In this document: in pieces, positions 1 to 64,000 of the stretch
How the letters are laid out: every line of letters starts with the position of its first letter
Position numbering within the stretch: position 1 is the first letter of the stretch
Assembly (NCBI GenBank): GCA_017525525.1
Contig: JAFXSQ010000030.1
Coordinates: forward strand, 63-64,062
DNA length: 64,000 nt
Direction of reading: 5' to 3'
DNA from: Lachnospiraceae bacterium
GTDB lineage: Bacteria; Bacillota; Clostridia; Lachnospirales; Lachnospiraceae
Notes under the pieces: model-generated
Database searches by the model: none
Seen by the model: the letters and a program-made list of their open reading frames with translations, nothing else
Told to the model about the DNA's origin: nothing
Translations under genes and position numbers: made by a program

Positions 1-85
1 AAGGAATCCACCGCTTCGCGGTACCCCTTATGACGAAAGTCGGTGCGATGCAAAATTATGACTTCGTCATAATCGCACCGCCCTT
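1..85 (+). repeat. family-2 double-hairpin repeat (truncated by window edge)
   Basis: Nearly identical to 54408-54492: AAGGAATCCACCGCTTCGCGGTACCCCTTATGACGAAAGTCGGTGCGATGCAAAATTATGACTTCGTCATAATCGCACC. Confidence 0.9.
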
Positions 86-153
86 TAAGACTCTTCGCTC
101 AGAGTGACACATGTCATTCTGAGAGGAGAAAACTTTAGCCCGAAGAATCTTTT
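86..153. repeat. family-1 repeat pair, head-to-head (reverse copy + forward copy with expanded apex)
   Basis: AAGACTCTTCGCTCAGAGTGACAC / ATGTCATTCTGAGAGGAG...CGAAGAATCTT. Confidence 0.8.
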
Positions 154-204
154 TGTGCTGATTCTATTTTTGTTTATGTAAAACAAAAATGATTATACTC
201 CGTG

Positions 205-257
205 ACATACCGTAAGGCAATATTTATCTTTTTTTTAGTCTTACGGTATGTTATAAT
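205..257 (+). promoter_or_regulatory. 12-bp inverted repeat overlapping an extended -10 upstream of clpX
   Basis: ACATACCGTAAG (205-216) and CTTACGGTATGT (240-251) flank a T-rich loop. The right arm runs into TGTTATAAT (249-257). Confidence 0.45.
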
Positions 258-321
258 TCTTCGTATATATGATGCTTGTGAAAACGGTATTACAGATATA
301 ATAATATGATAGGAGAATGAA

Positions 322-1680
322 ATGTCAGATTCGGATAAGACCAAAAAAGACGACGAATACGAAAACTATTGTTACATGTGCAAGCGTTCCGAGAAGGATG
401 CGGGTCCGTTCATCAACCTGCCGGGGGGAATGCATATTTGCCGGGATTGTATGCAGAAGAGCTTTGATTCCTTCAATAATATGAACTTCTTAGATCTGTC
501 AAAGCTGCCGAACATCAACATGTCGCAGTTTATGCCCTTTGGGGATATCCCCGAGTCTCAGAAGGTAAAGAAGAAAAAGAAGAAGGAAGAGGGGAAAGAA
601 GATACCGAAAAGAAACTTTCGATAAAGGATATTCCTGCACCGCACAAAATCAAAGCCATGCTTGATGAGTATGTGGTGGGGCAGGAGTATGCAAAAAAGG
701 TTATGAGCGTGGCTGTTTATAATCACTACAAGAGAGTATTAAGCGACGGCGCAGACGATATAGAGATTGAAAAGTCTAACATGCTCATGCTCGGTCCTAC
801 GGGTTGCGGTAAGACATATTTAGTCAAGACTATTGCAAGACTTCTTGATGTTCCTCTTGCGATTACGGATGCAACAACCTTAACCGAAGCGGGTTACATA
901 GGCGATGATGTTGAGAGTGTTCTGTCCAAGCTTCTTTCTGTTGCAGGTAATGATGTGGAGAAGGCCGAGACGGGGATTATCTTCATAGACGAGATAGACA
1001 AGATTGCCAAGAAGAAAGAAACCAGAAGCCGTGATGTGAGCGGCGAGTCAGTTCAGCAGGGATTGCTCAAGATAATCGAAGGCGCGGAGATAGAGGTTCC
1101 GGTCGGCGCTTCAAGCAAGAATGCCATGACACCGATTGTTACCATGGACACGCGAAACATTTTGTTCATATGCGGCGGAGCGTTCCCGGACCTTGACGAG
1201 ATAATAAAGCGCAGACTTAATAAGCAGTCTTCCATGGGCTTTAACGCCGACCTTAAGGATAAGTACGATGATGAAAAGGATATCTTGAAGGAAGCTACTA
1301 CCGAAGACCTGAGGGAATTCGGCATGATTCCCGAGTTTATAGGCAGGCTTCCCATGGTGTTCTCACTTACCGCTTTGGATAAGGAGATGTATGTAAGGAT
1401 CCTTAAAGAGCCGAAGAATGCCATATTAAAGCAGTATCAGAAGCTCCTTGCTTTAGATGAGGTTAAGCTTGAATTCGATGAGAGCGCTTATGAGGCAATT
1501 GCCGAGGAGGCTATGAAGCGCGAGACCGGTGCGAGAGCACTTAGATCCATAATCGAGAAGTTCATGCTTGATATAATGTACGAGATCCCGAGAGACGACA
1601 GCATAGGCAGCGTGACCATAACCGGTGATTACATAGCCGGCAAGGGCTCACCGGTAATAAAGCTCAGAGGTATGGAGTAA
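322..1680 (+). CDS. clpX: ATP-dependent Clp protease ATP-binding subunit ClpX
   Basis: 452-aa ORF. It has an N-terminal C4 zinc-binding motif (CYMC...CRDC), Walker A GPTGCGKT and Walker B IIFIDEIDK, with an AGGAGA RBS upstream of the ATG. A Lys-rich insert (KKKKKKEEGKEDTEKK) lies between the zinc domain and the AAA+ module. Confidence 0.95.
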   Translation: MSDSDKTKKDDEYENYCYMCKRSEKDAGPFINLPGGMHICRDCMQKSFDSFNNMNFLDLSKLPNINMSQFMPFGDIPESQKVKKKKKKEEGKEDTEKKLSIKDIPAPHKIKAMLDEYVVGQEYAKKVMSVAVYNHYKRVLSDGADDIEIEKSNMLMLGPTGCGKTYLVKTIARLLDVPLAITDATTLTEAGYIGDDVESVLSKLLSVAGNDVEKAETGIIFIDEIDKIAKKKETRSRDVSGESVQQGLLKIIEGAEIEVPVGASSKNAMTPIVTMDTRNILFICGGAFPDLDEIIKRRLNKQSSMGFNADLKDKYDDEKDILKEATTEDLREFGMIPEFIGRLPMVFSLTALDKEMYVRILKEPKNAILKQYQKLLALDEVKLEFDESAYEAIAEEAMKRETGARALRSIIEKFMLDIMYEIPRDDSIGSVTITGDYIAGKGSPVIKLRGME

Positions 1681-2030
1681 TGAAGAAAAGGATATTGGCT
1701 TATCTTGAATATGTGGATGGTTTGCTCAAGAAGGATGACCTTGATTGGGATGAGGAGATAAAGAAGCACCTGGTGCAGATTTCCTTCTTTGCGCATGAGA
1801 GACTTGTTCATCTTATAGTTACGGTGCTCTTTGCCCTTATGACGGTGGGGTGCATACTATACCTTAACTTCACGGGGAATATAGTCATACTGTTTTTGGT
1901 TATAGCGCTCTTTGTGCTTCTTATACCTTATATAATGCATTACTACTTATTAGAAAACAGCGTGCAGAGGATGTATGACCAGTATGATGCCATGAGAAAC
2001 AAAATCAGTTCATCATTTAAGGACGAATAA
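1680..2030 (+). CDS. small membrane protein, unknown function
   Basis: 116-aa ORF whose ATG overlaps the clpX stop by 1 nt (TAATG). It has two long hydrophobic helices and is followed by an intrinsic terminator. No family recognised. Confidence 0.6.
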   Translation: MKKRILAYLEYVDGLLKKDDLDWDEEIKKHLVQISFFAHERLVHLIVTVLFALMTVGCILYLNFTGNIVILFLVIALFVLLIPYIMHYYLLENSVQRMYDQYDAMRNKISSSFKDE

Positions 2031-2070
2031 GCCCATAAATCAAAGTCATATTATGTAAATCACGATTACG

Positions 2071-2097
2071 AAAAAGCGGGAATCCCCCGCTTTTTCT
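2071..2097 (+). terminator. intrinsic terminator after clpX operon
   Basis: AAAAAGCGGG-AAT-CCCCCGCTTTTTCTT. Confidence 0.8.
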
Positions 2098-2229
2098 TAT
2101 GTAAACAAATAAAAAGATTAAACAAAATTGTAACATTTATCGCTTAAATACTCAGAACAGGAAATGTAGATAAAATCTTATGTCCGAGGCAACTTGTTAC
2201 AAAAGTATTACAAATATATAAAATAATAC

Positions 2230-2258
2230 TTGACATTTATGTACACTTAACATAAAAT
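2230..2258 (+). promoter_or_regulatory. near-consensus sigma-A promoter upstream of the deacetylase gene
   Basis: TTGACA, 17 nt, TAAAAT. Confidence 0.7.
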
Positions 2259-2370
2259 AGAAATTGCACCCTAAAACCGGTTTTGGGTTCAAGGGTGCAA
2301 TCAATAATTTGTATGACAGGCACATTGTACCACTAAATGTAGTTTTGTCAAGAATATTTAAGGGATTTTT

Positions 2371-3558
2371 ATGAAAAATGAAAAGAAAACCTTAAGTGAA
2401 TACGAGCAGGAGCTGCTTCAGGCCGAGCGTGAAGCGAAAGAAGCTGAAGCAAAAGATGCTGATAATCGGGATAAGGCTCCGAGAAAGAAAAAATCGCATC
2501 GAAGGCTGCTTATCACATTTTTGCTTGTGATGTGCGCCATACCGCTGGCGTTGTGCATATATCTTCTTATGAGAGTTAATTCCATGGACGGAAGACTTGA
2601 CCGTATAGCGGATGCGCTCGGTGTATCGAGGAACGATGTGACGGAGTACAGATATCGGACCGAGACAACAGATGCGAGCACTGCAGATCAGTCTGCGTAC
2701 CTTACTCCGGAGATAGCGACCTCGGCTGATATAGTCTTCCTAGCGGAGAATTATTCGGAGAACGAGCTGGAGAAGGAGCAGAACGAGAACGCTCCGGATG
2801 ATATTGACTCGGCTTATGTTGATTCTGATGATATCGGTTCGGACAGAGAGGAAGCTCCGGCGGACGATGCTTATTCCGATAATGAAGGAGCGCCCGAGCT
2901 TGTGGTGGCAGAGAAGCCGACAAGATTAAACGGGAAAAAGGTCTATCTGACCTTTGACGACGGCCCGAGCGAGCATACGGCGGAGATTCTTGATATATTA
3001 AAGAAGAATAATGTCAAGGCTACCTTCTTCGTAATACACAGAGACGAACCCGAGCTTGAACAGCTTTATTCGAGGATAGTCGATGACGGACATACAATCG
3101 GCATGCATTCCTACACCCATGAGTATGAGAAGGTTTATGCAAGTGAGTCTGCCTTTGAAAAGGATGTTAAGGATATTCATGACTTTATTAAGAAGGTAAC
3201 GGGAGTTGATGCTAAGTTTTATCGCTTCCCGGGCGGAAGCTCGAATGATGTGAGCGATAATGTTCAGACTTCAGATATGATAGACTACCTTAATGAGAAG
3301 GGTATAGTATACTTTGATTGGAATGCGGCTTCGCTTGATGCTGAGGACGAGAGTCTAACGCCGGCGCAGCTTAATGAAAATGTAATGTATTATGTGGAGA
3401 GCAATCCCGGGGATTCGGTGGTGCTCATGCATGATTTTAAGAATTGTGAGCCTACGGTTGCGGCTTTGCAGAGCCTTATCGATACGTTAAAGAGCGAGGG
3501 CTATGAGATACTTCCGATTACGGATGATACCGAACCGGTGCAGCACGTGACGAACTAA
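2371..3558 (+). CDS. membrane-anchored polysaccharide deacetylase (NodB/CE4 domain)
   Basis: 395 aa. It has a charged N-terminus, one TM helix (LLITFLLVMCAIPLALCIYLLM), an acidic linker, then NodB motifs LTFDDGPS and GMHSYTHEY. Confidence 0.85.
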   Translation: MKNEKKTLSEYEQELLQAEREAKEAEAKDADNRDKAPRKKKSHRRLLITFLLVMCAIPLALCIYLLMRVNSMDGRLDRIADALGVSRNDVTEYRYRTETTDASTADQSAYLTPEIATSADIVFLAENYSENELEKEQNENAPDDIDSAYVDSDDIGSDREEAPADDAYSDNEGAPELVVAEKPTRLNGKKVYLTFDDGPSEHTAEILDILKKNNVKATFFVIHRDEPELEQLYSRIVDDGHTIGMHSYTHEYEKVYASESAFEKDVKDIHDFIKKVTGVDAKFYRFPGGSSNDVSDNVQTSDMIDYLNEKGIVYFDWNAASLDAEDESLTPAQLNENVMYYVESNPGDSVVLMHDFKNCEPTVAALQSLIDTLKSEGYEILPITDDTEPVQHVTN

Positions 3559-3626
3559 AAAAGATCTTTTGCTTACGCTCTGGATGACACGGCGAGGTGT
3601 CATTTTGAGCGCAGTGAAGAATCTTA
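3558..3626. repeat. family-1 head-to-head pair between the deacetylase stop and the folC RBS
   Basis: Reverse copy AAGATCTTTTGCTTACGCTCTGGATGACAC, spacer GGCGAG, forward copy GTGTCATTTTGAGCGCAGTGAAGAATCTTA. Confidence 0.85.
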
Positions 3627-3636
3627 TTGTTGGAGA

Positions 3637-4893
3637 ATGCAAATGAATTACAACGAATCAATTTCTTATATCGAAAACAAGACTAAGCTCGGCATAAAGC
3701 CGGGCTTAAGTAGTATAATGGACCTTTTATCGGCGCTTAAGAACCCACAGCGAAAGCTCAAATGCGTACATATAGCCGGGACAAACGGCAAGGGCTCAGC
3801 CGGGGCATTTTTGGAGAGCATACTGATGCATGCGGGCATAAAAGTCGGCAGGTATACCTCGCCGGCGGTGTTTGAATATCTGGAAAGGTTCACTATATCG
3901 GGATGTATGGTAAGCGAAGACGAATATGCTGAAGCTATAGGACAGATCAGCGGATTGCCCGAGGCGGAGACGGCAACGGTTTTTGAGATTGAGACTGCCG
4001 CAGCCTTTTTACTGTTTGCTTCGAAAAATGTGGAAATTGCATTGGTAGAGTGCGGAATGGGCGGGGAAAGCGATGCGACCAACGTAGATTTTCAAACTCT
4101 TGTTAGCGTGATAACCTCGATAGGTAACGACCATGCGGCATTTTTGGGCCCGAAATTGACAGATATAGCCAACCATAAAGCCGGTATTATCAAGGAGGGC
4201 GGTATAACAGTTTCGGCGCCGCAGTCCGATGAGGTTTCAGCGGTTATAAAAAAGCGGTGTGATCTGAAATTATCGAAGCTTATAGGCATATCCGAACCGG
4301 ATATAAGGATGCTTGAATCCTCTATAGAGAGCGGAACCCGGTTTTCTTATAAGGGCCGGGAGTATCATATCTCCCTTCCGGGAACTTACCAGCCGGAGAA
4401 CGCTGCCTGCGCGATTGAGACGGCGTTTGCGCTTAAAAAGCTTGGTTTTGATATAGATGAAGAGGATATCCGCTCGGGGCTTGATCAGGCCGGGTGGCCC
4501 GGGCGAATGGACGTGGTCAGCCGAGAACCTCTTATTGTCTTTGACGGCGCACATAATGAACCGGCGTGGAAAAAGCTTGTTGAATCCGTTGATTTTTATT
4601 TTACAAACAGAAGAATTATATATATAATAGGAGTATTCAAGGATAAGGACTATGAAAAGCTGGTCAGACTGATTTCGGAGTCTCCGCATACGGGCCCGGT
4701 AATATGCATATCTGCTCCCGGAGAAAGGGGGCTTGACCGGGAAGCGCTATCAGAGCGCTTTACCCGCGCGGGCATGGAGAGTTATACCTCTGAAGGATTT
4801 AAACAGGCGCTGGAGCTTGCGAAGACCCTGAGAAATCCCGGTGATGTTACAGTCTGCTGCGGCTCGTTGTCTTATTTTAAGTTCTTATTATAA
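3637..4893 (+). CDS. folC: folylpolyglutamate synthase / dihydrofolate synthase
   Basis: 418 aa, Mur-ligase-type P-loop AGTNGKGS, folate gene context. The alternative ATG at 3643 has better spacing to the GGAGA RBS. Confidence 0.9.
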   Translation: MQMNYNESISYIENKTKLGIKPGLSSIMDLLSALKNPQRKLKCVHIAGTNGKGSAGAFLESILMHAGIKVGRYTSPAVFEYLERFTISGCMVSEDEYAEAIGQISGLPEAETATVFEIETAAAFLLFASKNVEIALVECGMGGESDATNVDFQTLVSVITSIGNDHAAFLGPKLTDIANHKAGIIKEGGITVSAPQSDEVSAVIKKRCDLKLSKLIGISEPDIRMLESSIESGTRFSYKGREYHISLPGTYQPENAACAIETAFALKKLGFDIDEEDIRSGLDQAGWPGRMDVVSREPLIVFDGAHNEPAWKKLVESVDFYFTNRRIIYIIGVFKDKDYEKLVRLISESPHTGPVICISAPGERGLDREALSERFTRAGMESYTSEGFKQALELAKTLRNPGDVTVCCGSLSYFKFLL

Positions 4894-5415
4894 ATGCTCT
4901 TTATTATAACGAAGCGGACGGATTGTATTTGCATGGAACGAGTAAACAGACTGATAAACGATGAGGAATATATACGCTTGTCCGATCGGATAAAACAAGC
5001 GGAACAAAACAGGAAATTCTGCAGACATGGGCTTTCGCACAGTTTGGATGTGGCCCGGATCTGCTATATCTTAAATCTCGAAGAAAATCTCGGAATTAAA
5101 AAAGATGTAATATATGCGTGCGCTCTGGTTCACGATCTCGGGCGCGCATGTGAGTATGAAAGCGGAGAGTCACATCACGAAGCCGGAAGCAGGATAGCGG
5201 CAGGTCTGCTTCAAAGAGCGGGATTTGACGAGGAAGAAATGAGCTTGATGAGCGAGGCGGTGTCCATGCACAAGGAGATAAGCGATGCTGCGGCAAATAA
5301 GCTCGCTGTTATTCTGTGCAGGGCAGATAAGTTGTCAAGAATGTGCTTTGACTGTGAAGCCTGCGAAGAGTGTTACTGGAAGGAAGAAAAGAAGAACAAG
5401 GGAGTGTTGCTTTGA
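4894..5415 (+). CDS. HD-domain phosphohydrolase with C-terminal CxxCxxCxxC cluster
   Basis: 173 aa with an H...HD signature (HGLSHSLDVARI ... LVHDLGRA) and C-terminal CFDCEACEEC. It is embedded between folC and folP. The start is uncertain (alternative ATG at 4933). Confidence 0.75.
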   Translation: MLFIITKRTDCICMERVNRLINDEEYIRLSDRIKQAEQNRKFCRHGLSHSLDVARICYILNLEENLGIKKDVIYACALVHDLGRACEYESGESHHEAGSRIAAGLLQRAGFDEEEMSLMSEAVSMHKEISDAAANKLAVILCRADKLSRMCFDCEACEECYWKEEKKNKGVLL

Positions 5416-5417
5416 AA

Positions 5418-6242
5418 ATGAATGCGGGCGGTGTGATAAGGATTGGCAAGAAGGACTTCTGTACGGGCGGAAAGCCTTATGTGATGGGAATACTCAATCT
5501 TACGCCGGATTCTTTTTCGGACGGTGGAAGCTACGAGGATACGGACAAGGCTCTTTTCGCCGTTGAGCGAATGATGAAGGACGGGGCGGACATCATAGAT
5601 GTGGGCGGTGAGTCTACCAGGCCGGGGTATATTATGATAAGCGCCGGCGAGGAGATTGCGAGAACCTGTTTCGTGATAGAGGCGATAAAGGAGAGGTTTG
5701 AGGTTCCTGTATCCCTTGATACCTACAAGGCTGAGGTTGCGGAGGCCGGCATACTTGCGGGAGCAGATATGATCAATGATATATGGGGGCTCAAATATGA
5801 CGACCGCATGGCAGGGATAGTTGCAAAGCATGACAAGGCGGTGTGCCTGATGCACAATCGGGAAAAAGCTGTATATAACGACCTTATAGAGGATGTGATA
5901 TCCGATATCAAAGAGTGCGTGTCCATCGCCGAGGCCCACGGAATAAAGCGTGACAGGATGATAATCGATCCCGGCATCGGTTTTGCCAAGAGCTCTGAGG
6001 AGTGCTTAAGAGTAATAAATGAGATGGACAGGCTTAAAGACATCGGACTTCCTGTGCTGCTAGGCGCATCGAGAAAGTCTTGCATAGGCAACACGCTGAA
6101 TCTTCCGGTAGACGAGAGAGAGGAAGGAACGATAGCGCTTTCGGTAATGGGATTGGTCAGGGGCGCTACATTTTTCAGGGTTCATGATGTAAAGAAGAAC
6201 AGGAGAGCGCTTGATATGGCGTGGGCGGTTATGAACGCCTGA
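5418..6242 (+). CDS. folP: dihydropteroate synthase
   Basis: Pterin-binding domain motifs GILNLTPDSFSDGG, DVGGESTRPG and IIDPGIGFAK. The ATG at 5418 lies just after the upstream stop; the longer ORF from 5370 overlaps the HD gene. Confidence 0.9.
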   Translation: MNAGGVIRIGKKDFCTGGKPYVMGILNLTPDSFSDGGSYEDTDKALFAVERMMKDGADIIDVGGESTRPGYIMISAGEEIARTCFVIEAIKERFEVPVSLDTYKAEVAEAGILAGADMINDIWGLKYDDRMAGIVAKHDKAVCLMHNREKAVYNDLIEDVISDIKECVSIAEAHGIKRDRMIIDPGIGFAKSSEECLRVINEMDRLKDIGLPVLLGASRKSCIGNTLNLPVDEREEGTIALSVMGLVRGATFFRVHDVKKNRRALDMAWAVMNA

Positions 6243-6278
6243 TAAAGGACTCAGATACTTTGGGCTCGGTAATGAATT

Positions 6279-6307
6279 GTCATCCTGAGCGTCAGCGAAG
6301 GATCTTA
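6279..6307 (+). repeat. family-1 unit
   Basis: GTCATCCTGAGCGTCAGCGAAGGATCTTA, ending 14 nt before the folB/K ATG. Confidence 0.85.
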
Positions 6308-6320
6308 TGGGGAAGCGGAT

Positions 6321-7136
6321 ATGGATAAGATAGTGATAAAAGACATGGAAATATACGCTTATCACGGCGTGCATGATTTTGAGAAAGCGAAGGGGCAGCG
6401 CTTTTTTGTGAGCGTGGAGATGGAGCTTGACCTGCATGATGCGGGGCTGACCGATGATTTGAGCAAAACCGTCAACTATGCTGAGACGGCGGAATTGATC
6501 AAAGACGTGATGACGGGAGAGAAGTTCAATCTCATAGAGTCCTGCGCCGAGAGGGTGGCTGCGGAGATATTAAACCATTATGATCCGGTTAAGAAGGTCC
6601 GTGTCAGGGTTGCGAAGCCGGACGCCCCCATGGGAGTTGATTTTGACACCGTGTGGTGCGAGATAGTAAGGAAAAAGCATGTGGCCTACCTTGGCATAGG
6701 CTCTAATTTGGGGGATAAAGAGGGATATCTTGATTTCGCGGTCGAACAGCTTTCCAAGGATGAGTATATCAAGGTGACAGCAGTTTCTTCTTATATAGTT
6801 ACAGAACCTGTCTCGGATGTGGAGCAGGATGACTTCCTTAACGGCTGTATAGCGCTGGAGACGCTGTACTCACCGGAGGAGCTGCTTAAGGTTACGCATG
6901 ATATAGAAAACAGCGCAGGCAGAAAAAGGATAGTACACTGGGGGCCGAGAACCCTTGATATAGACATATTGCTTTTCGACAGGGAGATAATCGCGGAGGA
7001 TGAATTGATGATTCCGCATCCATATATGGCGAAAAGACGGTTTGTGCTTGAACCGCTCGTTGAGATAGCGCCCTATGCATGGCATCCGGGGCTTTCAAAG
7101 ACGGCAACCGAATTGCTCGAACTTTTGAATTGTTGA
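6321..7136 (+). CDS. folK: bifunctional dihydroneopterin aldolase / 6-hydroxymethyl-dihydropterin pyrophosphokinase (FolB-FolK fusion)
   Basis: 271 aa. The N-terminal half is FolB-like (IYAYHGVHDFEKAKGQRFFVSVEM). The C-terminal half is HPPK-like (AYLGIGSNLGD, GPRTLDIDILLF, HPYMAKRRFVLEPL). Confidence 0.9.
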   Translation: MDKIVIKDMEIYAYHGVHDFEKAKGQRFFVSVEMELDLHDAGLTDDLSKTVNYAETAELIKDVMTGEKFNLIESCAERVAAEILNHYDPVKKVRVRVAKPDAPMGVDFDTVWCEIVRKKHVAYLGIGSNLGDKEGYLDFAVEQLSKDEYIKVTAVSSYIVTEPVSDVEQDDFLNGCIALETLYSPEELLKVTHDIENSAGRKRIVHWGPRTLDIDILLFDREIIAEDELMIPHPYMAKRRFVLEPLVEIAPYAWHPGLSKTATELLELLNC

Positions 7137-7199
7137 TTATTTTAATTGTTTTTTGAATTGATTTTAATTGATTGAATCAAAAAAAACGGAGGAAGATAT

Positions 7200-8735
7200 A
7201 TGGCGAACAAAACATTTGCGGCAATCTATGTGGGCTCGAGCGAGCTCAAAATGAAATGTTATGAGGTAAGCGGAAAGAAGAGCTTCAAGCTCATAGACCA
7301 GGTAGCCAAGACCATAGAGCTCGGCCGCGACACCTATAACCACGGAAGCATAAAGGCGGGAACGCTTGCTGATGTATGTGATACCCTTACGGGCTTTAAG
7401 AAGAAGATGAAGGAGTACCAGATTACCGAGTACAGAGCTTACGCCACCAGCGCGATAAGAGAGGCGGTAAATCAGGAACTGGTCCTCGATCACATAGAGA
7501 GAACGACAGGAGTTACCGTGAAGGTGCTTTCGAATTCCGAACAAAGATACATGATATTCAAGGGACTTGTGGCAAAATACGCGGATTTTCATCAGGTTGT
7601 GAGCAAGAATACCGCGTTTGTCGATGTCGGCGCGGGCAGTGTGCAGGTTTCGCTCTTTGACAAGAACAACCTGGTGCTTACCGAGAATATCCACATTGGC
7701 GCTGTCCGAATAAGGGAATATCTGGCCATGGCGGAAAAGGCCGGAAGATACGAGCAGGCGATTTCGGAGTATGTTGACAGCGATATAGCGAGCTTTAGAA
7801 ACATTTACCTTAATGATAAGGAAATTAAGAATATAATCGCCGTCGGTGATGTGGCGGAGATGGCGCAGTTCGTTATCCCCGAGCTTAAAGAAAAGGAAAT
7901 GATTACCAGAAAGCAGTTTGAGAAGTTCAACAGGAAGATTATCACTCTGCCACCGGAGCAGCTTGCTGAAAAGTTCGGGATACCATACGAGAAGGCAACG
8001 TTGATGCTTCCGAGCTTCATCATCTACGAGTCATTTCTTAATAACTGTAAGGCTGAAGTAATATATGTGCCGAATGTTGATTTCTGCGACGGTATTGTAA
8101 CATCTTACATGGATGAAGGAAGCCGCGTGGTGTTCAACCACAATTTTGAGGATGACATAATCGCTTCGGCAATGTATATAAACAGGCGTTATCGCTGCAA
8201 CAAGCAGCACACCGACAGGGTTGCGGCTTTTGCGCTTGCTCTCTTTGACGGCATGAAGAAGGTTCACGGCTTGGGACACAAGGAAAGACTTCAGCTTCAT
8301 ATAGCGGCCATACTGCATGAGTGTGGAAATTATATCAACTTAAACGACGGCGCCATGAATTCTTATTATATAGTGGCAAACAGCGAGATTATCGGACTTA
8401 CCCACAAGGAGCGCATGGAGGTTGCAAATGTTATCAAGTACAATCTCTTCTTCCTTCCGGCGAAGGAGAAGATAGCTGCTGAGCTCGGGACTGCTGATTA
8501 CATCGTGATTGCAAAGCTGGCGGCAATCTTGAGGATTGCAAATGTATTGGATAAAAGCCACACTCAGAAGATAGAGAATATTAATGTAAGCGTGAACGAT
8601 GACAGGCTTGTGATATCGGCAAAGACCTATGATGACCTTGCGCTCGAGACCGGACTCTTCGAGAGCAGAGCCGATTTCTTTGAGCAGATATACGGTATAA
8701 GACCGGTGCTTAGAACAAGGGAGACGCGATCATGA
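7200..8735 (+). CDS. ppx: exopolyphosphatase (Ppx/GppA family)
   Basis: 511 aa with an N-terminal actin-like ATPase fold (AAIYVGSSELKM..., DVGAGSVQVS) and a C-terminal HD-like helical domain. It lies immediately upstream of ppk. Confidence 0.85.
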   Translation: MANKTFAAIYVGSSELKMKCYEVSGKKSFKLIDQVAKTIELGRDTYNHGSIKAGTLADVCDTLTGFKKKMKEYQITEYRAYATSAIREAVNQELVLDHIERTTGVTVKVLSNSEQRYMIFKGLVAKYADFHQVVSKNTAFVDVGAGSVQVSLFDKNNLVLTENIHIGAVRIREYLAMAEKAGRYEQAISEYVDSDIASFRNIYLNDKEIKNIIAVGDVAEMAQFVIPELKEKEMITRKQFEKFNRKIITLPPEQLAEKFGIPYEKATLMLPSFIIYESFLNNCKAEVIYVPNVDFCDGIVTSYMDEGSRVVFNHNFEDDIIASAMYINRRYRCNKQHTDRVAAFALALFDGMKKVHGLGHKERLQLHIAAILHECGNYINLNDGAMNSYYIVANSEIIGLTHKERMEVANVIKYNLFFLPAKEKIAAELGTADYIVIAKLAAILRIANVLDKSHTQKIENINVSVNDDRLVISAKTYDDLALETGLFESRADFFEQIYGIRPVLRTRETRS

Positions 8736-8778
8736 CGAAGCAATCGTGCCATTACATATTATACGAGGAGGAGCGAGA

Positions 8779-10893
8779 ATGGATAAAGCGACGTTGAATA
8801 ATCCGGAAAACTACTATAACAGAGAGCTTTCCTGGCTGCAGTTTAATTACAGAATACTTGAGGAGGCGAGAGATAAGAGCATACCTCTTTTTGAGAGGAT
8901 GAAGTTCCTCGGGATAACCGAGAGCAATCTTTCGGAATTCTTTATGGTCAGGGTAGCTTCGCTGGTGGATCTTACCAATGCGGGAGTGGAAAAGACCGAT
9001 ATTGCGGGTCTTACCCCCAGGCAGCAGCTTGATTTGATAATTCCCGAGACAAAGAATATGACTAAGCAGCAGTATCAGACCTTGAACCGTACCATCCTTC
9101 CGGAACTTGCGGAGAGCGGGGTTAATCTTGTGAGGGATTATAACGAGCTTGATGATAAGCAAAAGAAATTCGCAGATCGATTTTTCATGAAGGAGGTCTA
9201 TCCTGTATTGACGCCCATGGCGGTGGACGCGTCAAGGCCCTTCCCGCTTATAGGCAACCGAACCCTTAATATAGGCGCGCTTGTCAGGGACAAGAAGAGT
9301 GATGTGGTGGATATCGCGACGGTTCAGGTTCCTTCCGTTCTGTCAAGGATAGTGGAGCTTCCGTCGGCGGGCGCCATGAGAACCGTTATGCTCCTTGAGG
9401 ATGTGATAAAGCAGAATTTGAATAAGCTTTTCCTTAATTACGAGATAGTCTGCGCGCACACCTACAGAATAATAAGAAATGCCGATCTCTCGATAGATGA
9501 GGATGAGGCGGCCGATCTTTTAAAGGAGATAGAAAAGCAAATCAGGCTCCGCGCATGGGGCGAGGTTATAAAGCTTGAGGTGGAGGCTGACATCAACAAG
9601 AAGCTTTTGAAAGAGCTTAAATCAAAGCTCGAGGTGGGCGATGCCACGGTTTTCAGCATCAACGGTCCGCTTGACCTTACATTTATAGGAAAGCTTGCGG
9701 GACTTTCGGGCTTTGATCATCTGAAGAATAAAAAGTTTACTCCTCAGCCTGTGCCGGGGATAGACCCCGACAGGAACCTTTTTGAACAGATTAAAGAAAA
9801 GGATATCTTCCTTCATCATCCGTATTATGAGTTTACGCCGGTTGTGAATTTTATCCGCCAGGCTGCTTCGGACCCGGATGTGCTTGCGATAAAGCAGACC
9901 CTTTACCGTGTGAGCGGTAATTCACCGATAGTTGCGGCTCTTGCGAAGGCAGCGGAGAACGGCAAGCAGGTAACGGTTCTCGTGGAATTGAAGGCCCGCT
10001 TTGACGAGGAAAACAATATCAACTGGGCGAAGACACTTGAGAAAGCAGGCTGTCATGTAATATACGGACTTGTGGGACTTAAGACACACTCTAAGATTGC
10101 CCTTGTGGTAAGGCGTGAGGAGGAGGGAATAAAGCGTTATGTCCACCTCGGAACCGGTAATTATAATGATATTACTGCAAGACTTTACACCGATACCGGA
10201 ATTCTTACCGCAAATGATAAGATAGGAGAGGATGCCACGGCTGTGTTCAATATGCTTTCGGGCTATTCCGAACCGCCGTCATGGAACAAGCTTTTGGTTG
10301 CGCCTATATGGATGAAGAAGAAATTCATATATCTAATAAACCGTGAAGCGCAAAATGCCAAAGCGGGCAAGGAGGCGCGCATAGTAGCCAAGATGAATTC
10401 GCTTTGCGATCCGGACATAATCAAGGCGCTTTACGAGGCTTCCTCCGCCGGAGTAAAGATAGAGCTCATAGTCAGAGGTATTTGCTGCTTAAAAGTCGGT
10501 GTTCCGGGACTTTCGGAGAATATCAGCGTTCGTTCCATAGTAGGAAACTTCCTTGAACATGCGAGGATATTCTACTTCCATAACGAAGGATTTGCGGACT
10601 GCTATATGGGAAGCGCTGACTGGATGCCGCGAAATCTTGATAAGAGAGTGGAGATAACCTTCCCGGTGGAGGATCCGGACGCGAAGGAAAGGGCGCTCAG
10701 CATCTTAAGAATACAGCTTAGCGATACGTTGAAGGCGCATATCATGCAGCCTGACGGATCTTATGTTAAGCAGGATTTGAGAGGCAAGGAAAAGCTGTCT
10801 GCGCAGGAGTTCTTTATGAAGGAGGCCGTAAACGCAGGAAAAAATGACGAAAAAAAGCCTGCCAGGGTCTTCGTTCCTCGTACAAGTGACTAA
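8779..10893 (+). CDS. ppk: polyphosphate kinase 1
   Basis: N-terminus YYNRELSWLQFNYRILEEA and two PLD-like HKD-type C-terminal domains (THSKIALVVRRE, HARIFYF). ATG 8779 is preferred over the ORF-track start at 8746. Confidence 0.93.
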   Translation: MDKATLNNPENYYNRELSWLQFNYRILEEARDKSIPLFERMKFLGITESNLSEFFMVRVASLVDLTNAGVEKTDIAGLTPRQQLDLIIPETKNMTKQQYQTLNRTILPELAESGVNLVRDYNELDDKQKKFADRFFMKEVYPVLTPMAVDASRPFPLIGNRTLNIGALVRDKKSDVVDIATVQVPSVLSRIVELPSAGAMRTVMLLEDVIKQNLNKLFLNYEIVCAHTYRIIRNADLSIDEDEAADLLKEIEKQIRLRAWGEVIKLEVEADINKKLLKELKSKLEVGDATVFSINGPLDLTFIGKLAGLSGFDHLKNKKFTPQPVPGIDPDRNLFEQIKEKDIFLHHPYYEFTPVVNFIRQAASDPDVLAIKQTLYRVSGNSPIVAALAKAAENGKQVTVLVELKARFDEENNINWAKTLEKAGCHVIYGLVGLKTHSKIALVVRREEEGIKRYVHLGTGNYNDITARLYTDTGILTANDKIGEDATAVFNMLSGYSEPPSWNKLLVAPIWMKKKFIYLINREAQNAKAGKEARIVAKMNSLCDPDIIKALYEASSAGVKIELIVRGICCLKVGVPGLSENISVRSIVGNFLEHARIFYFHNEGFADCYMGSADWMPRNLDKRVEITFPVEDPDAKERALSILRIQLSDTLKAHIMQPDGSYVKQDLRGKEKLSAQEFFMKEAVNAGKNDEKKPARVFVPRTSD

Positions 10894-10907
10894 TAACAGG
10901 CTGACAG

Positions 10908-10939
10908 AAGCCGCCGGAGGTAAAATACGGCGGCTTTTG
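10908..10939 (+). terminator. intrinsic terminator after ppk
   Basis: AGCCGCC ... GGCGGCTTTTGT. Confidence 0.75.
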
Positions 10940-11035
10940 TGCCTTTAATCGCTTGGAAAAATGCACAAAAGAGCGCAGAAAATCTAACAATATGGTAAAA
11001 ATGTACAAATAATTCCAAAAAAATGAAAAAAGTGC

Positions 11036-11064
11036 TTGCATATTTGTTGATTATATCCTATAAT
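11036..11064 (+). promoter_or_regulatory. candidate sigma-A promoter of the sugar ABC operon or its leader
   Basis: AAAAAAGTGC TTGCAT, 17 nt, TATAAT. It shares its upstream module with the tRNA-Glu promoter. Confidence 0.65.
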
Positions 11065-11296
11065 CATCTACAGTCATGGCACAGGCCATGTCAGATTGTT
11101 AGTGCGCCGAATACGGCAAAGCCGCAAATTTAAGAGCGCACATGTTGGATTTCAGACGGTCGGGGCTGAGGTTGATTGTACATTTTGCACATACGCAATA
11201 TCCGCTTTGCGGGGAGGGGCGTACGGAATCTGTGAACAGGAAGCTTTAGTACCGATGCAGAAGAAAGCAACACACAGATTAAAGGAGGGTTTTTTT

Positions 11297-12769
11297 GTGA
11301 AGAAGTTCAAAAAGGCAATAGCTTTATCACTTTCACTTGCTATGGGTCTTTCACTCGCAGCTTGTGGTGACAAGAAGGAAGAGACTACTACAGCAGCTAC
11401 TACAGCAGCAGCTACAGAGGCTACGACAGAGGCAGCTCAGGATACTGAGGCTCCCGCTGAGACAGAGGCTCAGGACACAGAGGCTCCCGCTGAGACAGAG
11501 GCAGCAGCTGGCGCTGACTTCTCAGGCGACGGTAAGGTACTTAACATCTACTGCTGGAATGAGGAGTTCAAGTCAAGACTTACAGATCACTATCCGGGCT
11601 ACGAGAAGGTTGATGACACAACAGGTAAGATCGGTGATATCACTGTTAAGTTCAACATTACACCGAGTGAGAACAATGCTTACCAGAACAACCTTGATGC
11701 TACACTTGCTGAGCAGGCTGACGCAGCAGACGATGACAAGATCGATCTTTTCCTTGTAGAGGCTGACTACGCTCTTAAGTATGTAAATACTGATTACACC
11801 ATGAATGTTGCTGATCTCGGTATCACAGACGCAGAACTCGCTGATCAGTATCAGTATACAAAGGACGTTGTTACAAGCTCAGACGGAGCACTTAAGGGTG
11901 TTTCATGGCAGGGTTGCCCTGGTGTACTTATCTACAACAGAGCTATGGCCACAGAAGTGTTCGGCTCCGATGATCCGGCAGAGGTTCAGAAGAACTTCTC
12001 TGACTGGGGCAAGTTCAAGGAGTCAGCAAAGGCTCTTAAGGAAAAGGGCTACTATGTAAATGCTACAGTTAACGATGCATATCGTGTATTCTCTAACAAC
12101 GTATCTTCACCTTGGGTAGTTGATGGCAAGATAGTTATCGACCAGGCTATGAAGGATTGGGTTGACCTTTCTAAGGAGCTTGTTGATGCTGGCGAGACCA
12201 CAACCGAGGGACTTTGGTCAGATACATGGAACAAGGGCTTCATGAAGGATTCTGATCTTCCTACATTCTCATACTTTGGACCTGCATGGCTCATCGACTT
12301 CTGTATGGCAGCTGATGACGCAGGTTCAATCGCACATGATGGCGGCTGGGCTGCAACAGAAGGTCCTCAGGGCTTCTACTGGGGCGGTACATGGATCTGC
12401 GCTGCAACTGGCACAGACAACCCGGCTCTCGTTGCTGATATCATGAGACAGTTAACATGCAATCCTGACGTTATGAAAGAGATCGTAGTAGCAGATAACG
12501 ATTTCGTTAACAACAAGCCTACCATGGAAGCTATGGCACAGGATACAAGCTATGGCGATGCAATCCTTGGCGGTCAGAACGCACTTGCTATGTTCTGCGC
12601 AGGCGCTGACAAGATCGACCTTTCTAACATCAGCGTTTACGATCAGGGATGTAATGAGAAGTTCCAGCAGGCTATGAAGAACTACTTCGAGGGAACTTCA
12701 ACCTATGATGAGGCTCTTGAGGCATTCTACACAGACGTACAGACCACTTATCCTGAGCTTACTCACTAA
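11297..12769 (+). CDS. ABC transporter substrate-binding lipoprotein (carbohydrate, CUT1-like)
   Basis: A GTG start lies 7 nt after AAAGGAGGG. It has a signal peptide with lipobox LSLAAC, a Thr/Ala/Glu-rich linker containing a 33-bp tandem duplication (11438-11503), and a solute-binding fold. Two permease genes follow. Confidence 0.85.
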   Translation: MKKFKKAIALSLSLAMGLSLAACGDKKEETTTAATTAAATEATTEAAQDTEAPAETEAQDTEAPAETEAAAGADFSGDGKVLNIYCWNEEFKSRLTDHYPGYEKVDDTTGKIGDITVKFNITPSENNAYQNNLDATLAEQADAADDDKIDLFLVEADYALKYVNTDYTMNVADLGITDAELADQYQYTKDVVTSSDGALKGVSWQGCPGVLIYNRAMATEVFGSDDPAEVQKNFSDWGKFKESAKALKEKGYYVNATVNDAYRVFSNNVSSPWVVDGKIVIDQAMKDWVDLSKELVDAGETTTEGLWSDTWNKGFMKDSDLPTFSYFGPAWLIDFCMAADDAGSIAHDGGWAATEGPQGFYWGGTWICAATGTDNPALVADIMRQLTCNPDVMKEIVVADNDFVNNKPTMEAMAQDTSYGDAILGGQNALAMFCAGADKIDLSNISVYDQGCNEKFQQAMKNYFEGTSTYDEALEAFYTDVQTTYPELTH

Positions 12770-12799
12770 TTGATCTAAGCTTTAATAAGTACCTAAATG

Positions 12800-12832
12800 A
12801 GCGTGTCTGTTCCCTTGCGGAGCAGACACGCT
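12800..12832 (+). promoter_or_regulatory. intercistronic hairpin between SBP and permease genes
   Basis: AGCGTGTCTG ... CAGACACGCT with no T-run. This is typical of the stabiliser/attenuator hairpins that follow SBP genes. Confidence 0.5.
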
Positions 12833-12869
12833 TATAATAAAAAAAGGTAGGACGGAGGTAGTAGAATAA

Positions 12870-13799
12870 ATGAGGGGCAGCAAAAACATTTCCCGATACA
12901 ATAGATGGGGTTACATATTCTTGATTCCGTTTATTGTGATTTTTATAGTATTTCAGCTGATTCCGCTTGGAACTACCATCTATAACAGCTTCTTTGAACA
13001 TTATTTCGCTAACGGCGGTATCACCGAGATCGGACCTAAATTCGTAGGTTTGCAGAACTTCGGTACTCTCTTTAGTGACGGTCGTGTGCTTACATGCTTT
13101 AAGAACACGATGATTATGTGGATACTCGGTTTTATTCCGCAGATTATAGTTTCACTGCTTCTGGCTGCATGGTTTTCAGATCCGAGCTTAAGGCTTAAGG
13201 GACAACCGTTCTTCAAGACGGTTATCTATCTGCCGAATCTTATTATGGCATCTGCATTTGCAATGCTTTTCTTTACACTGTTTTCAGACTTCGGTCCCAT
13301 AAACAGTATGCTTACAAAGATAGGTCTTATTTCATCACCTATTAAGTTTACCAGTACAGTCATGGGAACGAGAGGACTCGTTGCCTTCATGAACTTCCTT
13401 ATGTGGTTTGGTAACACCACAATCCTTCTCCTCGCAGGTATGCTTGGTATAGATACCTCACTTTATGAGGCGGCTGAGGTTGACGGTGCTACATCATCAC
13501 AGGTATTTTTCAGGATCACACTTCCTATCTTGAGACCGATACTTATATATGTGCTTATCACATCTCTTATCGGTGGTCTCCAGATGTTCGATGTGCCCCA
13601 GATCCTTACGAGTGGAGCCGGAGGTCCTATCGTAGATGGAAAGAAGACTTCACAGACCCTTATCATGTTGCTTAACGACCACTTGTTCAGTAAGAACTAT
13701 GGTATGGCCGGCGCGCTTTCGGTTGTCCTGTTCATTATAACAAGCTTGTTGAGCTTCCTGGTATTTAAGATGACAAAGTCAAATGACGAATACAAATAG
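12870..13799 (+). CDS. sugar ABC transporter permease
   Basis: 309 aa, six hydrophobic segments, EAA loop (YEAAEVDGATSSQVFFRITLP). Confidence 0.9.
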   Translation: MRGSKNISRYNRWGYIFLIPFIVIFIVFQLIPLGTTIYNSFFEHYFANGGITEIGPKFVGLQNFGTLFSDGRVLTCFKNTMIMWILGFIPQIIVSLLLAAWFSDPSLRLKGQPFFKTVIYLPNLIMASAFAMLFFTLFSDFGPINSMLTKIGLISSPIKFTSTVMGTRGLVAFMNFLMWFGNTTILLLAGMLGIDTSLYEAAEVDGATSSQVFFRITLPILRPILIYVLITSLIGGLQMFDVPQILTSGAGGPIVDGKKTSQTLIMLLNDHLFSKNYGMAGALSVVLFIITSLLSFLVFKMTKSNDEYK

Positions 13800-13811
13800 G
13801 AGGGAAAAGGC

Positions 13812-14666
13812 ATGCCTAAAAAAGAAAGAGGAATAAATGTCGGTGCCAGAAGAACAATATCCTATGTTGTACTCGTTTTCTTCACGATATTGTGCTTGTT
13901 TTGGTTCTACGTGTTGTTTATAAATGCTACCCGTTCTCATTCGGAGCTCGCTACGGGCTTTACCATGATACCGAGCACGCATGCTATAGATAACCTGAAC
14001 AACGTGTTGCACGACACAATCCCGATATTCTATGGCTTATTAAACAGCCTTATTGTATCATTCTGCACTTGCATTTTGTGTACATACTTCTCAACTATGA
14101 CGGCATTCGCAATCCATGCTTACGAGTATAAGCTTAAGAAGTTCATCTTCGGATTCATCCTTGCCATCATGATGATACCTACACAGGTTACCGCACTCGG
14201 ATTTATTCAGTTGATAAGAAAGATGAACCTCATGCAGAGCTTCATACCTCTTATTGTACCTTCGATTGCGTCACCTATCGTATTCTTCTACATGAAGCAG
14301 TACATGGAAAGTGCGCTTCCTCAGGAGCTTCTTGAGGCAGCCCGTATTGACGGTGCAGGAGAGCTTAGAATCTTCAACACCATAGCATTACCGCTTATGA
14401 AACCTGCTATAGCGGTTCAGGCAATCTTCTCCTTTGTAGGAGCTTGGAATAATTACTTTACTCCTTCACTTATCCTTACAAAGAACGACAAGAAGAAGAC
14501 ATTGCCTATCCTTATTGCAAAGCTTCGTTCAGCGGACTTCGCTAAGTTTGATATGGGTAAGGTTTACATGATGATTACACTTTCAATTCTGCCGGTTATT
14601 ATTGTATACTTGCTGATGTCAAGATACATCGTCGGCGGTGTTGCCGTAGGAGCCGTAAAGGGCTAA
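13812..14666 (+). CDS. sugar ABC transporter permease
   Basis: 284 aa, EAA loop (LEAARIDGAGELRIFNTIALP). A terminator hairpin follows. Confidence 0.9.
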   Translation: MPKKERGINVGARRTISYVVLVFFTILCLFWFYVLFINATRSHSELATGFTMIPSTHAIDNLNNVLHDTIPIFYGLLNSLIVSFCTCILCTYFSTMTAFAIHAYEYKLKKFIFGFILAIMMIPTQVTALGFIQLIRKMNLMQSFIPLIVPSIASPIVFFYMKQYMESALPQELLEAARIDGAGELRIFNTIALPLMKPAIAVQAIFSFVGAWNNYFTPSLILTKNDKKKTLPILIAKLRSADFAKFDMGKVYMMITLSILPVIIVYLLMSRYIVGGVAVGAVKG

Positions 14667-14693
14667 TACGGGTATCAGATAAAACCTTTTCGA

Positions 14694-14726
14694 GTAGGAG
14701 GGGAGCTTCCCCTCCTATTCGTATTT
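14694..14726 (+). terminator. intrinsic terminator after the ABC permease genes
   Basis: TAGGAGGGGA-GC-TTCCCCTCCTA followed by a T-rich stretch. Confidence 0.7.
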
Positions 14727-14811
14727 ATGCACGCGTTTTCGATAGGAAATATACCGCTTCGCGGCACGCGGGCGGCGAAACGTGTAAGGGAAGCTTTGTT
14801 TCACTTACACG
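14726..14811 (+). repeat. family-3 terminator-attached GC-rich hairpin repeat
   Basis: It starts TATGCACGCG at the end of the terminator T-run. It contains CCGCTTCGCGG and GTGTAAGGGAAGC...CACTTACACG hairpins. Confidence 0.75.
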
Positions 14812-14875
14812 AAAAAAATAATAAAGTTCCTTCGGTTCGTTTAGGTTGATAGAAGAAAGTTTTTGATAAAGCAGT

Positions 14876-14904
14876 GTCATTCTGAGCGAAGCGAAGAATC
14901 TTTA
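14876..14904 (+). repeat. family-1 unit (canonical)
   Basis: GTCATTCTGAGCGAAGCGAAGAATCTTTA, ending 12 nt before the yesL-like ATG. Confidence 0.9.
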
Positions 14905-14915
14905 TACTTAAAAGG

Positions 14916-15803
14916 ATGAAAAACATGGGCAAGAAGAAAAAAAAGGGAAGCAATATACAGAAGGTGAATAAAAAGCCGCAGAGCAACAATCTTGCGCAGA
15001 AGGCGACACTGCCTAAGGACATAGATTCCGCAAAGGCAAGGAATGCCGAGAAAAGAAAAGCGCAGGAAAAAGAAACTAGGGAAAAAGAAGCGAAAGCAGC
15101 CGAAGAGGCAAAGAAGACTGCGGAGCAAAAAGCAGCAGAGCAGGCTGCGATTGCGAAGCGTGAGGAGGAGGATCCTCCGATTAAGCCTAAGGGTGGCGCG
15201 GCTGTTTTTCATTTTCTTGATAAGGTGGGCGACATCTTCTTTTTGAATATGATATTTGTTATTACCTGTATTCCTATAATTACCATAGGAGCTGCTTTTA
15301 CTGCGCTTTATTATTCCTGCTACAAGATGGCAGAGAACAAAGAGGGCACATCTATCGTAAAGCTATATTTCAGGTCCTTCAAGGCCAATTTCAAGCAGGC
15401 GACGATTCTATGGTTTTTAATGCTGTTTGTTTTGGCCGGAGCTTATGTTTCATATGTAGGTTGGTATTATACCGATAACAACCTGCTCCTTATGCTTACG
15501 GGCTTTATTCTTCTTATAGTGAGCCTTTTCTTTCCGCTGCAGTTTCCGCTGCTTGCAAGATATGACAACACCTGTTTTACGATAATCAAGAATTCATTTA
15601 TGCTATTTATAACCAAATTCAAGTCGTGGGCAGTCGTATTCTTTGCGTGGGGCGGCCCGATAATAGTCTACGCCATGAATCCTAACTTCTTTGTGCTTAC
15701 TTGGTTTTTCTGGATAGTGTATCTCTTTGCTTTTGTGGCCTACGGAACTTCGTTTTCGCTGCTAAGACTGTTTGCGCAGCTCGAGAGCGAGCAGGAGGCT
15801 TGA
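14916..15803 (+). CDS. YesL-family (DUF624) membrane protein with Lys/Glu/Ala-rich N-terminal extension
   Basis: The C-terminal ~200 aa match the DUF624 pattern (FLNMIFVITCIPIITIGAAFTALYY) that usually accompanies sugar ABC operons. The first ~95 aa are low-complexity K/E/A. Confidence 0.7.
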   Translation: MKNMGKKKKKGSNIQKVNKKPQSNNLAQKATLPKDIDSAKARNAEKRKAQEKETREKEAKAAEEAKKTAEQKAAEQAAIAKREEEDPPIKPKGGAAVFHFLDKVGDIFFLNMIFVITCIPIITIGAAFTALYYSCYKMAENKEGTSIVKLYFRSFKANFKQATILWFLMLFVLAGAYVSYVGWYYTDNNLLLMLTGFILLIVSLFFPLQFPLLARYDNTCFTIIKNSFMLFITKFKSWAVVFFAWGGPIIVYAMNPNFFVLTWFFWIVYLFAFVAYGTSFSLLRLFAQLESEQEA

Positions 15804-15890
15804 GATTTATTGGATAAGATAATACCTTGCGTATTTCCATGTGCTTGGTTATAATCATAATAGTTATAATTTTGTTTTGGGGGAAAAGCT

Positions 15891-18440
15891 ATGAGTATTA
15901 TGATATCTGATAAGCCTTCGCGCGACGAGTTGATCTCTTGTTTCAACGATACGGTCAGTCTTTCACTTAATGATACCGCAATTAAAGAAAATACCCAAAG
16001 GATGGCGGCTGCAAGCAGCGTATATCCCGAGGGTTTCATATCCGGACGGCTTGAGAATCCCGGCATAAGGGCTGAACGTCCCGAAATTGATGTAATAGAG
16101 GGAACGACTTTTGATGCGGCGAGGGATGCCTTAGCTTCGGGAAGAACCCGCAAGGTGGCCGTGCTTAATTTTGCGAACCCTCATACTCCGGGCGGGGGAG
16201 TGACAAGGGGAGCCATGGCTCAGGAGGAGTGTCTTTGCAGAAGCAGTAACCTGTACCAGGGGCTTATCGGTGAGCTGCAGAAGGCTCAGTATTACGATTA
16301 TCACAGGAATATGAATGACAATATCTTCTCGGACAGAATAATCTATTCTCCGGGTGTTCTTGTGTTCAAGGACGATTCTGCATGTCCGAAGCTTATGCCG
16401 AGGGAGAGCTGGTTTTTTACGGATGTGATAACCTGTGCGGCTCCTTATATGGCTGATACTACATTTATCAATGCGGATGTCATTAACAATATATTTGTTT
16501 CGAGAATTCTCAATATCTTCAGGGTTGCCTTTGATAACGGGGTGGATACGCTTGTGCTCGGAGCCTTCGGCTGCGGAGCGTTTATGAATTCGCCTTCTGT
16601 TGTGGCAGCTGCGTTCAGACAGGTTATCGACAATATTGAAAGCTATAACGGAATCGGCGTAAACAGGGTAATCTTCGCCATAAAAAAGAGCCGCGGGGAG
16701 GACAGGATATGTCCGAATCTGCAGGCCTTTATGAATGAGTTTTACGCGGCTTCTTCAGCTGTGCTTCGTTCGTCGGATGATGAAGTGGAGAATATCGGAG
16801 CGAGGACTGAAGGCGGCTGGATGGAAGGGTATGTAATGCCGGACGGCACTGAGCTTGTCAGTATGAACGACAGGATGAATTTCGGTCGCCTGAAGTGGAA
16901 CAATCCATATTGCGCTAAGAATATATCTATATACGGTGATTCCATAAGCACCCTGGCCGGCTACAATCCGGAGGGCTTTAACGTCTTCTATGAAGGGAGC
17001 TACTGCGAAATCGCAGGTGTAAAGGAGCCTGCGGATACCTGGTGGGGAAGGATAATAGGCTTTTTGGGCGCAAAGCTTCTGGTAAATAATTCGTGGTCGG
17101 GCTGCCTTGTTACCGCCGAGGAGGGCAAGGGTGACGGCTTTCCCTCAGGCTGCAGCAAAAAGCGCATAGATATGCTCTGTGTGCCTCATAAAATAAATAA
17201 GGAATTTGATGTAAATCCCGATGTGATTATTATATATATGGGTACAAACGACTGGGCTTACGGAATACAGCCGGCTGCCTTTAAGGATGCCTATGACCGC
17301 ATGCTTAACGGGATAAGCAATAAATATCCAGAGGCAGTAGTATGGTGTTGTACCCTCTGTCCGTCAAAGATATCTGTCAAGCCTCAATTTGTATTCCCGA
17401 CGGAGCCGGCGGGATACAGTATAGATACCTATAACGACATTATTCGAGAGAGAACGGAAGCGTACGATTACGAGCTTATCGATTTTGCGGCGCTTAACGA
17501 GCCCTATGATTCCATAGACGGAAGTCACCCGAATGCGGATGGCATGAAGACGCTTACGGAGATGATAGCGAAGGAAATGAGAATGGTAACCGGCATAAAT
17601 GCGGACGGAACAAGATTTGACTCCTCCGCACCGGCAAAGGACAAGTATAACGGGAAAAAAATCGCCGGCAGGTACAGCTTCAAGAAATTTCTGTGGACAG
17701 ACGGACTCGAGCAAAGGTTCAAGGCTTTGGATACCGAAGAAAGAACAGAGTGCATGATTTCAGTGCCGGAGAATAAGGATGACGGCCATGTCGAGTATTT
17801 CAAGCGAAAGTTTGAACTGCTAAAGGTGCTTCGGTCAGATAAGCTGATCAGGGTGATTGACTGCGTGGAGGCTGATTCGACGGTGTATATGATTGAGGAG
17901 TACAGGGAACACAGAAGACTTCTTGAGATCGACAAAGAGGCAAAGAATAACCATAATATGCTCAGCCATAAGGGCGTGCTTAAATACATGACGGATATTA
18001 CCGAGGCATGCGCATATCTGCACAGTCAGTATCCGCCGCTTGTTCACAGGTGCATTACGCCGAAGTGCATAGTTGTTTGCAACGACGGGGTTGCCAGACT
18101 GGCGGGGCTGTACTCCGCGTTAAGGAGCGATGATGCTAGCGATTTGCTTATGGGAAGGAAGGGGTTTGAAGCTCCCGAGCAGTATTTCCTTCCGGTTTCG
18201 CCCTCGGTGGATGTGTATGCCATAGGCAGAACCATGCTTTCACTGCTTACGGACGTCGATATGCTTTCCGACAGGGATAGCGAGGGAAGATCGTCGGTTA
18301 CGGCGGCGGTGCTCAGGAAGAGGTATGGTGTTGACAAAAAGTTCGCTAAGATAGTGGAGAAATGTATCGAACCGGATGTCAAAAAAAGGTATAAGGATGC
18401 GAATGAGCTTCTCGGTGAATTGAAGAAACTGAACATATGA
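15891..18440 (+). CDS. three-domain protein: bacterial-type PARG-like macrodomain (TIGR02452/DUF2263) + SGNH/GDSL hydrolase + degenerate protein-kinase-like domain
   Basis: 849 aa.
- Residues ~85-245 carry NFANPHTPGGGVTRGAMAQEECLCRSSNLY (GGG-X7-QEE) and LVLGAFGCGAF.
- Residues ~343-562 carry SGNH blocks GDS(349-351), SWSGC, GTND and DGSH.
- Residues ~590-849 are kinase-like with the APE motif retained, but HRD is HRC, DFG is LAG, and there is no Gly loop or VAIK Lys. Confidence 0.8.
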   Translation: MSIMISDKPSRDELISCFNDTVSLSLNDTAIKENTQRMAAASSVYPEGFISGRLENPGIRAERPEIDVIEGTTFDAARDALASGRTRKVAVLNFANPHTPGGGVTRGAMAQEECLCRSSNLYQGLIGELQKAQYYDYHRNMNDNIFSDRIIYSPGVLVFKDDSACPKLMPRESWFFTDVITCAAPYMADTTFINADVINNIFVSRILNIFRVAFDNGVDTLVLGAFGCGAFMNSPSVVAAAFRQVIDNIESYNGIGVNRVIFAIKKSRGEDRICPNLQAFMNEFYAASSAVLRSSDDEVENIGARTEGGWMEGYVMPDGTELVSMNDRMNFGRLKWNNPYCAKNISIYGDSISTLAGYNPEGFNVFYEGSYCEIAGVKEPADTWWGRIIGFLGAKLLVNNSWSGCLVTAEEGKGDGFPSGCSKKRIDMLCVPHKINKEFDVNPDVIIIYMGTNDWAYGIQPAAFKDAYDRMLNGISNKYPEAVVWCCTLCPSKISVKPQFVFPTEPAGYSIDTYNDIIRERTEAYDYELIDFAALNEPYDSIDGSHPNADGMKTLTEMIAKEMRMVTGINADGTRFDSSAPAKDKYNGKKIAGRYSFKKFLWTDGLEQRFKALDTEERTECMISVPENKDDGHVEYFKRKFELLKVLRSDKLIRVIDCVEADSTVYMIEEYREHRRLLEIDKEAKNNHNMLSHKGVLKYMTDITEACAYLHSQYPPLVHRCITPKCIVVCNDGVARLAGLYSALRSDDASDLLMGRKGFEAPEQYFLPVSPSVDVYAIGRTMLSLLTDVDMLSDRDSEGRSSVTAAVLRKRYGVDKKFAKIVEKCIEPDVKKRYKDANELLGELKKLNI

Positions 18441-18456
18441 TAAGGGGGCCGTTTTT

Positions 18457-19212
18457 TTGGCTGAAGCGAGAGATATACTGGAAAAACTTCAAAAAGGCGA
18501 GATAAGCACGGATGAAGCGCTAAGCTTCTTTAAGTCGGAACCCTTCAGGGAGCTGGATTTTGCAAAGCTCGATACCCACAGGGGCGTAAGAAGCGGTTTT
18601 CCGGAGGTTGTATTCTGTGAGGGAAAGCCGGACGGGTACCTTAAAGAGATATATCTTAAGCTGTTTGAAGCGGACGGCAGGGTGTTCGGGACAAGGGCCT
18701 CAAAGGAGCAGTATGAGCTTGTAAAGCCGGTAATACCGGAACTTTGCTTTGACCCTGTGTCAAGGATAATGAAGGCAGATGATGCGCCACTTGAAAAAAA
18801 AGGCTTGATTGTGGTTGCCTGCGCGGGGACTGCGGATATCCCGGTTGCCGAGGAGGCTGCGCAGACTGCGGAATACTTCGGGACATTTACCGAGCGCGTG
18901 TACGATGTAGGCGTGAGCGGGCTTCACAGGCTGCTTTCCAAAGTTGAACTCCTTCAGAAGGCAAACTGCGTGGTTGCGATAGCCGGAATGGAGGGAGCGC
19001 TGGCAAGCGTTATAGGCGGACTGGTGTCAAATCCCGTAATTGCGGTTCCTACCTCCGTGGGCTACGGAGCAAACCTTGGAGGACTTTCTGCGTTGCTTAC
19101 CATGATAAATTCCTGCGCAAACGGGGTATCGGTTGTCAATATAGATAACGGCTACGGCGCAGGTTATCTGGCGACCCAGATAAACAGGCTGGCGGTGAAT
19201 AAAAAATTATAA
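18457..19212 (+). CDS. larB: nickel-pincer cofactor biosynthesis protein LarB (PurE-like NaAD carboxylase/hydrolase)
   Basis: 251 aa with a TTG start 16 nt after the upstream stop. Motifs AGTADIPVAEEA, AGMEGALASVIGGLV, VPTSVGYGA and VVNIDNGYGAG are typical of LarB. Confidence 0.85.
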   Translation: MAEARDILEKLQKGEISTDEALSFFKSEPFRELDFAKLDTHRGVRSGFPEVVFCEGKPDGYLKEIYLKLFEADGRVFGTRASKEQYELVKPVIPELCFDPVSRIMKADDAPLEKKGLIVVACAGTADIPVAEEAAQTAEYFGTFTERVYDVGVSGLHRLLSKVELLQKANCVVAIAGMEGALASVIGGLVSNPVIAVPTSVGYGANLGGLSALLTMINSCANGVSVVNIDNGYGAGYLATQINRLAVNKKL

Positions 19213-19254
19213 TAAAAAAGAGGATTTCCCCCTTCGGGTGTCGTATAAGAAGAT

Positions 19255-20310
19255 ATGCGTGTTTTTTACAACCGGGAGGGGGATTTTAATTTGATCATAA
19301 GGGAATCTTTTGAGGCGCGGGAGCATGAGATATTAAGCCCCCATGCCGCTTTTTCGGATGAATCTCGCGGTCGTGACCACTTTGAAGAAAAGTGTGACTT
19401 GAGGACCGATTACCAGAGGGACAGGGACAGGATAATACATTGCAAATCCTTCAGGCGTTTAAAGCATAAAACGCAGGTTTTTCTTGCGCCCTCGGGAGAT
19501 CATTACAGAACAAGACTCACGCACACGCTTGAGGTGTCGCAGATAGCCAGAAGCATAGCAAAGGCGTTAAGGCTGAATGAGGATTTGACAGAGGCTATCG
19601 CTTTGGGGCATGATCTTGGGCACACACCCTTTGGGCATGCGGGAGAGAGAGCTCTTTCGAGATGTACGAAGAAATACGCCGACAAAGCATTTCGACACAA
19701 CGAACAGAGCGTGCGCGTGGTTGAGGCTTTGGAAAAAAGCGGAAAGGGCCTTAACTTAACCTGGGAGGTAAGGGATGGCATCCTGAATCATCAGACAGCA
19801 GGTAAACCCGCAACATTAGAAGGAAATATTGTAAGGCTTTCGGACAAGATTGCCTACATAAATCACGATATAGATGATGGAATAAGAGCTGGGCTGATGA
19901 CCGAGGAATCCCTTCCGGAGACATGTACGGAGATTTTGGGACACAGCACCAGGGACAGGATTAATACCCTTGTTCACGGAATCGTATCTAACAGTCTCGA
20001 CAGGGAGGTTGTAAGCCTTCCGGAGGAGCAGCAGAAGGCGCTTTATGACTTGAGGGCATTTATGTTCTCAGACCTTTATACCAATCCTGTGGCCAAGGGC
20101 GAGGAGGTTAAAGCAGAGAAGCTTATAACCATGTTGTTTGAGGCCTATATGGAGGATATAGATAAGCTTCCGGAGAAAAGGGCGGAGCTGATAAAGGCGG
20201 GCTCAGATAAGGTAACGGTAATTACGGACTATATCGCGGGAATGACGGATAATTACGCTGTAGAGTGCGCAAAGGAGCTGTTCCTGCCGATGTCCTGGCA
20301 GAGAGCGTGA
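19255..20310 (+). CDS. dGTPase-like HD-domain triphosphohydrolase
   Basis: 351 aa with RTRLTHTLEVSQIAR and LGHDLGHTPFGH motifs. It sits upstream of dnaG-sigA, as in many Firmicutes. Confidence 0.85.
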   Translation: MRVFYNREGDFNLIIRESFEAREHEILSPHAAFSDESRGRDHFEEKCDLRTDYQRDRDRIIHCKSFRRLKHKTQVFLAPSGDHYRTRLTHTLEVSQIARSIAKALRLNEDLTEAIALGHDLGHTPFGHAGERALSRCTKKYADKAFRHNEQSVRVVEALEKSGKGLNLTWEVRDGILNHQTAGKPATLEGNIVRLSDKIAYINHDIDDGIRAGLMTEESLPETCTEILGHSTRDRINTLVHGIVSNSLDREVVSLPEEQQKALYDLRAFMFSDLYTNPVAKGEEVKAEKLITMLFEAYMEDIDKLPEKRAELIKAGSDKVTVITDYIAGMTDNYAVECAKELFLPMSWQRA

Positions 20311-20339
20311 AGAAAGAATCTTAATTATGGGGTGATTTA

Positions 20340-22118
20340 GTGTTTTACGGAGACGAAATAAAGCAGGAGGTTGCAAGCCGGGTTGACATAGTAGAGCTTA
20401 TAAGCGGATATGTAAGTTTAAAACAGAAGGGTAAAGATTATTGGGCATGCTGCCCCTTCCATGCAGAGAAGACACCTTCCTTCAAGGTTAGCAGGGATGT
20501 GCAGCTTTATCACTGCTTCGGCTGTCATAAAGCAGGAGGTGTGTTTAACTTCCTTATGGAATATGAGGGTATGACTTACCCCGAATCGATAGAGTTCTTG
20601 GCGGCAAGAGTCGGATACCAGCTTCCGGAAAAGAAGATGTCCGATGCCGAGAAAAAGAAGGCCGGAAAGCGCATGAGGCTGCTCGAGGTTAACAAGCAGG
20701 CAGCAATCTATTTCTACTATCTTTTGAGAAACACCGAGCATGGCAAGAAGGGCCTTGAGTATTATAAGAACAGGGGATTTACCGACGAGACCATGCATAG
20801 CTTCGGTCTCGGTTACGCCGACATATATGAGAATGATCTGTACAAATACCTGAAGGGCAAGGGCTTTACCGATTATGAGATAAGGGATGCGGGCTTGTGC
20901 GAGCTTAATGAAAAGACCGGAGGAAGGGATGCCTTCTGGAACAGGGTTATGGTCCCTATATACGATATAAACGGCAAGGTTATCGCCTTCGGAGGAAGGG
21001 TCTTGGGTGACGGCAAGCCGAAATATGTGAACACGAAGGCGACGGATGTGTTCGACAAAAGCCGAAACCTTTATGCGCTTCACATAGCCAAGAAGTCCAA
21101 GCGTCGGGGGATGATAATGTGCGAGGGATATATGGATGTCATCTCCCTGCATCAGGCAGGCTTTGACAATGCGGTCGCAACCTTAGGCACAGCGGTAACT
21201 ATCGGACATGCAAGTCTGGTAAAAAGATATACCGACGAGGTCTATCTGTCCTACGACAGTGATGAAGCGGGAGTAAAAGCCGCGATAAAGGCCTCTGACA
21301 TATTCCGGCAGGTTGGAATAAGCGCAAGAGTTGTGGATATGAGGCCTTATAAGGATCCTGACGAGTTTATTAAGAACCTCGGCGCCGAGGAGTACGAGAA
21401 GAGACTTGAGACTGCGCTTCCCGGTATCATGTTCACCATAGAAAAGGAAAAGGAGAAGCATAATCTCTCGGATCCCGAGGAAAAGAGCCGTTTTTTGAAG
21501 GAGGCGGCAAAGGTTCTCGCAACCATAGAAGACAGCCTTACCAGACAGAGCTACATAGACGCCGTTGCTACCGAATATGGGACGGATAAGAACAGCTTAA
21601 AGGAGCTTGTGTCAAAGATCGGTAACGCAGCGGTGGAGAAAAAGATTTACGAATCCGCGGCTGAACAGGACTCCTATAAAAACCGGGATGAGGTAAAAAA
21701 AGAGCAGGAGGGAAAGCCTGAAAAGCTGCTGCTCACATGGCTTACAAGGGAGCCGGCGCTATTTAAGAAGCTGGAAGGCGTGATTAGCGAGGAGGACTTT
21801 ACGGATGAACCGTACAAGACGGTTGCAGCCTGGGTTTTCAGTGAATTCAGGGATAAGGGAAAGGTCGTTCCGGCAAATATAGTCAACACCTTTGAAGAGA
21901 TAGAAGAACAAAGAGATGTCGCAAATATTCTGTCCACAGAGCTATACAAGCCCGGAGAAGAGGGTGATATCCTTGAACGTGAACGCGCATTGACGGACAT
22001 AGTGAAGAGCATAAAGCGTAAATCCATAGATAAGGCGCTTTCCACGGCTGACCCCGTGAAGATGTCGGAGCTGTTTAAACAGCGAGGTTTATTGGATAAG
22101 CTGGAGATAAAGCTGTAA
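20340..22118 (+). CDS. dnaG: DNA primase
   Basis: 592 aa, GTG start. It has a CHC2 zinc finger (CPFHAEKTPSF...CFGC), an RNA-polymerase core and a Toprim domain (EGYMDVISL, DSDEAG). Confidence 0.93.
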   Translation: MFYGDEIKQEVASRVDIVELISGYVSLKQKGKDYWACCPFHAEKTPSFKVSRDVQLYHCFGCHKAGGVFNFLMEYEGMTYPESIEFLAARVGYQLPEKKMSDAEKKKAGKRMRLLEVNKQAAIYFYYLLRNTEHGKKGLEYYKNRGFTDETMHSFGLGYADIYENDLYKYLKGKGFTDYEIRDAGLCELNEKTGGRDAFWNRVMVPIYDINGKVIAFGGRVLGDGKPKYVNTKATDVFDKSRNLYALHIAKKSKRRGMIMCEGYMDVISLHQAGFDNAVATLGTAVTIGHASLVKRYTDEVYLSYDSDEAGVKAAIKASDIFRQVGISARVVDMRPYKDPDEFIKNLGAEEYEKRLETALPGIMFTIEKEKEKHNLSDPEEKSRFLKEAAKVLATIEDSLTRQSYIDAVATEYGTDKNSLKELVSKIGNAAVEKKIYESAAEQDSYKNRDEVKKEQEGKPEKLLLTWLTREPALFKKLEGVISEEDFTDEPYKTVAAWVFSEFRDKGKVVPANIVNTFEEIEEQRDVANILSTELYKPGEEGDILERERALTDIVKSIKRKSIDKALSTADPVKMSELFKQRGLLDKLEIKL

Positions 22119-22152
22119 GAAATAATATTAAAGAATAGAGGAGAGAGGACAA

Positions 22153-23424
22153 ATGGCAGCAAAGAAGAAAAAGGAAGTAAATGAACAGCCCGAAAAGCTT
22201 GAAGACGAGGTTGTTGAAGAGACACTGCTCGAGGATGATTACACCGAAAGCGATGATGCGGATGGAAATGACGAGGTGAAGATCAGCTTCAGCGACGATC
22301 CCGTTCTTGAGGAAAGATTCAGAAAGAAGCTTGACGAGCTTTTAGAGATCGCCAGAAAGAACAAGAATGTTATAGAGGATACCGAGGTTATCAATCATTT
22401 CAAGAATGAGAAGGGAATGGAGCTTAACACCGAGAGGATGACCATTATCTTTGAGTACCTCGAGAAGAGGGATGTTGAAATCCTTTCCATAACGGACGAT
22501 GAGGATGACGAGCCCGATGATATCATGCTTGATGTAGGGGAAGAGGTGGATGTTGAGAATATCGACCTTTCGGTGCCCGAGGGCGTGAGCATTGAGGATC
22601 CCGTAAGGATGTATTTAAAGGAAATAGGTAAGGTTCCGCTTCTTTCAGCAGAGGAAGAAATCGAGCTTGCCCGCCGTATGGAAGAAGGAGATGAAGAAGC
22701 AAGAAAGAAGCTTGCAGAGGCGAACTTAAGGCTTGTCGTAAGCATAGCGAAGAGATATGTGGGAAGAGGCATGCTCTTCCTTGACCTGATCCAGGAGGGT
22801 AACTTAGGTCTTTTAAAGGCAGTAGAGAAGTTTGATTACAGAAAGGGTTACAAATTCTCGACCTATGCAACATGGTGGATCCGTCAGGCTATTACCAGAG
22901 CCATAGCAGACCAGGCAAGAACCATAAGAATTCCTGTACATATGGTGGAGACCATAAACAAGCTTACCAGGGTTTCGAGACAGCTCTTACAGGAGCTTGG
23001 ACGTGAACCGCTTCCGGAGGAGATTGCACAGGAGATGGATATCCCTGTAGAGAGAGTAAGGGAGATCTTGAAGACCTCACAGGAACCTGTATCGCTTGAG
23101 ACTCCTATTGGTGAGGAGGAGGACAGTCACTTAGGCGACTTTATTCAGGATGAAAATGTACCGGTGCCGGCTGAGGCAGCAGCATTTACCTTACTTAAGG
23201 AGCAGCTCGGCGAGGTGCTCGGAACCCTTACCGAAAGAGAGCAGAAGGTGCTTACCTTAAGGTTCGGACTTGAGGACGGAAGGGCAAGAACCTTAGAGGA
23301 GGTCGGAAAGGAGTTCATGGTAACACGTGAGCGTATCCGACAGATAGAGGCAAAGGCGTTAAGGAAATTGAGACACCCGAGCCGTTCGAGAAAGCTTAAG
23401 GATTATCTTGAGGACGACAACTAA
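22153..23424 (+). CDS. sigA: RNA polymerase primary sigma factor
   Basis: 423 aa, acidic N-terminus, rpoD box [27 protein letters not shown], region 4.2 [26 protein letters not shown]. Confidence 0.95.
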
Positions 23425-24275
23425 TGAGCGGTTCTAAGCTTTCGGACAGGCTTATTGCGGCAGCGGATTGTGTGGCGGCAGCTAAGATTTTTGTGGGATC
23501 TCCTCAGAATTATACTGTTGTGGACTGTGGCTGCGATCACGCCTACCTTGCCATACATCTTGTAAATCATGGCATAGCGAGCAGATGTATCGCTTCGGAT
23601 GTGAGAACCGGGCCTCTGGCAGCAGCAAAAGAGCATATAGAAGAAGCTGGCTTGAGCGAAAGCATAGAAACCGTGCTGTCCGACGGAGTGAAGTCGGTTA
23701 ATCTCGAAGAGGCAGACTGCCTGTGTATATTGGGCATGGGCGGGAGACTTATGACGGATATACTTGAAGCGGGCGGAGAACGTGTATCGCGTTTGAACAC
23801 TTTAGTGCTTTCACCCCAGTCAGAACCTGAGCTTGTGAGAGCCTGTGTTTTTGACATGGGTCTTCACATAGAGGGTGAGCGGTGCGTATTTGAGGATGGA
23901 AAGTATTATGTGATAATGCTGGTTCAGGAAGGTAAGGAGAATGAGCCTTATAATCCGCATGAGCTTCGGTTCGGAAGGGCAGCCGTAAAGATAGATGTCA
24001 TAAATGAGATTAACAGACTTGAAACGTTGCTTAAACGTGATATCTCGGTCAGGGAGAAGCTTGAAGGACTTCCTGGCGAGTCGGCGAGGGAAAAACTGGC
24101 TCCGATATTGGCAGAGATAAAAGAGCTTGAACTGTCACTGGCAGAGATAAAAAAATATGAATGTAATATACCGGATGATAAAGAGTATGAGCTGACGGAG
24201 GCGGATATAGAAGCGCTTGAATTGTTACCGGCAAAGAGAAAAGCGCTTAAACATAATAATAATTCAGGAGATTAG
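23424..24275 (+). CDS. trmK: tRNA (adenine22-N1)-methyltransferase-like protein
   Basis: 283 aa. The ATG overlaps the sigA stop. It has a class I SAM-MTase N-terminus (VVDCGCDHAYLAIHL, ASDV) and a coiled-coil C-terminus. The position between sigA and a Nif3 gene matches Bacillus yqfN/yqfO. Confidence 0.75.
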   Translation: MSGSKLSDRLIAAADCVAAAKIFVGSPQNYTVVDCGCDHAYLAIHLVNHGIASRCIASDVRTGPLAAAKEHIEEAGLSESIETVLSDGVKSVNLEEADCLCILGMGGRLMTDILEAGGERVSRLNTLVLSPQSEPELVRACVFDMGLHIEGERCVFEDGKYYVIMLVQEGKENEPYNPHELRFGRAAVKIDVINEINRLETLLKRDISVREKLEGLPGESAREKLAPILAEIKELELSLAEIKKYECNIPDDKEYELTEADIEALELLPAKRKALKHNNNSGD

Positions 24276-24277
24276 AG

Positions 24278-25051
24278 ATGCTTGTAAGGGATGTAACAGA
24301 GATACTTGAGAGGAACTCTCCGCCCGAGTATGCGGAGGATTGGGACAATGTCGGGTTGCTTTGCGGAAGATCCGACAGAGAGGTTCACAGGATAATGGTT
24401 ACTCTTGATGCAACGACTGAAGCGTGTCGGAAAGCCGTCGAAATGGGTGTGGATATGATAATTACACATCATCCTATGGTATTCGGGAAGATAAACAGGG
24501 TAAACGATCAGTCGGTTCTCGGAAGAAAACTCCTCATGCTTATAGAGGCGGGGGTATCCTGTTATGCGATGCATACGAATTTTGACACAAAGGGCGGTAT
24601 GGCGAAGCTGGCGGGCTCGATGTTGGGGCTTAAAGCAATGCAGGTGCTGGAAGAAACCAAGGACGGAGAAGGGCTTGGCGTTATCGGACTTCTTGAGCGG
24701 ACTACGCCACTGTGCCGGCTGGCAGATCTTGTTAAGCGGCAGTTCGGATTGCCGGAGGTGCTGGTGTTCGGCGATTGTAATAAAGAAGTGGAAAAGGTTG
24801 CTGTTTGTCCCGGCTCGGGAAAGAGTGTGATTGACATTAGTATCGCAAAGGGCGCGGAGTGCCTTATCACGGGTGATATAGGGCACCACGACGGGATAGA
24901 TGCAATGGATGCGGGCTTATATATAATAGACGCGTCACATTACGGGCTTGAGGAGATATTTGTGGATCATATTATGAACGAGGTGCTCGGACCGCTTGAC
25001 GGCGTGGAAATATTCGGCTGGAGCGTAGGCAGACCATATAATGTGTATTAG
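24278..25051 (+). CDS. Nif3-like dinuclear metal centre protein
   Basis: 257 aa with DWDNVGLL, ITHHP, YAMHTNFD and GDIGHHD motifs. Confidence 0.85.
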   Translation: MLVRDVTEILERNSPPEYAEDWDNVGLLCGRSDREVHRIMVTLDATTEACRKAVEMGVDMIITHHPMVFGKINRVNDQSVLGRKLLMLIEAGVSCYAMHTNFDTKGGMAKLAGSMLGLKAMQVLEETKDGEGLGVIGLLERTTPLCRLADLVKRQFGLPEVLVFGDCNKEVEKVAVCPGSGKSVIDISIAKGAECLITGDIGHHDGIDAMDAGLYIIDASHYGLEEIFVDHIMNEVLGPLDGVEIFGWSVGRPYNVY

Positions 25052-25065
25052 GGGAGGGGTTACTT

Positions 25066-26727
25066 ATGGAAAAGATTAACATCACAATGAACGGGCAGAC
25101 TTATCAGATTGACAAGTTTACTACTATTTCGCAGTTTCTTGCGGAGACGCTTCCCAAGGAGGACAGGTTTAAGTATGTTCTCGCAACAAGGAATAAAAAG
25201 CTTTCTGAGCTCGGTGTGCTTTTGGATAAGGATTGCGAGCTTGAGCTTCTCGGCGTGGATTCCGTGATGGGCTTTGATACATATAAGAGAAGTCTTACCC
25301 TGCTTATGGTCAAGGCATTTTCTGATGTTTTGGGAGGAAAGACGAACCATCGTGTAGAGGTTATGTATCCGGTCGGGAAGGGCGTGTTCTGCAGACTTTG
25401 CAACACTGAAGTTAGGGTCACCGAGGCGCTTATTGAAAATGTAAAGGCGCGGATGGAGGAGCTTGCATATCTCGATATAAAGATTGTCAAGGAGTCCATA
25501 GGCACGGATGAAGCCATGAATCGCTTTGCTAAGCAGGGAATGACTGATAAGGAGATACTCTTTAAATACCGCCGCGTATCCAAGGCAAACCTTTACAGCT
25601 TGGATGGGTATGAGGATTATTTCTACGGGTATATGGTTCCTTCGACAGGCTACTTAAAGGTATTTGACCTAGTTGCTCACGATGACGGATTTATTATAGT
25701 GCCGCCGAAGAAGACAAACCCTGAGGAGCTCCCGGAGCTTGAGGTTCCCGAGAGACTGTTCGGTGTATTAAAGGCTACAGAGGAGTGGTACAGAAAGCTT
25801 GGAGTGAACAATGTCGGAGAGCTTAACGAGACTATAACTTCGGGGGATATACAGGAGCTTATGCTCGTGCAGGAGGCTCTGCAGGAGAAGCAGATAGCGG
25901 ATATCGCGGAGAGAATCAGAGAGACAGGCAAGAGGATAGTTTTAGTTGCAGGTCCTACATCTTCGGGTAAGACCACCTTCTCGCACAGGCTTTCAGTTCA
26001 GCTTCGCGCGCACGGTTTAAGACCTTATCCCTTCGCGCTTGACAACTACTTCCGTGAGAGGGAGGAGACGCCGAGGGATGAGAACGGCAACTACGACTTT
26101 GAGTGCCTTGAAGCCATGGATTTAACTCTCTTCAACAAGCATGTGACAGCCTTGCTTGCAGGAGAGGAAGTAGCGATACCGACCTTTAACTTTACTCTTG
26201 GAAAGAAGGAGTACAAGGGTAATACATTAAAGCTCGGACCGACAGATGTGCTGGTTGCAGAGGGAATACATGCCCTCAACCCGGCTATGACAGCAAGCAT
26301 CGACAATGACAGCAAGTTCAAGGTATATATAAGCGCGTTGACACAGCTCAATATAGACGATCATAACCGTATCCCGACCACGGACGGCAGACTTATCCGC
26401 CGCATAGTAAGGGATGCGCGCTGCCGAGGCAACTCCGCTCAGGATACGATAGCCATGTGGCAGTCCGTGAGAAGAGGAGAGGACAGATTCATCTTCCCGT
26501 TCCAGGAGCAGGCGGATGCTATGTTCAACTCCGCTTTGATCTACGAGCTTTCGGTCATAAAACAGTTTGCGGAGCCTCTGCTGTTTGCCGTACCCCGCGA
26601 TTCCTACGAGTATTACGAGGCCAAGAGATTGCTTAAATTTATGGATTACTTCGTGGGACTTGATGTAACAAATGTACCGATGAATTCCATCCTGCGTGAG
26701 TTTGTGGGCGGAAGCTGTTTTGAGTAG
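25066..26727 (+). CDS. uridine/cytidine-kinase-like P-loop nucleoside kinase with ~280-aa N-terminal extension
   Basis: 553 aa. It has P-loop GPTSSGKTT followed by a PRK/uridine-kinase-like core (VAEGIHALNP, RRIVRDARCRG). The N-terminal domain is not recognised with confidence. Confidence 0.7.
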   Translation: MEKINITMNGQTYQIDKFTTISQFLAETLPKEDRFKYVLATRNKKLSELGVLLDKDCELELLGVDSVMGFDTYKRSLTLLMVKAFSDVLGGKTNHRVEVMYPVGKGVFCRLCNTEVRVTEALIENVKARMEELAYLDIKIVKESIGTDEAMNRFAKQGMTDKEILFKYRRVSKANLYSLDGYEDYFYGYMVPSTGYLKVFDLVAHDDGFIIVPPKKTNPEELPELEVPERLFGVLKATEEWYRKLGVNNVGELNETITSGDIQELMLVQEALQEKQIADIAERIRETGKRIVLVAGPTSSGKTTFSHRLSVQLRAHGLRPYPFALDNYFREREETPRDENGNYDFECLEAMDLTLFNKHVTALLAGEEVAIPTFNFTLGKKEYKGNTLKLGPTDVLVAEGIHALNPAMTASIDNDSKFKVYISALTQLNIDDHNRIPTTDGRLIRRIVRDARCRGNSAQDTIAMWQSVRRGEDRFIFPFQEQADAMFNSALIYELSVIKQFAEPLLFAVPRDSYEYYEAKRLLKFMDYFVGLDVTNVPMNSILREFVGGSCFE

Positions 26728-26761
26728 AGGTGACATTTGACTGAATTTTGACTGAATTGAC

Positions 26762-26953
26762 GTAACACGGGGATGTATATGAAAGTACGCAGGACGCTCG
26801 CGCTTAGCTGAGACCTTAGCGAACGGAGTGAGCTTAGTTCGAAGCTACACAGAGTACTATTTCACGGCGTAGCCCTTCTAAGCTCGTGAGGGACCTCGCT
26901 AAGAAGGGACGCCGCTCTATAGCCTGCTTAACTTTATATACACCCCGTGTTAC
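26762..26953. repeat. ~190-bp element bounded by ~18-bp terminal inverted repeats (element X)
   Basis: GTAACACGGGGATGTATAT ... ATATACACCCCGTGTTAC with internal hairpins. It shares GGGACGC-CGCTCTATAGCCTG with 31499-31520. Confidence 0.7.
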
Positions 26954-26990
26954 TGTTTTCTGTGAGAATTTGCTGATCAGGCTCCTAATA

Positions 26991-27141
26991 AACAGCAGGC
27001 AGGGCGTATGTGTTAAGGTAAGCGGGCTGTTGAACGGCGTCGGTTCTTTGCGGGCGTTTTTTGACCGCTTAGAACCGCTACGCCGTGAACCAGAGCGCGA
27101 GCGTCCCGCGTGCTTAATACATACTTCCTGCCTGCGTTGTT
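26991..27141. repeat. ~150-bp element bounded by imperfect ~27-bp inverted repeats (element Y)
   Basis: AACAGCAGGCAGGGCGTATGTGTTAAG ... CTTAATACATACTTCCTGCCTGCGTTGTT. Confidence 0.65.
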
Positions 27142-27163
27142 GAATGCTGCAGAATAAGATAAA

Positions 27164-29053
27164 CTAGTTCTTTGCCTGAATAAAGCTTATAAACTCATTG
27201 TGCGGCAGGGGCTTGGAGAAGTAGAACCCCTGTATGTAGTCTACGCCGAGCGCAGCCATGCTGTCGAGCTGCTCCTTGGTTTCGATTCCCTCGGCGACTA
27301 TCTTAAGTCCGAGCTCCTTGATCATGCGTATTGTGGCGCTCATAACAACCTTCGCGCGCGAGTTGGTAAAGTACTCCTGTGTCATGGTTCGGTCGAACTT
27401 TACTATGTCGACGGGCATGTCCACGATATAGTTCAGGTTGGACTCGCCGGTTCCGAAATCATCGAGAGAGAAGGTGCAACCGAGTTCTTTTAGGTTGTGC
27501 ATATTGTCGAGCAGGATGTTCCTCTGGTTTAAAGTGGAGGTCTCCGTGATTTCCAGGTTGATTGTCTCGGGAGGAAGTCCCAGCTCTTTCATAATATTCT
27601 TGAAATTATCTGCTAATTTTTCATTCTCGCACTGTGCTACGGAGAGGTTGATTTCCACATACTGTATGCCGTGCTTGCGCATGTGAGAATCCTTTAATGC
27701 GTGGCAGGTCTTTTCGAAGACTCGCTCACCGATTTTTTCTATGAGGCCGTACTCCTCGGCGACGGGTATGAAGCGTCCAGGCATCACTATTCCGCCGTCA
27801 CGATCTCTTAAGCGGGCGAGAGCTTCGGCAGAGACGAATTTCTTGTCTGCAATAGAGTAGATAGGCTGATAGAAGACCTCGACTCTGTCTTCTGCGATGG
27901 CATCCTTGATGAGGTTAACCATTTGCTGAAATTCCCTGATGTGACTTCCGGTCTCGGCATTCAAAAGAATGGTGTTCTCCTCGTCTCCGGTGTCATCCTT
28001 GTAATACTGGTACACGGCGTAGAATTCCTCGGAGGACTCAAACACGAGTGAGTCCGGTGCGTACATGAAGACTGCAGGTATGTGCTCGGATTGTCCGTGC
28101 CAGTCCTTTTCAAAGGTCTGCTTTATTATGTCTAAGTTAAATGCGCTCTCGATTTCATAGCTGTCAGACCTGTTCTTGTCGTAGATAAGCATGAAGCTGT
28201 TGCCTGTGCACCTGAACAGCTTCGCGTTCGGAAAGCTTCGAAGGAAGTTGGTCATCTCGATTAAGATATCGTTCTCGACATCTGCGGCAAGCTTCCATTC
28301 TGCCGGGGTGGTAATTACTATTGTTGAGAAAGGAGTTTTGTTGATGTACAGCTGCTTTAAGTATTCCCAAAGTGTCGCGGTTGAGAAGATACCCGTTAAT
28401 CTGTCAAGGTAGGCCTCGGGGTTTTCAAGCTCGGCATAGAGTATGGTAAGTCCGGTGGCTGAGCCAAATCCGACCAGCAGGAGCCCCGGATTGATGAACT
28501 GAATTCCGGCCGCTATAATCTCTAACATCATCCACGCGCGTACAGCCTTTTTTCTGTGTCTGTTTAGTGTCTTTGAGTAATAAATTGTAAATAAGAGTGT
28601 TGATATAATGAAATACGGAGCAAAGATGTATGTCGCTACATCTGCCGGACCGTAGCTGTAGATTACACGGCCTTCATGGTAATAGCTGATTGGAAGCGCC
28701 AATATAACGATTGCTCCTATAAAGAATACAATAAATTGCGCATATCTGAACTTCTTGCTCATTTTAAGTTTGGGTATGTCGCTGAAGGTATAGACCATGG
28801 CCATGTAGGAAACGGTCACAAGAAATACAAGGTAGAGCTTGGAGACGGCATCCACAAGCAGCGTAGGAAGCTTATCGGAATTGACAATCACAAAGATTGA
28901 TGATATATCCAGGATAACGCATAAGGTATTCAAGACAATTGATAACAGAAAGATCCGCTCGCTGTAAAGGCCGACACGGTCATGCTTTGAAGCAAAATAA
29001 ATCAGCAGCAGATCGATTACAAGTCCGCACATCTGAACTTCGATATTAAGCAT
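27164..29053 (-). CDS. membrane sensor with degenerate GGDEF and intact EAL domain (c-di-GMP phosphodiesterase)
   Basis: About seven N-terminal TM helices. The GGDEF position reads GNSFM. The EAL signature is intact (EALARL, NLEITE, DDFGTGES, EGIET, QGFYFSKP). The start at 29053 (MLNIEV) follows a G-rich SD; the ORF track extends to 29098 through a T10G8 tract. Confidence 0.85.
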   Translation of the reverse strand: MLNIEVQMCGLVIDLLLIYFASKHDRVGLYSERIFLLSIVLNTLCVILDISSIFVIVNSDKLPTLLVDAVSKLYLVFLVTVSYMAMVYTFSDIPKLKMSKKFRYAQFIVFFIGAIVILALPISYYHEGRVIYSYGPADVATYIFAPYFIISTLLFTIYYSKTLNRHRKKAVRAWMMLEIIAAGIQFINPGLLLVGFGSATGLTILYAELENPEAYLDRLTGIFSTATLWEYLKQLYINKTPFSTIVITTPAEWKLAADVENDILIEMTNFLRSFPNAKLFRCTGNSFMLIYDKNRSDSYEIESAFNLDIIKQTFEKDWHGQSEHIPAVFMYAPDSLVFESSEEFYAVYQYYKDDTGDEENTILLNAETGSHIREFQQMVNLIKDAIAEDRVEVFYQPIYSIADKKFVSAEALARLRDRDGGIVMPGRFIPVAEEYGLIEKIGERVFEKTCHALKDSHMRKHGIQYVEINLSVAQCENEKLADNFKNIMKELGLPPETINLEITETSTLNQRNILLDNMHNLKELGCTFSLDDFGTGESNLNYIVDMPVDIVKFDRTMTQEYFTNSRAKVVMSATIRMIKELGLKIVAEGIETKEQLDSMAALGVDYIQGFYFSKPLPHNEFISFIQAKN

Positions 29054-29457
29054 GCCCGTCACCCCCCCCAAAAAAAAAATTATTGATATAGTCACCATAA
29101 ACTAAGTAATTATAACATATTAATTCGAAAAATGATAGACATAATTCGACCTTTTGCACAATAAAAGTAGCCTTTTGTGGAGCTTTAAAGAGAAAATCAC
29201 TATAAATAACATAAGATTTTACGCAGCTTGTTAATTCTGTATATTTTCAAAGGGAAAATGTAAAATATTTGTTAAAAATTACAAAAAAATGCGTGACAAA
29301 TAGAAATATATAATTTATAATATAAATACTTATACAAATCATAAGTACTTATATAAATCGCTTGAACGGATACGTGATTTGTGAAGAAAATGTCGATTTT
29401 TGTACATTTGAGGGATACATTTTCAAGCATGTCATATAGGCGAAAGGAGGAGGGCCT

Positions 29458-30174
29458 ATGAGCGACGGCAATAAGATTAATCTTCTGCAGATGCAGAAAT
29501 ACTTTGAAGGTCAGATGCAAAGGATCCGCACGATAAGCGATCTGGAGCTTTCCGAGAATGATTTCAAGAGCCTTGGTATAAAGCTCAGGTCTCTCTGCTT
29601 TTTTACCGGAAGTGAGAATGACATAGAGGATTTCATGCTCTCCATAGCGGTTTATAGCTCTTATGCGCTTATCTACGGTAATGTGGGTAGTGATTTCGAG
29701 AGTATCGTGTGGATGGTCATGAATAACAGTCAGTATATGGAGCGCATGCACTTATCGATGCTCAAGAATGTGTACGATAGCTACGGATTGAACACCTTTG
29801 ATGTGGACGATGCAGATCTTATGACATCAGTGAGGAAGCTTGTGGCATTGCATGCGGGCATTCCGAACTGCGATAAGAACATGTTCTACGACATCTTAAG
29901 CGACTATTTAAGCTATCGCGATGTAGCTACCATGCTGGCCGAGATTTACGCAAGGCTTCCCGAGAGGAGCAGGTATATCTACGGTTTCATGGACAAGAAT
30001 GAGAGAGAGCGCATGATTCTTGAAGCAAGATCTCTTGTAAATGATGTGGTGGACGGTATACTCGACAGGAACGAGCTTGTGGAAAAGCACAGTTCGCTTT
30101 CATTAAGTCTGATAGACAGATGTCTTATGTGGAATGAGACGGGAAATCAGATTATAAGATACAGAGTATATTAA
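29458..30174 (+). CDS. hypothetical protein (orphan, helical)
   Basis: 238-aa ORF with a strong RBS (GGAGGAGGG, 3 nt, ATG). It is preceded by ~350 bp of very AT-rich DNA and ends 1 nt before the 3' end of rnpB. No motif recognised. Confidence 0.6.
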   Translation: MSDGNKINLLQMQKYFEGQMQRIRTISDLELSENDFKSLGIKLRSLCFFTGSENDIEDFMLSIAVYSSYALIYGNVGSDFESIVWMVMNNSQYMERMHLSMLKNVYDSYGLNTFDVDDADLMTSVRKLVALHAGIPNCDKNMFYDILSDYLSYRDVATMLAEIYARLPERSRYIYGFMDKNERERMILEARSLVNDVVDGILDRNELVEKHSSLSLSLIDRCLMWNETGNQIIRYRVY

Positions 30175-30520
30175 GACGTGAGCCGGACTGTAAGCCGGGT
30201 TATGTCGTGGGTGATCATCTATCTAGACCTTGTGTTACCACAAGGCTCAAGCGACCTACCTAAGACGCAGCGGGCAGCTGCATGGTCTTAATTTGGTCTT
30301 GCTCCGGATGTGGTTTACAGAGCCTGCCCTGTTACCAAGACAGCGGTGAGCTCTTACCTCGCCTTTCCACCCTTACCGGTAAAACCGGCGGTATATTTCT
30401 GTTGCACTGGCATGGGAGTCGCCTCCACCGGACGTTATCCGGCATCCTGCCCTATGGAGCCCGGACTTTCCTCACCTGCCTTAGCGGCAGCCGCGATCAC
30501 CTGTCTGACTCACGTCAGAC
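30175..30520 (-). ncRNA. rnpB: RNase P RNA, bacterial type A
   Basis: The minus strand reads GAGGAAAGTCCGGGCTCCATAGGGCAGG..., GTGCAACAGAAATATACCGCC, GGTAAGGGTGGAAAGGCGAGGTAAGAGCTCACCG, GGAGCAAGACCAAAT and ATAACCCGGCTTACAG. P1 pairs GACGTGAG (5' end) with CTCACGTC (3' end). Ends are approximate, within about 5 nt. Confidence 0.92.
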
Positions 30521-30523
30521 GAG

Positions 30524-30552
30524 ATTTTAGCATATTCGTGCGGCGAGCGCAA
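30524..30552 (-). promoter_or_regulatory. candidate sigma-A promoter of rnpB
   Basis: The minus strand reads TTGCGC, 17 nt, TAAAAT with a TG extension (TGCTAAAAT). The -10 lies ~7-10 nt upstream of the predicted P1 5' end. Confidence 0.6.
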
Positions 30553-30582
30553 GGCAATATAGATTTTTATCATAGATTTTCA

Positions 30583-30723
30583 TATGCGCAGGGGCACCGA
30601 TATGTAGGTGTCAGCTGAAGCTGACCGGTGCCCCGCGCGCGATAAGTGAGACAGGAAATCTTTGATTTCCGTTGTCGAACTTATACAGAGTAGCAAGGTG
30701 CGACTGCGTCTTCCTTGCTCGAT
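30583..30723 (+). repeat. family-4 repeat (with internal insertion) plus family-3-type 3' hairpin
   Basis: TATGCGCAGGGGCACCGATATGTAGGTGTCAGCTGAAGCTGACCGGTGCCCCGCGCGCG ... GCAAGGTGCGACTGCGTCTTCCTTGC. It is paralogous to 59257-59348. Confidence 0.85.
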
Positions 30724-30767
30724 GTAACTATAGTTTAGGCAGATTGTTGACAAAGGAGAATAATATA

Positions 30768-31310
30768 ATGGATGCAATTTCCTGCATAAAGACCAGAAGA
30801 AGTGTAAGACGATACACAGAAGAGGTTATAACCAAGGAACAGTTTGAACAGATTGTTGATTCCGCAAGGTATTCGCCGAGTTGGAAGAATACACAGACCA
30901 TAAGATATATGCTTGTCACCGACAGGACGCTGATTGATCGAATTAAAGATGAGGCATTGCTTGGTTTTGAAGGTAATATCAAATCATTGGCAAGCACAAG
31001 CAGCCTGGTGGTACTCACGCAGGTGAATGGCAGATGCGGATACGAGAGAGATGGAAGTTTCTCCACAAGTAAGGGAACAGGCTGGGAGATGTTCGATGCG
31101 GGAATTGCAGCGCAGACCTTCTGCTTAAGCGCTCATGAAGCAGGCTTCGGAACCTGTATTCTGGGAATCTTTGATGACGCTAAGGTAGGTGAGATTTTAG
31201 AAGTACCCGAGGGACAGACGGTTACCTGTCTGATACCCATGGGAAGGCCGAAATTCGTGCCTGATCCGGTTCCGCGCAAAGAGGTTGCGGATCTCGTATC
31301 TTATAAGTGA
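30768..31310 (+). CDS. nitroreductase family protein
   Basis: 180 aa from the ATG after AAGGAGA. The N-terminus CIKTRRSVRRYT and SPSWKNTQ are typical of FMN nitroreductases. The longer ORF-track start (30672) lies inside a repeat. Confidence 0.85.
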   Translation: MDAISCIKTRRSVRRYTEEVITKEQFEQIVDSARYSPSWKNTQTIRYMLVTDRTLIDRIKDEALLGFEGNIKSLASTSSLVVLTQVNGRCGYERDGSFSTSKGTGWEMFDAGIAAQTFCLSAHEAGFGTCILGIFDDAKVGEILEVPEGQTVTCLIPMGRPKFVPDPVPRKEVADLVSYK

Positions 31311-31345
31311 TGATAATACTCTTTTTTCGGAGTATTGGGGGTGGG

Positions 31346-31376
31346 ACTGCCGTGCATATCACGGCAGTTTCTTTTT
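31346..31376 (+). terminator. intrinsic terminator after the nitroreductase gene
   Basis: ACTGCCGTG-CATATC-ACGGCAGTTTCTTTTT. Confidence 0.8.
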
Positions 31377-31465
31377 ATGCACACGCCCGCGTAATGTAAA
31401 TTGTCACTTCGTGACACGCGGGCGGCGCAGCGGTTAGGGTGCGACTTCGTCTTCCCTAACCGATT
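31376..31465 (+). repeat. family-3 terminator-attached repeat
   Basis: TATGCACACGCCCGCGTAATGTAAATTGTCACTTCGTGACACGCGGGCGGCGCAGCGGTTAGGGTGCGACTTCGTCTTCCCTAACCGATT. It matches the reverse complement of 62994-63082. Confidence 0.9.
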
Positions 31466-31648
31466 GACGCTATGAGGACATAGGTACGAAAGGTTCCCGG
31501 GACGCTCGCTCTATAGCCTGAGCATCTTTTGTATCCGTATCCGCACAGCTGTTTAATGAAATAGAAAGAAATATGTAAACTGGTTATTGAAATAAGCATT
31601 GGCAGTGTGTTATACTCACACACGGTTTTATGAAAGGATACGTGATAC

Positions 31649-32377
31649 ATGGAAAAGGGCAGAGCGAAGAATATAATAGACAATATGTATGACACGATAG
31701 ATAACGCAACCTCGGTGCCGCTGTCGACGGGTAAGGTCATGGTTGACAGGGATGAGCTTCTGTTGATGCTGAGGTCCTTGGAAGATGCGATAGATACTGA
31801 GTTGAAGAGTTATCGCGAGGTTACGGACAAAAAGGGCAAGATACTGAGTGATGCCAAGGCTGAGGCAGATGCTATAATTGAGGAGGCTGAGAAGTCGGCG
31901 AGCCGCATCAGGGTCAGCAAGGCGGTTGGCAGGAGCGGAAAGCTTATCAACGAAGATTTGTCGTCGGCAGATAAAGAGGCTTTGAGGACTGCGGGCGATA
32001 TATATGCGGCGTCACTGATAGTAACCGATGAGATGCTTACCGAGGTCAATGACGTGCTTGAGCGAGCTCAGGAGGAGGTTATAAAGCAATACGAAAATAT
32101 GATGAAGATAATCGACGAGAAGACCGCCCAGGTTGAGAAGAACAAGGCGGAACTGATGTCGAGCCTTAAAGATATGAGCAAGGAGGAGAGGTATGAGCAA
32201 TTGTTAGAGCTCAGTCAGCTTCTATCAAATGAGCTTTACAGGGAGAGAAAGAAGGCGCTTGCCGCTGAGAATGCCGTAAAGAGGGTGCATATATCCGCGG
32301 GACATATAGATGATTACGGTCGAAAGACGGATGTTAAGACTACTGAATTAGACAGGCATATAAAAAACGGTGAATGA
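31649..32377 (+). CDS. coiled-coil protein, unknown function
   Basis: 242 aa, Glu/Lys/Ala-rich heptad-like sequence throughout. The stop is embedded in a bidirectional terminator. No enzymatic motif. Confidence 0.55.
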   Translation: MEKGRAKNIIDNMYDTIDNATSVPLSTGKVMVDRDELLLMLRSLEDAIDTELKSYREVTDKKGKILSDAKAEADAIIEEAEKSASRIRVSKAVGRSGKLINEDLSSADKEALRTAGDIYAASLIVTDEMLTEVNDVLERAQEEVIKQYENMMKIIDEKTAQVEKNKAELMSSLKDMSKEERYEQLLELSQLLSNELYRERKKALAAENAVKRVHISAGHIDDYGRKTDVKTTELDRHIKNGE

Positions 32378-32399
32378 CATAGGCCATTCACCGTTTTTT
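32363..32399. terminator. bidirectional terminator between convergent genes
   Basis: AAAAACGGTGAATG ... CATTCACCGTTTTTT, with an A-run on one side and a T-run on the other. Confidence 0.8.
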
Positions 32400-32400
32400 A

Positions 32401-32482
32401 TATGCATACGCAATGTAATTTGCTGCTTTGCAGCACGCGTGCGGCGCAACGCGTAGAGGGGCTGCGCCTTCCCTAAGCGATT
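32401..32482 (+). repeat. family-3 terminator-attached repeat
   Basis: TATGCATACGCAATGTAATTTGCTGCTTTGCAGCACGCGTGCGGCGCAACGCGTAGAGGGGCTGCGCCTTCCCTAAGCGATT. It abuts the stop of the convergent GGDEF gene. Confidence 0.85.
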
Positions 32483-34802
32483 ATTGTTTATCTTTCTCTA
32501 CATTCTTTCTCTTATTCTTCTTGTTCTCGTAGAGCGCCACGTCCGCGGAGTGGAGCACAAGCTCGATATTAAGCGAAGGCGCGCAGGTAAATACGCTGGT
32601 ACCAAGGCTTAAATCAATGAAGTAAGGCTTGCCGCTTTCCTCATTAAGGTCGTCGTCGTAGCGGCGTATGCGGTCAAGTATCTTCTCGGGTTTATCGTCT
32701 CTTTCGACAAAGGTAAAGGCTACGAACTCGTCACCGCCGATTCTTCCGACGATATCATCTTCGTCAAGGCTGTCCGTGAGTATGTCGGCTATGCTCTTTA
32801 TCGCAAAGTCTCCGTCGCTGTGGCCGAACTTGTCGTTGACCTGCTTCAGGTTATCCATGTCCGCGAAGATGAGCATCGCGCGTTTGCCTTCGTTCTCGTG
32901 AGCGTTGACCAAGCGCTGTACGCTGTCCAAGAAACCGCGGCGGTTGTTGATGCCGGTCAGAGCGTCGGTTACCGAGAGCTTGTTCAAAAGCTGGTTTTTC
33001 TGGTTTAATTCCTCGGCTGACTGAACGAGCTGATCCTGCGCCTTTAACTGCTGCTGCATGAGCGAGATGAAATTCAGCGAGGTCGCAAGCTGAAGGCTGT
33101 TCGGGTATATGTTACCGAACTGGGCTATGTCTATCTCTCCGACAAAAAGTCCATAGTGTATATTGTTGGTGAAAAGCGGAGTGATGACTAAGGTTCTTCT
33201 TCTGTCCAAAGGTGTGTAGGCATTGAAGAATATGTCCGATGAGGAGATTATTCTTTCGTTGCCGGTAAGGAATGTCGTAATGCCATTGTCGTTGGCTGCC
33301 TGTAGCAGCAGAGTCTTCGGAATCTTCCAGGAACCGTCAGGCATGAGCCTGATCGGATCATCGTAAATGTAAAGATAAGAGCTAATGAAGCCCGAATTCT
33401 GCAGCTTATCCATAATGAGTCTGAAGCAGGACTCCTCGTCATCGCTGTACGCAAGCGTGTCTCTGGTTATGTACATAGAGGACCAGATGGAATTCTTGTA
33501 TTCCCTCTCTGTCATGAACAGGGTGTTGGAGATGCGCAGCATCAATGTTGACATTACATCGGAGAAGCATGCCGCAACCTGGTTGCTCAGCTCTTCGTCT
33601 TCAATAAGATCCTGAATCATGATTGAGAATTCGTTTATAACGTAGCTTAAGCGGTCTATGCTGAAGTATAACCTGAACAGAGGCTTTTCAAGAAGCTTTA
33701 TCAGCATATCCCTGACCGGCTTGCTTTCGGGAGCCTTGCCCGATATAACCGGTTGCAGGATTGGATTGAGCAATGCGGTAAACGCTTCCTCCAACTCGTC
33801 ATGGAGGAAAGATTCTTTGAAATTCTCTAATGTATGGTCGAGAATGAATTTTCTGATTTTACTTAATTCCGATGAAGAAGAAATCTTCTCGTGCTTGGCG
33901 CAAATCTGTCTTGTGCGGCACTCTCCGCAACCGCAGGAGGAGCGGACCACCAGGCTTGAGCTCAGTGTATTTATGTCGGTAAAACCAATCTCGATAAGGT
34001 CTATGGTCTGCTTAACCGCATTGTAGCCCATATCGATTATCTGGTTATGAACTGTGGTAAGCTGGGGATCCAAAATCATGGATACCGGTGAATCGTCATA
34101 ACCGGTAACCAAGATATCCCTGCCTATCTCAAGACCTCTGGACTTAATAGCGGTATAACCGCCGGAGGCCATCTGATCATTTGCGAAAACCAGGGCGTCG
34201 ATCTCGGGATGTGCATCTAAGAGATTGCCTACAAGTTCAACCGTGAACTCGGAGAAATCACCGTAGGCGATGAGGTCTTCATCCACGGGGATGTTGTTAT
34301 CGATAAGTACCTGCTTGTAGATCTCCAAGCGTTCCATGGCGTCGGCGTTCTCCTGACGTCCGCTTACGAAACCTATGTGGCTGCATTTATGATCCTTTAT
34401 GAGGTGTTCGACAGCGAGCCTCATACCCGTCACACCCTCGGTGTAAAGGTAGGGATAGCCGGGAACCTCAATCTCTATGGTAAGAATCGGTATATCGAAA
34501 TTCGAGAGGAATTCTTTGATGTTGGTCTGAGAGAGGAAGCTTCCGATGGAACCGATTGCAACGATGATTGCATCAAGGTTCTGCTTTGAAGCATAGTAGT
34601 AGATGGAGTTATACTGATAATCGAAACGGGCGTTCATAGGATCGTCATAGGCAGCGTTCATGTACATGCCGGGGAATACGATGAGGTTTACATCGAATTT
34701 CTTTGCAGCATAATCAACGCCCTTACAGACCTCGTACGCATAGTCGTTATCTACGTGGCAGGTGAAAAATCCTATGTTTAGTTTTGAGTTCGCCTTTTTC
34801 AA
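32481..34802 (-). CDS. cytoplasmic LacI-type periplasmic-binding-protein-fold sensor fused to GGDEF diguanylate cyclase
   Basis: 773 aa, TTG start after GGAGG, no signal peptide. The N-terminal ~280 aa are a sugar-binding PBP fold (FANDQMASGGYTAIK, VTGYDDS). There is a Cys cluster CGCGECRTRQIC, an unassigned ~290-aa middle region, and a C-terminal GGDEF domain (DALTGINNRRGF, RIGGDEFVAF). Confidence 0.85.
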   Translation of the reverse strand: MKKANSKLNIGFFTCHVDNDYAYEVCKGVDYAAKKFDVNLIVFPGMYMNAAYDDPMNARFDYQYNSIYYYASKQNLDAIIVAIGSIGSFLSQTNIKEFLSNFDIPILTIEIEVPGYPYLYTEGVTGMRLAVEHLIKDHKCSHIGFVSGRQENADAMERLEIYKQVLIDNNIPVDEDLIAYGDFSEFTVELVGNLLDAHPEIDALVFANDQMASGGYTAIKSRGLEIGRDILVTGYDDSPVSMILDPQLTTVHNQIIDMGYNAVKQTIDLIEIGFTDINTLSSSLVVRSSCGCGECRTRQICAKHEKISSSSELSKIRKFILDHTLENFKESFLHDELEEAFTALLNPILQPVISGKAPESKPVRDMLIKLLEKPLFRLYFSIDRLSYVINEFSIMIQDLIEDEELSNQVAACFSDVMSTLMLRISNTLFMTEREYKNSIWSSMYITRDTLAYSDDEESCFRLIMDKLQNSGFISSYLYIYDDPIRLMPDGSWKIPKTLLLQAANDNGITTFLTGNERIISSSDIFFNAYTPLDRRRTLVITPLFTNNIHYGLFVGEIDIAQFGNIYPNSLQLATSLNFISLMQQQLKAQDQLVQSAEELNQKNQLLNKLSVTDALTGINNRRGFLDSVQRLVNAHENEGKRAMLIFADMDNLKQVNDKFGHSDGDFAIKSIADILTDSLDEDDIVGRIGGDEFVAFTFVERDDKPEKILDRIRRYDDDLNEESGKPYFIDLSLGTSVFTCAPSLNIELVLHSADVALYENKKNKRKNVEKDKQ

Positions 34803-34886
34803 ATCAGTAGCCTCCTCTCTAGTGTATAGATAATGCTATTTTATCATATTCTTGCTCAAGATACAAGAGGACGGTTTTCAATCTGT

Positions 34887-35057
34887 GTCATTCTGAACGA
34901 AGTGAAGAATCTTAAAAAAGCAAGCTCCTTCGCTTCCTGTTGCTTCGCAAGCCCTCGTATTTCGTCATAAGGAGTACCGCTTGTGTGGATTCCTTATGAC
35001 ATCGAAGGCCGGCACCATAACGCTTCGCATTGTGGTCAGCGTCGCTCAGGATGACAA
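34887..35057 (-). repeat. composite nested repeat (family-1 ends, family-2 module B inside)
   Basis: Its reverse complement aligns module by module with 61465-61600, and with 50558-50646 apart from the module B hairpin. Confidence 0.85.
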
Positions 35058-35087
35058 AAAAGACGTGTTTCTTGATATGTTGTATCC

Positions 35088-35116
35088 TTGATAATAGTCG
35101 GTGTTTATGTTATTAT
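35088..35116 (+). promoter_or_regulatory. candidate sigma-A promoter of purMND-clpC
   Basis: TTGATA, 17 nt, TATTAT, about 55 nt upstream of the purM ATG. Confidence 0.55.
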
Positions 35117-35172
35117 ATCAATTCAGTAATTATTTCCATACATATCATTCCCATACAAGGAGGAGTTTAATC

Positions 35173-36198
35173 ATGGATTACAAGAAGGCCGGAGTGGACA
35201 TAGAAGCGGGCTACAAGTCTGTTGAGCTCATAAAGGAGCACATCAAAAGGACGGTAAGACCCGAGGTTTTGGGCGGCATAGGCGGATTTGCCGGCGCATT
35301 TGACTTAAAGACCATAGCGAAGATGGAGGAGCCGGTTTTACTTTCGGGCACCGACGGCTGCGGTACGAAGGTGAAGCTTGCTTTTATTATGGACAAGCAT
35401 GACACAATCGGTATAGACTGCGTGGCAATGTGTGTAAATGACATCGCCTGCTCGGGTGGTGAACCGCTTTTCTTCCTTGATTATATTGCATGCGGAAAGA
35501 ATTATCCGGAGAAGATAGCCAAGATTGTAAGCGGTGTTGCGGAAGGCTGCGTGCAGGCAGGAGCTGCCCTTGTAGGCGGTGAGACCGCAGAGCACCCGGG
35601 GCTTATGCCGGAGGACGAGTACGACCTTGCAGGCTTTGCTGTAGGTGTTGTCGACAGGAAGGACATGATAACCGGAGAGAATATAAAGCCGGGTGACGCG
35701 CTTATAGGTCTTGCCTCAAGCGGCGTTCATTCAAACGGTTTTTCTTTGGTCAGAAAGGTGTTCAACATGACCGAGGATGCGTTAAGAAGACATTATGACG
35801 AGCTCGGCAGAACCTTGGGTGAGGCGCTTATCGAGCCAACTAAGATATATGTGAAGGCTTTAAAGAGCGTTAGGGATGCAGGCGTTGTCATAAAGGGCGC
35901 AAGCCACATAACCGGCGGCGGCTTCTACGAGAATATCCCCCGTATGCTTCCGGACGGAGTGAAGGCTGTCGTTAAGAAGGACTCCTACGATATCCCGCCT
36001 ATCTTTGGACTTATTGCGAAGAACGGGGATGTGGATGAGCATATGATGTACAATACATTCAATATGGGACTCGGCATGGTGCTCGCAATCGATGCCGCAG
36101 ATGCCGATAAGGCCTTAAAGGCGCTCGAGGCAGCAGGAGAGAAGGCATACATAGTCGGTGAGGTCAAGGCAGGAGAAAAGGGAGTAGAGTTATGCTGA
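35173..36198 (+). CDS. purM: phosphoribosylformylglycinamidine cyclo-ligase (AIR synthetase)
   Basis: It starts [13 protein letters not shown] after AAGGAGGAG and carries [12 protein letters not shown] and DLAGFAVG motifs. Confidence 0.95.
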
Positions 36199-36785
36199 GA
36201 GTTCTTGTGATGGTGTCGGGAGGCGGCACCAATCTTCAGGCTATAATAGATGCGGTAAAAGCCGGTGAGATAACGAACACCGAGCTTGTGGGCGTAATAA
36301 GCAACAATTATGGCGTTAAGTCATTGGACAGGGCTGCGGCAGCAGGTATATCGGCTGAGGTATGCTCGGCAAAGGACTTTGCAAGCAGGGCAGAGTTCAA
36401 CGACAAGCTTCTTGAGCGCGTGGACAGCTATAGTCCAGATCTTATAGTGCTTGCGGGCTTCCTTGTGGTCATCCCGGAGAAGATGATAGACAAGTACGAG
36501 AATAAGATAATAAACATACACCCGTCTTTGATTCCGTCATTCTGCGGAACCGGTTACTACGGGTTAAAGGTCCATGAGGCCGCATTGGCGCGAGGAGTGA
36601 AGGTGTCGGGCGCGACGGTGCATTTTGTTGATAAGGGAACGGACACGGGGCCGATTATCCTGCAGAAGGCGGTTGAGGTGGAAAAGGACGACACCCCCGA
36701 GACACTGCAGCGAAGAATTATGGAGCAGGCAGAGTGGAAGCTTTTGCCGAAAGCCATAGATATGATAGCAAACGGAAAGATATAG
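36192..36785 (+). CDS. purN: phosphoribosylglycinamide formyltransferase
   Basis: 197 aa with [21 protein letters not shown] and GATVHFVD motifs. It overlaps the purM stop by 7 nt. Confidence 0.93.
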
Positions 36786-36819
36786 AGAATATTTGATATT
36801 AAAAAGGGAGACATAACAG

Positions 36820-38097
36820 ATGAAGGTAATGATAGTCGGTGGCGGCGGAAGAGAGCACGCCATAGCATGGGCATGTAAGAAGAGTAAAAGGGTGGACGCG
36901 CTTTATGCCTGCCCGGGAAATGCCGGAATCGCTAAGCTTGCGGAGTGTAAGGATATATCCGTTATGGATAAAGAGGCTCTGCTTGCTTTTGCCAAGGAAA
37001 AGGAGATTGATTTCGTTATAGTAGGACCGGACGATCCGCTTGCAGCGGGCGTTGCGGATGTATTTTTGGATGCGGGGATCAAGACCTTCGGTCCGAGGGC
37101 AAATGCTGCCATAATCGAGGCTTCAAAGGCATTCTCAAAGGAGCTGATGAAGAAGTATAACATACCCACTGCGGCTTACGAGACTTTTACCGATGCGGAT
37201 GCGGCAAAGGATTACTTAAAGAGCGCGAAGCTCCCGATAGTATTAAAGGCCGACGGACTTGCGCTCGGCAAGGGAGTTCTTATATGCAATACATTAGACG
37301 AGGCGCTTGCCGGAGTTGACGAGATCATGGTTGACAGGAAGTTCGGCGATGCGGGCAACAAGCTCGTTGTAGAGGAGTTTATGACCGGAAGAGAGGTTTC
37401 GGTGCTTTGCTACTCGGACGGAACGACCATACTTCCTATGACATCGGCGCAGGATCACAAGCGCGCGGGCGACGGAGATACGGGCCTTAACACAGGCGGC
37501 ATGGGTACATTTTCACCGAGCCCCTTCTACACTGAGGAGGTTGACCGCTTCTGTAAGGAGAAGATATACGGTCCTACGATTGCGGCTATGAAGGCTGAGG
37601 GCAGGGAGTTCAAGGGAGTGCTGTTCTGTGGTTTGATGCTTACCCCGGACGGTCCGAAGGTGCTTGAGTTCAACGCGCGTTTCGGCGATCCTGAGGCTCA
37701 GGTTGTCATCCCGAGGATGAAGAATGACATAATAGATGTGATGGAGGCCTGCGCCGACGGAACACTCGATAAGATTAATCTTGAGTTTGAGGACAATGCG
37801 GCTGTCTGCGTTATGCTTGCATCGGACGGATACCCGCTTTCATATCAAAAGGGCTTTAAGATAAGCGGCCTGGAGAGCTTTGAGGGTAAGGATGACTACT
37901 TTGTATTCCATTCGGGCACAAAGTTCAAGGATGATGACGTGGTTACAAATGGCGGAAGAGTGCTTGGAGTTACTGCACTCGGAAGCAATTTAAAAGAGGC
38001 GAGAGCCAATGCGTACAAGGCGACTGAGCTCATTTCCTTCGAGAATAAATACATGAGGCATGATATCGGTAAAGCTATAGACGAGGCGGAGGCTTGA
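36820..38097 (+). CDS. purD: phosphoribosylamine-glycine ligase
   Basis: 425 aa with MKVMIVGGGGREHAIAW, an ATP-grasp core and a GGRVLGVTALG C-terminus. Confidence 0.95.
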   Translation: MKVMIVGGGGREHAIAWACKKSKRVDALYACPGNAGIAKLAECKDISVMDKEALLAFAKEKEIDFVIVGPDDPLAAGVADVFLDAGIKTFGPRANAAIIEASKAFSKELMKKYNIPTAAYETFTDADAAKDYLKSAKLPIVLKADGLALGKGVLICNTLDEALAGVDEIMVDRKFGDAGNKLVVEEFMTGREVSVLCYSDGTTILPMTSAQDHKRAGDGDTGLNTGGMGTFSPSPFYTEEVDRFCKEKIYGPTIAAMKAEGREFKGVLFCGLMLTPDGPKVLEFNARFGDPEAQVVIPRMKNDIIDVMEACADGTLDKINLEFEDNAAVCVMLASDGYPLSYQKGFKISGLESFEGKDDYFVFHSGTKFKDDDVVTNGGRVLGVTALGSNLKEARANAYKATELISFENKYMRHDIGKAIDEAEA

Positions 38098-38102
38098 GTT
38101 TC

Positions 38103-40571
38103 ATGGAGAAGAGATTTACCGAGTTTGTCGAGGAGCTTTTAGCTGTGGCCGAGATGACGGCGACGGATTTGAAGCACAGCTATGTGGGCACGGGACACCT
38201 GCTTTATGCTATGGTCACCTGCCCGGGAGGAACCTCGTGGCAGATACTTTTGGAGAACGGTGTCAACGCCAAGGATATAAGACACTATCTGGTTACAAGC
38301 AAGGAATACAGCGGAGAAGGCAGAAGAAAAAAGAGAATAACATATTCCGAGCGATTAAACGCTCTTCTTGACAGGGCTGCCGCAGAGGCTAAAAGGATGC
38401 GCGCATCCGCCATAGGCACGGAGCAGCTTCTTATTGCCATGCTCAAGGATAATGACAGCATAGCTATAAAACTTTTTAATACTATGTCCGTAAACGTTCA
38501 GCAGATCTACATTGATACGCTGACAGCCTGCGGCATAGACCAGACAAGGGCTAAGAAGGAGTATGCGCAGCTCAAGAACCCGGCTAAGAAAAAGGACAAG
38601 TCGCCTACGCCGACCTTGGATCAGTACAGCAGGGATATGACGAAGCTTGCGGCGGACGGAATGCTCGATCCCGTAATCGGAAGAAGCGCGGAGATTGAGA
38701 GAGTGATGCAGATACTCTGCAGGCGCATGAAGAACAATCCGTGTCTGGTCGGAGAACCCGGAGTGGGCAAGACGGCCGTTGTAGAGGGCATGGCCTCCAT
38801 GCTTGCGTCAGGGGCGGTACCTGAACTGCTTGCCGACAAGAGAGTGGTGAGCCTTGACATAAGTAGCATGGTTGCGGGCTCAAAGTACAGAGGCGAGTTT
38901 GAAGAGAGAATAAAGAATGTAATAAATGAAGTGCGGAACGCGGGGAATATAATCCTCTTTGTGGACGAGCTTCATACGCTTATCGGAGCCGGCGGCGCCG
39001 AAGGCGCGCTTGACGCGGCGAATATCTTAAAGCCGGCTCTCTCAAGAGGAGAGGTGCAGCTAATAGGCGCAACGACTGCGGATGAGTACAGGAAGTATGT
39101 GGAAAAGGACGCGGCCTTGGAGAGAAGGTTCCAGCCTGTGGCAGTGGAGGAGCCTACGAAGGACCAGACCGTGGACATACTCTACGGCTTGAGGGATAAG
39201 TACGAGGAGCACCACGGCGTAACCATAGGCGAGGACGCAATAGACGCTGCAGTTGAGTATTCCGTAAGGTATATCAACGACAGATTTCTGCCCGACAAGG
39301 CGATAGACTTAATAGACGAGGCTTCCTCGAGGAAGAAGCTCGGCCTCTTCAAGAATGACAGGGGCTTAAGGAGGATAGAGGAGGACGAAAAGGAGCTTAC
39401 CGAGGAGCTTGAGAATGCTCTTGCCGACGGTAACTTTGAGGAAGCGCAGGAAATAAATAAGCTTATCGAGAAGGACAGGAGCCGCATAGAGAAGACTAAG
39501 GACAAGCTGAAGAGCTTGGACAGCGAGGAGCTTATCGTCACCGAGGCGGATGTGGCGGATGTCGTGTCCGTGTGGACGAAGATTCCGGTGGCAAGAATCA
39601 CTCAGTCCGAAAGCGCTAAGCTTCTCAACTTAGAGAAGACACTTCACAAGAGAGTTGTGGGCCAGAATGAGGCTGTGGACGCTCTCTCAAAGGCAATCAG
39701 AAGAGGCAGGGCCGGACTTAAGGATCCCAAGAGGCCTATTGGTTCATTTCTTTTCTTAGGCCCTACGGGTGTTGGCAAGACTGAGCTTTCAAAGGCTCTT
39801 GCAGAGGCTGTCTTCGGAGATGAGAAGGCCCTTATAAGGGTTGATATGTCCGAGTACATGGAGAAGCACAGCGTGTCCAAGATGATAGGCTCGCCTCCGG
39901 GCTACGTGGGCTTTGACGACGGCGGGCAGCTTGCCGAGCAGGTAAGGAAGCACCCTTATTCAGTGGTTCTTTTTGACGAGATCGAAAAGGCTCATCCGGA
40001 TGTGTTCAATATCCTGCTTCAGGTCTTAGACGACGGGCGCATCACGGATTCCAAGGGAAGGACGACCGACTTCAAGAACGCCATAATCATCATGACCAGC
40101 AATGCCGGAGCTCAGAGGATAATCGATCCCAAGAAGCTTGGCTTCTCTGTGGCGGATGATGCGGAGAGTGAGCACAAGGACATGAAGGCGGGCGTTATGG
40201 AAGAAGTCAAGCGCATGTTCAAGCCGGAGTTCTTAAACCGTATCGACGATATAATCGTGTTCAGATCTCTTACAAAGGAGGATGTAAAGGAAATCAGCGG
40301 CCTGATGCTCAAGGAGCTTAAAAAACGCGCAAAGGAAAATCTTGATATAGAATTAAGCTACAGCGCCAAGCTCAAGGACTTTATATTTGACAAGGGCTAT
40401 GACAAGAAGTATGGCGCAAGACCGCTTAAGAGAACCATACAGAGCGAGATAGAGGACAAGCTTGCCGAGGAGGTGCTCTCGGGTAAGGTCACCGCCGGAA
40501 ACAGGGTAACCGTGTCAGTATCAGACGGCAGCGTTACCTTTAAGAAGACGGGACGAAGGACGGCAGAATAA
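38103..40571 (+). CDS. clpC: ATP-dependent Clp protease ATP-binding subunit ClpC-type (class I AAA+)
   Basis: Clp_N repeats, two AAA+ modules (GEPGVGKTA; GPTGVGKTE), a short UVR-like middle region and a ClpB_D2-small C-terminus. The alternative TTG start at 38094 overlaps the purD stop. Confidence 0.9.
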
Positions 40572-40691
40572 GCCGGAGTAAAATCTCAAAAATCGTGTAA
40601 TAAAATTGTAGTAAATTTTTAAAAGATGTTGTATAATCAAAAATAGTATTCAAAAATATCGCATACTAATATTTTGCGGAGGGTAAAAACT

Positions 40692-41102
40692 ATGGCAGTA
40701 ATTGATGATCTGATTCGCGAGGAGAACGGAGGCCTTTCCTTCGGTAATTATTCATTGACAGCGAAGACCAAGAAGGACGGATTTAACTACAACGGAGACA
40801 TCTATAAGATAAAGACCTTCAATGAGATCACCAAGCTCGAGAAGAACGGGATGTTCGTGTATGAGTCTGTTCCGGGAACCACAGTTCACGGTTTTACAGC
40901 TACGGATAAAGAGGTGAATTTTGTGGTTGAGGGAACCACGGATTCACAGATTACACTTGAACTTGAGGCCGAAAAGGAGTATAAAGTTCACGTTAATAAG
41001 GTATTTGTGGGTGAGATGAAGACTAATCTCGGAGGAAAGCTCAACATAAGCGTTGAACTCGAAGAGGGCAAGCAGGTTGACATACTGGTTGAGAAACAGT
41101 AG
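40692..41102 (+). CDS. hypothetical protein (beta-rich, 136 aa)
   Basis: The ATG lies 8 nt after GGAGGG. No recognisable motif. It is 46 nt upstream of the MshEN/CheX-like gene. Confidence 0.6.
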   Translation: MAVIDDLIREENGGLSFGNYSLTAKTKKDGFNYNGDIYKIKTFNEITKLEKNGMFVYESVPGTTVHGFTATDKEVNFVVEGTTDSQITLELEAEKEYKVHVNKVFVGEMKTNLGGKLNISVELEEGKQVDILVEKQ

Positions 41103-41148
41103 AATCTCGGCTTAATCTAAACATATCTGACTTTCGGGGAGACATATA

Positions 41149-42048
41149 ATGTTTGGTGTGTATTTCGGAAAATACTTAGTGGATATGGGAATTATCTCGG
41201 AGGAGGTCTATGCGGGCCTTCTCGAGTCTACTAAGAATGACAAAGTGAAGATGGGACTGCTCGCGGTGGACTTAGGGCTGATGACTGAGGAACAGGCCCA
41301 GGAGGTCAACCAGCTTCAGCAGATGCTTGACAAGCGCTTCGGAGATATAGCTATTGAGAAGGGCTACCTTACCGAGGATGACGTGTATGATCTTCTCGAC
41401 AAGCAGGGTGATGCTTACCTGCTTTTTGTGCAGGCCGTGCTTGAGAGCGGCATCATGGATTTCGAGGATATTAAGACCGAGCTTGGCAATTACCGCAGGT
41501 CGGAGCATCTTACGCTCACTGATGTGGAGGCCATAAAGACCGGAGATGTAGACAGGATAGTGCCTATCTTCATGAAGGATATGGAGATGCCGGAGCATAT
41601 CAGGCAGTACATTTCTCTTTCGGCCAGGAATATAGTCCGCTTTATCGACCGCTTCTTCATCATGGAGAGGATAGAGAAGATAGATGATTTCGAGCTTCCG
41701 TGCGCGGTTATGCAGATAATCCACGAGGACGGGGATATGCTTATCGCTCTGGGGGGGCTCAAGGAGGATTTGGAGGTAGTCTCGGGGAACTTTGTAAAGA
41801 ATGTTGTCGGAAGGGATGACATTGATTTCGATTCGCTTGATGTGGCAGGGGAGTTCCTGAATGTCAATAACGGACTTTACGTGTCCAGTGTTCTGTGCGA
41901 AAGAACCGATGTAAGGGTTGAATCGCCGGTTATAAAGACCGATGGTTTAAGGCTTCGCACGGACGGAAAGATGTACATTGTTCCGTTGCTTATTGATGAA
42001 AGACCTATTGAGTTCATCATTTGCACCGGTAATGTAAATATATCATAA
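41149..42048 (+). CDS. candidate c-di-GMP receptor: three tandem MshEN-type (T2SSE_N-like) motifs fused to a CheX/CheC-like domain
   Basis: 299 aa. Residues 5-28, 34-57 and 63-86 fit the 24-residue RLGxxLLxxGLLxxxxLxxxLxxQ pattern, with 5-residue spacers. The C-terminal part carries D231-x3-E235-x2-N238-x21-P260 and a CheX-like strand pattern. Confidence 0.65.
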   Translation: MFGVYFGKYLVDMGIISEEVYAGLLESTKNDKVKMGLLAVDLGLMTEEQAQEVNQLQQMLDKRFGDIAIEKGYLTEDDVYDLLDKQGDAYLLFVQAVLESGIMDFEDIKTELGNYRRSEHLTLTDVEAIKTGDVDRIVPIFMKDMEMPEHIRQYISLSARNIVRFIDRFFIMERIEKIDDFELPCAVMQIIHEDGDMLIALGGLKEDLEVVSGNFVKNVVGRDDIDFDSLDVAGEFLNVNNGLYVSSVLCERTDVRVESPVIKTDGLRLRTDGKMYIVPLLIDERPIEFIICTGNVNIS

Positions 42049-42076
42049 GTTTTATTAGAAAAGGAGCATTAAGGTA

Positions 42077-43441
42077 ATGTCAGAAGCAAATTCACAGGGT
42101 GGGTGGCGCTCGAATAAGTGGGTACGCGCCGCAATCCCCGCACTGCTGCTTCACTGCAGCATAGGTACTGTTTACTGTTGGTCGCTGTTCTCGGAGAGGA
42201 TCGCGGAGCACATAGGTCATACGAAGGGAGCCGTAGAGTGGGCGTTCTCATTCGCCATATTCTTCCTCGGCATGTCTGCCGCATTCCTCGGAAATGTAGT
42301 TGAGAAGGACATTCACAAGTCATCGCTTATAGCAACCATCTGCTTTGCGTCAGGTATGGCTTTGACCGGTTTCTTTATTTACTACGGTGGGGAGCATCAA
42401 AAGAGTACCTTGGCACTTGTCGGAATATATCTTTCTTACGGTTTTATCATGGGCGTAGGCCTCGGTACAGGTTATCTGTCACCGGTTAAGACACTTATGC
42501 TCTGGTTCCAGGACAGAAAGGGTCTTGCAACAGGTCTTGCCGTCGCAGGCTTTGGTGCAGCTAAGGCTATCGCAAGCCCGATCATGGAGTGGATGCAGGA
42601 TAATCTCGGAGACGGAGCTATCTACAAGATGTTCTGGATCCTTGCAGGCGTATACTTCGTGATGATGTTCGTAGGACATCTTCTTCTTGCCAAGCCGGCA
42701 GGCTGGGTTGAGCCTCAGGGCAAGGGAGAGAAGCCGAGCATTATCTCTGTATTAAAGACAAAGCCTATAACCAACTATATCGGTATCTGGGTTATGTTCT
42801 ACATCAACATCACCTGTGGTCTTGCACTTATCTCTCAGGAGAAGATGATCGTTAAGTGTATCGGTCTTGCAGCTTCGGCAGGTATAATCTCAACCGTATC
42901 TGCAGTATTCAATGCGGGCGGCCGTCTCGGCTTCTCGGCATGGGCTGATATGATGAAGGACAGAAATACCGTATATAAGCTTATCTTCATCCTTTCGATA
43001 GCATTTACCGGACTTGTAATACTTACACAGGGTATCAAGAACGGTGAGGGCAATACACTTCTCATAATACTTGTGCTTACGCTTATCTTCTTCGTAAATG
43101 CAGGTTACGGCGGCGGTTACTCCAATGTTCCTACGCTTCTGTCAGACCACTACGGCATGGGTTCGATAAGCGCCATCCACGGCATTACACTTTCTGCATG
43201 GGCATTTGCGGGACTTACCGGTAACCAGGTTGCAACACTTATTGTGAACAACTCAGGTGAGTGGATAGAGCACGGTACCGACGCGGCAGGCAATGTGATT
43301 AAGGTAAACCCAATCGGTTATCAGAATGTGCTTTTCTTCACTATAGCACTTTACGCAGTAGCCCTTGTCCTCTGCCTTGTACTTGTAAGACCTACAGATA
43401 AGGCTCTTGAAGCAAAGGCTGCAAAGAAGGCTGCTAAGTAA
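42077..43441 (+). CDS. MFS transporter (oxalate/formate antiporter-like family)
   Basis: 454 aa, about 12 TM segments with a central loop. It lies 28 nt downstream of the previous gene and has its own AAGGAG RBS. Confidence 0.8.
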   Translation: MSEANSQGGWRSNKWVRAAIPALLLHCSIGTVYCWSLFSERIAEHIGHTKGAVEWAFSFAIFFLGMSAAFLGNVVEKDIHKSSLIATICFASGMALTGFFIYYGGEHQKSTLALVGIYLSYGFIMGVGLGTGYLSPVKTLMLWFQDRKGLATGLAVAGFGAAKAIASPIMEWMQDNLGDGAIYKMFWILAGVYFVMMFVGHLLLAKPAGWVEPQGKGEKPSIISVLKTKPITNYIGIWVMFYINITCGLALISQEKMIVKCIGLAASAGIISTVSAVFNAGGRLGFSAWADMMKDRNTVYKLIFILSIAFTGLVILTQGIKNGEGNTLLIILVLTLIFFVNAGYGGGYSNVPTLLSDHYGMGSISAIHGITLSAWAFAGLTGNQVATLIVNNSGEWIEHGTDAAGNVIKVNPIGYQNVLFFTIALYAVALVLCLVLVRPTDKALEAKAAKKAAK

Positions 43442-43484
43442 ATTATTAGCAAAAAAGTTTTTTGAAAAAATATTAAAAAAGTGC

Positions 43485-43513
43485 TTGCATTTGTGACTTG
43501 CCTGTGTTATAGT
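43485..43513 (+). promoter_or_regulatory. candidate sigma-A promoter of tRNA-Glu
   Basis: A-rich UP-like tract + GTGC TTGCAT, 17 nt, TATAGT, about 30 nt upstream of the tRNA. Confidence 0.65.
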
Positions 43514-43542
43514 AGGCAAGTCGCAAACGCAATACTAAATAT

Positions 43543-43614
43543 GGTCGATTGGTCAAGCGGTTAAGACGTCGCCCTCTCACGGCGAAAACAGGGGTTCGAT
43601 TCCCCTATCGACTG
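43543..43614 (+). tRNA. tRNA-Glu (anticodon CTC)
   Basis: Cloverleaf folded by hand. Acceptor GGTCGAT/ATCGACT, anticodon stem TCGCC/GGCGA with loop CTCTCAC, T arm AGGGG-TTCGATT-CCCCT. No encoded CCA. Confidence 0.9.
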
Positions 43615-43617
43615 CTC

Positions 43618-43656
43618 AAAGCTCTTGAGAATTGTTCTTCAAGAGCTTTTCTTTTT
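43618..43656 (+). terminator. intrinsic terminator after tRNA-Glu
   Basis: AAAGCTCTTGA / TCAAGAGCTTT stem followed by TTTTCTTTTT. Confidence 0.8.
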
Positions 43657-43722
43657 GCCTTGACTGTGGTAAAATAATGAGAGTTTTTTTACAACGAAAT
43701 TCGCAGCAAACAGGGGGATATA

Positions 43723-45399
43723 ATGGATAGAAAAGAGAGATATCAAAAGCAGATAAAAAAGAGGGTTTTGATAGTCGAGGACGAGTACATTAACCGTGAG
43801 ATGCTGGGCTTTATGCTCAACCGTGAGTATGAGGTTCTGTATGCAGAGAACGGCAAGGAGGCCTTGGATACTTTAAGAAACACGGAGGATATCTCCGCAG
43901 TGCTGCTTGACCTTATGATGCCTGTTATGAACGGCTTTGAATTCCTTGACATAAGTCAGGGGGATTCAACCTTAAAGAGAATACCGGTTATCGTTATGAC
44001 TGCGGATGAGACCGCGGAGGTTAAGAGCCTGAACTTAGGCGCAGCGGACTTTATAAGCAAGCCGTATGACGCTCCCGAGGTTATACTTGCGAGGATAAAA
44101 AGGATAATAGAGCTTGCCGAGGATAAGCTCATAATCAATGCAACCGAGCGTGACGAGCTGACAGGTCTCTACACGAGAAAGTTCTTCCAGGAGTATGCGG
44201 CCCAGCTCGATCATTATTATCCGGACTGGAAGATGGATGCGGTATCGCTCGATATAGATAATTTCCACCTGATCAACGAGCTCTACGGCAAGAGCTTCGG
44301 TGATAAGGTTTTGGTGAGAATAGCGGATCTCTTAAGAGAGAGCCTGTCTACTATGGTAGACGGTTACGCCTGCAGATACGATAGAGATATGTTCTATATG
44401 TACTGCACGCACCTTGATGATTACGAGCCGTTAAGAAGGCATATTATAGACGGTCTTGCTGACCTGACCGATACGCATAAGATAAGAGTCCGCTTCGGTG
44501 TCTACCTGAATGTAGACAGGGATATGGAGTTCGAGCAGCGCTTCGTGCGTGCTAAGAGGGCAAGCGACAGCATAAAGGGCGACTATTCGAAGCGCATAGC
44601 TGTCTATGATACCGAGGCGCACAACGAGGCACTCTTATCGCAGAAGCTTATAAGCGATGTGCAGACGGCTATTAAGAATAATGAGCTTATAGTATATTAC
44701 CAGCCGAAGTATGCGATCGACGGCGAGACTCCGGTGCTTAAGAGCGCGGAGGCTCTGATAAGGTGGAACCACCCCGAGTTCGGTATGCTTCCGCCGTCAA
44801 GGTTCGTTCCGCTCTTTGAACAGAACGGGTTGATACAGCTTCTCGATCACTTCGTGTGGAAGGAGGCCGCAAGGCAGATAAAGGAGTGGAAGGGCAGGCT
44901 TGGAAAGACTGTTCCCGTATCCGTAAATGTATCGCGAATGGACATCTATGATGACAGGCTCGAGGAGAGACTCGTATCTCTTGTAGAGGACAACGGTTTG
45001 GAATCGGGAGAGCTTCTTCTTGAGATAACGGAGTCGGCTTACTCCGAGAATCCCGAGCAGCTCATAGAGGCTGTCGATAAGCTCAGAAAGAGGGCCTTCT
45101 TCGTGGAGATGGATGATTTCGGTTCGGGCTACTCATCGTTAAATATGCTTTCCGTTCTTCCTGTGGATGCATTAAAGCTTGATATGCAGTTTGTGAGAAA
45201 TATGCACAAGGATGAAAAGAGCTTAAGACTTATAGAGCTTATAATGGGGATAGCGGACTACCTTTCCGTTCCGGTTATTGCTGAGGGAGTAGAGGAGAAG
45301 GAGCAGCTTGACCTGTTGAAGAAGGTTGGCTGCAGTATAGTCCAGGGATATTACTTCTCAAAGCCTGTAGCACCGGATGAGTTTGAAAAGTTTCTGTAA
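43723..45399 (+). CDS. response regulator with REC, degenerate GGDEF and EAL domains
   Basis: 558 aa. The REC domain has the acceptor Asp in VLLDLMMPVMNG. The GGDEF position reads RYDRDMF. The EAL domain is intact (EALIRW, LEITES, DDFGSGYS, EGVEEKEQ, QGYYFSKP). No adjacent histidine kinase. Confidence 0.88.
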   Translation: MDRKERYQKQIKKRVLIVEDEYINREMLGFMLNREYEVLYAENGKEALDTLRNTEDISAVLLDLMMPVMNGFEFLDISQGDSTLKRIPVIVMTADETAEVKSLNLGAADFISKPYDAPEVILARIKRIIELAEDKLIINATERDELTGLYTRKFFQEYAAQLDHYYPDWKMDAVSLDIDNFHLINELYGKSFGDKVLVRIADLLRESLSTMVDGYACRYDRDMFYMYCTHLDDYEPLRRHIIDGLADLTDTHKIRVRFGVYLNVDRDMEFEQRFVRAKRASDSIKGDYSKRIAVYDTEAHNEALLSQKLISDVQTAIKNNELIVYYQPKYAIDGETPVLKSAEALIRWNHPEFGMLPPSRFVPLFEQNGLIQLLDHFVWKEAARQIKEWKGRLGKTVPVSVNVSRMDIYDDRLEERLVSLVEDNGLESGELLLEITESAYSENPEQLIEAVDKLRKRAFFVEMDDFGSGYSSLNMLSVLPVDALKLDMQFVRNMHKDEKSLRLIELIMGIADYLSVPVIAEGVEEKEQLDLLKKVGCSIVQGYYFSKPVAPDEFEKFL

Positions 45400-45429
45400 G
45401 AAATCATTTTGATCCGGAGGTAGACGAAA

Positions 45430-47166
45430 TTGATCAAGACACTTGCAAAAAGTATAAGGGAATACAAGAAGGATTCCATAATCACTCCGGTTTTAATAGC
45501 CGGAGAGGTAGTTATGGAATGCCTTCTTCCTTTTGTTATGGCGAAGCTGATAGACGGCATGGAGGAGGGCGGTATGCCATTTATCCTGAAATACGGCGCG
45601 CTTTTAATAGCGCTTGCCATGCTTTCACTGATGTTTGGAGCGCTGGCGGGTATTACCGCTGCGACTGCATCCTGTGGCTTTGCGAAGAACTTAAGGAAGG
45701 ACCTTTATTATAAGGTTCAGGACTATGCATTTGCGGACATAGACAAGTTCTCCACATCTTCGCTTGTCACAAGACTTACAACGGATGTGGCAAATGTTCA
45801 GAATGCGTATCAGATGATTATCAGAGGTGCCATAAGGACACCGTTGATGCTGATTTTTTCGATCACGATGAGTTTGATGATTAATGTTAAGATGTCACTC
45901 ATTTTCCTCGGAATTCTTCCTGTGCTCGCAGCAGCGCTGTTCGGAGTGTTCTTCGTGGTTCACCCCATATTCAAGAGGATATTTAAGAAGTATGATGCCC
46001 TGAACAATTCGGTTCAGGAGAATGTGGCGGGCATAAGAGTAGTGAAGTCCTTCGTAAGAGAGGACTATGAGAAGGAAAAGTTTGGCCATGCCTCAGAGGA
46101 GGTAAGGAAGGACTTTACCATGGCTGAGAAGATTATCGCTTTGAACAATCCGGCGATGATGATTTGCGTCTACGCGGCCATGTTCTTAGTCAACTTCCTC
46201 GGTGCCAGGATGATAGTAAATTCCGGCGCAACCGAGCTTACGACAGGTGAGCTTTCATCTCTGATGAACTACGGCGTGCAGATACTTACCGCCATGATGA
46301 TCTTCTCCATGATGTTCGTAATGTGCGCGCTCGCTTCTGAGTCCGCGTCGCGTATATGTGAGGTTATAGAGCATGATCCTTCACTGCCCTTAAAGGAGAA
46401 CGGACTCACAGAGGTTAAGGACGGAAGCATAGTATTTGAAAATGTGTCCTTTAAGTACAGCGAAAGAAGCAAGAGAGATGCATTAAGCAATATCAATCTT
46501 ACGATAAAGAGCGGCTCGACCGTTGGTATCATAGGTGGAACGGGTTCGTCGAAGAGCTCGCTTATCCAGCTTATCCCGAGGCTTTACGATGCGACTGCCG
46601 GCAAGGTTTTGGTAGGCGGCGTGGATGTGAGGGACTACGATGTGCATGCGCTTCGTGACGCGGTTTCTGTAGTGCTTCAGAAGAATGTGCTCTTCGCAGG
46701 TACTGTAAGCGAGAACCTAAGATGGGGCAACAAGGAGGCAAGTGACGAAGAACTTGTGAGGGTGTCAAAGCTTGCACAGGCGGACGAGTTCGTCTCGACT
46801 TTTGCCGATGGCTACGAGTACAGGATAGAGCAGGGCGGAACCAATGTATCCGGCGGACAGAAGCAGAGACTCTGTATAGCAAGAGCACTTCTTAAGAAAC
46901 CGAGGATAATCATACTGGATGATTCCACTTCTGCGGTTGATACGAAGACGGATGCGCTAATTAGAAAGGCGCTCAAGACCGAGATACCGGATACCACAAA
47001 GATAATCATAGCGCAGAGACTTGCCTCCGTGGAGGACGCCGATGTGATCCTTGTTATGGATAAGGGAACCATAGTCGAGCAGGGCACACATGACGAGCTT
47101 ATGAGCTTAGGTGGCATCTACAGGGAGATATACGACTCTCAGACCAAAGCAAAGGAGGCGAGCTGA
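45430..47166 (+). CDS. ABC exporter, fused permease/ATPase (heterodimer partner 1)
   Basis: 578 aa, TTG start, six TM segments, Walker A GGTGSSKSS, signature VSGGQKQR, Walker B IILDDSTS. Confidence 0.9.
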   Translation: MIKTLAKSIREYKKDSIITPVLIAGEVVMECLLPFVMAKLIDGMEEGGMPFILKYGALLIALAMLSLMFGALAGITAATASCGFAKNLRKDLYYKVQDYAFADIDKFSTSSLVTRLTTDVANVQNAYQMIIRGAIRTPLMLIFSITMSLMINVKMSLIFLGILPVLAAALFGVFFVVHPIFKRIFKKYDALNNSVQENVAGIRVVKSFVREDYEKEKFGHASEEVRKDFTMAEKIIALNNPAMMICVYAAMFLVNFLGARMIVNSGATELTTGELSSLMNYGVQILTAMMIFSMMFVMCALASESASRICEVIEHDPSLPLKENGLTEVKDGSIVFENVSFKYSERSKRDALSNINLTIKSGSTVGIIGGTGSSKSSLIQLIPRLYDATAGKVLVGGVDVRDYDVHALRDAVSVVLQKNVLFAGTVSENLRWGNKEASDEELVRVSKLAQADEFVSTFADGYEYRIEQGGTNVSGGQKQRLCIARALLKKPRIIILDDSTSAVDTKTDALIRKALKTEIPDTTKIIIAQRLASVEDADVILVMDKGTIVEQGTHDELMSLGGIYREIYDSQTKAKEAS

Positions 47167-47167
47167 T

Positions 47168-49105
47168 ATGGCACCAGGACCAAAGGGCAGAATGCGCGGT
47201 AAGGTACCTATGCCCGGAGCTATAAAGAAGGGTACCATGGGCCGCTTCATGAAATACCTCTTCTCAAAATACGGCAAGAGCATTGTGGTCGTCATAGTGG
47301 GGATTGTGATGAGTGCCCTGGCTTCGATGGCAGCGCAGATGTTCACCCAGAAGCTTATCGACGAGTGTATCATCCCGGGCATAGATAACGGCTTTGACAG
47401 TATTAAGAGCAAGCTTTTCTCGCTGCTTCTTGCTATGGGAATAATCTATATACTCGGCGTTATCGCTTCGTTTACTTATACCAGGATTATGGCGACGGTA
47501 ACCCAGGGAACATTGAAGCACCTTCGTGACGACATGTTCAACAAGATGGAGACGCTTCCCATCAAGTACTTTGACACACATGCTCACGGCGATATAATGA
47601 GTACCTATACGAATGATGTTGATGCGGTAAGACAGCTGATAGGACAGAGCCTGCCTACGGTTTTCCAGTCGGTTCTGACAGTTATCACCATGACATTTAT
47701 GATGATTTTTTATAGTATATGGCTTTCGCTGGTTGTCTTTGCATTTATCATCATTATGTCAAAGTCCATCAAGAAGTTCGGAGCGGCTTCGGCAAAGTAT
47801 ATGATGGGGCAGCAGAGGGCTCTTGCGGTTGAAGAGGGCTACATAGAGGAGATGCTCAAGGGCCAGAAGGTAGTCAAGGTCTTCAACCATGAGGAGGAGA
47901 GCAAAAAGCGCTTTGAGGAGCTTAACGACGAGCTTTTCAATCACAGTGTAAAGGCTAACAAATACGGCAACATCCTCATGCCAATACTCCATAACATAGG
48001 CAATATAATGTATGTCGTTCTTGCTATAGCAGGCGGCATGCTTATCGCGTTTGACGCAACCAACATTTCACTGAGAGGAACCGAGCCGATCACGGCAGGT
48101 ATCATAATCACCTTCCTCGGCATGTCGCGTATGCTCTCACAGACTGTCGGTCAGGCCTCGATGCAGGTGAACATGATCGCCATGGGACTTGCGGGCGTAT
48201 CGAGAGTGTTTGAGCTCACAGATCAGGAGCCGGAGAAGGACGAGGGCTATGTAACCCTTGTGAATGCGGTTAAGGACGATAAGGGTGAGATCAAAGAGGC
48301 CGATCATATCACCGGACTTTGGGCATGGAAGCACCCGCACTCCGCGGACGGTACCGTGACCTACACTGAGCTTAAGGGCGATGTGGTTATGGAAAACGTA
48401 GACTTTGGTTACACGGATGAGAAGCTTGTCTTGAAGAACATTTCTCTTTACGCAAAGCCGGGTGAGAAGATTGCCTTCGTCGGCGCGACCGGAGCGGGCA
48501 AGACGACCATAACCAATCTTATCAACAGATTCTACGACATACCCGATGGCAAGATACGGTACGACGGTATAAACATCAACAAGATCAAGAAAAATGAGCT
48601 TAGAAAGTCACTGGGCGTTGTGCTTCAGGATGTAAACCTCTTTACCGGAACCGTTATGGATAACATACGCTACGGCAGGCTTGATGCAACGGATGAGGAG
48701 TGCATAGAGGCTGCAAAGCTTGCGAACGCAGACGACTTTATAACCAGACTTCCTGACGGCTATGACACCATGCTCACGGGCAACGGCGCAAGTCTTTCAC
48801 AGGGACAGAGACAGCTCATCTCGATTGCGAGGGCTGCGGTTGCGAACCCGCCTGTTATGATCCTTGATGAGGCTACATCTTCAATAGATACAAGAACCGA
48901 GGCGATAGTAGCCGCAGGCATGGATAACCTTATGGATGGAAGAACGGTCTTCGTTATAGCCCATAGGCTTTCCACTGTAAGAAACAGCAAGGCGATTATG
49001 GTGCTTGACCACGGCGAGATTATAGAGCGCGGCTCGCATGATGAGCTTATAGAAAAGAAAGGAACATATTACCAGCTTTACACCGGAGCGTTCGAGCTGG
49101 AGTAA
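47168..49105 (+). CDS. ABC exporter, fused permease/ATPase (heterodimer partner 2)
   Basis: The ATG at 47168 lies 1 nt after the upstream stop. Walker A GATGAGKTT, signature LSQGQRQL, Walker B MILDEATS. Confidence 0.9.
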   Translation: MAPGPKGRMRGKVPMPGAIKKGTMGRFMKYLFSKYGKSIVVVIVGIVMSALASMAAQMFTQKLIDECIIPGIDNGFDSIKSKLFSLLLAMGIIYILGVIASFTYTRIMATVTQGTLKHLRDDMFNKMETLPIKYFDTHAHGDIMSTYTNDVDAVRQLIGQSLPTVFQSVLTVITMTFMMIFYSIWLSLVVFAFIIIMSKSIKKFGAASAKYMMGQQRALAVEEGYIEEMLKGQKVVKVFNHEEESKKRFEELNDELFNHSVKANKYGNILMPILHNIGNIMYVVLAIAGGMLIAFDATNISLRGTEPITAGIIITFLGMSRMLSQTVGQASMQVNMIAMGLAGVSRVFELTDQEPEKDEGYVTLVNAVKDDKGEIKEADHITGLWAWKHPHSADGTVTYTELKGDVVMENVDFGYTDEKLVLKNISLYAKPGEKIAFVGATGAGKTTITNLINRFYDIPDGKIRYDGININKIKKNELRKSLGVVLQDVNLFTGTVMDNIRYGRLDATDEECIEAAKLANADDFITRLPDGYDTMLTGNGASLSQGQRQLISIARAAVANPPVMILDEATSSIDTRTEAIVAAGMDNLMDGRTVFVIAHRLSTVRNSKAIMVLDHGEIIERGSHDELIEKKGTYYQLYTGAFELE

Positions 49106-49113
49106 AGAATTTG

Positions 49114-49141
49114 AAGAGGCGGTGTTGTATCCGCCTCTTTG
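49114..49141 (+). terminator. terminator-like hairpin after the ABC exporter pair
   Basis: AAGAGGCGG ... CCGCCTCTTT, with a short T-run. Confidence 0.55.
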
Positions 49142-49165
49142 AGGGTATTGTAAAGTTATTATGAA

Positions 49166-49217
49166 AAAGACTCTTCGGGATAAAGAGGTGTCACTCTGAG
49201 CGTAGCGAAGAGTCTTT
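49166..49217 (+). repeat. family-1 unit with an upstream complementary arm
   Basis: AAAGACTCTTCG ... GTCACTCTGAGCGTAGCGAAGAGTCTTT, ending 16 nt before the hflX ATG. Confidence 0.85.
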
Positions 49218-49232
49218 AATATAGGTTATTAT

Positions 49233-50492
49233 ATGATAGAGATAGAAGAGAAAAAAGAAACAGTGATACTTGTAGCGGTTGATTCCGGGACGCCGGAGTC
49301 GGATGTGGAAAGCTCCTTGGATGAGCTTGCCGAGCTGGTCAAGACTGCGGGAGCTTCGGTTTCCGGAAGGCTGGTGCAGAAGCTTGACGGTTTTAACCCG
49401 GGAACCTACATAGGCAAGGGCAAGATAGAGGAGCTTCGAGCTATGGTCTTTGCAACCGGAGCCACCGGAATAGTAACGGATGATGAGCTCACTCCTGTAC
49501 AGATGCACAATCTGTCTACCGAATTAGACATTAAGGTTATGGACAGGACTATGGTGATACTCGATATATTTGCCCTTCATGCGAGCACTGCAGAGGGTAA
49601 GCTTCAGGTAGAGCTTGCCCAGCTTAATTACAGGCTTTCAAGGCTTACGGGCAAGGGCGCCTCCATGTCGAGGCTCGGAGGCGGTATAGGTACCAGAGGA
49701 CCCGGTGAGAAGAAGCTGGAGGTGGACAGACGAGCTATAAGGAGCAGGGTGGCGCAGCTTAGAAGTGAAATCAGGGAGATGACCGAGCACAGGAAGCTTA
49801 CCCGTGCGGGCAGAGAGGGAAGCATGCTGCCGGTATTTGCGATAGTGGGTTACACGAACGCCGGGAAGTCTACTCTGTTAAATACTCTGACCGGTGCGGA
49901 GATACTTGCGGAGGATATGCTCTTTGCCACGCTTGACACCACGACAAGGGTATATGAGTACGCAAGGGCAACGGGAAAGCAGAGAGTACTGCTCACAGAT
50001 ACGGTAGGCTTTATAAGAAAGCTTCCGCATAACTTGATTGATGCCTTCCGAAGCACGCTTGAGGAGGCAGGGTATGCCGATTACATAATCCATGTGGTGG
50101 ATGCCTCAAGCGCGGATATGAAGGTCAATATGAAGACGGTTTATGCCACTCTCGATAAGCTTGGGATAACCGAGAGAAAGATCATCACGGTGTTTAACAA
50201 GATAGACAAGCTATCAGGGGATGATCTCTCGGGCCTCTTCGACAACAGGGCGACCAAGAGTGTGAGGCTTTCGGCAAGGGAGGCTATCGGGATAGACGAA
50301 CTGTCTAATGCGATAGACGAACTGCTGCGTGAGGACAGGTGTTATGTAGATACGGTTCTTTCCTATTCGGATATGAACCTTCTGGCGAAGATCAAGAAGA
50401 CCGGAGAGATAGAGTATGAGGAGTATGTGCCTGAGGGAGTGCATATCAAGGCGTTCGTTCCGGGGGAGTTGTACGGAGTTATAGAACAGTAA
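49233..50492 (+). CDS. hflX: GTPase HflX
   Basis: 419 aa with an HflX N-domain (LDIFALHASTAEGKLQVELAQL) and G-domain motifs GYTNAGKST, DTVGF and NKID. Confidence 0.92.
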   Translation: MIEIEEKKETVILVAVDSGTPESDVESSLDELAELVKTAGASVSGRLVQKLDGFNPGTYIGKGKIEELRAMVFATGATGIVTDDELTPVQMHNLSTELDIKVMDRTMVILDIFALHASTAEGKLQVELAQLNYRLSRLTGKGASMSRLGGGIGTRGPGEKKLEVDRRAIRSRVAQLRSEIREMTEHRKLTRAGREGSMLPVFAIVGYTNAGKSTLLNTLTGAEILAEDMLFATLDTTTRVYEYARATGKQRVLLTDTVGFIRKLPHNLIDAFRSTLEEAGYADYIIHVVDASSADMKVNMKTVYATLDKLGITERKIITVFNKIDKLSGDDLSGLFDNRATKSVRLSAREAIGIDELSNAIDELLREDRCYVDTVLSYSDMNLLAKIKKTGEIEYEEYVPEGVHIKAFVPGELYGVIEQ

Positions 50493-50495
50493 TTG

Positions 50496-50646
50496 AAAGG
50501 ATCCTTCGCGTTGCGCAGGATGACAAGTCGTAAAACGGTTCCGTACAAGACAACGGTGTCATTCTGAGCGATGCTGACCGCAATGCGAAGCGTTGCGGTG
50601 CCGGCCCGGCGAGGGCTTGCGAAGCAACAGGAAGCGAAGAATCTTA
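50496..50646. repeat. family-1 reverse copy plus forward family-1 unit with a 61-bp apex insertion
   Basis: AAAGGATCCTTCGCGTTGCGCAGGATGAC ... GTCATTCTGAGCGA[TGCTGACCGCAATGCGAAGCGTTGCGGTGCCGGCCCGGCGAGGGCTTGCGAAGCAACAGGA]AGCGAAGAATCTTA. Confidence 0.85.
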
Positions 50647-50662
50647 TTTGGAGGAGAACAAG

Positions 50663-51643
50663 ATGACTATCAACGAACTTATCGACTACTGCCGTGGAAG
50701 GCAGCTTTACATACAGACACACAACTTCCCGGATCCGGATGCCATAGCTTCGGCATTTGGGCTGCAAAAACTGTTTGAACACTTCGGAGTTGAGAGCAGA
50801 CTTTGCTATGTGGGTCGCATAGACCGTGTCAACACAAGGAAGATGACGGAGCTTCTCGGGATAAAGATATCCTCCTATGATGAGCTTGATGAGGAGATGA
50901 GCGAGGACGATTACATAATCTGCGTCGACTCCCAGAAAGGCTCGGGGAATATAAAGGACTTAAAGGGTAACGAGATTGCATGCATAGATCACCATCCGTT
51001 CATAGAAGTGGAGGGGCTGGTTTTTCATGAGGTTCGTTATGTGGGAAGCTGCGCGACTATAATTGCTTCGTATTTTGAGAAGCTTGAGGTGGAGCCTGAC
51101 AAGGCGACTGCAACAGCGCTTTTGTACGGGCTCAAGAATGACACCCTTAATTTCACAAGGGGAGTTCAGGATGAAGATATAGCCATGTTCTCGTGGCTGC
51201 TTAAGAGATGCGATAAGGAGATGCTTTCCAGGCTTGAGCATGACTCCATGGAATACACTGACTTAAGGGCTTACGGAACCGCCATACAAAACATTGAGGT
51301 CTACGGCAGACTCGGTATAGCCATGATTCCTTTTTCCTGCCCGGACGCATTGGTGGCGACGATTTCGGACTTTATACTTGCGCTTGATGCCGTGGAGGTT
51401 GCGGTTGTATATGCTAAGCGAATAGACGGTTACAAATTCTCGGCCAGATCCGAGGTTCCGGGTACCATCAACGCCGGCGAGCTTCTTGCAAATGTTCTCG
51501 CGGGCTACGGTGATGGCGGTGGCCACGCATTTATGGCAGGCGGTCTTATCCCTGCTGCAAATGTATTAAAGCTGGGCGCCGACCCCGATGCGGTTTTAAG
51601 AGAAAAGATACTTGAGTATGTGACGGAGAATACGAAACAGTGA
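50663..51643 (+). CDS. DHH/DHHA1 phosphoesterase (NrnA-like)
   Basis: HNFPDPDAIASA, the DHH motif (CIDHHP) and DHHA1 GGGH (GDGGGHAFMAGG). ATG 50663 follows GGAGGA; the ORF-track start at 50648 is a TTG inside the repeat/RBS region. Confidence 0.8.
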   Translation: MTINELIDYCRGRQLYIQTHNFPDPDAIASAFGLQKLFEHFGVESRLCYVGRIDRVNTRKMTELLGIKISSYDELDEEMSEDDYIICVDSQKGSGNIKDLKGNEIACIDHHPFIEVEGLVFHEVRYVGSCATIIASYFEKLEVEPDKATATALLYGLKNDTLNFTRGVQDEDIAMFSWLLKRCDKEMLSRLEHDSMEYTDLRAYGTAIQNIEVYGRLGIAMIPFSCPDALVATISDFILALDAVEVAVVYAKRIDGYKFSARSEVPGTINAGELLANVLAGYGDGGGHAFMAGGLIPAANVLKLGADPDAVLREKILEYVTENTKQ

Positions 51644-51676
51644 TTGGTATTTTAAGAGAATTGGTGAGGACATAAG

Positions 51677-51718
51677 CATGCTCGTCAACGGAGCTGTTAA
51701 ACTCCGTTGACGAGCATG
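51677..51718. terminator. perfect 17-bp inverted repeat between convergent DHH and MutS-like genes
   Basis: CATGCTCGTCAACGGAG (51677-51693) pairs with CTCCGTTGACGAGCATG (51702-51718). The right arm encodes the last codons of the MutS-like gene. Confidence 0.6.
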
Positions 51719-53430
51719 TCATAGGTTACGCCGTATTTTTCGGCTATATCCTTAGCGTAGGACGAGCCCTCCGGCTGTGCCAAAGCAACCTTGAAGGAAC
51801 GCTTGCCGTCCTCGGTTTGCATAATCAGTGAGGCAGCTCCTGCTTCGGAGCTTTCACGGGTTAATTCCTCGGCGTCCTCTCCGAGCTTGTGCATATGAGT
51901 GTTGTAGATTGTGCGCGTTGCTTTGGTCAGGAGAGCTTTGACGGAATCTCTTGCGATGTAGTAGCCCTCCTCGAAAGATGTCGTGGAGAAGGTCTCGTTC
52001 ATCAGCAGGAGACTTCTGCTTGTCGACTGAGAGAACATCTCCTTGAAACGGACACATTCTTCTCCGAGCCTTCCGAGATCCATGGTTTTGTCCTCGTCTG
52101 CCGGAAAGTGGGTGTAGATGCAGTCGCAGGGAACATAGCGGAAGCTCTCCGCCGGAACGTAGAGTCCACCCTGGGCCAGAACAAACAGCTGCCCGACAGC
52201 CTGCGTGATAGTGGTCTTACCGCCGCGGTTTGCGCCGGTAAGTATATATACGGTATGCTCCCGATCAAAGGAAAGGTCATTCGACACAATTTCACTTACA
52301 TTATCCATGTTCATTGCAAGCTTCAGATTGTAAAAGCCTTTTGCTGACATAGATACAGATGCTTCGTTCTCGATTTCCGGCTGTGTTTCACAGAATACAC
52401 AGCCTTTTTCAATAAGACGGCTGATAAACTCAGCGCATCTGATGTAATATACAAACTCCGGCACCAAAGCGGAGACATTCACTATTGCCACATTTGCATA
52501 CTTGGTAAGCGTATCCTTAAGTTTCTTAACTATGGAGCCGAGCATCTTATTCACCACGGTGTCAAGATAAAATGTAGCGTTTGTTGATGCGCCGTCAGCC
52601 GCCGTATTCACGATTGTGGAGTTGGCTCCGGTAGTTGATGCATAAGTGGATTGCACTGCGTGCAGGCCCGCTTCGTTCTTCATATAATCGATGAAGCCGT
52701 GCTTTTCCTCTCCGTCGATGAGCTGATAACGCATGTCGCCGTCCCAGTCTGCGGTATCGCGAAGCTTGTCTTTTGCTGCAATCGCATCGGCGAAATTGCT
52801 GACGATGCCCGATTTTTTAAAAGGCTTTTTGTTGATGGATACAAGTCCTATGCCGACGGCTTCAAAGCGCTCGTTGACATTGATTCCCAGAGTGACGCTC
52901 TGTACATCGGATGCCTTCATTTTGAGTTGAGCGATATCAGCCTTCATTTCGGCAAAGCAAGCGTCTTCGTAGAGCTCGGTAATGTAAGCCTTGAGTGAAA
53001 TCAGTCCCTCGGATTGAAGGCGCTCATCGGACAGGCAGTCTCGCATGGTTTCCACAATTTGGATATAGTCATCCAACTCATCGAGACGATGGAAGAGATG
53101 CCATAATCCAAGCTCCTCATCAGAGGTCTTGTGCAATGTGGAAAAATCCTTCATGAATTGAATCTTGTCGAAAAGCTGCAGCATGGTGTCTCTCAGTTCG
53201 GGAAGCCGAAGAATATCCGAGAAAATCTGCCGGCGATACGCGGCGACATTCGCATCTTCTGTTATTTGCGAAAGTACATTTGTGATCATACGCCGTTCTT
53301 TGACATCGCTTGATGTAGCCTCGCAAAATGCTTCCAAACCAAGATCGTGCATCACATGGTCGGGAAGCCTGCGGTATTTTGGCTCTGCTCCGACCGGATG
53401 TAACAGGCTGAATTTGGTATTCCGATTCAT
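51697..53430 (-). CDS. MutS-related ATPase (domain V only; no mismatch-binding or Smr domain)
   Basis: 577 aa from the ATG after GGAGGTG. Walker A GANRGGKTT, and a MutS-type Walker B region that reads LLLMNETFSTTS instead of the usual hhhhDE..RGT. Confidence 0.8.
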   Translation of the reverse strand: MNRNTKFSLLHPVGAEPKYRRLPDHVMHDLGLEAFCEATSSDVKERRMITNVLSQITEDANVAAYRRQIFSDILRLPELRDTMLQLFDKIQFMKDFSTLHKTSDEELGLWHLFHRLDELDDYIQIVETMRDCLSDERLQSEGLISLKAYITELYEDACFAEMKADIAQLKMKASDVQSVTLGINVNERFEAVGIGLVSINKKPFKKSGIVSNFADAIAAKDKLRDTADWDGDMRYQLIDGEEKHGFIDYMKNEAGLHAVQSTYASTTGANSTIVNTAADGASTNATFYLDTVVNKMLGSIVKKLKDTLTKYANVAIVNVSALVPEFVYYIRCAEFISRLIEKGCVFCETQPEIENEASVSMSAKGFYNLKLAMNMDNVSEIVSNDLSFDREHTVYILTGANRGGKTTITQAVGQLFVLAQGGLYVPAESFRYVPCDCIYTHFPADEDKTMDLGRLGEECVRFKEMFSQSTSRSLLLMNETFSTTSFEEGYYIARDSVKALLTKATRTIYNTHMHKLGEDAEELTRESSEAGAASLIMQTEDGKRSFKVALAQPEGSSYAKDIAEKYGVTYDMLVNGV

Positions 53431-53493
53431 AAGCGCACCTCCGTATATAAGACTCTTCGGGTTACGCACAACCGGAGGAGTCTTTCTCATAAA

Positions 53494-54345
53494 TCACTTT
53501 ACACTGTCTTTTTTAAGGGGAATACAGATATAGCTTATCGTATCGGCAGGATTTTTTGCCGGCGGCAGATAAAACTCCAGCGAATAATCGCCTGCTAAAG
53601 TATACTCTTTAAGAGCGGGTAGCCATTCCGACCATATCTGACTGTTGACTTTCTGCATACTGTCAGGCAACGGCCCTTCGCACTTAAACAACGCCCACAG
53701 TCCGCCGGGGACTTGGTAAGCGCTTAAGTCCTCCGGAATATCCTCCCATGGAAGATAGAGATCGGCAATCCAATAGTCAAAGTTTTTTCCGTCCATGTCC
53801 GTGCACAGGCCAAACATTCCTTTTAAGCCGTTCGGATTTGACATCCACTCATTCCAGAATTTCGGTACTTCCATGTAGCTTGTCTCTGCATTGAAACGTT
53901 TTTTGATACCTACAACCGTAAAAGGTGCTTTTTCGACAATCTTATAATCTAACATATTTCCGCCCTCCAATGTGATTTTGATATGCAACGGAGCAAATGA
54001 CCGAAGGCTTGCTCCGGATTCTCTTGCCTGCGCAGGGGTGATACCGTGAAAGCGCTGGAAAGCTTTAGTAAAGCTGTCGGGAGAATCATAGCCGTACTTC
54101 ATGGCAATATCGATTACCTTGCGCTCGGAACAGGAGAGCTCCTGCGCCGCTAAAGTCATGCGGCGCGCGCGGATGTATTCTCCGACGGTCATGCCGCACA
54201 TGGCTCCGAAGATACGCTGATAATAGAACGAAGAAAGCGCAGCCTTCTTGGCGATATTCTCTATATCCAGCTCATTTGACAGATTTTGTTCGATATAATC
54301 AATGGAAGCCTGAAATCCATCAATCCAGTCTTTCATAACGGTCAC
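53494..54345 (-). CDS. AraC-family transcriptional regulator with GyrI-like effector-binding domain
   Basis: 283 aa. It has an N-terminal double HTH (FYYQRIFGAMCGMTVGEYIRARRM..., DSPDSFTKAFQRFHGITP) and a C-terminal GyrI-like beta-rich domain. Confidence 0.85.
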   Translation of the reverse strand: MTVMKDWIDGFQASIDYIEQNLSNELDIENIAKKAALSSFYYQRIFGAMCGMTVGEYIRARRMTLAAQELSCSERKVIDIAMKYGYDSPDSFTKAFQRFHGITPAQARESGASLRSFAPLHIKITLEGGNMLDYKIVEKAPFTVVGIKKRFNAETSYMEVPKFWNEWMSNPNGLKGMFGLCTDMDGKNFDYWIADLYLPWEDIPEDLSAYQVPGGLWALFKCEGPLPDSMQKVNSQIWSEWLPALKEYTLAGDYSLEFYLPPAKNPADTISYICIPLKKDSVK

Positions 54346-54401
54346 CTCGCTCGTATAATATGTAATGGCACGATTGCTAAAGCAATCCTGCCTAGTCTAA
54401 T

Positions 54402-54486
54402 GTCATAAGGAATCCACCGCTTCGCGGTACCCCCTTATGACGAAAGTCGGTGCGATGCAAAATTATGACTTCGTCATAATCGCACC
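54402..54486 (+). repeat. family-2 double-hairpin repeat
   Basis: GTCATAAGGAATCCACCGCTTCGCGGTACCCCCTTATGAC + GGTGCGATGCAAAATTATGACTTCGTCATAATCGCACC. Confidence 0.9.
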
Positions 54487-54566
54487 TCGCTTAAGCTTGA
54501 TAGTATTATTTCACATCAGGGGATTTTTGTCCCGACTTTTTGTGCGCTCTTTGTCGGGGTCGGAAT

Positions 54567-55322
54567 CTATATCTCCTCCGAAGAGAGGAGAGGGCGGTTA
54601 AGGACCTGTTTTTTATAGTCCGTAGGAGTGAGGCCGGTGTGCTTGCGGAAAATCTCAGTGAAGTAGCTCTGACTCGGGAAGGCAAGGATTGCGGAAATCT
54701 GCGCCGGCTTGTAATCCGAGAACCGAAGCATATTCTTGGCTGTCTCGATTTTTTGTGTGCGTATGTAGCTGCTTATAGTGGCGCCGACCTCCTTCTTGAA
54801 CAGACGGGAAAGGTAGTTGGGGTTAAGATCAACGAGCTTTGCCAATTCTTCTACCGTTATTTTGGCGTGAAGGTTGTCATATATATAATCTATGCATTGC
54901 GCAATCTGCTTTGAACATATGGCATGCTTTCGTAATGAACGCATGCGCTTAGCGTAATCGATGCACATGATAGGATGCAGCGCGGAGATGTCCTCCGTGC
55001 TTTTGCATTTGTCGGCTTTTTGAATGTAAAAATCACTCAGGCTGTAGGCTGAGGATAGGTCCATGCCGGATTGGATACAGTAACGCGCGACCAAGGCAGT
55101 GGTAATCACAAAATGATACTTTAAATTCTGAAGCGGATTTTCCGAAAGTCGTCCCAGCCCCGGTTTGTCAGTCAATACATCCTTGCAAAGCTCCTTAACG
55201 CGCTCGACATTCCCCGCTCCGATGGTAGTGTAAAACTCAATCTCCGGGTTTATCGGGGCGCGTGAAAACTCGTTTTCTCTCTGTACAAAATTCTTGTAGA
55301 AGAGCTCTTTTTGGTAATCCAT
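54567..55322 (-). CDS. AraC-family transcriptional regulator
   Basis: 251 aa with a C-terminal AraC HTH (LSRLFKKEVGATISSYIRTQKIETAKNML..., SQSYFTEIFRKHTGLTPTDYK). It is divergent from the GH16 gene. Confidence 0.8.
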   Translation of the reverse strand: MDYQKELFYKNFVQRENEFSRAPINPEIEFYTTIGAGNVERVKELCKDVLTDKPGLGRLSENPLQNLKYHFVITTALVARYCIQSGMDLSSAYSLSDFYIQKADKCKSTEDISALHPIMCIDYAKRMRSLRKHAICSKQIAQCIDYIYDNLHAKITVEELAKLVDLNPNYLSRLFKKEVGATISSYIRTQKIETAKNMLRFSDYKPAQISAILAFPSQSYFTEIFRKHTGLTPTDYKKQVLNRPLLSSEEI

Positions 55323-55490
55323 AGTTACCTCCTTGAATCTGAAAAAATCAATATAATTATTATATCATAAAAACGACAAATAAGTAATAAAAAAGATATA
55401 TTATTTTTGGGCTTTATTATATACTTTTGAACATGCGTGTGGGAGGTATAATGTTAAAAGAGGAAAACCAAATAATAAGGAGGATTACAA

Positions 55491-58400
55491 ATGGTTAAGA
55501 AGATGAAAATGTTCGCTAAGCGAGCATGCGTCGGTATCATGTCGGCGGCGATGATGATGACCGCTGTTCCGGCGTTGCCGATACTGGCAGCAGAAGAGGA
55601 TCCGGTTGTGGGCTTCCCTATGGACGGACACGACGACGGATACGCTGATGCGTACAGTGAAGAAGGCTATTCCCTCGTGTGGAACGATGAGTTCGATGAA
55701 GACACGCTTAACACAGATGACTGGCTGGTAGAGTTACATCCGGCAGGCTGGGTTAACAGTGAGCTTCAGGAGTATGTAGGACTTGAGAACGGCAATATTG
55801 AGGTTAAGGACGGCATACTTTCAATCAAGACAAAGGCAACAAAGAAGGCTGACGCGCCCGAAGGACCGGCAAATCCGGAGGTTTTGAAGGGTGATGGCTT
55901 TGACGCAACCAATTGGGGCGGCGGAGCAGGCGGTTCAGCTAAGGGCTCCGTAGCTTATGATAGCGGAAAAGCAGTTCTCACTATCGAAGATTCCGGAGCT
56001 GAAAACTGGAACTTCCAGATTCAGCAGAGCAATCTTGCGCTTGAGGCAGGTCATGAGTATGAATTTACTGTGAAGGCAAGCTCAACCGTAGCAAGAAAGA
56101 CAGAAATAAGCGTACTTGACCCGGCAAACAATTATGCTTGGTACGGCGGAACAACCGCAAGTATCGGAACCGAAGAGGGCGAGATAAAGTTCAACTTTGA
56201 AATGAAGGACACCAGTGAGACTATAGCTCTTCAGATTAACTTCGGTCTTATAGGCGGAAACGCTGAGGATAGCAGCCCGGCTGTTGTAACTCTTTCGGAT
56301 GTATCATTAAAGGATCTTTCTGTAACATCCGATACGGTTGATGTTAAGAAGACCTACGACATCACTTCAGGCCGTATATCTACTGATGATAAGCACGAGT
56401 TTACCTACGGACGTTTTGAAGCTAAGCTCAAGGTTCCCGAGGGTAAGGGATATTGGCCGGCATTCTGGCTCTTAGGAGATCAGAGCATCTACGGACAGTG
56501 GCCGAGATGCGGCGAGATAGACGTAATGGAAATCGTCGGTGACTCTGTTGATACAACACAGGGTAATATCTGGTCAGGATACACAAGCAGCACTACAAAG
56601 GACAATCCTAAGAAGAAGATTCTTGGTGAGGGCGAAGGCACATTTGCAGACAGCTGGCATACCTTTACACTTGACTGGGAGCCCGGTAAGGTTACCTGGT
56701 ATGTTGACGGAGAGAAGATGCATGAAGTAAGCGACTGGTACACAGGAAAGGATGCAAACAGCATCATTACCTATCCCGCACCTTATGATCAGCCGTTCTA
56801 TGTAATTCTTAACCTTGCTTTCGGCGGACAGATGGGTGGTACTCCTACACAGGAAACCATGGATGATATGGACAATCAGGCATATCAGATTGATTATGTG
56901 CGTGTATACCAGAAGGATCCGGAAGTGTACAAGGAGATGTTAGAGAACTGCAAACGTCCCGAGCAGGTTTCAACCTTCAGAGAGCCTGACACCGAAGGAA
57001 ACTACATCATTAACGGTACCTTTGCTGAGGATATCGACAGGTCAGAAGGCGCAACAGGCGATACAAACTGGATTCTCTATACCGAGAGCGATGCAAAGAA
57101 TGCATCCGCAGAGGTAGAAGACGGCGTAATCAAGATTGATCCGGGTGTTGTCGGCGATAAGAACCACAGCATTCAGCTTAAGCAGCAGAGCATCCCTATG
57201 TACAGGGGATGGGAGTATGAGCTTTCGTTCGACGCATGGGCAGATGAGGCTCGTACAATGATAGTTGATATCTCCGGACCGAATAACGGTTGGACAAGAT
57301 ATTACGATGATACAACATTTGATCTTACAACAGAGAAGCAGCCATTTACGGTTCCTTTCACAATGGAGAAGAAGACCGATGACAACGGTTCTCTTGAATT
57401 CAACTTCGGAAACCAGGGTTCAACCGTACCTGTTTATATCACAAATGTAAAGATTACACACAAGTCGGGAGAGTTAATCCCTGAGGATACTTCAAAGTCT
57501 GTCGGCATAGACGGCAACTATATATACAACGGTTCCTTCGACCAGGGTGATGACAGACTCGGTTACTGGGATATTGAGGCCGCTGAAGGAAGTGTAAGCG
57601 TTACCAACGAAGGCACAAGAAGAGAGTTAAAGGCCGTTATTACTATACCTGAGGGCGCAACTGAGGCCGGTCCGGTACATATTTCACAGAATGAGCTTGC
57701 TCCGATAGCTGCAGGTAAGTATGAGATGAGCTTCGATGCTTACATGGAGGAAGGCTCAAGCGCAGATGCGCTTACCGTTAGTGTTGCAGGCAAGGAAATC
57801 AAGCCTGAGCTTACAACAGCAAAGAAGAACTATTCAGAGAAGTTTGAGGTAATAGAGAGTCTTACACGTGACCAGTCAAATGTGGTATTTACATTCGATA
57901 AGCCGGGTACATACTATCTTGACAATGTATGGCTTGTTGAGGATGCTATGATTAAGAACGGTTCATTCTCTGCAGATATGGCAAGCTGGGAGCCGTATAT
58001 CGACGGCGCAGCAGATGCTTCTTATGTAGTAGACAGCCAGCACGGCAAGGACTATGCATTTGAGATGACTGTCAACAAGACAGGTACCATGGATTGGCAG
58101 GTAGCATTAAATCAGGAGAACATCCTTCTTGAGAAGGGCAAATTCTACAAGGTAACATTTGCGGTAAAGAGCACAATCAATCGCCAGATAGTATGGAGCT
58201 TCCAGCGCAACGGAAGTGTTCGCGGCGATGATACATGGACCAATTACAGTGGTGATGGCACAACCGATGTTGGACCGACATGGAAGACTGTTGAAGCGGT
58301 ATTCGAGATGAAAGAGGATACTGATGATAAGACAAGATTCAACATCAGCATGGGTGCGGTTAACGGTGCTGAGATCAACGACATCCACTATGTATACATT

Positions 58401-59186
58401 GATGATGTTACACTTGAAGAAACAGAGGAGCCTGTTCCTACAACTAAGGACATCACAACCGCTACAGTAACCGGTCTTGGCACAAAGGCTTGGACAGGTT
58501 CGGAGATTACTCCGGTTGTAACCGTTAAGGACGGCGATGTAACTCTTAAGAAGGGTACAGATTACACTGTAGAGTACAAGAACAACAAGGCAGCAGGTAA
58601 GGCTTCTGTAGTTATAACCGGTATCGGCGACTACGAAGGCACTATTACAAAGAGCTTCCTTATAAAGAAGGTTGCCTTAAAGTACAGAGCTTATGTACAG
58701 AAGAACAACTGGATGGCATGGCAGACAGCTAACATCTCCGGAACCAAGGCTTCGGGAGCTGCAGGCTACGCTGATATGAAGAAGGATCTCAGAATGGAGA
58801 CGATCCAGATGCAGCTTTCAGGCATATCAGGCTCGGTTGAGTACAGAGCTTACTGCGCAAAGAAGGGCTGGACACAGTGGGCAACAACCGCTGATACAAA
58901 AACTTACGCAGGTACAAAGGGTGAGTCAAGAAGAGTAGAGCTTATCCAGCTTAAGGCTAAGGGACAGGTTGCTACACTTTACGATATGTACTTCAGAGCT
59001 TACTCAGAGAAGTTCGGATGGCTCGGATGGGCTAAGTCAGGTGAGAAGGCAGGAACTCAGGGTTATGCATATAAGCTTGAGGCATTCCAGGTTAACTTCG
59101 TACCGAAGGGAACAACCTTCTCAATCAAGTCTTCAAAGACCAAGAGCTTCTATGATAAGACAAAGGACGGCGCTAACCCTAAGTAA
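55491..59186 (+). CDS. secreted multidomain beta-glucanase: GH16 catalytic domain (interrupted by a CBM4/9-like insert), three further CBM4/9-like modules, Ig-like domain, three ChW repeats
   Basis: 1231 aa with a signal peptide. GH16 motifs are WNDEFD, WVNSELQEY and GEIDVMEIVG. CBM-like modules repeat. The C-terminal ChW repeats are YRAYVQKNNWMAWQ, YRAYCAKKGWTQWA and FRAYSEKFGWLGWA. Confidence 0.9.
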   Translation: MVKKMKMFAKRACVGIMSAAMMMTAVPALPILAAEEDPVVGFPMDGHDDGYADAYSEEGYSLVWNDEFDEDTLNTDDWLVELHPAGWVNSELQEYVGLENGNIEVKDGILSIKTKATKKADAPEGPANPEVLKGDGFDATNWGGGAGGSAKGSVAYDSGKAVLTIEDSGAENWNFQIQQSNLALEAGHEYEFTVKASSTVARKTEISVLDPANNYAWYGGTTASIGTEEGEIKFNFEMKDTSETIALQINFGLIGGNAEDSSPAVVTLSDVSLKDLSVTSDTVDVKKTYDITSGRISTDDKHEFTYGRFEAKLKVPEGKGYWPAFWLLGDQSIYGQWPRCGEIDVMEIVGDSVDTTQGNIWSGYTSSTTKDNPKKKILGEGEGTFADSWHTFTLDWEPGKVTWYVDGEKMHEVSDWYTGKDANSIITYPAPYDQPFYVILNLAFGGQMGGTPTQETMDDMDNQAYQIDYVRVYQKDPEVYKEMLENCKRPEQVSTFREPDTEGNYIINGTFAEDIDRSEGATGDTNWILYTESDAKNASAEVEDGVIKIDPGVVGDKNHSIQLKQQSIPMYRGWEYELSFDAWADEARTMIVDISGPNNGWTRYYDDTTFDLTTEKQPFTVPFTMEKKTDDNGSLEFNFGNQGSTVPVYITNVKITHKSGELIPEDTSKSVGIDGNYIYNGSFDQGDDRLGYWDIEAAEGSVSVTNEGTRRELKAVITIPEGATEAGPVHISQNELAPIAAGKYEMSFDAYMEEGSSADALTVSVAGKEIKPELTTAKKNYSEKFEVIESLTRDQSNVVFTFDKPGTYYLDNVWLVEDAMIKNGSFSADMASWEPYIDGAADASYVVDSQHGKDYAFEMTVNKTGTMDWQVALNQENILLEKGKFYKVTFAVKSTINRQIVWSFQRNGSVRGDDTWTNYSGDGTTDVGPTWKTVEAVFEMKEDTDDKTRFNISMGAVNGAEINDIHYVYIDDVTLEETEEPVPTTKDITTATVTGLGTKAWTGSEITPVVTVKDGDVTLKKGTDYTVEYKNNKAAGKASVVITGIGDYEGTITKSFLIKKVALKYRAYVQKNNWMAWQTANISGTKASGAAGYADMKKDLRMETIQMQLSGISGSVEYRAYCAKKGWTQWATTADTKTYAGTKGESRRVELIQLKAKGQVATLYDMYFRAYSEKFGWLGWAKSGEKAGTQGYAYKLEAFQVNFVPKGTTFSIKSSKTKSFYDKTKDGANPK

Positions 59187-59222
59187 ATAATGACTTGTTA
59201 CAGGTCGAATAAGTGATATCAG

Positions 59223-59258
59223 ATCTCCCCTGCCTTTTCGGACAGGGGAGATTTTTTA
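59223..59258 (+). terminator. intrinsic terminator after the GH16 gene
   Basis: ATCTCCCCTG ... CAGGGGAGATTTTTT. Confidence 0.85.
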
Positions 59259-59348
59259 TGCGCAGGGGCGCCGAGATGTAGGTGTCAGCTAAAGCTGACC
59301 GGCGCCCCGCGCGCGCATAAGGAGCGACTTCGTCTTCCTTATGCGATT
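59257..59348 (+). repeat. family-4 repeat plus family-3-type 3' hairpin, attached to the GH16 terminator
   Basis: TATGCGCAGGGGCGCCGAGATGTAGGTGTCAGCTAAAGCTGACCGGCGCCCCGCGCGCG CATAAGGAGCGACTTCGTCTTCCTTATGCGATT. Confidence 0.85.
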
Positions 59349-59424
59349 TTCTTTGTTGTATTGACTTATGTATTGTTTCAAACTATAATAGTTTTGTATG
59401 TCTTTATGCATAGGGAGGCTAAAA

Positions 59425-60627
59425 ATGCAGCGTAAACCGGAATGGTATAATAAGAAATGGATTGGCAATCTGATCACGGTTGCTTTCGGAGTAATACTCT
59501 TTGTTCTGTTGGAGCACATCGGAGATATATGGCACGGTATTGGCGCCTTCTTCAAATTCCTCACACCTGTTGTAATAGGTCTTTGTATAGCGTATGTTCT
59601 CGATCCGCTGGCGAAGGTATTCGAAAATAGGATATTCGACGGGGTGAAGAAGGAGGGCGCAAGACGAATACTCTCCGTTACATTTTCGTTGATACTGTTG
59701 TTGTTGCTCTTGGTGGTTCTTATGGTATCGCTTATACCTCAGCTGGCCGACAGTGTGAATATGTTCATTAATAACCTGGACGGGTACTCGAAATCATTTA
59801 CATCCTTTATCGATAAGGTGCAGAACATGAAGTTCATGAAGGGTGTAAATCTGACCAATGTAACCAACTCAATGGAGAATGTGGTTAACGGTATCATAAA
59901 GTCCATAACGGACAACAAGGCTAAGATTTTAGAGACCACATACGGCGTGGGAAGCAGCGTTATGAACGGCGCGTTGGGCTTTATACTGGCAATATACTTC
60001 CTGTATGGCAAGAGGTTTGTGGTTGACGGAGTTAAGAGGTTTTTGAAGGCTATACTCACGGAGAGACAGTATACGAATATAAGAAAGATATTTGTCCGCT
60101 CGAACAAGATCATGGTGCGTTATATAAGCTTTGACCTGATCGACGGTCTTATAGTCGGCATAGTTAACTGGGTATTCATGCTTATTACCGATATGCAGTA
60201 TTCGGTGCTTATCTCGGTGGTTGTCGGTATTACAAATCTTGCGCCTACCTTCGGTCCTATGGTCGGCGCCGTAATAGGCGGCTTCATCCTGCTTTTGGCT
60301 AATCCGTTAGACGCGCTGATTTTCCTTATATTTACGGCTGTGCTTCAGACCATAGACGGATATGTCTTAAAGCCGAAGCTCTTCGGCGACAGCCTAGGTG
60401 TTTCAGCGGTGCTTATCATAATATTCATTATAGTAGGCGGAAAGATGTTCGGCGTTATGGGAGTGCTTCTCTCCATACCGTGCGCGGGCATTCTCGACTT
60501 CCTGTATCATGAGTACTTTATCGAGAGGATAGAAGAGAGGAAGAACCGGCGTGAGGAAGCGGAGAAGGAGAAGTATGCCGCGGAGGAAAAGCTTAAAGCG
60601 AAAACGGCAGCTGAGAATGAAGAATGA
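59425..60627 (+). CDS. AI-2E family transporter (PerM/UPF0118)
   Basis: ATG after GGGAGG, about 8 TM segments, typical NLAPTFGPMVGAVIG motif, charged C-terminal tail. Confidence 0.85.
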   Translation: MQRKPEWYNKKWIGNLITVAFGVILFVLLEHIGDIWHGIGAFFKFLTPVVIGLCIAYVLDPLAKVFENRIFDGVKKEGARRILSVTFSLILLLLLLVVLMVSLIPQLADSVNMFINNLDGYSKSFTSFIDKVQNMKFMKGVNLTNVTNSMENVVNGIIKSITDNKAKILETTYGVGSSVMNGALGFILAIYFLYGKRFVVDGVKRFLKAILTERQYTNIRKIFVRSNKIMVRYISFDLIDGLIVGIVNWVFMLITDMQYSVLISVVVGITNLAPTFGPMVGAVIGGFILLLANPLDALIFLIFTAVLQTIDGYVLKPKLFGDSLGVSAVLIIIFIIVGGKMFGVMGVLLSIPCAGILDFLYHEYFIERIEERKNRREEAEKEKYAAEEKLKAKTAAENEE

Positions 60628-60632
60628 CACCT

Positions 60633-60803
60633 GTCATTCTGAACGAAGTGAAGAATCTTAATAACAAAATGTCATTCTGAACGAAGTGAAGAATCTTAAT
60701 AACAAAGTGTCATTCTGAACGAAGTGAAGAATCTTAATAACAAAATGTCATTCTGAACGAAGTGAAGAATCTTAAATAACGAAGAATCTTAATAATAGAG
60801 AGG
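60633..60803 (+). repeat. tandem array: four 38-bp units (28-bp family-1 unit + 10-bp linker) plus a partial fifth
   Basis: GTCATTCTGAACGAAGTGAAGAATCTTA + ATAACAAAAT, with units starting at 60633, 60671, 60709 and 60747. One linker variant is ATAACAAAGT. Confidence 0.95.
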
Positions 60804-60813
60804 AATAAATATT

Positions 60814-61419
60814 ATGTACATTACATGCTTGGATTTAGAGGGAGTTTTGGTGCCGGAGATATGGATTGCTTTTGCGGAAGAAACCGGTATCCCGGAGTTA
60901 AAGAGGACTACAAGGGATGAGCCGGATTATGACAAGCTTATGAAGTTTAGGATAGGCATATTAAAGGAGCACGGCCTGGGCTTAAAGGAGATACAGGACA
61001 CTATAGCAAAGATTGATCCGATGCCGGGCGCAAAGGAGTTTTTAGATGAGCTCAGAAGCGAGTGCCAGACTATCATCTTGAGCGATACATTTACCCAGTT
61101 TGCAACACCTCTTATGAAGAAGCTCGGCTGGCCTACAATATTCTGCAACAGCCTTGAGGTATCCGAGAGCGGAGAAGTCACAGGCTTTAAGATGCGTTGC
61201 GAGCAGAGCAAGCTGACTACCGTTAAGGCTTTACAGTCAATAGGCTATGAGACTATTGCTTCCGGAGACAGCTTCAACGATCTTGGTATGATACAGGCAA
61301 GCAAGGCGGGCTTTTTGTTCAGGAGCACGGAGGCTATTAAGAAGGAGCATCCGGAGCTTCCGGCATTTGAAACTTATGATGAACTGCTTGGCGCAATAAA
61401 GAAAGTTATCGCCGAGTAA
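60814..61419 (+). CDS. thrH: phosphoserine phosphatase / homoserine phosphotransferase ThrH-like HAD protein
   Basis: 201 aa. CLDLEGVLVPEIWIAFAEETGI..., ILSDTF and GDSFND closely resemble Pseudomonas ThrH as I recall it. Confidence 0.8.
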   Translation: MYITCLDLEGVLVPEIWIAFAEETGIPELKRTTRDEPDYDKLMKFRIGILKEHGLGLKEIQDTIAKIDPMPGAKEFLDELRSECQTIILSDTFTQFATPLMKKLGWPTIFCNSLEVSESGEVTGFKMRCEQSKLTTVKALQSIGYETIASGDSFNDLGMIQASKAGFLFRSTEAIKKEHPELPAFETYDELLGAIKKVIAE

Positions 61420-61450
61420 GTGTAAATAGGTTATGAAAATAAAGCGCTTA

Positions 61451-61600
61451 GAATGACACAGGGTGTCACTCTGAGCGAAGCGACGCAGACCTCAATGCGA
61501 AGCGTTGAGGTGCCGGCCTTCGATGTCATAAGGAATCCACCGCAAGCGGTACCCCTTATGACGAAATACGAGGGCTTGCGAAGCAACAGGAAGAGTCTTA
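61451..61600 (+). repeat. composite nested repeat (family-1 ends, GC-rich insert, family-2 module B)
   Basis: GTCACTCTGAGCGAAGCGACGCAGACCTCAATGCGAAGCGTTGAGGTGCCGGCCTTCGATGTCATAAGGAATCCACCGCAAGCGGTACCCCTTATGACGAAATACGAGGGCTTGCGAAGCAACAGGAAGAGTCTTA. It ends 16 nt before the aroA ATG. Confidence 0.9.
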
Positions 61601-61615
61601 AATGAGGAATGATAT

Positions 61616-62893
61616 ATGATAATAACTAAAGTACACGGCCTCTCGGGTATAGTGAGAGTGCCTGGAGACAAGTCCATATCACACAGGGCCGTTATGCTAG
61701 GCTCGCTTGCAAAGGGGCAGACGGAGATACAGGGCTTCCTTATGGGAGCTGACTGCTTATCTACCATAGACTGCTTTAAGAAGCTCGGAGTGCGCATCAA
61801 CATATACAGCGACACGGTTGTTGTAGAGGGTATGGGGCTTCGCGGCTTAAAGAGCCCCATCCAGACGCTTAATGTGGGCAATTCGGGAACCACGATGAGA
61901 CTGATATCGGGTGTGTTGGCACCGCAAAATTTTTCGGCAAAGCTTGACGGCGACTTTTCCATAAGGAAGCGTCCTATGAACAGGGTTATAATGCCTCTTT
62001 CCGAGATGGGCGCGGATATCACAAGTGAGGCAGGAGACGGGCTTCCGCCGCTTGTAATAAACGGTAAGAACCTGAAGGGGATAACCTATAAATCTCCGGT
62101 TGCTTCTGCGCAGGTTAAGAGCGCACTTTTGCTGGCGGGACTTTATGCTGACGGTGAGACGACCGTTACCGAGCCTGCCTTGAGCAGAAACCATACGGAG
62201 CTTATGCTCAAATGCTTTGGCGCTGATGTGGTATCTGAGGGTACATCAGCTACAGTTAAGCCATGTGAGGAGCTTTTCGGGCAGCAGGTTGTGGTTCCGG
62301 GAGATATATCATCCGCGGCATACTTTATGGTGGCTGCTGCGATAACACCCGACTCCGAGATAAGCATGAAGAATGTAGGCCTAAATCCCACAAGGGACGG
62401 CATCATAAGAGTTATTAGGGAAATGGGCGCGGATGTGAGCATTCGCGTGAATGAGAGAGCGGTAGGAGAACCTGCCGGAGATGTGACGGTGAGAACGTCG
62501 AAGCTTAAGGGCATTACGATAGGCGGAGAGCTTATACCGACACTTATCGACGAGCTTCCGGTTATAGCTGTTCTGGCATGCTTTGCGGAGGGCACAACAG
62601 TCATAAAGGATGCCGAGGAGCTCAAAGTAAAAGAGTCTAACAGAATAGACATTATGGTAAAGAACTTAAAGGCTATGGGCGCTGATATAGAAGCGACCGA
62701 TGACGGCATGATAATCAACGGCGGAAAGCCACTTCACGGTGCCGAGGTCGACAGTGTGAAGGATCACAGAGTGGCTATGAGCATGGCGGTTGCTGCGATG
62801 AATGCCGAGGGCGATACCGAGCTTAAAGATGCACACTGCGTCAAGATATCCTATCCGAGATTCTATGAGGATATGCAGAGACTGTCGGTATAG
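61616..62893 (+). CDS. aroA: 3-phosphoshikimate 1-carboxyvinyltransferase (EPSP synthase)
   Basis: 425 aa with PGDKSISHRA, LNVGNSGTTMRL, LKVKESNRI and DHRVAMS motifs. Confidence 0.95.
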   Translation: MIITKVHGLSGIVRVPGDKSISHRAVMLGSLAKGQTEIQGFLMGADCLSTIDCFKKLGVRINIYSDTVVVEGMGLRGLKSPIQTLNVGNSGTTMRLISGVLAPQNFSAKLDGDFSIRKRPMNRVIMPLSEMGADITSEAGDGLPPLVINGKNLKGITYKSPVASAQVKSALLLAGLYADGETTVTEPALSRNHTELMLKCFGADVVSEGTSATVKPCEELFGQQVVVPGDISSAAYFMVAAAITPDSEISMKNVGLNPTRDGIIRVIREMGADVSIRVNERAVGEPAGDVTVRTSKLKGITIGGELIPTLIDELPVIAVLACFAEGTTVIKDAEELKVKESNRIDIMVKNLKAMGADIEATDDGMIINGGKPLHGAEVDSVKDHRVAMSMAVAAMNAEGDTELKDAHCVKISYPRFYEDMQRLSV

Positions 62894-62993
62894 TGCAAGG
62901 TGCGGTGCGCAAAGGTTCAGGCGTGGACAAGACAAAAGAGCGTGCATTATACGCATTTGACGGTATATGTAAAAAGAGTGAGTGTAAACATAA

Positions 62994-63082
62994 ATCGAGT
63001 AGGGAAGACGCAGTCGCACCCTACTCGCCGTGCCGACCGCGTGCCGCAAAGCGGCTGATTACATTACGCGGTCGTGCACATA
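62994..63082 (-). repeat. family-3 repeat (reverse orientation) attached to a bidirectional terminator
   Basis: Its reverse complement reads TATGTGCACGACCGCGTAATGTAATCAGCCGCTTTGCGGCACGCGGTCGGCACGGCGAGTAGGGTGCGACTGCGTCTTCCCTACTCGAT. Confidence 0.85.
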
Positions 63083-63116
63083 AAAAGCGGACAAGCTTGA
63101 AGCTGTCCGCTTTTTA
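63082..63116. terminator. bidirectional terminator between aroA and the convergent small gene
   Basis: AAAAAGCGGACA ... TGTCCGCTTTTT. Confidence 0.8.
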
Positions 63117-63148
63117 TAATTGCAGAGCCGCCGATAGGAAGAATCCGG

Positions 63149-63442
63149 TCAGGCAGGCTTGCCATCGGGAGCATCTCCGTCTGTAATTTCAACCTCGGTC
63201 TCGGCATCCTCCGGAGTGATCGAAACATAATCTCTGTCTTCGGACTCTGCCTCGCCAACCTCGGAATTCTTCTTTGAAGGTATATTCTCCTTGATCATCT
63301 GCTTAGCCTTCTTGATCTTGCCGTCCACATCATAATCCTTGTATACACTGCTTTCCTTGATCTGATCCTTGAATGCGTAGCAAACTCCGCCGACTATGGC
63401 AGCTGCCACGGTAAACTTTGTAAGTCCCTTGATTAAACCCAT
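63149..63442 (-). CDS. small membrane-anchored protein with acidic tail
   Basis: 97 aa from the ATG after GGAGGAGG. It has an N-terminal hydrophobic helix (FTVAAAIVGGVCYAF) and a Glu/Asp-rich C-terminus. Confidence 0.6.
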   Translation of the reverse strand: MGLIKGLTKFTVAAAIVGGVCYAFKDQIKESSVYKDYDVDGKIKKAKQMIKENIPSKKNSEVGEAESEDRDYVSITPEDAETEVEITDGDAPDGKPA

Positions 63443-63914
63443 AGCAAGTCCTCCTCCTAATATATGGTTATAAAAAAGATAATATGATACCGGTGGCAAA
63501 AGGCAGCAGTGTTCATGCTTACTTGAAAGTAAGCGGCTTTATGAAGCGCAGAACGCCTTTAACCCCGACAACATAATATTGTAATACAAACTCTATCCGA
63601 GTGCAAGGACTGATTTACAGAAGTATCAGCCAAATAATAACGCAGGTTACAATTCAGCGGATTGCCGAATCAGTGGCTCGGCGTTTAGTGATAATTATGT
63701 TGAATTCCTGATTTAATTTTGATAAAATGTAAGAATCAAAAACACCGAAACCGCAGTAGTTTAAAAAATGGTGAGAGGTTTGAGGTGCTTTGGCAGCACA
63801 TTGAACACACAGTGTGCGTGCTGCGTATCATGAGTTGTGGGGGGGGCAAAATACTTTTGCCCCCAACATCATAACATATTACGAAGTATACATATGGCAG
63901 TCGAAGCGTATCAC

Positions 63915-64000
63915 GGGAAGAATCTGCTCGGGTACACCCGGGATGACAGAGTGTTATCACTGACAAAAAATGAATAAAAGGGAGGTGCGATTATGACGAA
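63915..64000 (-). repeat. family-1-like reverse unit and start of a reverse family-2 module at the window edge
   Basis: GGGAAGAATCTGCTCGGGTACACCCGGGATGAC is a reverse family-1 unit with an expanded apex. The final GGTGCGATTATGACGAA is the complement of CTTCGTCATAATCGCACC. Confidence 0.6.

Follow-up and report, generated by a model that had tools for sequence, protein, structure and literature searches.

The hairpin unit that recurs between genes in this stretch of DNA from a Lachnospiraceae bacterium (the window, 64,000 nt in length) is best explained, with a probability of roughly 0.6, as the conserved hairpin module at the ends of a family of small palindromic repeats that are mobile, non-coding and of the MITE/REP kind, and that a GIY-YIG nuclease is likely to move. 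In the proposed mechanism, the nuclease would target hairpins or cruciforms with an apex that conforms to the d(GCGNAGC) rule, and the window copies, which entered very short spacers between co-oriented genes in recent time, would be non-autonomous elements. A regulatory role of the element is possible and is not required. The interpretation given in a preliminary description, which pointed to an RNA-level role, is partly supported, and our final reading is a MITE/REP-like hairpin repeat rather than a required regulatory element.

The unit hairpin is real, its stems covary, and it is kept under selection. Its consensus is GTCAYYCTGA-NC-GNA-GN-GAAGRRTCTT, and it recurs far more often than by chance. 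A 27-mer scan allowing up to three mismatches gave eight matches in the window, all on the + strand (3599, 14876, 34887 and 49190, plus four tandem copies at 60633-60773), versus 0.00 expected from shuffles, which upholds the earlier claim of a non-random repeat. TRF described the array at 60633-60773 as 3.9 copies with a period of 38 and 97 % identity, and further copies were found by half-site scans and direct reading of the sequence, among them the apex variant at 113-151 and long forms with both unit ends and nested hairpins at 50558-50645 and 61465-61599 (+ strand) and at 34917-35055 (- strand). GCGAAGC itself occurs 23 times in the window, against 12.0 +/- 3.5 expected. A structure descriptor for the unit hairpin yielded 218 matches versus 0 in shuffled sequence, with stem pairs TTCT/AGAA, TCCT/AGGA, CCCT/AGGG and CTCT/AGAG, and loops GAA (90), GCA (60), GTA (31) and GGA (19). 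Stem cells are paired in 94 % of cases versus 83 % in shuffles and 22-52 % in slid controls, and both sides have changed in 141 cells versus 33 expected. In addition, conservation exceeds 90 % at the unpaired GTCA and at both GA dinucleotides. No Rfam family matched the unit.

Judged from its sequence, the apex obeys the GCGNAGC DNA mini-hairpin rule (the preliminary description had named d(GCGAAGC)); the loop is almost always GNA, and about one third of the copies have A-T or G-T instead of the outer apex G-C pair. The d(GCGNAGC) mini-hairpin is known from Hirao and co-workers (review PMC13037366); d(GCGAAGC) melts at 76.5 C, compared to a Tm of 39 C for the tetraloop RNA r(GCGAAAGC) and again 76.5 C for the DNA version d(GCGAAAGC) (PMC13037366). 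The mini-hairpin stability cited earlier is therefore a property of DNA (76.5 C versus 39 C for RNA), and points away from an RNA-specific role.

The copies stand singly, in tandem, paired with a reversed copy or with extra nested hairpins, and are distributed as follows.

1..86, - strand: sister repeat module cut by the window edge, a GA-cis-like hairpin plus a GTCATAAGG...CCTTATGAC hairpin with a GAA loop; 98.75 % identity to 54407-54486 over 80 nt
87..110, - strand: short unit variant GTGTCACTCTGAGCGAAGAGTCTT, without the inner 2-bp stem
111..151, + strand: unit with replaced apex, GTCATTCTGAG-AGGAGAAAACTTTAGCC-CGAAGAATCTT, in a divergent spacer, 170 nt before the + strand gene at 322
3561..3590, - strand: diverged reversed copy, beginning 2 nt past the polysaccharide-deacetylase stop codon (3556-3558)
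3597..3625, + strand: complete unit, 17 nt to the folC-like start at 3643 (start as in the L212 gene call)
6277..6306, + strand: complete unit, 28-nt variant (6279-6306) with loop GTCA, 14 nt to the folB/folK start at 6321
14874..14902, + strand: consensus unit, 13 nt to the DUF624 gene start at 14916
34885..34913, + strand: complete unit in a divergent spacer
34917..35055, - strand: long form, unit ends plus nested hairpins, sense to the - strand GGDEF gene (start 34802) and some 115 nt upstream of it; 94 % identity over 115 nt with 61479-61593, which runs the opposite way
49165..49176, - strand: reversed fragment of the unit 3' end, AAAGACTCTTCG
49188..49216, + strand: complete unit, 16 nt to the hflX start at 49233
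50496..50524, - strand: reversed copy, starting 3 nt past the hflX stop codon
50556..50645, + strand: long form without the innermost hairpin, 17 nt to the DHH gene start at 50663
54400..54493, - strand: sister module with a GA-cis-like and a GAA-loop hairpin, flanked by two - strand genes and sense to both
60618..60632, - strand: reversed 5' fragment (…GAATGACAC) that overlaps the end of the AI-2E transporter gene and supplies its TGA stop codon
60631..60790, + strand: four units in tandem (period 38) together with one additional 3' half; the array stops 23 nt short of the HAD gene start (60814)
61420..61459, - strand: left part of an inserted block, 24 nt followed by the reversed 5' unit fragment GCGCTTAGAATGACAC
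61463..61602, + strand: long form with all nested hairpins, 16 nt to the aroA start at 61616; predicted RNA fold -53.5 kcal/mol, z = -4.5

Reversed copies directly after upstream stop codons, as previously described, are present at 3561-3590 and 50496-50524, and reversed fragments lie also at 49165-49176, 60618-60632 and 61444-61459. The sister module scored 33.7 bits (at 1..86) and 32.1 bits against Rfam GA-cis, below the gathering score of 34.7. The search for a promoter or terminator consensus inside the elements found none, which suggests that they are read through within the operon mRNA and could fold there. Gene ends are altered by the elements as well, which here supply stop codons and give HflX a new C-terminus.

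The copies in the window are recent insertions into spacers of 13-54 nt between co-oriented genes. A comparison of orthologous spacers, proposed earlier as a check, showed that presence is not kept, with five sites empty in close strains, L119/L120 (HflX 98 %) and L218 (FolBK 86 %).

HAD to aroA spacer: 196 nt in the window, 13 nt in L119/L120
hflX to DHH spacer: 170 nt in the window, 21 nt in L119/L120
AI-2E to HAD spacer: 186 nt in the window, 30 nt in L119/L120
ABC to hflX spacer: 127 nt in the window, 54 nt in L119/L120
folP to folBK spacer: 78 nt in the window, 24 nt in L218

The block 61420-61602 is absent from the 98 % strain, where the 13-nt spacer reads GAGTAA followed by TGAGGAATGATATATG, and the aroA flanks are identical in the two. 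L119 and L120 are independent assemblies, and neither they nor L125 contain any unit, whereas L218 has tandem sense units of its own at a place where the window spacer is empty. Between hflX and DHH, the window and an 89 % strain both have a filled spacer, but the strains at 98 % and 94 % have an empty one, a mixture that calls for repeated insertion at a single spot or else for precise loss. The insertions showed no target-site duplication. The earlier view that the pattern is not what MITE debris would produce is not supported, as the elements are insertion polymorphisms between near-identical strains. Moreover, the unit is not lineage-specific: its exact pattern matched at least 118 stretches from many phyla, and the matches listed include isolates of Pedobacter, Mucilaginibacter, Hymenobacter and Lachnospiraceae together with MAGs of many phyla.

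The sense and position bias reported in the preliminary description is real in the Lachnospiraceae lineage. The seven downstream genes keep their names under Pfam (Mur-ligase/FolC-like, FolB+HPPK, DUF624, HflX, DHH, HAD and EPSP synthase), and the copy adjoining each of their start codons is complete and sense. Its final ...CTT lies 17, 14, 13, 16, 17, 23 and 16 nt from the start codon, respectively, so that the closeness stands but the distance is 13-23 nt instead of the earlier 10-17 nt (the end points of measurement differ slightly); likewise, "always sense" holds for the copy by each start codon and not for all copies in the window. In the 74-kb contig, every tandem spacer (9 of 9) has the G/A-rich strand as its sense strand, a count that includes the sister module 54400-54493 between lagging-strand genes, and in Lachnospiraceae 19 sense cases stand against 3 antisense. 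The window's three convergent spacers are all free of elements.

These counts, together with the complete copy always lying nearest the Shine-Dalgarno sequence and the same set-up 15-30 nt before GIY-YIG ORFs, are consistent with an RNA-level cis element 5' of the ribosome-binding site that stabilises or insulates the downstream cistron, for which mobility is a mere means of arrival. It could act as a 5' stem-loop that blocks a 5'-exonuclease after RNase Y-type processing, or through uncoupling of translation. Native insertions leave the predicted accessibility of the ribosome-binding site unchanged, and inverting the elements in silico reduces it at three of the seven sites, yet has no effect at the other four. 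We nevertheless consider such an element rather unlikely. Its presence varies between 98 % strains in housekeeping operons, antisense cases exist in other Lachnospiraceae, and units of other phyla occupy every gene context, often a convergent one. Furthermore, the predicted RNA hairpin of the unit is unremarkable (-4.6 kcal/mol, z = -0.4, nearest-neighbour), and the GNA mini-hairpin is much weaker as RNA than as DNA (PMC13037366).

For an inserted repeat, the distance rule is in large part a matter of geometry. Because the stop codon and the Shine-Dalgarno sequence must survive, an inserted block comes to occupy the spacer, with the end of its last module 13-23 nt ahead of the ATG, so the closeness to the ATG, which makes up most of the rule, arises largely from the filling of this gap. 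Geometry fails to account for the fact that it is always the complete G/A-rich copy rather than the reversed one that adjoins the Shine-Dalgarno sequence, or for the lack of elements in the convergent spacers of the window (n = 3). RNA-level selection, insertion coupled to transcription and insertion coupled to the replication strand are candidate causes of the sense bias that fit the data alike. We tentatively attribute the sense bias not to an evolved regulatory function, but to strand-specific insertion into exposed ssDNA or to selection against the pyrimidine-rich strand by the ribosome-binding site, either of which might produce it.

The repeat is probably linked to GIY-YIG nucleases, with which the unit is associated across phyla. 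A set of 80 metagenome loci that encode small UPF0213/Slx1-like GIY-YIG nucleases was picked solely through protein homology. In the 43 kb that lie no further than 300 bp from these genes there are 79 strict units, versus 9 in the 213 kb beyond, an enrichment of ~43-fold (p ~1e-50). Since these loci are the nearest relatives of proteins that had initially been found beside units, the link may hold for one subfamily only. Unit-like 5' halves lie no more than 300 bp from the gene in 77 of the 80 loci. The usual layout is a unit, 15-30 nt, the ORF and a reversed unit, and the units 5' of the genes are in the gene's orientation in 35 cases and opposite in 9. The isolate Alkaliphilus metalliredigens QYMF shows the same order, with 17 nt between unit and ORF and the reversed unit at the stop codon. 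The unit-flanked proteins are minimal domains of about 90-110 aa with a Pfam GIY-YIG match of 1.5e-18, and their profile matches 1zg2 at 1.2e-7 and 1ywl at 1e-4. Among the repeat-selected loci listed (at least 118), GIY-YIG is the sole gene family shared directly beside units; the other gene clusters there were either spurious ORFs running across repeats or housekeeping genes paired by chance. The window and the 10 kb upstream of it contain no GIY-YIG gene. To our knowledge, GIY-YIG proteins are not known transposases; we infer that the UPF0213/Slx1-type nuclease is most likely the agent of repeat mobility.

The association itself fits equally well a nuclease gene that homes into repeats. Such a passenger would enter pre-existing repeat pairs like a homing endonuclease, using the two units as homology arms, and the repeats would spread by hairpin-induced template switching or slippage, or by another transposase. 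The ORF indeed sits exactly in the "loop" between the forward and reversed unit, most units are far from GIY-YIG genes (3 of the at least 118 repeat-selected loci listed carry one), the exact protein P0241 keeps one conserved chromosomal place in its species, and partial-unit stutter arrays with duplicated flanks (L053, L006, L050, L218 and the period-38 array of the window) resemble slippage products. Slippage, however, cannot seed distant new spacers, yet five sites differ between close strains, and no other candidate enzyme recurs by units, so that a mere passenger appears doubtful. Mobilization by a RAYT, an IS200/IS605-like Y1 transposase acting on a lagging-strand-template hairpin as in REP/BIME systems, could account for the strand bias (the G/A-rich strand is the lagging-strand template at 7 of 7 sites, and unit orientation flips along with GC skew upstream of the window), the short imperfect palindromes with a conserved unpaired 5' tetranucleotide and the mosaic and tandem arrangements, but is very improbable, as the tetranucleotide is GTCA and not GTAG, no Y1 transposase recurs near units in the at least 118 repeat-selected and 80 GIY-YIG loci, 34917-35055 and 54400-54493 lie in the + replichore with the G/A-rich strand on the - strand, sense to - strand genes, and REPs prefer gene 3' ends whereas the elements here avoid convergent spacers.

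The REP/BIME elements of Enterobacteria and Pseudomonas have a GTAG leader and RAYT (Y1/HUH) transposases, are species-specific, and lie at gene 3' ends. Like them, the elements described here are short imperfect palindromes (20-40 nt) whose 5' tetranucleotide is unpaired and conserved; they have intergenic copies by the hundred, arranged singly, inverted or in mosaic clusters, are probably transcribed within operons, and flank a small nuclease-type gene. They differ in the GTCA leader, in a linked gene that encodes a GIY-YIG (UPF0213/Slx1-like) nuclease instead of a Y1/HUH transposase, in a unit sequence common to many phyla, and in their place upstream of start codons in the Lachnospiraceae genome. 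Similar to bacterial MITEs (Correia/NEMIS, RUP, BOX, ERIC), they are small and non-coding with inverted ends, polymorphic in insertion at the strain level, inserted near genes, probably co-transcribed and able to alter gene ends. However, they show no target-site duplication and no evident classical DDE transposase partner, each end is a hairpin with a GNA mini-hairpin apex, and further hairpins are nested in the apex. The sister module of the same mosaic resembles the Rfam GA-cis motif (RF02987) in lying upstream of genes in sense, despite a score below 34.7, and is distinct from the 27-nt unit. Compared to the d(GCGNAGC) mini-hairpin, the apex of most units is likewise GC-GNA-GC, with N being A, C, T or G, but lies inside a longer stem with tandem G/A mismatches. 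Finally, the prokaryotic Slx1-like GIY-YIG family (UPF0213; PDB 1zg2 BH0048 and 1ywl EF2693) was treated as a vertical inheritance with a probable role in DNA repair, and no link to repeats was reported there (Dunin-Horkawicz et al. 2006, PMC1564403), whereas the genes found here are embedded between conserved hairpin repeats.

A search of the window with the 27-nt unit GTCATTCTGAGCGAAGCGAAGAATCTT, allowing up to three mismatches, revealed eight matches, all on the + strand, against 0.00 expected from shuffles; four of the eight make up a tandem array of period 38 at 60632-60780. Further unit copies were located by half-site scans and direct reading of the window.

Unit copies, long forms and reversed copies in the window.
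6279: 28-nt variant of the unit (half-site scan or reading)
87-110, - strand: short copy (half-site scan or reading)
113-151: copy with a replaced apex (half-site scan or reading)
34917-35055, - strand: long form, both unit ends kept, nested hairpins in the apex
50558-50645, + strand: long form, both unit ends kept, nested hairpins in the apex
61465-61599, + strand: long form, both unit ends kept, nested hairpins in the apex
3561-3590, 49165-49176, 50496-50524, 60618-60632 and 61444-61459: reversed unit copies or fragments, each directly 3' of the upstream stop codon

Seven start codons are preceded by a complete + strand unit that ends 13-23 nt away, and the genes downstream encode, according to Pfam, FolC-like, FolB/HPPK, DUF624, HflX, DHH, HAD and EPSP synthase proteins. 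The repeat and its placement before start codons are thus as the preliminary description had them, whereas its statement that the unit is always in the sense orientation applies to the copy adjoining each start codon and fails for the window copies as a whole. The long form folds at -53.5 kcal/mol (z = -4.5), its inner hairpins each ending in a GCGAAGC or GCAAGC tip, and no long form was found outside this lineage among the sequences compared. Neither a sigma-70 promoter (-35/-10 hexamers) nor an intrinsic terminator (GC-rich stem plus T run) lies inside the elements on the sense strand of 48900-62000. The TGA stop codon of the AI-2E transporter gene sits inside the reversed fragment at 60618-60632. 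The period-38 array is not a CRISPR, as its 11-nt spacers are near-identical, the array is 97 % self-identical and unique spacers of ~26-40 nt are absent.

Each unit can be described as GTCA, 4 nt, GA, 2 nt, the loop, 2 nt, GA, 4 nt and T, with complementarity required. This descriptor has 218 matches among the sequences compared and 0 in shuffled sequence; the loop is GAA, GCA, GTA or GGA in 200 of the 218 sites, and 119 have a GC/GC inner stem. In a covariation sample collected by sequence similarity alone, in which 150 of 164 distinct units were aligned, 94 % of cells are paired compared to 83 % after shuffling and 22-52 % in slid controls, with changes on both sides in 141 cells against 33 expected. 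Moreover, conservation across the 164 distinct units exceeds 90 % for the unpaired GTCA, for both GA dinucleotides and for the final A of the loop. The unit hairpin is therefore real and under selection. Its apex fits the d(GCGNAGC) mini-hairpin rule, in which a GC stem closes a GNA triloop. The DNA form of this mini-hairpin melts at 76.5 °C (PMC13037366), and RNA is far less stable, with a Tm of 39 °C for the tetraloop r(GCGAAAGC) against 76.5 °C for d(GCGAAAGC) (PMC13037366). The nearest-neighbour stability of the unit is unremarkable both as DNA (-1.9 kcal/mol) and as RNA, in models that omit the mini-hairpin motif.

Comparison with related strains showed that the window copies are recent insertions. 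Two independent assemblies (L119 and L120) of a strain whose HflX is 98 % identical are collinear with the window and free of any element, and a fifth empty site was provided by a strain whose FolB/K is 86 % identical (L218).

Lengths of orthologous spacers in the window and in related strains.
ABC to hflX: window 127 nt, 98 % strain 54 nt
hflX to DHH: window 170 nt, 98 % strain 21 nt
AI-2E to HAD: window 186 nt, 98 % strain 30 nt
HAD to aroA: window 196 nt, 98 % strain 13 nt
folP to folBK: window 78 nt, 86 % strain 24 nt

At aroA, the empty site reads GAGTAA/TGAGGAATGATATATG, with the same flanks in the window and the 98 % strain; the 183-nt block is placed precisely from the stop codon to the Shine-Dalgarno site, and a check for target-site duplication found only a 1-2 nt A/AA ambiguity there. 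Insertions also occur in the opposite comparison, as the folBK to ppx spacer is empty in the window and holds sense tandem units of its own in L218, where a unit supplies the FolBK stop codon and the folBK reading frame ends in the CTGA of that unit (L218 2415-2430). In a strain with 89 % identity (L121), the hflX to DHH spacer contains a different pair of reversed and forward units, and HflX gains a new 9-aa C-terminus encoded by the reversed unit (L121 5620-5650). Elements occupy this spacer in the window and the 89 % strain but not in the 98 % and 94 % strains (L119, L125), so that either they were inserted into it more than once or they were lost from it precisely. The preliminary description had proposed such a comparison of orthologous spacers and had argued that the repeats are not MITE debris; presence and absence do differ between strains, and the five empty sites in the 98 % and 86 % strains speak against that argument and for mobile MITE/REP-like elements. 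The fixed distance to the ATG is mostly a consequence of insertion into such short spacers, since an insert that leaves stop codon and ribosome-binding site intact has to end just ahead of the ribosome-binding site. A larger difference was also observed at 51697-55322 (- strand), where the 98 % strain lacks three genes, for a MutS_V-domain protein and two AraC-type regulators, and instead has 334 nt separating DHH from the GH16 gene; this segment is a strain-specific island.

The orientation of the elements is not explained by that geometry. In the 74-kb contig, comprising the window and the 10 kb upstream of it (L212), the G/A-rich strand is sense in 9/9 element-holding tandem spacers (0.5^9 = 0.002), a count that takes in a related hairpin module at 54400-54493, between lagging-strand genes. 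L212 has - strand genes only, with a GC skew of -0.15 that turns to +0.17 at window 1-321, and carries one more unit, which lies on the - strand in the sense direction of its gene. The long form at 34917-35055 (-) is likewise sense to its downstream - strand gene, and none of the three convergent spacers holds an element. When other Lachnospiraceae loci are included, 19 cases are sense and 3 antisense (two-sided binomial ~9e-4, calculated by hand). Both counts bear out the strand bias claimed earlier, and the bias is real, beyond what geometry explains. Judged by local GC skew, the sense cases of other Clostridia all lie on the leading strand and the antisense Lachnospiraceae cases L026 and L093, as well as both cases of L044, on the lagging strand, the skew being near zero in L091 and L075; local GC skew therefore cannot separate transcription from replication. 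When the elements are inverted in silico, the ribosome-binding site is predicted to be less accessible at three of seven sites, whereas in the native orientation its accessibility equals that of the empty state. The bias may stem from RNA-level selection, transcription-coupled insertion or replication-coupled insertion. Across L212 1-9680 and window 1-321, gene strand changes from - to + together with the GC skew, which looks like an origin-type switch; no DnaA box cluster was found at 1-321, and no dnaA lies nearby.

The window also contains a sister module, composed of a GA-cis-like part and a GAA-loop hairpin, and several other features.

Sister modules and other features of the window.
16-86, - strand: sister module, near-threshold GA-cis
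54405-54493, - strand: sister module, near-threshold GA-cis
63977-64000, + strand: sister module, cut by the window end
30583-30641 and 59257-59315, + strand: unrelated 59-nt GC-rich hairpin repeat GCGCAGGGGCRCCGAKATGTAGGTGTCAGCTRAAGCTGACCGGYGCCCCGCGCGC, 93 % identical
30175-30512, - strand: RNase P RNA class A, 305.6 bits
43543-43615, + strand: tRNA-Glu(CTC)

Two sister-module copies at unrelated loci are 98.75 % identical over 80 nt, and "cis-regulatory" motifs that resemble GA-cis may be mobile hairpin modules in their own right.

The unit family is unusually conserved across phyla. At least 118 contig stretches, from a set with one genome per species, hold the exact degenerate 27-mer; the matches listed include isolates of Pedobacter, Mucilaginibacter, Hymenobacter, Lachnospiraceae and Oscillospiraceae, and metagenome-assembled genomes of Ignavibacteria, Planctomycetota, Chloroflexota, Armatimonadota, Acidobacteriota, Nitrospinota, Desulfobacterota, Proteobacteria and Patescibacteria. 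Beyond Lachnospiraceae, the commonest form among these matches is a forward unit, a loop of 5-80 nt and a reversed unit, and another frequent form is the stutter array, in which partial units occur with duplicated flanks. In five such loci (L053, L006, L050, L023, L032), a block of the unit's first 12-17 nt plus 8-9 nt of upstream flank occurs two to three times ahead of a complete unit; the stutter arrays look like products of hairpin-stalled slippage or abortive copying. Phage carriage is rare, with only 12 matches in 2.9 million viral contigs. Rfam searches of the window and eight GIY-YIG loci at gathering and E-value thresholds gave no family for the unit.

Among the matches listed for the repeat-selected loci (L001-L118), genes for a GIY-YIG protein of 90-110 aa are the only shared family directly adjoining units, the remaining clusters being spurious ORFs that read across units, or housekeeping genes paired by chance. 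In the reverse direction, 80 metagenome loci were picked solely by homology to the unit-linked GIY-YIG protein. Strict units number 79 within 300 bp of the GIY-YIG gene (43 kb) and 9 in the other 213 kb, a 43-fold enrichment (p ~1e-50) and a statistical association that may hold only for the sampled subfamily; 77 of the 80 loci have unit-like 5' halves no more than 300 bp from the gene. On the 5' side of the gene, 35 units are co-oriented and 9 opposite, and the 3' side is mixed. In the isolate Alkaliphilus metalliredigens QYMF, a unit, 17 nt with the ribosome-binding site, the GIY-YIG ORF and a reversed unit starting from the stop codon follow one another, in the same geometry as at the host genes of the window. 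No direct repeats were found outside the GIY-YIG unit pairs; the bases flanking the pair are T...A, giving TGTCA...TGACA. In Pedobacter sp. AK013 (L015 4600-5650), a period-140 array repeats a unit, 78 nt, a reversed unit and 18 nt, and a GIY-YIG gene lies between two periods on the opposite strand.

The linked protein matches Pfam PF01541 at 1.5e-18, and its profile matches 1zg2 and 1ywl. By its sequence, it is a member of the UPF0213/bacterial Slx1-like group, a minimal GIY-YIG domain related to BH0048 and EF2693. In a 2006 classification (PMC1564403), the members of this group are regarded as repair nucleases with vertical inheritance, and repeats are not mentioned. Homologues of ~78 % identity are labelled Syntrophomonadaceae, Alkaliphilus and Burkholderiales; one exact protein has a single conserved location within its species. 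The 74 kb examined of the present genome contain no GIY-YIG gene. A literature search returned nothing relevant on the unit DNA sequence, its encoded peptides, or GIY-YIG/YhbQ/UPF0213 in connection with repeats or transposons, so that the link appears undescribed in the searchable literature; it is the most interesting lead.

We put at roughly 0.3 the probability of a tentative reading in which an undescribed cross-phylum class of mobile element is made up of the 27-nt GTCA...GNA...TCTT hairpin plus the minimal UPF0213/Slx1-like GIY-YIG nuclease. In such a class, a structure-specific GIY-YIG nuclease would recognise the mini-hairpin ends as single-stranded DNA or a cruciform and would move or copy them; gene-less hairpin repeats would thereby be seeded immediately upstream of ribosome-binding sites and become parts of operon mRNAs. 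To our knowledge, transposase activity is without precedent for the GIY-YIG fold. If the link holds, it would give a function to UPF0213/YhbQ-like GIY-YIG proteins, among the most widespread small "hypothetical" families, and would add another nuclease fold to the known routes of bacterial DNA movement.

The units also matter for annotation and motif discovery. ORFs crossing them in the repeat-selected loci give the recurrent pseudo-peptides CHSERSEES, VILSEAKNL, ILRFAQNDK and RFFASLRMT, which in all-against-all BLAST tie together spurious ORFs of unrelated phyla; spurious ORFs containing CHSERSEES, VILSEAKNL or RFFASLRMT are thus annotation noise from unit read-through. Motif discovery calls for similar caution, as motifs termed cis-regulatory for their upstream position can be mobile hairpins, GA-cis-like motifs perhaps included. 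In addition, structured inserts of 70-180 nt distinguish sister strains at sites between folate, aromatic amino-acid and GTPase genes and constitute a natural experiment, offering a ready test of how strongly such inserts affect operon expression.

Compared to known systems, a hammerhead-type ribozyme, suggested by CUGA...GAA, is dismissed on reading the sequence, as the hammerhead core is CUGANGA/GAAA and is absent. The unit is not Rfam GA-cis (RF02987) either, since the sister module alone comes near that family, and its scores of 33.7 and 32.1 bits fall below the gathering threshold of 34.7. REP sequences have GTAG 5' of the palindrome, whereas the unit has GTCA as its leader, with over 90 % conservation among 164 distinct units; no REP-type Y1 (HUH) RAYT gene was found beside units in the repeat-selected loci, GIY-YIG being the only shared family among the matches listed. 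Like MITEs, the elements are small, non-coding and present in many copies, with short loops flanked by forward and reversed units, and they are polymorphic for presence and absence at orthologous sites. The autonomous relative of a MITE shares its ends and encodes a transposase; here the same units flank GIY-YIG genes, for which such a role is putative. Altogether, the elements are mobile MITE/REP-like hairpin repeats rather than dedicated regulators, with a possible modulatory effect at the RNA level.

Follow-up and report, generated by a model that had tools for sequence, protein, structure and literature searches.

A soluble PARG–SGNH–pseudokinase protein of a Lachnospiraceae bacterium as an atypical member of a large Clostridial protein family from gut and rumen

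Results

The window analysed here, a stretch of 64,000 nucleotides (64 kb) from a Lachnospiraceae bacterium, harbors at positions 15891..18440 of the plus strand a gene for an 849-aa protein, which combines a PARG macrodomain, an SGNH hydrolase domain and a pseudokinase. The ORF starts with ATG and contains no internal stops, and the coordinates include its stop codon. It is located in a housekeeping stretch of the order DUF624–target–larB–dgt–dnaG–rpoD, a synteny kept within the clade of the window protein in four independent assemblies. Since the GC content of the gene (0.47–0.49) matches that of the flanking DNA and synteny is kept across this clade, horizontal transfer was rejected. Homologues of type VII secretion system (T7SS), Macro, vWA, ARH or PP2C proteins were not found in the 64-kb window, and the locus holds no toxin genes. 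The downstream dGTPase matches a defence model but was rejected as a defence gene, since the model for the housekeeping dGTPase preceding dnaG gave the higher score. The genome also encodes fibre-degrading enzymes, e.g., GH16-CBM4_9-ChW.

Upstream of the target, two sugar ABC permease genes are followed by a gene for a DUF624/MusI-like membrane protein, an arrangement that is kept in the related locus L085. A hairpin with a 14-bp stem (14691–14721) lies after the last permease gene and before the DUF624 gene and the target. The 87-nt gap after the DUF624 gene contains a promoter-like site and a ribosome-binding site (15834..15890, plus strand), recognised by consensus scan and sequence reading and to be taken as a consensus match only: TTTCCA-16-CATAAT with a TATAAT box, and the Shine-Dalgarno sequence GGGGGAA preceding the ORF. 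Downstream, larB (18457..19212, plus strand; NF033503 LarB equivalog, 279 bits vs. a cut-off of 175) starts only 16 nt after the target, and this gap contains no terminator. Of the two co-transcription partners that had been raised earlier, the sugar ABC operon is thus unlikely in view of the hairpin and the promoter-like site, while larB is plausible and, judging from the short gap without terminator, probably co-transcribed with the target. LarB functions in the synthesis of the nickel-pincer cofactor and acts on NaAD, an NAD-related dinucleotide. Nevertheless, we treat the adjacency as synteny only: larB adjoins the target in L081, but in L001 and L085 the two are separated by one extra gene, and the 64-kb window is devoid of further lar genes. 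In both L001 and L085, a polysaccharide deacetylase gene is found directly downstream of the target orthologue.

The gene itself is well conserved among close relatives. An independent contig (L081) carries a 99.4% identical copy, L001 and L085 encode orthologues of 77–78% identity, and altogether five or more independent assemblies contain the uninterrupted ORF (77–99% identity). An assembly fusion of separate genes, which had been named as one way in which the triple-domain reading could fail, is consequently ruled out. Between target and L001, dN amounts to 0.14 for the PARG domain, 0.10 for the SGNH domain and 0.17 for the kinase fold; synonymous sites are saturated (pS 0.71–0.82), which leaves dN and amino-acid identity as the only measures comparable between domains. 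Low dN together with saturated synonymous differences argues for purifying selection on all three domains.

The predicted model of the whole protein resembles beads on a string (pLDDT 80, pTM 0.60). Linker 1 (16749..16895, plus strand; aa 287–335) is partly disordered, with pLDDT values below 50 at residues 287–313, and its C-terminal helix runs into the SGNH domain, while linker 2 (17583..17657, plus strand; aa 565–589) is disordered with pLDDT values below 50 at residues 565–584. The pTM value and the disordered linkers suggest that a fixed inter-domain arrangement is absent, and the length of these linkers argues against a fixed composite active site. Neither a transmembrane segment (maximum Kyte-Doolittle 19-residue mean of 1.46) nor a signal peptide was seen in the 849-aa protein, and its N-terminus is polar; the protein is hence predicted to be soluble and cytoplasmic, as described in the earlier note. 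The assignment of three domains made in that note is borne out by a domain scan, in which all four profile matches exceed their curated cut-offs, and every motif quoted there was found at its position in the sequence.

The N-terminal domain (15918..16748, plus strand; aa 10–286) matches TIGR02452 at residues 29–270 (3.4e-54, 184.1 bits vs. a curated cut-off of 50) and PF10021 PARG_cat_microb at residues 28–161 (1.7e-34, 119.7 bits vs. 23.5). It carries the GGG-X7-QEE signature at aa 101–113 (nt 16191–16229), composed of G101–G103, seven residues and Q111-E112-E113, and the diphosphate-binding loop LVLGAFGCGAF at aa 221–231 (nt 16551–16583), with GAFGCGAF at 224–231. Helices at residues 11–41 of the predicted model form an N-terminal extension. 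Comparison with the PARGs of T. curvata (3SIG) and D. radiodurans gave values of 1.6e-28 and 3e-25, respectively, with the QEE of the target aligning to that of the T. curvata enzyme, and a Foldseek search yielded TM scores of 0.79–0.82 to 3SIH/3SIG. The PARG catalytic residues are invariant in 147 of 148 full-length family members. Based on these motifs and profiles, we assign the domain as a bacterial-type PARG whose catalytic and ADP-ribose-binding motifs are intact.

For the second domain (16896..17582, plus strand; aa 336–564), PF13472 Lipase_GDSL_2 matches residues 349–553 (2.5e-15, 57.8 bits vs. 32.9), and the SGNH motifs are present as GDS 349–351 (block I), SWSGC 401–405 (with G404 of block II), GTND 451–454 (block III) and DGSH 543–546 (block V). 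S351, G404, N453, D543 and H546 are (nearly) invariant across the 148 members; the domain is accordingly assigned as a serine esterase of the SGNH type in which the Ser-Gly-Asn-Asp-His set is complete. The intactness of the catalytic residues described earlier was thus confirmed for this domain, as it was for the PARG. The modelled domain (pLDDT 72) matches 4M8K and 4NRD at E-values of 3e-9 to 1e-8 as well as many SGNH esterases, the best hits being 4M8K, 4NRD and 3BZW, followed by acetylesterases and TesA. These three nearest structures are functionally uncharacterised. With intracellular SGNH acetylesterases and TesA-type lysophospholipases the domain shares the SGNH fold and the catalytic residues, a likeness that is generic (TM 0.5–0.7, 13–24% identity). 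Models of named carbohydrate esterases (AxeA1, AxeC2, CE2) scored about 15 bits, far below their cut-offs of 500–700. It is only the conserved fusion that would couple the SGNH domain to ADP-ribose chemistry.

The C-terminal domain (17658..18437, plus strand; aa 590–849) matches PF00069 Pkinase at residues 633–835 (2.4e-17, 63.6 bits vs. 31.7). According to the alignment, none of the catalytic elements has survived, be it the Gly-rich loop, beta3 Lys, alphaC Glu, HRD Asp, catalytic-loop Lys and Asn or DFG Asp. In detail, a degenerate G-loop is found as LWTDGLEQ at 601–608 (W/D/G), the beta3 Lys is replaced by Ser in CMISV at 621–625 and the alphaC Glu by K, and HRCITPKC at 719–726 holds HRC 719–721 (C721 for Asp) with T723 and C726 in place of the catalytic-loop Lys and Asn. 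RLAGL at 736–740 stands for DFG, with Asp changed to G and a two-residue deletion, and APE 761–763 is retained (APEQ 761–764). The residues for binding of ATP/Mg and for phosphate transfer are thus all gone from the sequence, and the domain is therefore a pseudokinase, in line with the earlier call. The region had been described as a C-lobe only, which does not hold: in a Foldseek search it aligned with PknA/PknB over about 275 columns at TM scores of 0.75–0.80, and thus constitutes a complete two-lobe Hanks-type fold. It is conserved almost as tightly as the PARG and SGNH domains. Anti-phage kinases (PADLOC mad6, PD-T4-6, MkoA, PglW, Stk2) were rejected as counterparts, as the matches cover the kinase fold only; they are weaker for the target than for its live-kinase relatives, and the partner genes of these systems are absent.

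The triple fusion had been considered unusual, which turned out not to be the case. The target has 1,149 matches among 90%-identity protein clusters, the order PARG–SGNH–kinase is found in all 120 of the best 120 matches inspected, and relatives are encoded in 234 GTDB species-level genomes. Members of 850–890 aa share 36–49% identity with the target over 98–100% of the length. By sequence, the target belongs to a large unnamed PARG–SGNH–(FHA)–kinase family of gut and rumen Clostridia; literature searches on the fusion under several names retrieved no paper and no family name. The catalytic residues of the PARG and the SGNH domain are conserved together and practically without variation across the 148 full-length members, of which 125 (84%) possess a canonical, live kinase. 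In typical members, FHA and SseB-like inserts often precede the kinase and the protein ends in a basic-hydrophobic tail; the position of linker 2 is occupied in longer relatives by Zn-ribbon, FHA and SseB-like inserts (P0005, P0006, P0091). PARG–SGNH also recurs without a fused kinase, and in L016 and L019 a separate kinase gene adjoins downstream. Taken together, the alignments identify PARG–SGNH as the constant core and the C-terminal Hanks kinase as its usual partner, and the occurrence of the latter as a fused domain or as an adjacent separate gene argues that the modules cooperate.

Within this family, the dead kinase is, as far as the alignment tells, a derived state that is found in the small window clade and in five or more further lineages. 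The window clade comprises, besides the target, three to four closely related proteins encoded in rumen assemblies; in an NJ tree it is placed on a long branch beside another dead-kinase lineage, and the tree does not show it nested among live-kinase members. Both the C-terminal basic tail and the FHA insert typical of the family are absent from the window copy. With its dead kinase, without tail and without a YukD–EssC–WXG100 cluster, the target is an atypical, derived member.

Locus maps place typical members as the distal gene of YukD–EssC–WXG100–TPR type VII secretion clusters. Frequent neighbours are genes for MacroD-type, vWA, PP2C and lipase proteins (some Pfam-confirmed), further ones code for ARH, NUDIX, Mbeg1-like phospholipase and DUF6382-FHA proteins. 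Secretion markers were detected beside 21 of 50 multi-domain loci, compared to 1 of 21 PARG-only loci, which served as internal control (Fisher p = 0.0017), and the secretion setting was present in all seven annotated loci examined outside the window clade. Genes for a PARP, an ART or a sirtuin were seen neither in the 64-kb window nor among the neighbours of annotated family loci. The tie to type VII secretion is our main functional lead, and it applies to the relatives, not to the window gene.

Discussion

The explanation which we favour, at a probability of roughly 0.55, is that the window protein is a two-site hydrolase which attacks ADP-ribose conjugates and uses its pseudokinase as docking module. 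Three independently folded domains would be held by flexible linkers in one soluble cytoplasmic protein. By analogy with characterised bacterial PARGs, the first domain might hydrolyse ribose-ribose O-glycosidic ADP-ribose linkages, with PAR chain ends or 2′-O-ADP-ribosylated RNA or nucleotides as candidate substrates. The SGNH domain could strip an ester from the same substrate or its product, so that the pair would erase an ADP-ribose-based modification in two steps, while the pseudokinase would no longer signal but, as docking or allosteric module, recruit both hydrolases to a partner protein or a substrate. In the parent family, live kinase and FHA domain probably tie the hydrolase chemistry to threonine-phosphorylation control of secretion, and the window clade would have kept only the hydrolase function.

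Several known systems share parts of this architecture. Bacterial PARGs were shown to hydrolyse PAR as well as the 2′-OH ADP-ribosylation of RNA made by RhsP2, and guard cells from this toxin (PMC11833690; PMC8120803). The target domain is homologous to these bacterial-type enzymes (3SIG; DrPARG 5ZDB; S. coelicolor SCO0909; TM about 0.8), and it shares the GGG-X7-QEE loop, the GxxGxGxF loop and the N-terminal helical extension with 3SIG and DrPARG. Characterised bacterial PARGs are, however, single-domain proteins of about 250–280 aa, a difference already pointed out before, whereas here the PARG makes up only the N-terminal third of the 849 aa, the remainder being a permanently attached SGNH esterase and kinase fold. 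Closer in design are the “all-in-one” ADP-ribose erasers, in which ARH3-like and MacroD-like domains are fused (Perina et al., 2014; PMC4245714). Like the target, they feature two hydrolase domains with conserved catalytic residues in one bacterial protein, suggesting sequential removal; in the target, however, the second position is taken by an SGNH esterase, a fold not known among ADP-ribose hydrolases, and a kinase or pseudokinase follows as third domain. With regard to the latter, EssB/YukC and the catalogued bacterial pseudokinases likewise retain a conserved kinase fold despite degradation of all three motifs, implying scaffolding. EssB is linked to type VII secretion, as are the target's relatives, but it is a transmembrane core component of T7SSb, while the target has no transmembrane segment and no T7SS genes nearby. 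The HRC/LAG pattern matches none of the known families (ActPs1-3, GLW, CP1, DYD, DLHK), none of which is Clostridial or fused to PARG/SGNH (PMC12599244).

A rather unlikely alternative, which overlaps with the favoured explanation, is that of enzymatic immunity, the family being a broad-spectrum detoxifier of contact-dependent toxins and the window copy a constitutive, stand-alone version. Here, the PARG would reverse the ADP-ribosylation of RNA or protein by toxins, the SGNH domain repair or neutralise damage by lipase toxins and the live kinase raise the alarm. Bacterial PARGs do protect E. coli from the ART toxin RhsP2 (PMC11833690), ARH-type enzymes conferring immunity to ART toxins of the T7SS set a precedent (PMC3482391), and the neighbouring MacroD-type, ARH, NUDIX and Mbeg1-like phospholipase genes, the latter of the T7SS-secreted kind, would fit, as would TesA-type lysophospholipases among the SGNH fold neighbours and a basic-hydrophobic tail that could bind the membrane. 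However, no ART toxin gene was found beside any annotated family member examined, immunity proteins are usually small and specific for a cognate toxin, and the window copy lacks the tail and resides in a housekeeping locus free of toxin and secretion genes. Even less can be said for decay: that the window-clade gene is a remnant without specific function, being lost after it left the secretion cluster, is largely refuted. Kinase catalysis, FHA insert, tail and secretion-cluster setting are indeed gone, but the ORF is intact in all the assemblies mentioned, dN is low in all domains against saturated synonymous sites, the hydrolase catalytic residues are intact, and the gene is equipped with a promoter-like site and a good ribosome-binding site.

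Two further options ascribe a different substrate to the SGNH domain, and we consider both improbable. In the window clade it could be an intracellular acetyl- or acyl-oligosaccharide esterase that serves the sugar ABC and DUF624 genes in the manner of intracellular SGNH acetylesterases of Firmicute polysaccharide-utilisation clusters, with PARG and pseudokinase as unrelated passengers. It does have CE2-type esterases, Est24 and AlAXEase among its fold neighbours; the two permease genes and the DUF624/MusI-like gene upstream (kept in L085), the polysaccharide deacetylase gene in L001 and L085 and the fibre-degrading enzymes of the genome also fit this role. This is countered by the strong hairpin between the permease genes and DUF624 plus target, by the scores of the xylan esterase models far below cut-off, by the co-conservation of PARG and SGNH catalytic residues in the 148 members and by the fact that the fusion is kept across hundreds of species in secretion clusters without sugar transporters. 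The other option is the one put forward in the earlier note, an enzyme for acyl-ADP-ribose such as sirtuin-made O-acetyl-ADP-ribose, in which the macrodomain binds, the SGNH domain deacylates and the pseudokinase regulates. ADP-ribose-binding and esterase domains are in fact joined and co-conserved, and larB, with its NAD-related dinucleotide substrate, adjoins the target. Yet we obtained no evidence in favour of such a substrate. MacroD-type macrodomains already deacetylate O-acetyl-ADP-ribose, and as a separate gene of this type is a frequent neighbour of the relatives, this role is less needed for the SGNH domain. Moreover, the strictly conserved Glu-Glu pair of the PARG would be superfluous for pure binding, a sirtuin gene was not detected in the 64-kb window, and larB does not directly follow the target orthologues of L001 and L085.

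The secretion setting of the relatives allows a more specific, tentative version of the two-site hydrolase, which is possible rather than probable. The T7SS variants described by Garrett et al. (2024; PMC11217815) contain Hanks kinases (TscD/TsdD/TsjD), which is reminiscent of typical family members, Hanks kinases often with FHA domains that are encoded in YukD–EssC–WXG100 clusters; vWA (TscE), PP2C (TsxF PPM) and DUF6382-FHA (TsfJ) parts likewise have counterparts in their vicinity. Together with these components, the T6SS PpkA–PppA–Fha1 threonine-phosphorylation pathway can be grouped as an analogue of typical members. The described T7SS kinases are, however, membrane proteins with an N-terminal kinase, whereas the family is soluble and carries the kinase C-terminally in addition to PARG and SGNH, and a PARG is not mentioned in the text of that study. 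The window copy differs further in its dead kinase and in the absence of secretion genes nearby. The family could hence represent an undescribed cytoplasmic part of Clostridial T7SS, perhaps the “missing” kinase of T7SSf-like clusters, coupling erasure of an ADP-ribose-based (and ester-linked) modification to threonine-phosphorylation control, with the window protein as an uncoupled derivative. It might, for example, sense or reverse an incoming ADP-ribosylating attack and switch secretion on, whereas the window protein would retain no more than the two-step eraser plus a pseudokinase for docking.

Although bacterial PARGs are widespread, their physiological roles have been called enigmatic (PMC11833690). 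The family described here, which occurs in hundreds of species from gut and rumen, permanently unites a PARG with another hydrolase and a signalling domain, and its genomic location points towards the machinery of interbacterial competition. This offers testable hypotheses on the targets of bacterial PARGs, on the contribution of SGNH domains to ADP-ribose erasure and on the regulation of the recently described Clostridial T7SS variants. The recurrent, independent death of the kinase with conservation of its fold represents a new and abundant bacterial pseudokinase lineage outside the current catalogues (PMC12599244). If the family is indeed a T7SS-coupled eraser, the window protein would give straightforward access to the hydrolase chemistry and to a physiological role of bacterial PARGs.

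Results

The open reading frame at 15891-18440 on the forward strand comprises 849 codons with an ATG start and zero internal stops, and the 87-nt gap on its 5′ side contains a Shine-Dalgarno sequence and a TATAAT box. Profile scans, with matches above curated thresholds, identified a bacterial-type PARG domain (TIGR02452, residues 29-270, E = 3.4e-54; PF10021, residues 28-161, E = 1.7e-34), an SGNH/GDSL hydrolase (PF13472, residues 349-553, E = 2.5e-15) and a protein kinase (PF00069, residues 633-835, E = 2.4e-17). The three-domain assignment made in an earlier note from the sequence is thereby upheld, and all motifs quoted there are found at the positions it gave. The same applies to the cytoplasmic location, as the search for a hydrophobic stretch of membrane-helix length found none in the protein and its N-terminus is polar.

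An AlphaFold2 model built from 68 homologues (mean pLDDT 80) predicts three folded units with disordered linkers between them (residues 287-313 and 565-584). Compared with the PDB, the model reached a TM score of 0.79-0.82 to the PARG of T. curvata, and the PARG domain aligned to the T. curvata (1.6e-28) and D. radiodurans (3e-25) enzymes with the catalytic loop matching residue for residue; the structures nearest to the SGNH domain in the fold search are uncharacterised proteins. The C-terminal region matched PknA/PknB with TM scores of 0.75-0.80 over about 275 columns and hence represents the entire two-lobe kinase fold. What had been described as a kinase C-lobe devoid of catalytic residues is thus indeed a kinase fold lacking them, but a whole one. 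Judged from its sequence, the product is soluble and has three domains; both hydrolase sites are intact, and the kinase fold is conserved although catalytically dead.

Residue conservation was followed in an alignment of 148 full-length sequences, of which the protein search contributed 120 and genome loci 27, the last one being the window protein. Here, the PARG residues G101-G103, Q111-E112-E113 and the diphosphate loop (G224/G227/G229/F231) as well as G349-D350-S351, G404, N453, D543 and H546 of the SGNH domain were invariant or nearly so. The full set of beta3-Lys, HRD-Asp, Lys, Asn and DFG-Asp, together with a normal Gly-rich loop and APE motif, occurs in 125 members. In the window protein and the four relatives closest to it, these residues are replaced by Ser or Ala, Cys, Thr, Cys or Ser, and Gly, respectively. 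In addition, DFG has lost two residues, the G-loop is degenerate and Lys stands in for the alphaC Glu. At least five further lineages have independently lost kinase catalytic residues (genome loci L037/40/41, L003 and L029, and the search relatives P0004 and P0109). Between the window and L001, a 77%-identical orthologue, synonymous differences are saturated (pS 0.71-0.82), while non-synonymous divergence amounts to 0.14 in the PARG, 0.10 in the SGNH and 0.17 in the pseudokinase domain; by this measure the pseudokinase is not undergoing decay. Where the window protein reads HRCITPKC (aa 719-726; 18045-18068), the window clade, i.e., the target and its close rumen-assembly relatives, has Cys in place of both the Asp of HRD and the Asn of the catalytic loop (C721 and C726), the search relative P0003 featuring Ser at the position of C726. 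One may speculate that, where Mg-ATP was once bound, C721 and C726 now make up a new metal or redox site.

The protein search with the target (clusters at 90% identity, E below 1e-5) returned 1,149 matches, and PARG, SGNH and kinase follow in that order in 120 of the 120 matches listed, so that the triple fusion is not as unusual as the earlier note had assumed. Two length classes were observed: a shorter one of about 850-890 aa without insert, and a longer one of about 1,000-1,450 aa carrying a Zn ribbon, an FHA domain and an SseB-like domain between SGNH and kinase. Scanning one genome per GTDB species revealed relatives in 234 species, nearly all of them gut or rumen Clostridia (Lachnospiraceae, Oscillospiraceae, Ruminococcus, Eubacterium, Faecousia) besides a few Gastranaerophilales. 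The modules recombine among the 80 loci fetched: at least 22 encode PARG–SGNH–kinase, 28 PARG–SGNH alone (about 18 as complete ORFs), four PARG–kinase, one SGNH–kinase and 19 PARG alone. Two of the PARG–SGNH loci (L016, L019) have a separate kinase gene directly downstream. The stable core of the family is PARG–SGNH. Most members end in a conserved basic-hydrophobic C-terminal tail (…LPxKxGxFxKLFxKK), which is absent from the window clade and resembles either an amphipathic helix for membrane targeting or a recognition peptide. Examples are the C-termini of P0005, P0006 and P0025 (…LPKPKGIFGKLFGKK or …LPPKKFLFNKLFT); L037/40/41 are likewise devoid of the tail. Of the clusters with NCBI records, five were checked and none carried a name, and full-text literature searches gave no description of a PARG–SGNH–kinase fusion.

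To describe the neighbourhood of the family loci, flanking ORFs were clustered and then checked with Pfam. Recurrent neighbours encode WXG100 proteins, an EssC-like FHA-FtsK/SpoIIIE ATPase and a TPR protein. A macrodomain protein of the MacroD type, i.e., of the O-acetyl-ADP-ribose deacetylase kind, and a small vWA protein also recur, as do ARH, PP2C and an additional Ser/Thr kinase. The locus maps repeatedly show a block of EssC, small ORFs, TPR, WXG-like, WXG100, family gene, Macro and vWA, and a second locus type combines PP2C and a kinase with a giant surface protein. At ten loci (L014, L019, L020, L044, L052, L082, L084, L086, L088 and L089) the block reads (AAA_31)–YukD–EssC–WXG100–…–TPR–WXG100–[Macro–vWA]–PARG/SGNH/kinase, suggesting a type VII secretion variant of Clostridia in which the last gene encodes a soluble PARG–SGNH–kinase. 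All seven annotated loci looked up outside the window clade lie in such secretion-type clusters. The relatives P0037, P0004, P0073, P0071 and P0089 represent the distal gene of EssC–WXG100-type clusters, some of which include YukD, TPR and a second WXG100, with CHAP, Mbeg1-like lipase, Macro, vWA and NUDIX genes nearby; P0059 adjoins DUF4176, DUF5344 and an Mbeg1-like phospholipase, and P0091 is preceded by a DUF6382-FHA gene and followed by PP2C, a kinase and a giant protein.

As internal control, HMMs built from the neighbour clusters were used to compare locus classes within one scan (flanks up to 10 kb on each side). WXG100 or EssC flanked 21 of 50 PARG–SGNH(–kinase) loci versus 1 of 21 PARG-only loci (Fisher p = 0.0017, odds ratio 14), Macro 11/50 versus 0/21 and vWA 10/50 versus 0/21. 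The target is a member of a large family from Clostridia that is linked to type VII secretion clusters, and in this family the window clade is atypical in its dead kinase, the lack of FHA domain and tail, and its housekeeping locus.

The target itself sits in ordinary chromosome. The gene order is clpX, folate genes, ppx (exopolyphosphatase) and the adjacent ppk1 (polyphosphate kinase; both at 7200-10893), a sugar ABC system, a DUF624/MusI-like gene and the target, followed by larB, a dGTPase, dnaG, rpoD, trmK and NIF3. It is shared by three other assemblies of the window clade (L081, L001, L085), of which L081 is 99.4% identical to the window at the nucleotide level and keeps the direct adjacency of target and larB, whereas L001 and L085 have a polysaccharide deacetylase gene between the two. 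The GC content of the target equals that of its flanks. No homologues of WXG100, EssC, Macro, ARH, vWA or PP2C were found in the 64-kb window, and no PARP, ART or sirtuin among 30 neighbouring and wider-window gene products scanned with Pfam. Consequently, the type VII secretion link holds for the relatives and not for the window gene itself.

On the 5′ side, a strong terminator-like hairpin (14691-14721; 14-bp stem, 8 G-C pairs) directly follows the second ABC permease gene and stands between the sugar transporter genes on one side and DUF624 and the target on the other. The two permease genes are headed by a 557-aa ORF (11096-12769) without Pfam or NCBIfam match, presumably a divergent solute-binding protein by its position, with a short repetitive GCTGCTGTAGTA stretch near 11384-11409. 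On the 3′ side, larB (18457-19212; LarB equivalog, 279 bits) starts after a 16-nt gap in which nothing terminator-like was found, and a transcript that begins near 15860 is predicted to extend into larB. LarB acts on NaAD in the synthesis of the nickel-pincer cofactor; larA, larC and larE were not found among the window genes scanned. The dGTP triphosphohydrolase gene just 5′ of dnaG (19255-20310) matched the PADLOC anti-phage dGTPase model (5.7e-82) and also scored 501 bits, above the cut-off, with the housekeeping equivalog NF002327; its place ahead of dnaG-rpoD points to a housekeeping function. Further along, two c-di-GMP turnover genes lie on the reverse strand (27164-29098 and 32481-34802), one of the pair coding for an EAL phosphodiesterase and one for a GGDEF cyclase in fusion with a sensor domain of the periplasmic sugar-binding type. 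A secreted-type glycanase of 1,231 aa (55491-59186; GH16, three CBM4_9 and ChW repeats) fits a Clostridial host that degrades fibre in the rumen or gut, and three ORFs of 238-299 aa (29458-30174, 31649-32377, 41149-42048) had no Pfam match at E below 1e-5.

Discussion

The observation reported in the earlier note was confirmed, and its interpretation is supported in part. Characterised bacterial PARGs act on PAR and on RhsP2-modified RNA (PMC11833690, PMC8120803), and by analogy the PARG domain would cleave ribose-linked ADP-ribose, with the SGNH domain performing a second, ester-cleaving step on the PARG substrate or its product. The pseudokinase would serve to dock the enzyme to a partner. 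A live kinase and the FHA domain, as present in typical members, would probably couple this chemistry to phosphothreonine control of secretion, by comparison with the threonine-phosphorylation pathway of T6SS and with what has been suggested for the new T7SS variants. Two points weigh against this two-step reading: no ADP-ribosyltransferase was seen near the target, and the structures closest to the SGNH domain are uncharacterised. A recent survey of type VII secretion variants described kinases, PPM phosphatases, FHA and vWA proteins in new subtypes from Clostridia and other Bacillota, could find no kinase for T7SSf, and does not mention PARG in its text (PMC11217815). A more novel and less likely reading, at a probability of roughly 0.3, would be that the family provides a PARG/esterase-coupled kinase component of Clostridial T7SS, the window gene being an uncoupled eraser.

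Enzymatic immunity against incoming ART and lipase toxins, which overlaps with the two-step reading and for which ARH immunity to T7SS ART toxins sets a precedent (PMC3482391), is a rather unlikely option. That the target acts as a carbohydrate esterase in connection with the adjacent ABC genes seems improbable, because PARG is co-conserved throughout the family in non-sugar contexts and the hairpin intervenes between these genes and the target. Similarly little likelihood is left for the action on O-acyl-ADP-ribose suggested in the earlier note, which becomes less necessary given that family members have separate neighbours of the MacroD type and that the catalytic pair of PARG is conserved. 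That the target is a decaying remnant is contradicted by the conservation data and thus highly improbable.

Taken as an architecture, the target is new and conserved, although the domain families it is built from were already known. The family is without annotation, and its link to type VII secretion was unexpected.

Follow-up and report, generated by a model that had tools for sequence, protein, structure and literature searches.

A CheX-family protein with tandem MshEN-type motifs in Lachnospiraceae, predicted to be a c-di-GMP-responsive phosphatase

The window considered here is the whole stretch of DNA that was analysed, 64,000 nucleotides (64 kb) of a contig from a Lachnospiraceae bacterium. 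It contains a gene for a 299-aa protein which is 100% identical to the NCBI entry 'hypothetical protein IKO61_04835 [Lachnospiraceae bacterium]' and whose predicted functions are the focus of this report. The gene, its signals and the neighbours relevant to c-di-GMP are the following.

27164-29098, minus strand: EAL gene (Pfam)
32481-34802, minus strand: PBP-GGDEF gene (Pfam)
41077-41105, plus strand: promoter-like TTGACA-17-TAGAAT, 11/12 by consensus scan, 44 nt 5' of the ATG
41136-41141, plus strand: Shine-Dalgarno sequence GGGGAG, 7 nt before the ATG (sequence reading)
41149-42048, plus strand, stop codon included: coding sequence of the 299-aa (MshEN_N)2-CheX protein (ORF translation)
42077-43441, plus strand: MFS transporter gene, 28 nt downstream
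43723-45399, plus strand: REC-GGDEF-EAL gene (Pfam), which encodes the receiver domain nearest to the CheX-like gene in the window

The translation agrees with the 299-aa reading frame given by the initial annotation, and the start at 41149 is supported by an MFGxYFG N-terminus that is invariant across the family. Family comparisons drew on an alignment of 35 full-length homologues, on 151 representatives and on 78-79 species loci, and the N-terminus was compared in the first of these. The promoter-like site overlaps the stop codon of the upstream ORF and, in a region holding fewer such sites than its shuffles, gives a positional hint rather than proof.

The upstream ORF, of 142 aa, has no family matches in Pfam or NCBIfam and ends 46 nt before the CheX-like gene; this gap and the 28 nt to the MFS gene are as originally reported. 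The MFS gene is possibly co-transcribed with the CheX-like gene. Both neighbours were considered as functional partners and rejected, since the pairing is kept only in loci of 86%-identical orthologues. The REC-GGDEF-EAL gene follows 1.7 kb downstream, beyond the MFS gene and a tRNA-Glu, and the orthologous loci L009 and L012 retain it as well. Together with the EAL and PBP-GGDEF genes it makes up the three c-di-GMP turnover genes that had been claimed within about 15 kb. The gene had also been placed outside any che/fla cluster, and the 64-kb window indeed holds no che or fla gene. Neither a c-di-GMP riboswitch nor any other regulatory RNA was found in the window, where RNase P RNA and one tRNA were the only such features.

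The N-terminal part of the protein consists of repeated 24-residue motifs, which were scored with the 11-position relaxed motif of Wang et al. (2016).

41161-41232, plus strand: MshEN-type motif 1, aa 5-28, YFGKYLVDMGIISEEVYAGLLEST, relaxed motif 10/11
41248-41319, plus strand: MshEN-type motif 2, aa 34-57, KMGLLAVDLGLMTEEQAQEVNQLQ, relaxed motif 10/11, aligns to MshE motif I (R9-Q32)
41335-41406, plus strand: MshEN-type motif 3, aa 63-86, RFGDIAIEKGYLTEDDVYDLLDKQ, relaxed motif 11/11 (full match), aligns to MshE motif II (R38-Q61)
41422-41493, plus strand: degenerate MshEN-type motif 4, aa 92-115, LFVQAVLESGIMDFEDIKTELGNY, relaxed motif 9/11
41497-41586, plus strand: helical-hairpin linker, aa 117-146, core EAIKTGDVDRIVPIF, conserved, not an MshEN motif

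A triple array had been proposed, and its three segments and the spacers KNDKV and QMLDK lie exactly at the residues given for them. The count has to be raised, as motif 4 follows after a further spacer, GDAYL, so that all inter-motif spacers comprise 5 residues. Elsewhere in the protein the best relaxed-motif score is 7/11, and none of 20,000 composition-preserving shuffles yielded three segments spaced 29 residues apart that each reach 9/11; the 24-residue repeat pattern is not due to chance. In profile-profile comparison, units 1-4 mutually align in register, including motif 1 with motif 3 (E = 4.3e-7) and motif 4 with each of motifs 1-3, and the half spanning aa 1-58 aligns with aa 59-116 over 47 columns (E = 1.3e-7). 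Because of the fourth in-register repeat and these alignments, the array is quadruple (2 x 2) rather than triple, and judged by their sequence the four motifs are two tandem MshEN_N modules, which would be helical and occupy aa 1-116. A fifth repeat at aa 121-144 was considered and rejected, scoring only 3/11 and giving no profile match. The linker likewise has no profile match to units 1-4 over aa 117-146; it forms helices at 123-131 and 134-142 in the AlphaFold model, and its residues K130, D133, D135 and F141 are invariant in the 35-sequence alignment.

The proposed MshEN-type identity is borne out by profiles and by structure. NCBIfam model NF053729 ('cyclic di-GMP-binding domain, MshE-related') matches aa 40-86 (E = 2.9e-12), its 46.2 bits exceeding the cut-off of 38, and a profile of the family aligns aa 32-86 to residues 7-61 of MshE (PDB 5HTL) with E = 1.3e-4; the family profile was needed for this value, because single-sequence phmmer against the PDB returned only marginal MshE and PilF matches (E ~0.07). 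When the AlphaFold model was superposed on the MshE-c-di-GMP complex as the initial annotation had suggested, Foldseek aligned 53 columns of 5htl_B at an rmsd of 0.9 A, with 30% identity and probability 1.00, the motif pair matched being ambiguous. Pairs 1+2 and 2+3 each share 16/53 identities with MshE; profile scores favour pair 2+3.

This central pair is also the best preserved. Of 15 key positions of MshE, motifs 2 and 3 retain 13, among them the Gly and the Gln of each motif. At MshE positions R9, L10, G11, L25, L29, Q32, R38, L39, G40, L54, L58 and Q61 they carry K34, M35, G36, A50, N54, Q57, R63, F64, G65, V79, L83 and Q86, which is conservative throughout except for L25 to A50 and L29 to N54, and the contact positions are worse in pairs 1+2 and 3+4. 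Motifs 1 and 4 both lack the Arg: in motif 1, Tyr replaces the guanine-stacking Arg and Thr the terminal Gln, and in motif 4 V94 and Y115 additionally stand where the motif Gly and the Gln would be. Across the 151 representatives, whose median identity is 29%, K/R34, G36, Q57, R/K63, G65 and Q86 are kept in 137-151 sequences, with G65 present in 149 and Q86 in all 151, and position 54 is Asn or His in 135.

Pfam T2SSE_N matches neither the 299-aa protein (full length, E <= 1) nor either half (E <= 10), so that of the MshEN-type profile searches which had been recommended, NF053729 gave a match and T2SSE_N, on the protein itself, did not. The miss is consistent with Wang et al., who class this architecture as 'MshEN_N only, no T2SSE_N1 domain', and the internal duplication (1+2 versus 3+4) fits their '(MshEN_N)2'. 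Weak matches to FumaraseC_C, DUF5659 and Rotamase_2, all below cut-off, were set aside as noise from the helical repeats. DUF4388/PatA_N matches occur in 10 of the 35 homologues.

These data bear directly on whether the array still binds its ligand. According to Wang et al. (2016; PMC5013675), the MshE variants G11L and G40I show poor, if any, c-di-GMP binding, and L29R is among the changes to which the loss of binding by XpsE is ascribed. They add that comparable substitutions have abolished binding in a number of other MshEN domains and that some of the listed proteins carry no recognisable binding motif. The repeats could therefore be degenerate MshEN relics that do not bind c-di-GMP and function instead in dimerisation, localisation or partner docking like the XpsE/GspE N-domains, leaving the CheX activity constitutive or under some other control. 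The missing key contacts in motifs 1 and 4, N54 at the Leu29 position, the precedent of XpsE and the T2SSE_N miss all point this way. We nonetheless regard such a loss as unlikely. The NF053729 score exceeds its cut-off, and direct GGDEF/EAL neighbours turn up repeatedly in settings that otherwise have nothing in common. In addition, despite the low median identity of the family, strong purifying selection acts on the contacts in motifs 2 and 3 (the Gly and the Gln of each motif, Arg/Lys and the hydrophobic triads), which is hard to reconcile with a purely structural helix bundle. A c-di-GMP-binding module is thus preferred, in which one c-di-GMP molecule would most likely be bound by motifs 2 and 3.

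The C-terminal half of the protein contributes two further features.

41587-42045, plus strand: CheX-fold domain, aa 147-299 (Foldseek and homologue Pfam matches)
41839-41928, plus strand: CheX active-site signature D231-x3-E235-x2-N238-x21-P260, on helix 229-249

For the AlphaFold model (pLDDT 91.7), Foldseek ranks 13 structures of CheX or CheX-like proteins highest, with E from 3.6e-7 to 2.4e-5, target-normalised TM of 0.62-0.76 and the whole target covered; 3hm4, 3h4y, 1squ, 1xko and 3hzh, among the top matches, reach 0.63-0.76 with probability 1.00. FliM or CheC structures lie far below, at TM 0.29-0.48, and those of CheC and FliY at a target-normalised TM of 0.37-0.48. The CheX-like domain suggested by the initial annotation and the fold comparison it called for are thereby corroborated, while the profile search was positive for relatives of the protein and negative for the protein itself: PF13690 (CheX) matches 25 of the 35 full-length homologues, which are 44-57% identical to it (best E = 7.9e-10), and has no match to the full protein (E <= 1) or to aa 147-299 alone (E <= 10). 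Pfam CheC matches neither the full protein (E <= 1) nor either half (E <= 10).

The residues D231, E235 and N238 of D231-VAG-E235-FL-N238 and P260, pointed out in the initial annotation, are invariant both in the 35-sequence alignment and in 79 species loci. A family-profile alignment of aa 207-294 to residues 65-152 of Thermotoga CheX, which has E = 0.18 on its own, is gap-free through the active site and places them opposite S/E96/N99/P. Among the 151 representatives the catalytic Glu is found in 140 and the Asn in 139. A spacing of x21, set earlier against a consensus of x22, is present as described, and the difference is immaterial because Thermotoga CheX has the identical spacing. In V. 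cholerae CheX, the equivalent Asn is essential (N94A; PMC12799141). Family-specific invariant residues are R164 and Q189.

A phosphatase of the CheC/FliY type was rejected, as only one signature is present and the structural match is much poorer than to CheX. In CheC and FliY, a domain of some 200 residues with pseudo-two-fold symmetry carries two such signatures; no second E-x2-N was visible when the first helix of the domain here (aa 149-166) was read. Alternatively, the protein might be a non-catalytic c-di-GMP adaptor whose CheX-like domain captures CheY or a FliM/FliY-like switch protein and, depending on c-di-GMP, keeps it away or hands it over. The CheC/CheX/FliM fold family does include the non-enzymatic FliM, found among the lower-ranked Foldseek matches, and the sequence falls below the Pfam CheX threshold. 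We judge an adaptor to be very improbable, given that the fold matches CheX (TM 0.71-0.76) far better than FliM or CheC and that hardly any family member departs from the catalytic Glu and Asn or from the D...P residues around them, whereas FliM-type non-enzymes are not known to keep these residues. An intact CheX-family phosphatase domain with catalytic Glu and Asn, predicted to remove the phosphate from the phospho-aspartate of a single-domain response regulator of the CheY type, remains the preferred reading.

The genomic setting of the family bears on both halves of the protein. The family occurs in at least 499 species genomes, mostly of Lachnospiraceae, one Butyrivibrio crossotus cluster alone comprising 961 sequences. 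Of 78 species loci, 55 carry a gene for a 119-aa protein 22-30 nt downstream of the family gene, and this protein matches Thermotoga CheY (E = 6e-35). Distant members have a stand-alone REC (CheY) gene immediately upstream, and in 9 of 10 long members, that of Butyrivibrio crossotus included, REC is fused at the C-terminus. In the CheY-linked clade a divergent HAMP-GGDEF-EAL gene stands beside the family gene, and EAL or GGDEF genes directly adjoin it in many loci of clade B, to which the protein of the window belongs. GGDEF/EAL genes are numerous in Lachnospiraceae, and the neighbourhood counts given here are raw. The survey of homologous neighbourhoods that had been recommended therefore lends strong independent support to the predicted role as a c-di-GMP-gated CheY-P phosphatase, because CheY is adjacent or fused and GGDEF/EAL genes lie alongside.

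Clade B itself departs from this pattern. None of its 24 species loci has an adjacent CheY, and it is a distinct group (46% identity between clades A and B, 58-62% within clades) in which the catalytic residues are nevertheless invariant. These observations, the lack of che/fla genes in the window, the EAL or GGDEF genes that directly flank many clade-B genes and the REC-GGDEF-EAL gene kept nearby in the window and its 86% orthologues would fit a sub-clade of CheY-less (MshEN_N)2-CheX proteins that has moved out of chemotaxis and acts as a c-di-GMP-gated phosphatase on a non-CheY receiver. The receiver domain of the REC-GGDEF-EAL enzyme would be a speculative candidate substrate, and c-di-GMP would then feed back on the phosphorylation of its own turnover enzyme. 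If true, c-di-GMP as the product would feed back directly on its own turnover by way of receiver dephosphorylation. The four-motif sensor would also be unusual in its nested design, binding ligand only at its central pair and carrying an invariant Asn/His in place of one of the canonical guanine-stacking leucines. We consider this scenario quite unlikely. Near clade-B genes, REC domains are limited to the synteny group of the window itself and to one other locus, and flanking GGDEF/EAL proteins in other clade-B loci have no REC, as is the case for the GGDEF-EAL neighbour of family member P0023. The REC-GGDEF-EAL linkage itself is confined to one close synteny group and is broken by the MFS gene and the tRNA, a CheY gene may lie elsewhere in the genome, and characterised CheX proteins act on CheY-type proteins.

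Taken as a whole, the 299-aa protein is probably a cytoplasmic two-part signalling protein, in which a putative sensor module is joined to a CheX-family domain and which would dephosphorylate a CheY-type protein in response to c-di-GMP. Binding of c-di-GMP by the N-terminal module may alter how active or how available the CheX domain is, and local c-di-GMP levels, set by the neighbouring GGDEF/EAL enzymes, would in this way determine how far a CheY-like protein is phosphorylated. In this organism the CheY-type substrate is presumed, as clade-B loci lack an adjacent CheY and the window lacks che/fla genes. Further observations count against this reading: GGDEF/EAL genes are common in Lachnospiraceae, motifs 1 and 4 lack contact residues, N54 stands at the MshE Leu29 position, where L29R is among the XpsE changes blamed by Wang et al., and the protein has no direct Pfam match to CheX or T2SSE_N.

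The domain architecture, which the initial annotation could not say was on record, is already known. In Supplementary Table 4 of Wang et al. (2016, Nat Commun 7:12481, PMC5013675), '(MshEN_N)2 - CheX' is listed for Deltaproteobacteria and Firmicutes. Its exemplar is Geobacter lovleyi Glov_2742 (ACD96455), and the entry is bioinformatic and, as given there, cites no characterisation. As far as the catalogue describes it, the entry resembles the protein of the window in having two MshEN_N modules (four 24-residue motifs, no T2SSE_N1) followed by CheX; the Lachnospiraceae clades, the module with CheY and HAMP-GGDEF-EAL, and the REC-fused variants are described here. No experimental study of an MshEN-CheX fusion was found in the literature searched.

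Each half has well-characterised relatives. V. cholerae MshE, the founding c-di-GMP-binding MshEN domain, shares the 24+5+24 layout, and motifs 2 and 3 align to its residues 9-61 at 30% identity, with conservation of Arg38 in addition to both Gly and both Gln. Unlike MshE, the protein described here has neither an MshEN_C/T2SSE_N1 subdomain nor an ATPase, and it carries two extra, degenerate flanking motifs and Lys for Arg9, Ala for Leu25 and Asn for Leu29. With the stand-alone CheX proteins of Thermotoga maritima (1XKO/1SQU), Borrelia burgdorferi (CheX-CheY3, 3HZH) and Desulfovibrio (3HM4), it shares the fold over ~150 residues (TM 0.63-0.76), a single D/S-x3-E-x2-N...P active-site helix with the Thermotoga CheX spacing and, at family level, the genetic pairing with CheY; it differs from them in an identity of only 12-15% and a 146-residue N-terminal sensor extension.

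In general, c-di-GMP slows flagellar motility via PilZ-type brakes and, in a few species, via proteins that act on the chemotaxis pathway. A functional parallel is PlzC of V. cholerae, a c-di-GMP receptor of the PilZ type by which CheX is inhibited in trans (PMC12799141, 2026). In both cases a c-di-GMP receptor is wired, or would be wired, to a CheX phosphatase that tunes CheY-P levels. PlzC is a separate protein, however, whose effect on CheX is independent of c-di-GMP, whereas here a putative MshEN-type receptor and CheX are joined in cis. With receptor and CheY-P phosphatase in one chain, c-di-GMP and chemotaxis would be connected by the shortest route so far. The value of the finding lies in a well-defined experimental target rather than in a new kind of system. 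The family is abundant in gut and rumen Lachnospiraceae, and in many genomes a HAMP-GGDEF-EAL sensor, an MshEN-CheX protein and CheY form a compact and easily tested module.

The 299-aa protein encoded at 41149..42048 (+) is probably a c-di-GMP-responsive phosphatase of the CheX family, whose ligand binding, catalytic activity, direction of control and substrate in this organism we infer. The initial annotation had proposed this reading, with a c-di-GMP adaptor as the alternative. The reading has computational support from the domain content and the fold, from the conservation of catalytic and predicted ligand-contact residues, and from gene neighbourhoods across the family that couple the protein to CheY and to GGDEF/EAL proteins. 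The open reading frame is present as described, as are its neighbours, an unknown ORF of 136 or 142 aa 46 nt upstream and an MFS transporter gene 28 nt downstream. The three c-di-GMP turnover genes reported within about 15 kb were all located in the window. The gene does lie outside any che/fla cluster, with no che or fla gene in the whole 64-kb window, in which no c-di-GMP riboswitch was found either.

The CheX-like gene and its surroundings (window coordinates, strand)
27164-29098 (-): EAL gene, c-di-GMP turnover, within about 15 kb of the CheX-like gene
32481-34802 (-): PBP-GGDEF gene, c-di-GMP turnover, within about 15 kb of the CheX-like gene
41077-41105 (+): promoter-like site TTGACA-17-TAGAAT, upstream of the CheX-like gene
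7 nt before the ATG (+): Shine-Dalgarno GGGGAG, from the sequence
41149..42048 (+): coding sequence of the 299-aa protein, from ORF translation
43723-45399 (+): REC-GGDEF-EAL gene, c-di-GMP turnover, 1.7 kb downstream of the CheX-like gene

For the upstream ORF (40674-41102, +; 142 aa, or 136 aa if translation starts at the second Met), Pfam and NCBIfam gave no significant match. It is conserved only beside an 86 %-identical orthologue of the CheX-like gene, and the -10-like hexamer of the promoter-like site overlaps its stop codon. A tRNA-Glu(CTC) gene (43543-43615, +), followed by a strong 12-bp stem terminator (43618-43649, +), comes after the MFS gene and before the REC-GGDEF-EAL gene, and keeps their transcription units apart.

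At the N-terminus, the 24-residue segments at aa 5-28, 34-57 and 63-86 and their 5-residue spacers lie exactly where they had been annotated. The three segments are real, but the proposed triple motif undercounts them, as a further, less well preserved repeat continues the register at aa 92-115, again after a 5-residue spacer, scoring 9/11 on the relaxed motif of Wang et al. (2016, PMC5013675; maximum 11). The periodic motif is not due to chance: in 20,000 shuffled versions of the protein, three segments of at least 9/11 at a 29-residue period never occurred. In profile-profile alignments of 29-residue slices from the family alignment, units 1-4 align with each other in register, and the half at aa 1-58 matches that at aa 59-116 with E = 1.3e-7 over 47 columns; the fourth in-register unit and the match between halves thus identify the N-terminus, at the level of sequence, as a 2 x 2 array, (MshEN_N)2. 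A putative fifth unit had no profile match to the others and was rejected. NCBIfam NF053729, the model for an MshE-related c-di-GMP-binding domain, recognizes the N-terminal half (46.2 bits; curated cut-off 38), and a profile of 35 homologues matches Vibrio cholerae MshE (5HTL) with E = 1.3e-4, placing aa 32-86 on MshE 7-61. Pfam T2SSE_N does not match the window protein, which fits the class "MshEN_N only, no T2SSE_N1 domain" under which (MshEN_N)2-CheX appears in the domain-architecture catalogue of Wang et al. (PMC5013675).

Conservation was assessed in 151 aligned sequences, the best 150 of 2704 cluster-representative matches and the window protein.

Residues kept among the 151 aligned sequences
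Motif 2, K/R34: 148/151
Motif 2, G36: 147/151
Motif 2, Q57: 149/151
Motif 3, R/K63: 137/151
Motif 3, G65: 149/151
Motif 3, L83: 139/151
Motif 3, Q86: 151/151
CheX active site, E235: 140/151
CheX active site, N238: 139/151

With this conservation, the repeats are unlikely to be relics that no longer bind c-di-GMP: at the MshE residues that Wang et al. (PMC5013675) tested, the pair formed by motifs 2 and 3 retains the two Gly and the two Gln, Arg38 and the second hydrophobic triad, with R9, L25 and L29 replaced by K, A and Asn, respectively. N54 of motif 2 (41308-41310) occupies the place where MshE has its guanine-stacking Leu29. Among the 151 representatives, 135 carry Asn or His there, and all 79 Lachnospiraceae loci have Asn; this change to a polar residue suggests that the contact with the ligand is altered. 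The MshE residues are matched less well by pairs 1+2 and 3+4, and hhalign against MshE 9-61 gives 4.9e-9 for motifs 2+3, 1.4e-6 for 1+2 and 3.6e-6 for 3+4. An AlphaFold2 model built on the family alignment (mean pLDDT 91.7, pTM 0.83), on which 53 residues of MshE-c-di-GMP (5HTL) superpose at 0.9 A rmsd, has short first helices in motifs 2 and 3, starting at motif position 2; in motifs 1 and 4 this helix begins three residues earlier. According to Wang et al. (PMC5013675), free backbone amides at the Gly of the motif recognise the guanine of c-di-GMP, and the MshE variants G11L and G40I show poor binding, if any. On our reading, the ability to bind the ligand may be confined to motifs 2 and 3.

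The C-terminal motif D231-x3-E235-x2-N238-x21-P260 is present exactly as annotated, and the CheX-like assignment is upheld by homologues and model alike. Pfam CheX does not match the window sequence itself, even at E <= 10, but does match 25 of 35 full-length homologues (44-57 % identical; best E = 7.9e-10), and some homologues carry the NCBI name "chemotaxis protein CheX". The best PDB matches of the model are the CheX structures 3HM4, 3H4Y, 1SQU, 1XKO and 3HZH (target-normalised TM 0.63-0.76 over the whole target), whereas CheC, FliY and FliM match much more poorly (TM 0.29-0.48). Profile alignment to Thermotoga CheX places D231/E235/N238/P260 on S/E96/N99/P of that protein and is gap-free across the active site, so that the spacing of x21 instead of x22, raised initially, is immaterial. 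A non-catalytic adaptor, whose role would not call on the largely conserved E235 and N238, is very improbable. Two further residues of this domain, R164 (41638-41640; 151/151) and Q189 (41713-41715; 143/151), are conserved to the same degree as the catalytic Glu and Asn; neither is a recognised CheX active-site residue, and their contacts might be with the sensor module, the ligand or CheY.

The 2704 matches, at E <= 1e-3, came from an exhaustive search of 1.84 billion cluster representatives, and 282 of them reach E <= 1e-30. Nearly all of the best 150 are full-length proteins (about 290-300 aa; median identity to the window protein 29 %). Relatives are encoded in at least 499 species-representative genomes; of the best 80, nearly every one is a rumen or gut genome with the label Lachnospiraceae or Clostridia. 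Clade A is linked to CheY. Among the 78 family loci that extend far enough downstream, 55 have a 119-aa gene 22-30 nt after the CheX-like gene; its full-length match to Thermotoga CheY (E = 6e-35) marks it as a bona fide CheY by homology, and a HAMP-GGDEF-EAL gene is divergently transcribed upstream. Distant members (about 24-25 % identity) have a stand-alone REC gene immediately upstream, and nine of ten members of 400-440 aa are the same protein with a fused C-terminal REC domain. This natural (MshEN_N)2-CheX-REC fusion comprises P0152, a Butyrivibrio crossotus protein labelled only "response regulator", and eight other representatives of 421-440 aa; it is common in human gut metagenomes, as the P0152 cluster has 961 member sequences. 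Three independent arrangements, CheY downstream, REC upstream and REC fused, therefore link the CheX domain with a receiver of the CheY type.

The window protein belongs to clade B (24 of 80 loci; 46 % identity to clade A vs 58-62 % within clades), in which D231, E235, N238, P260, R164, Q57 and Q86 are invariant, the genes often directly adjoin EAL or GGDEF genes, and CheY is never adjacent in the 24 loci. Its substrate could be a non-CheY receiver, for example that of the REC-GGDEF-EAL protein encoded 1.7 kb downstream, but this is improbable. As a c-di-GMP-responsive phosphatase, the protein would sense, through its (MshEN_N)2 module, c-di-GMP made or degraded by neighbouring enzymes; ligand binding would alter the activity of the CheX domain, which would speed up hydrolysis by reaching with E235 and N238 into the active site of a CheY-type protein in its phosphorylated form. 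The Borrelia CheX-CheY3 complex is a precedent for CheX residues inserted into the CheY active site. Speculatively, if c-di-GMP activates the protein, cells would be biased towards tumbling, since CheY-P promotes smooth swimming in Firmicutes-type chemotaxis (Bacillus), and this would agree with c-di-GMP generally suppressing motility. In one Lachnospiraceae MAG, two paralogous (MshEN_N)2-CheX genes (locus L011, 9094-9999 and 10001-10912; proteins P0055 and P0021, 301 and 303 aa) stand in tandem, 1 nt apart, with no CheY, GGDEF or EAL gene nearby.

Whether the architecture was already catalogued had been left open; (MshEN_N)2-CheX is listed for Deltaproteobacteria and Firmicutes, with Geobacter lovleyi Glov_2742 as exemplar, in Supplementary Table 4 of Wang et al. 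(PMC5013675), where the entry carries no characterisation reference, and novelty is thus lower than first assumed. A full-text literature search found no experimental study of an MshEN-CheX fusion. The nearest functional analogue is the PlzC-CheX pair of V. cholerae, in which PlzC, a separate PilZ protein, inhibits CheX in trans and independently of c-di-GMP (PMC12799141). As far as we found, the size of the Lachnospiraceae family, the conserved HAMP-GGDEF-EAL/MshEN-CheX/CheY module, the REC-fused variants and the CheY-less clade with the window gene have not been described before. The family offers a clean, testable link from c-di-GMP to chemotaxis in abundant gut bacteria, which will not surprise a specialist and is no new class of system.

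Elsewhere in the window, a bacterial class A RNase P RNA (30175-30512, -; 305.6 bits) overlaps the end of a mechanically called 238-aa ORF (29458-30174), which has no Pfam match and may be spurious. The 557-aa ORF at 11096-12769 (+), directly upstream of two ABC permease genes (12870-14666), has no Pfam match at E <= 1e-5 and may be a divergent solute-binding protein. An 849-aa protein (15891-18440, +) joins microbial-type PARG catalytic, GDSL lipase/acylhydrolase and Ser/Thr protein kinase domains in an unusual three-way fusion, and a 1231-aa secreted-type glycoside hydrolase (55491-59186, +) with GH16, three CBM4_9 modules and a ChW repeat is in keeping with the lifestyle of a fibre-degrading rumen or gut Lachnospiraceae.
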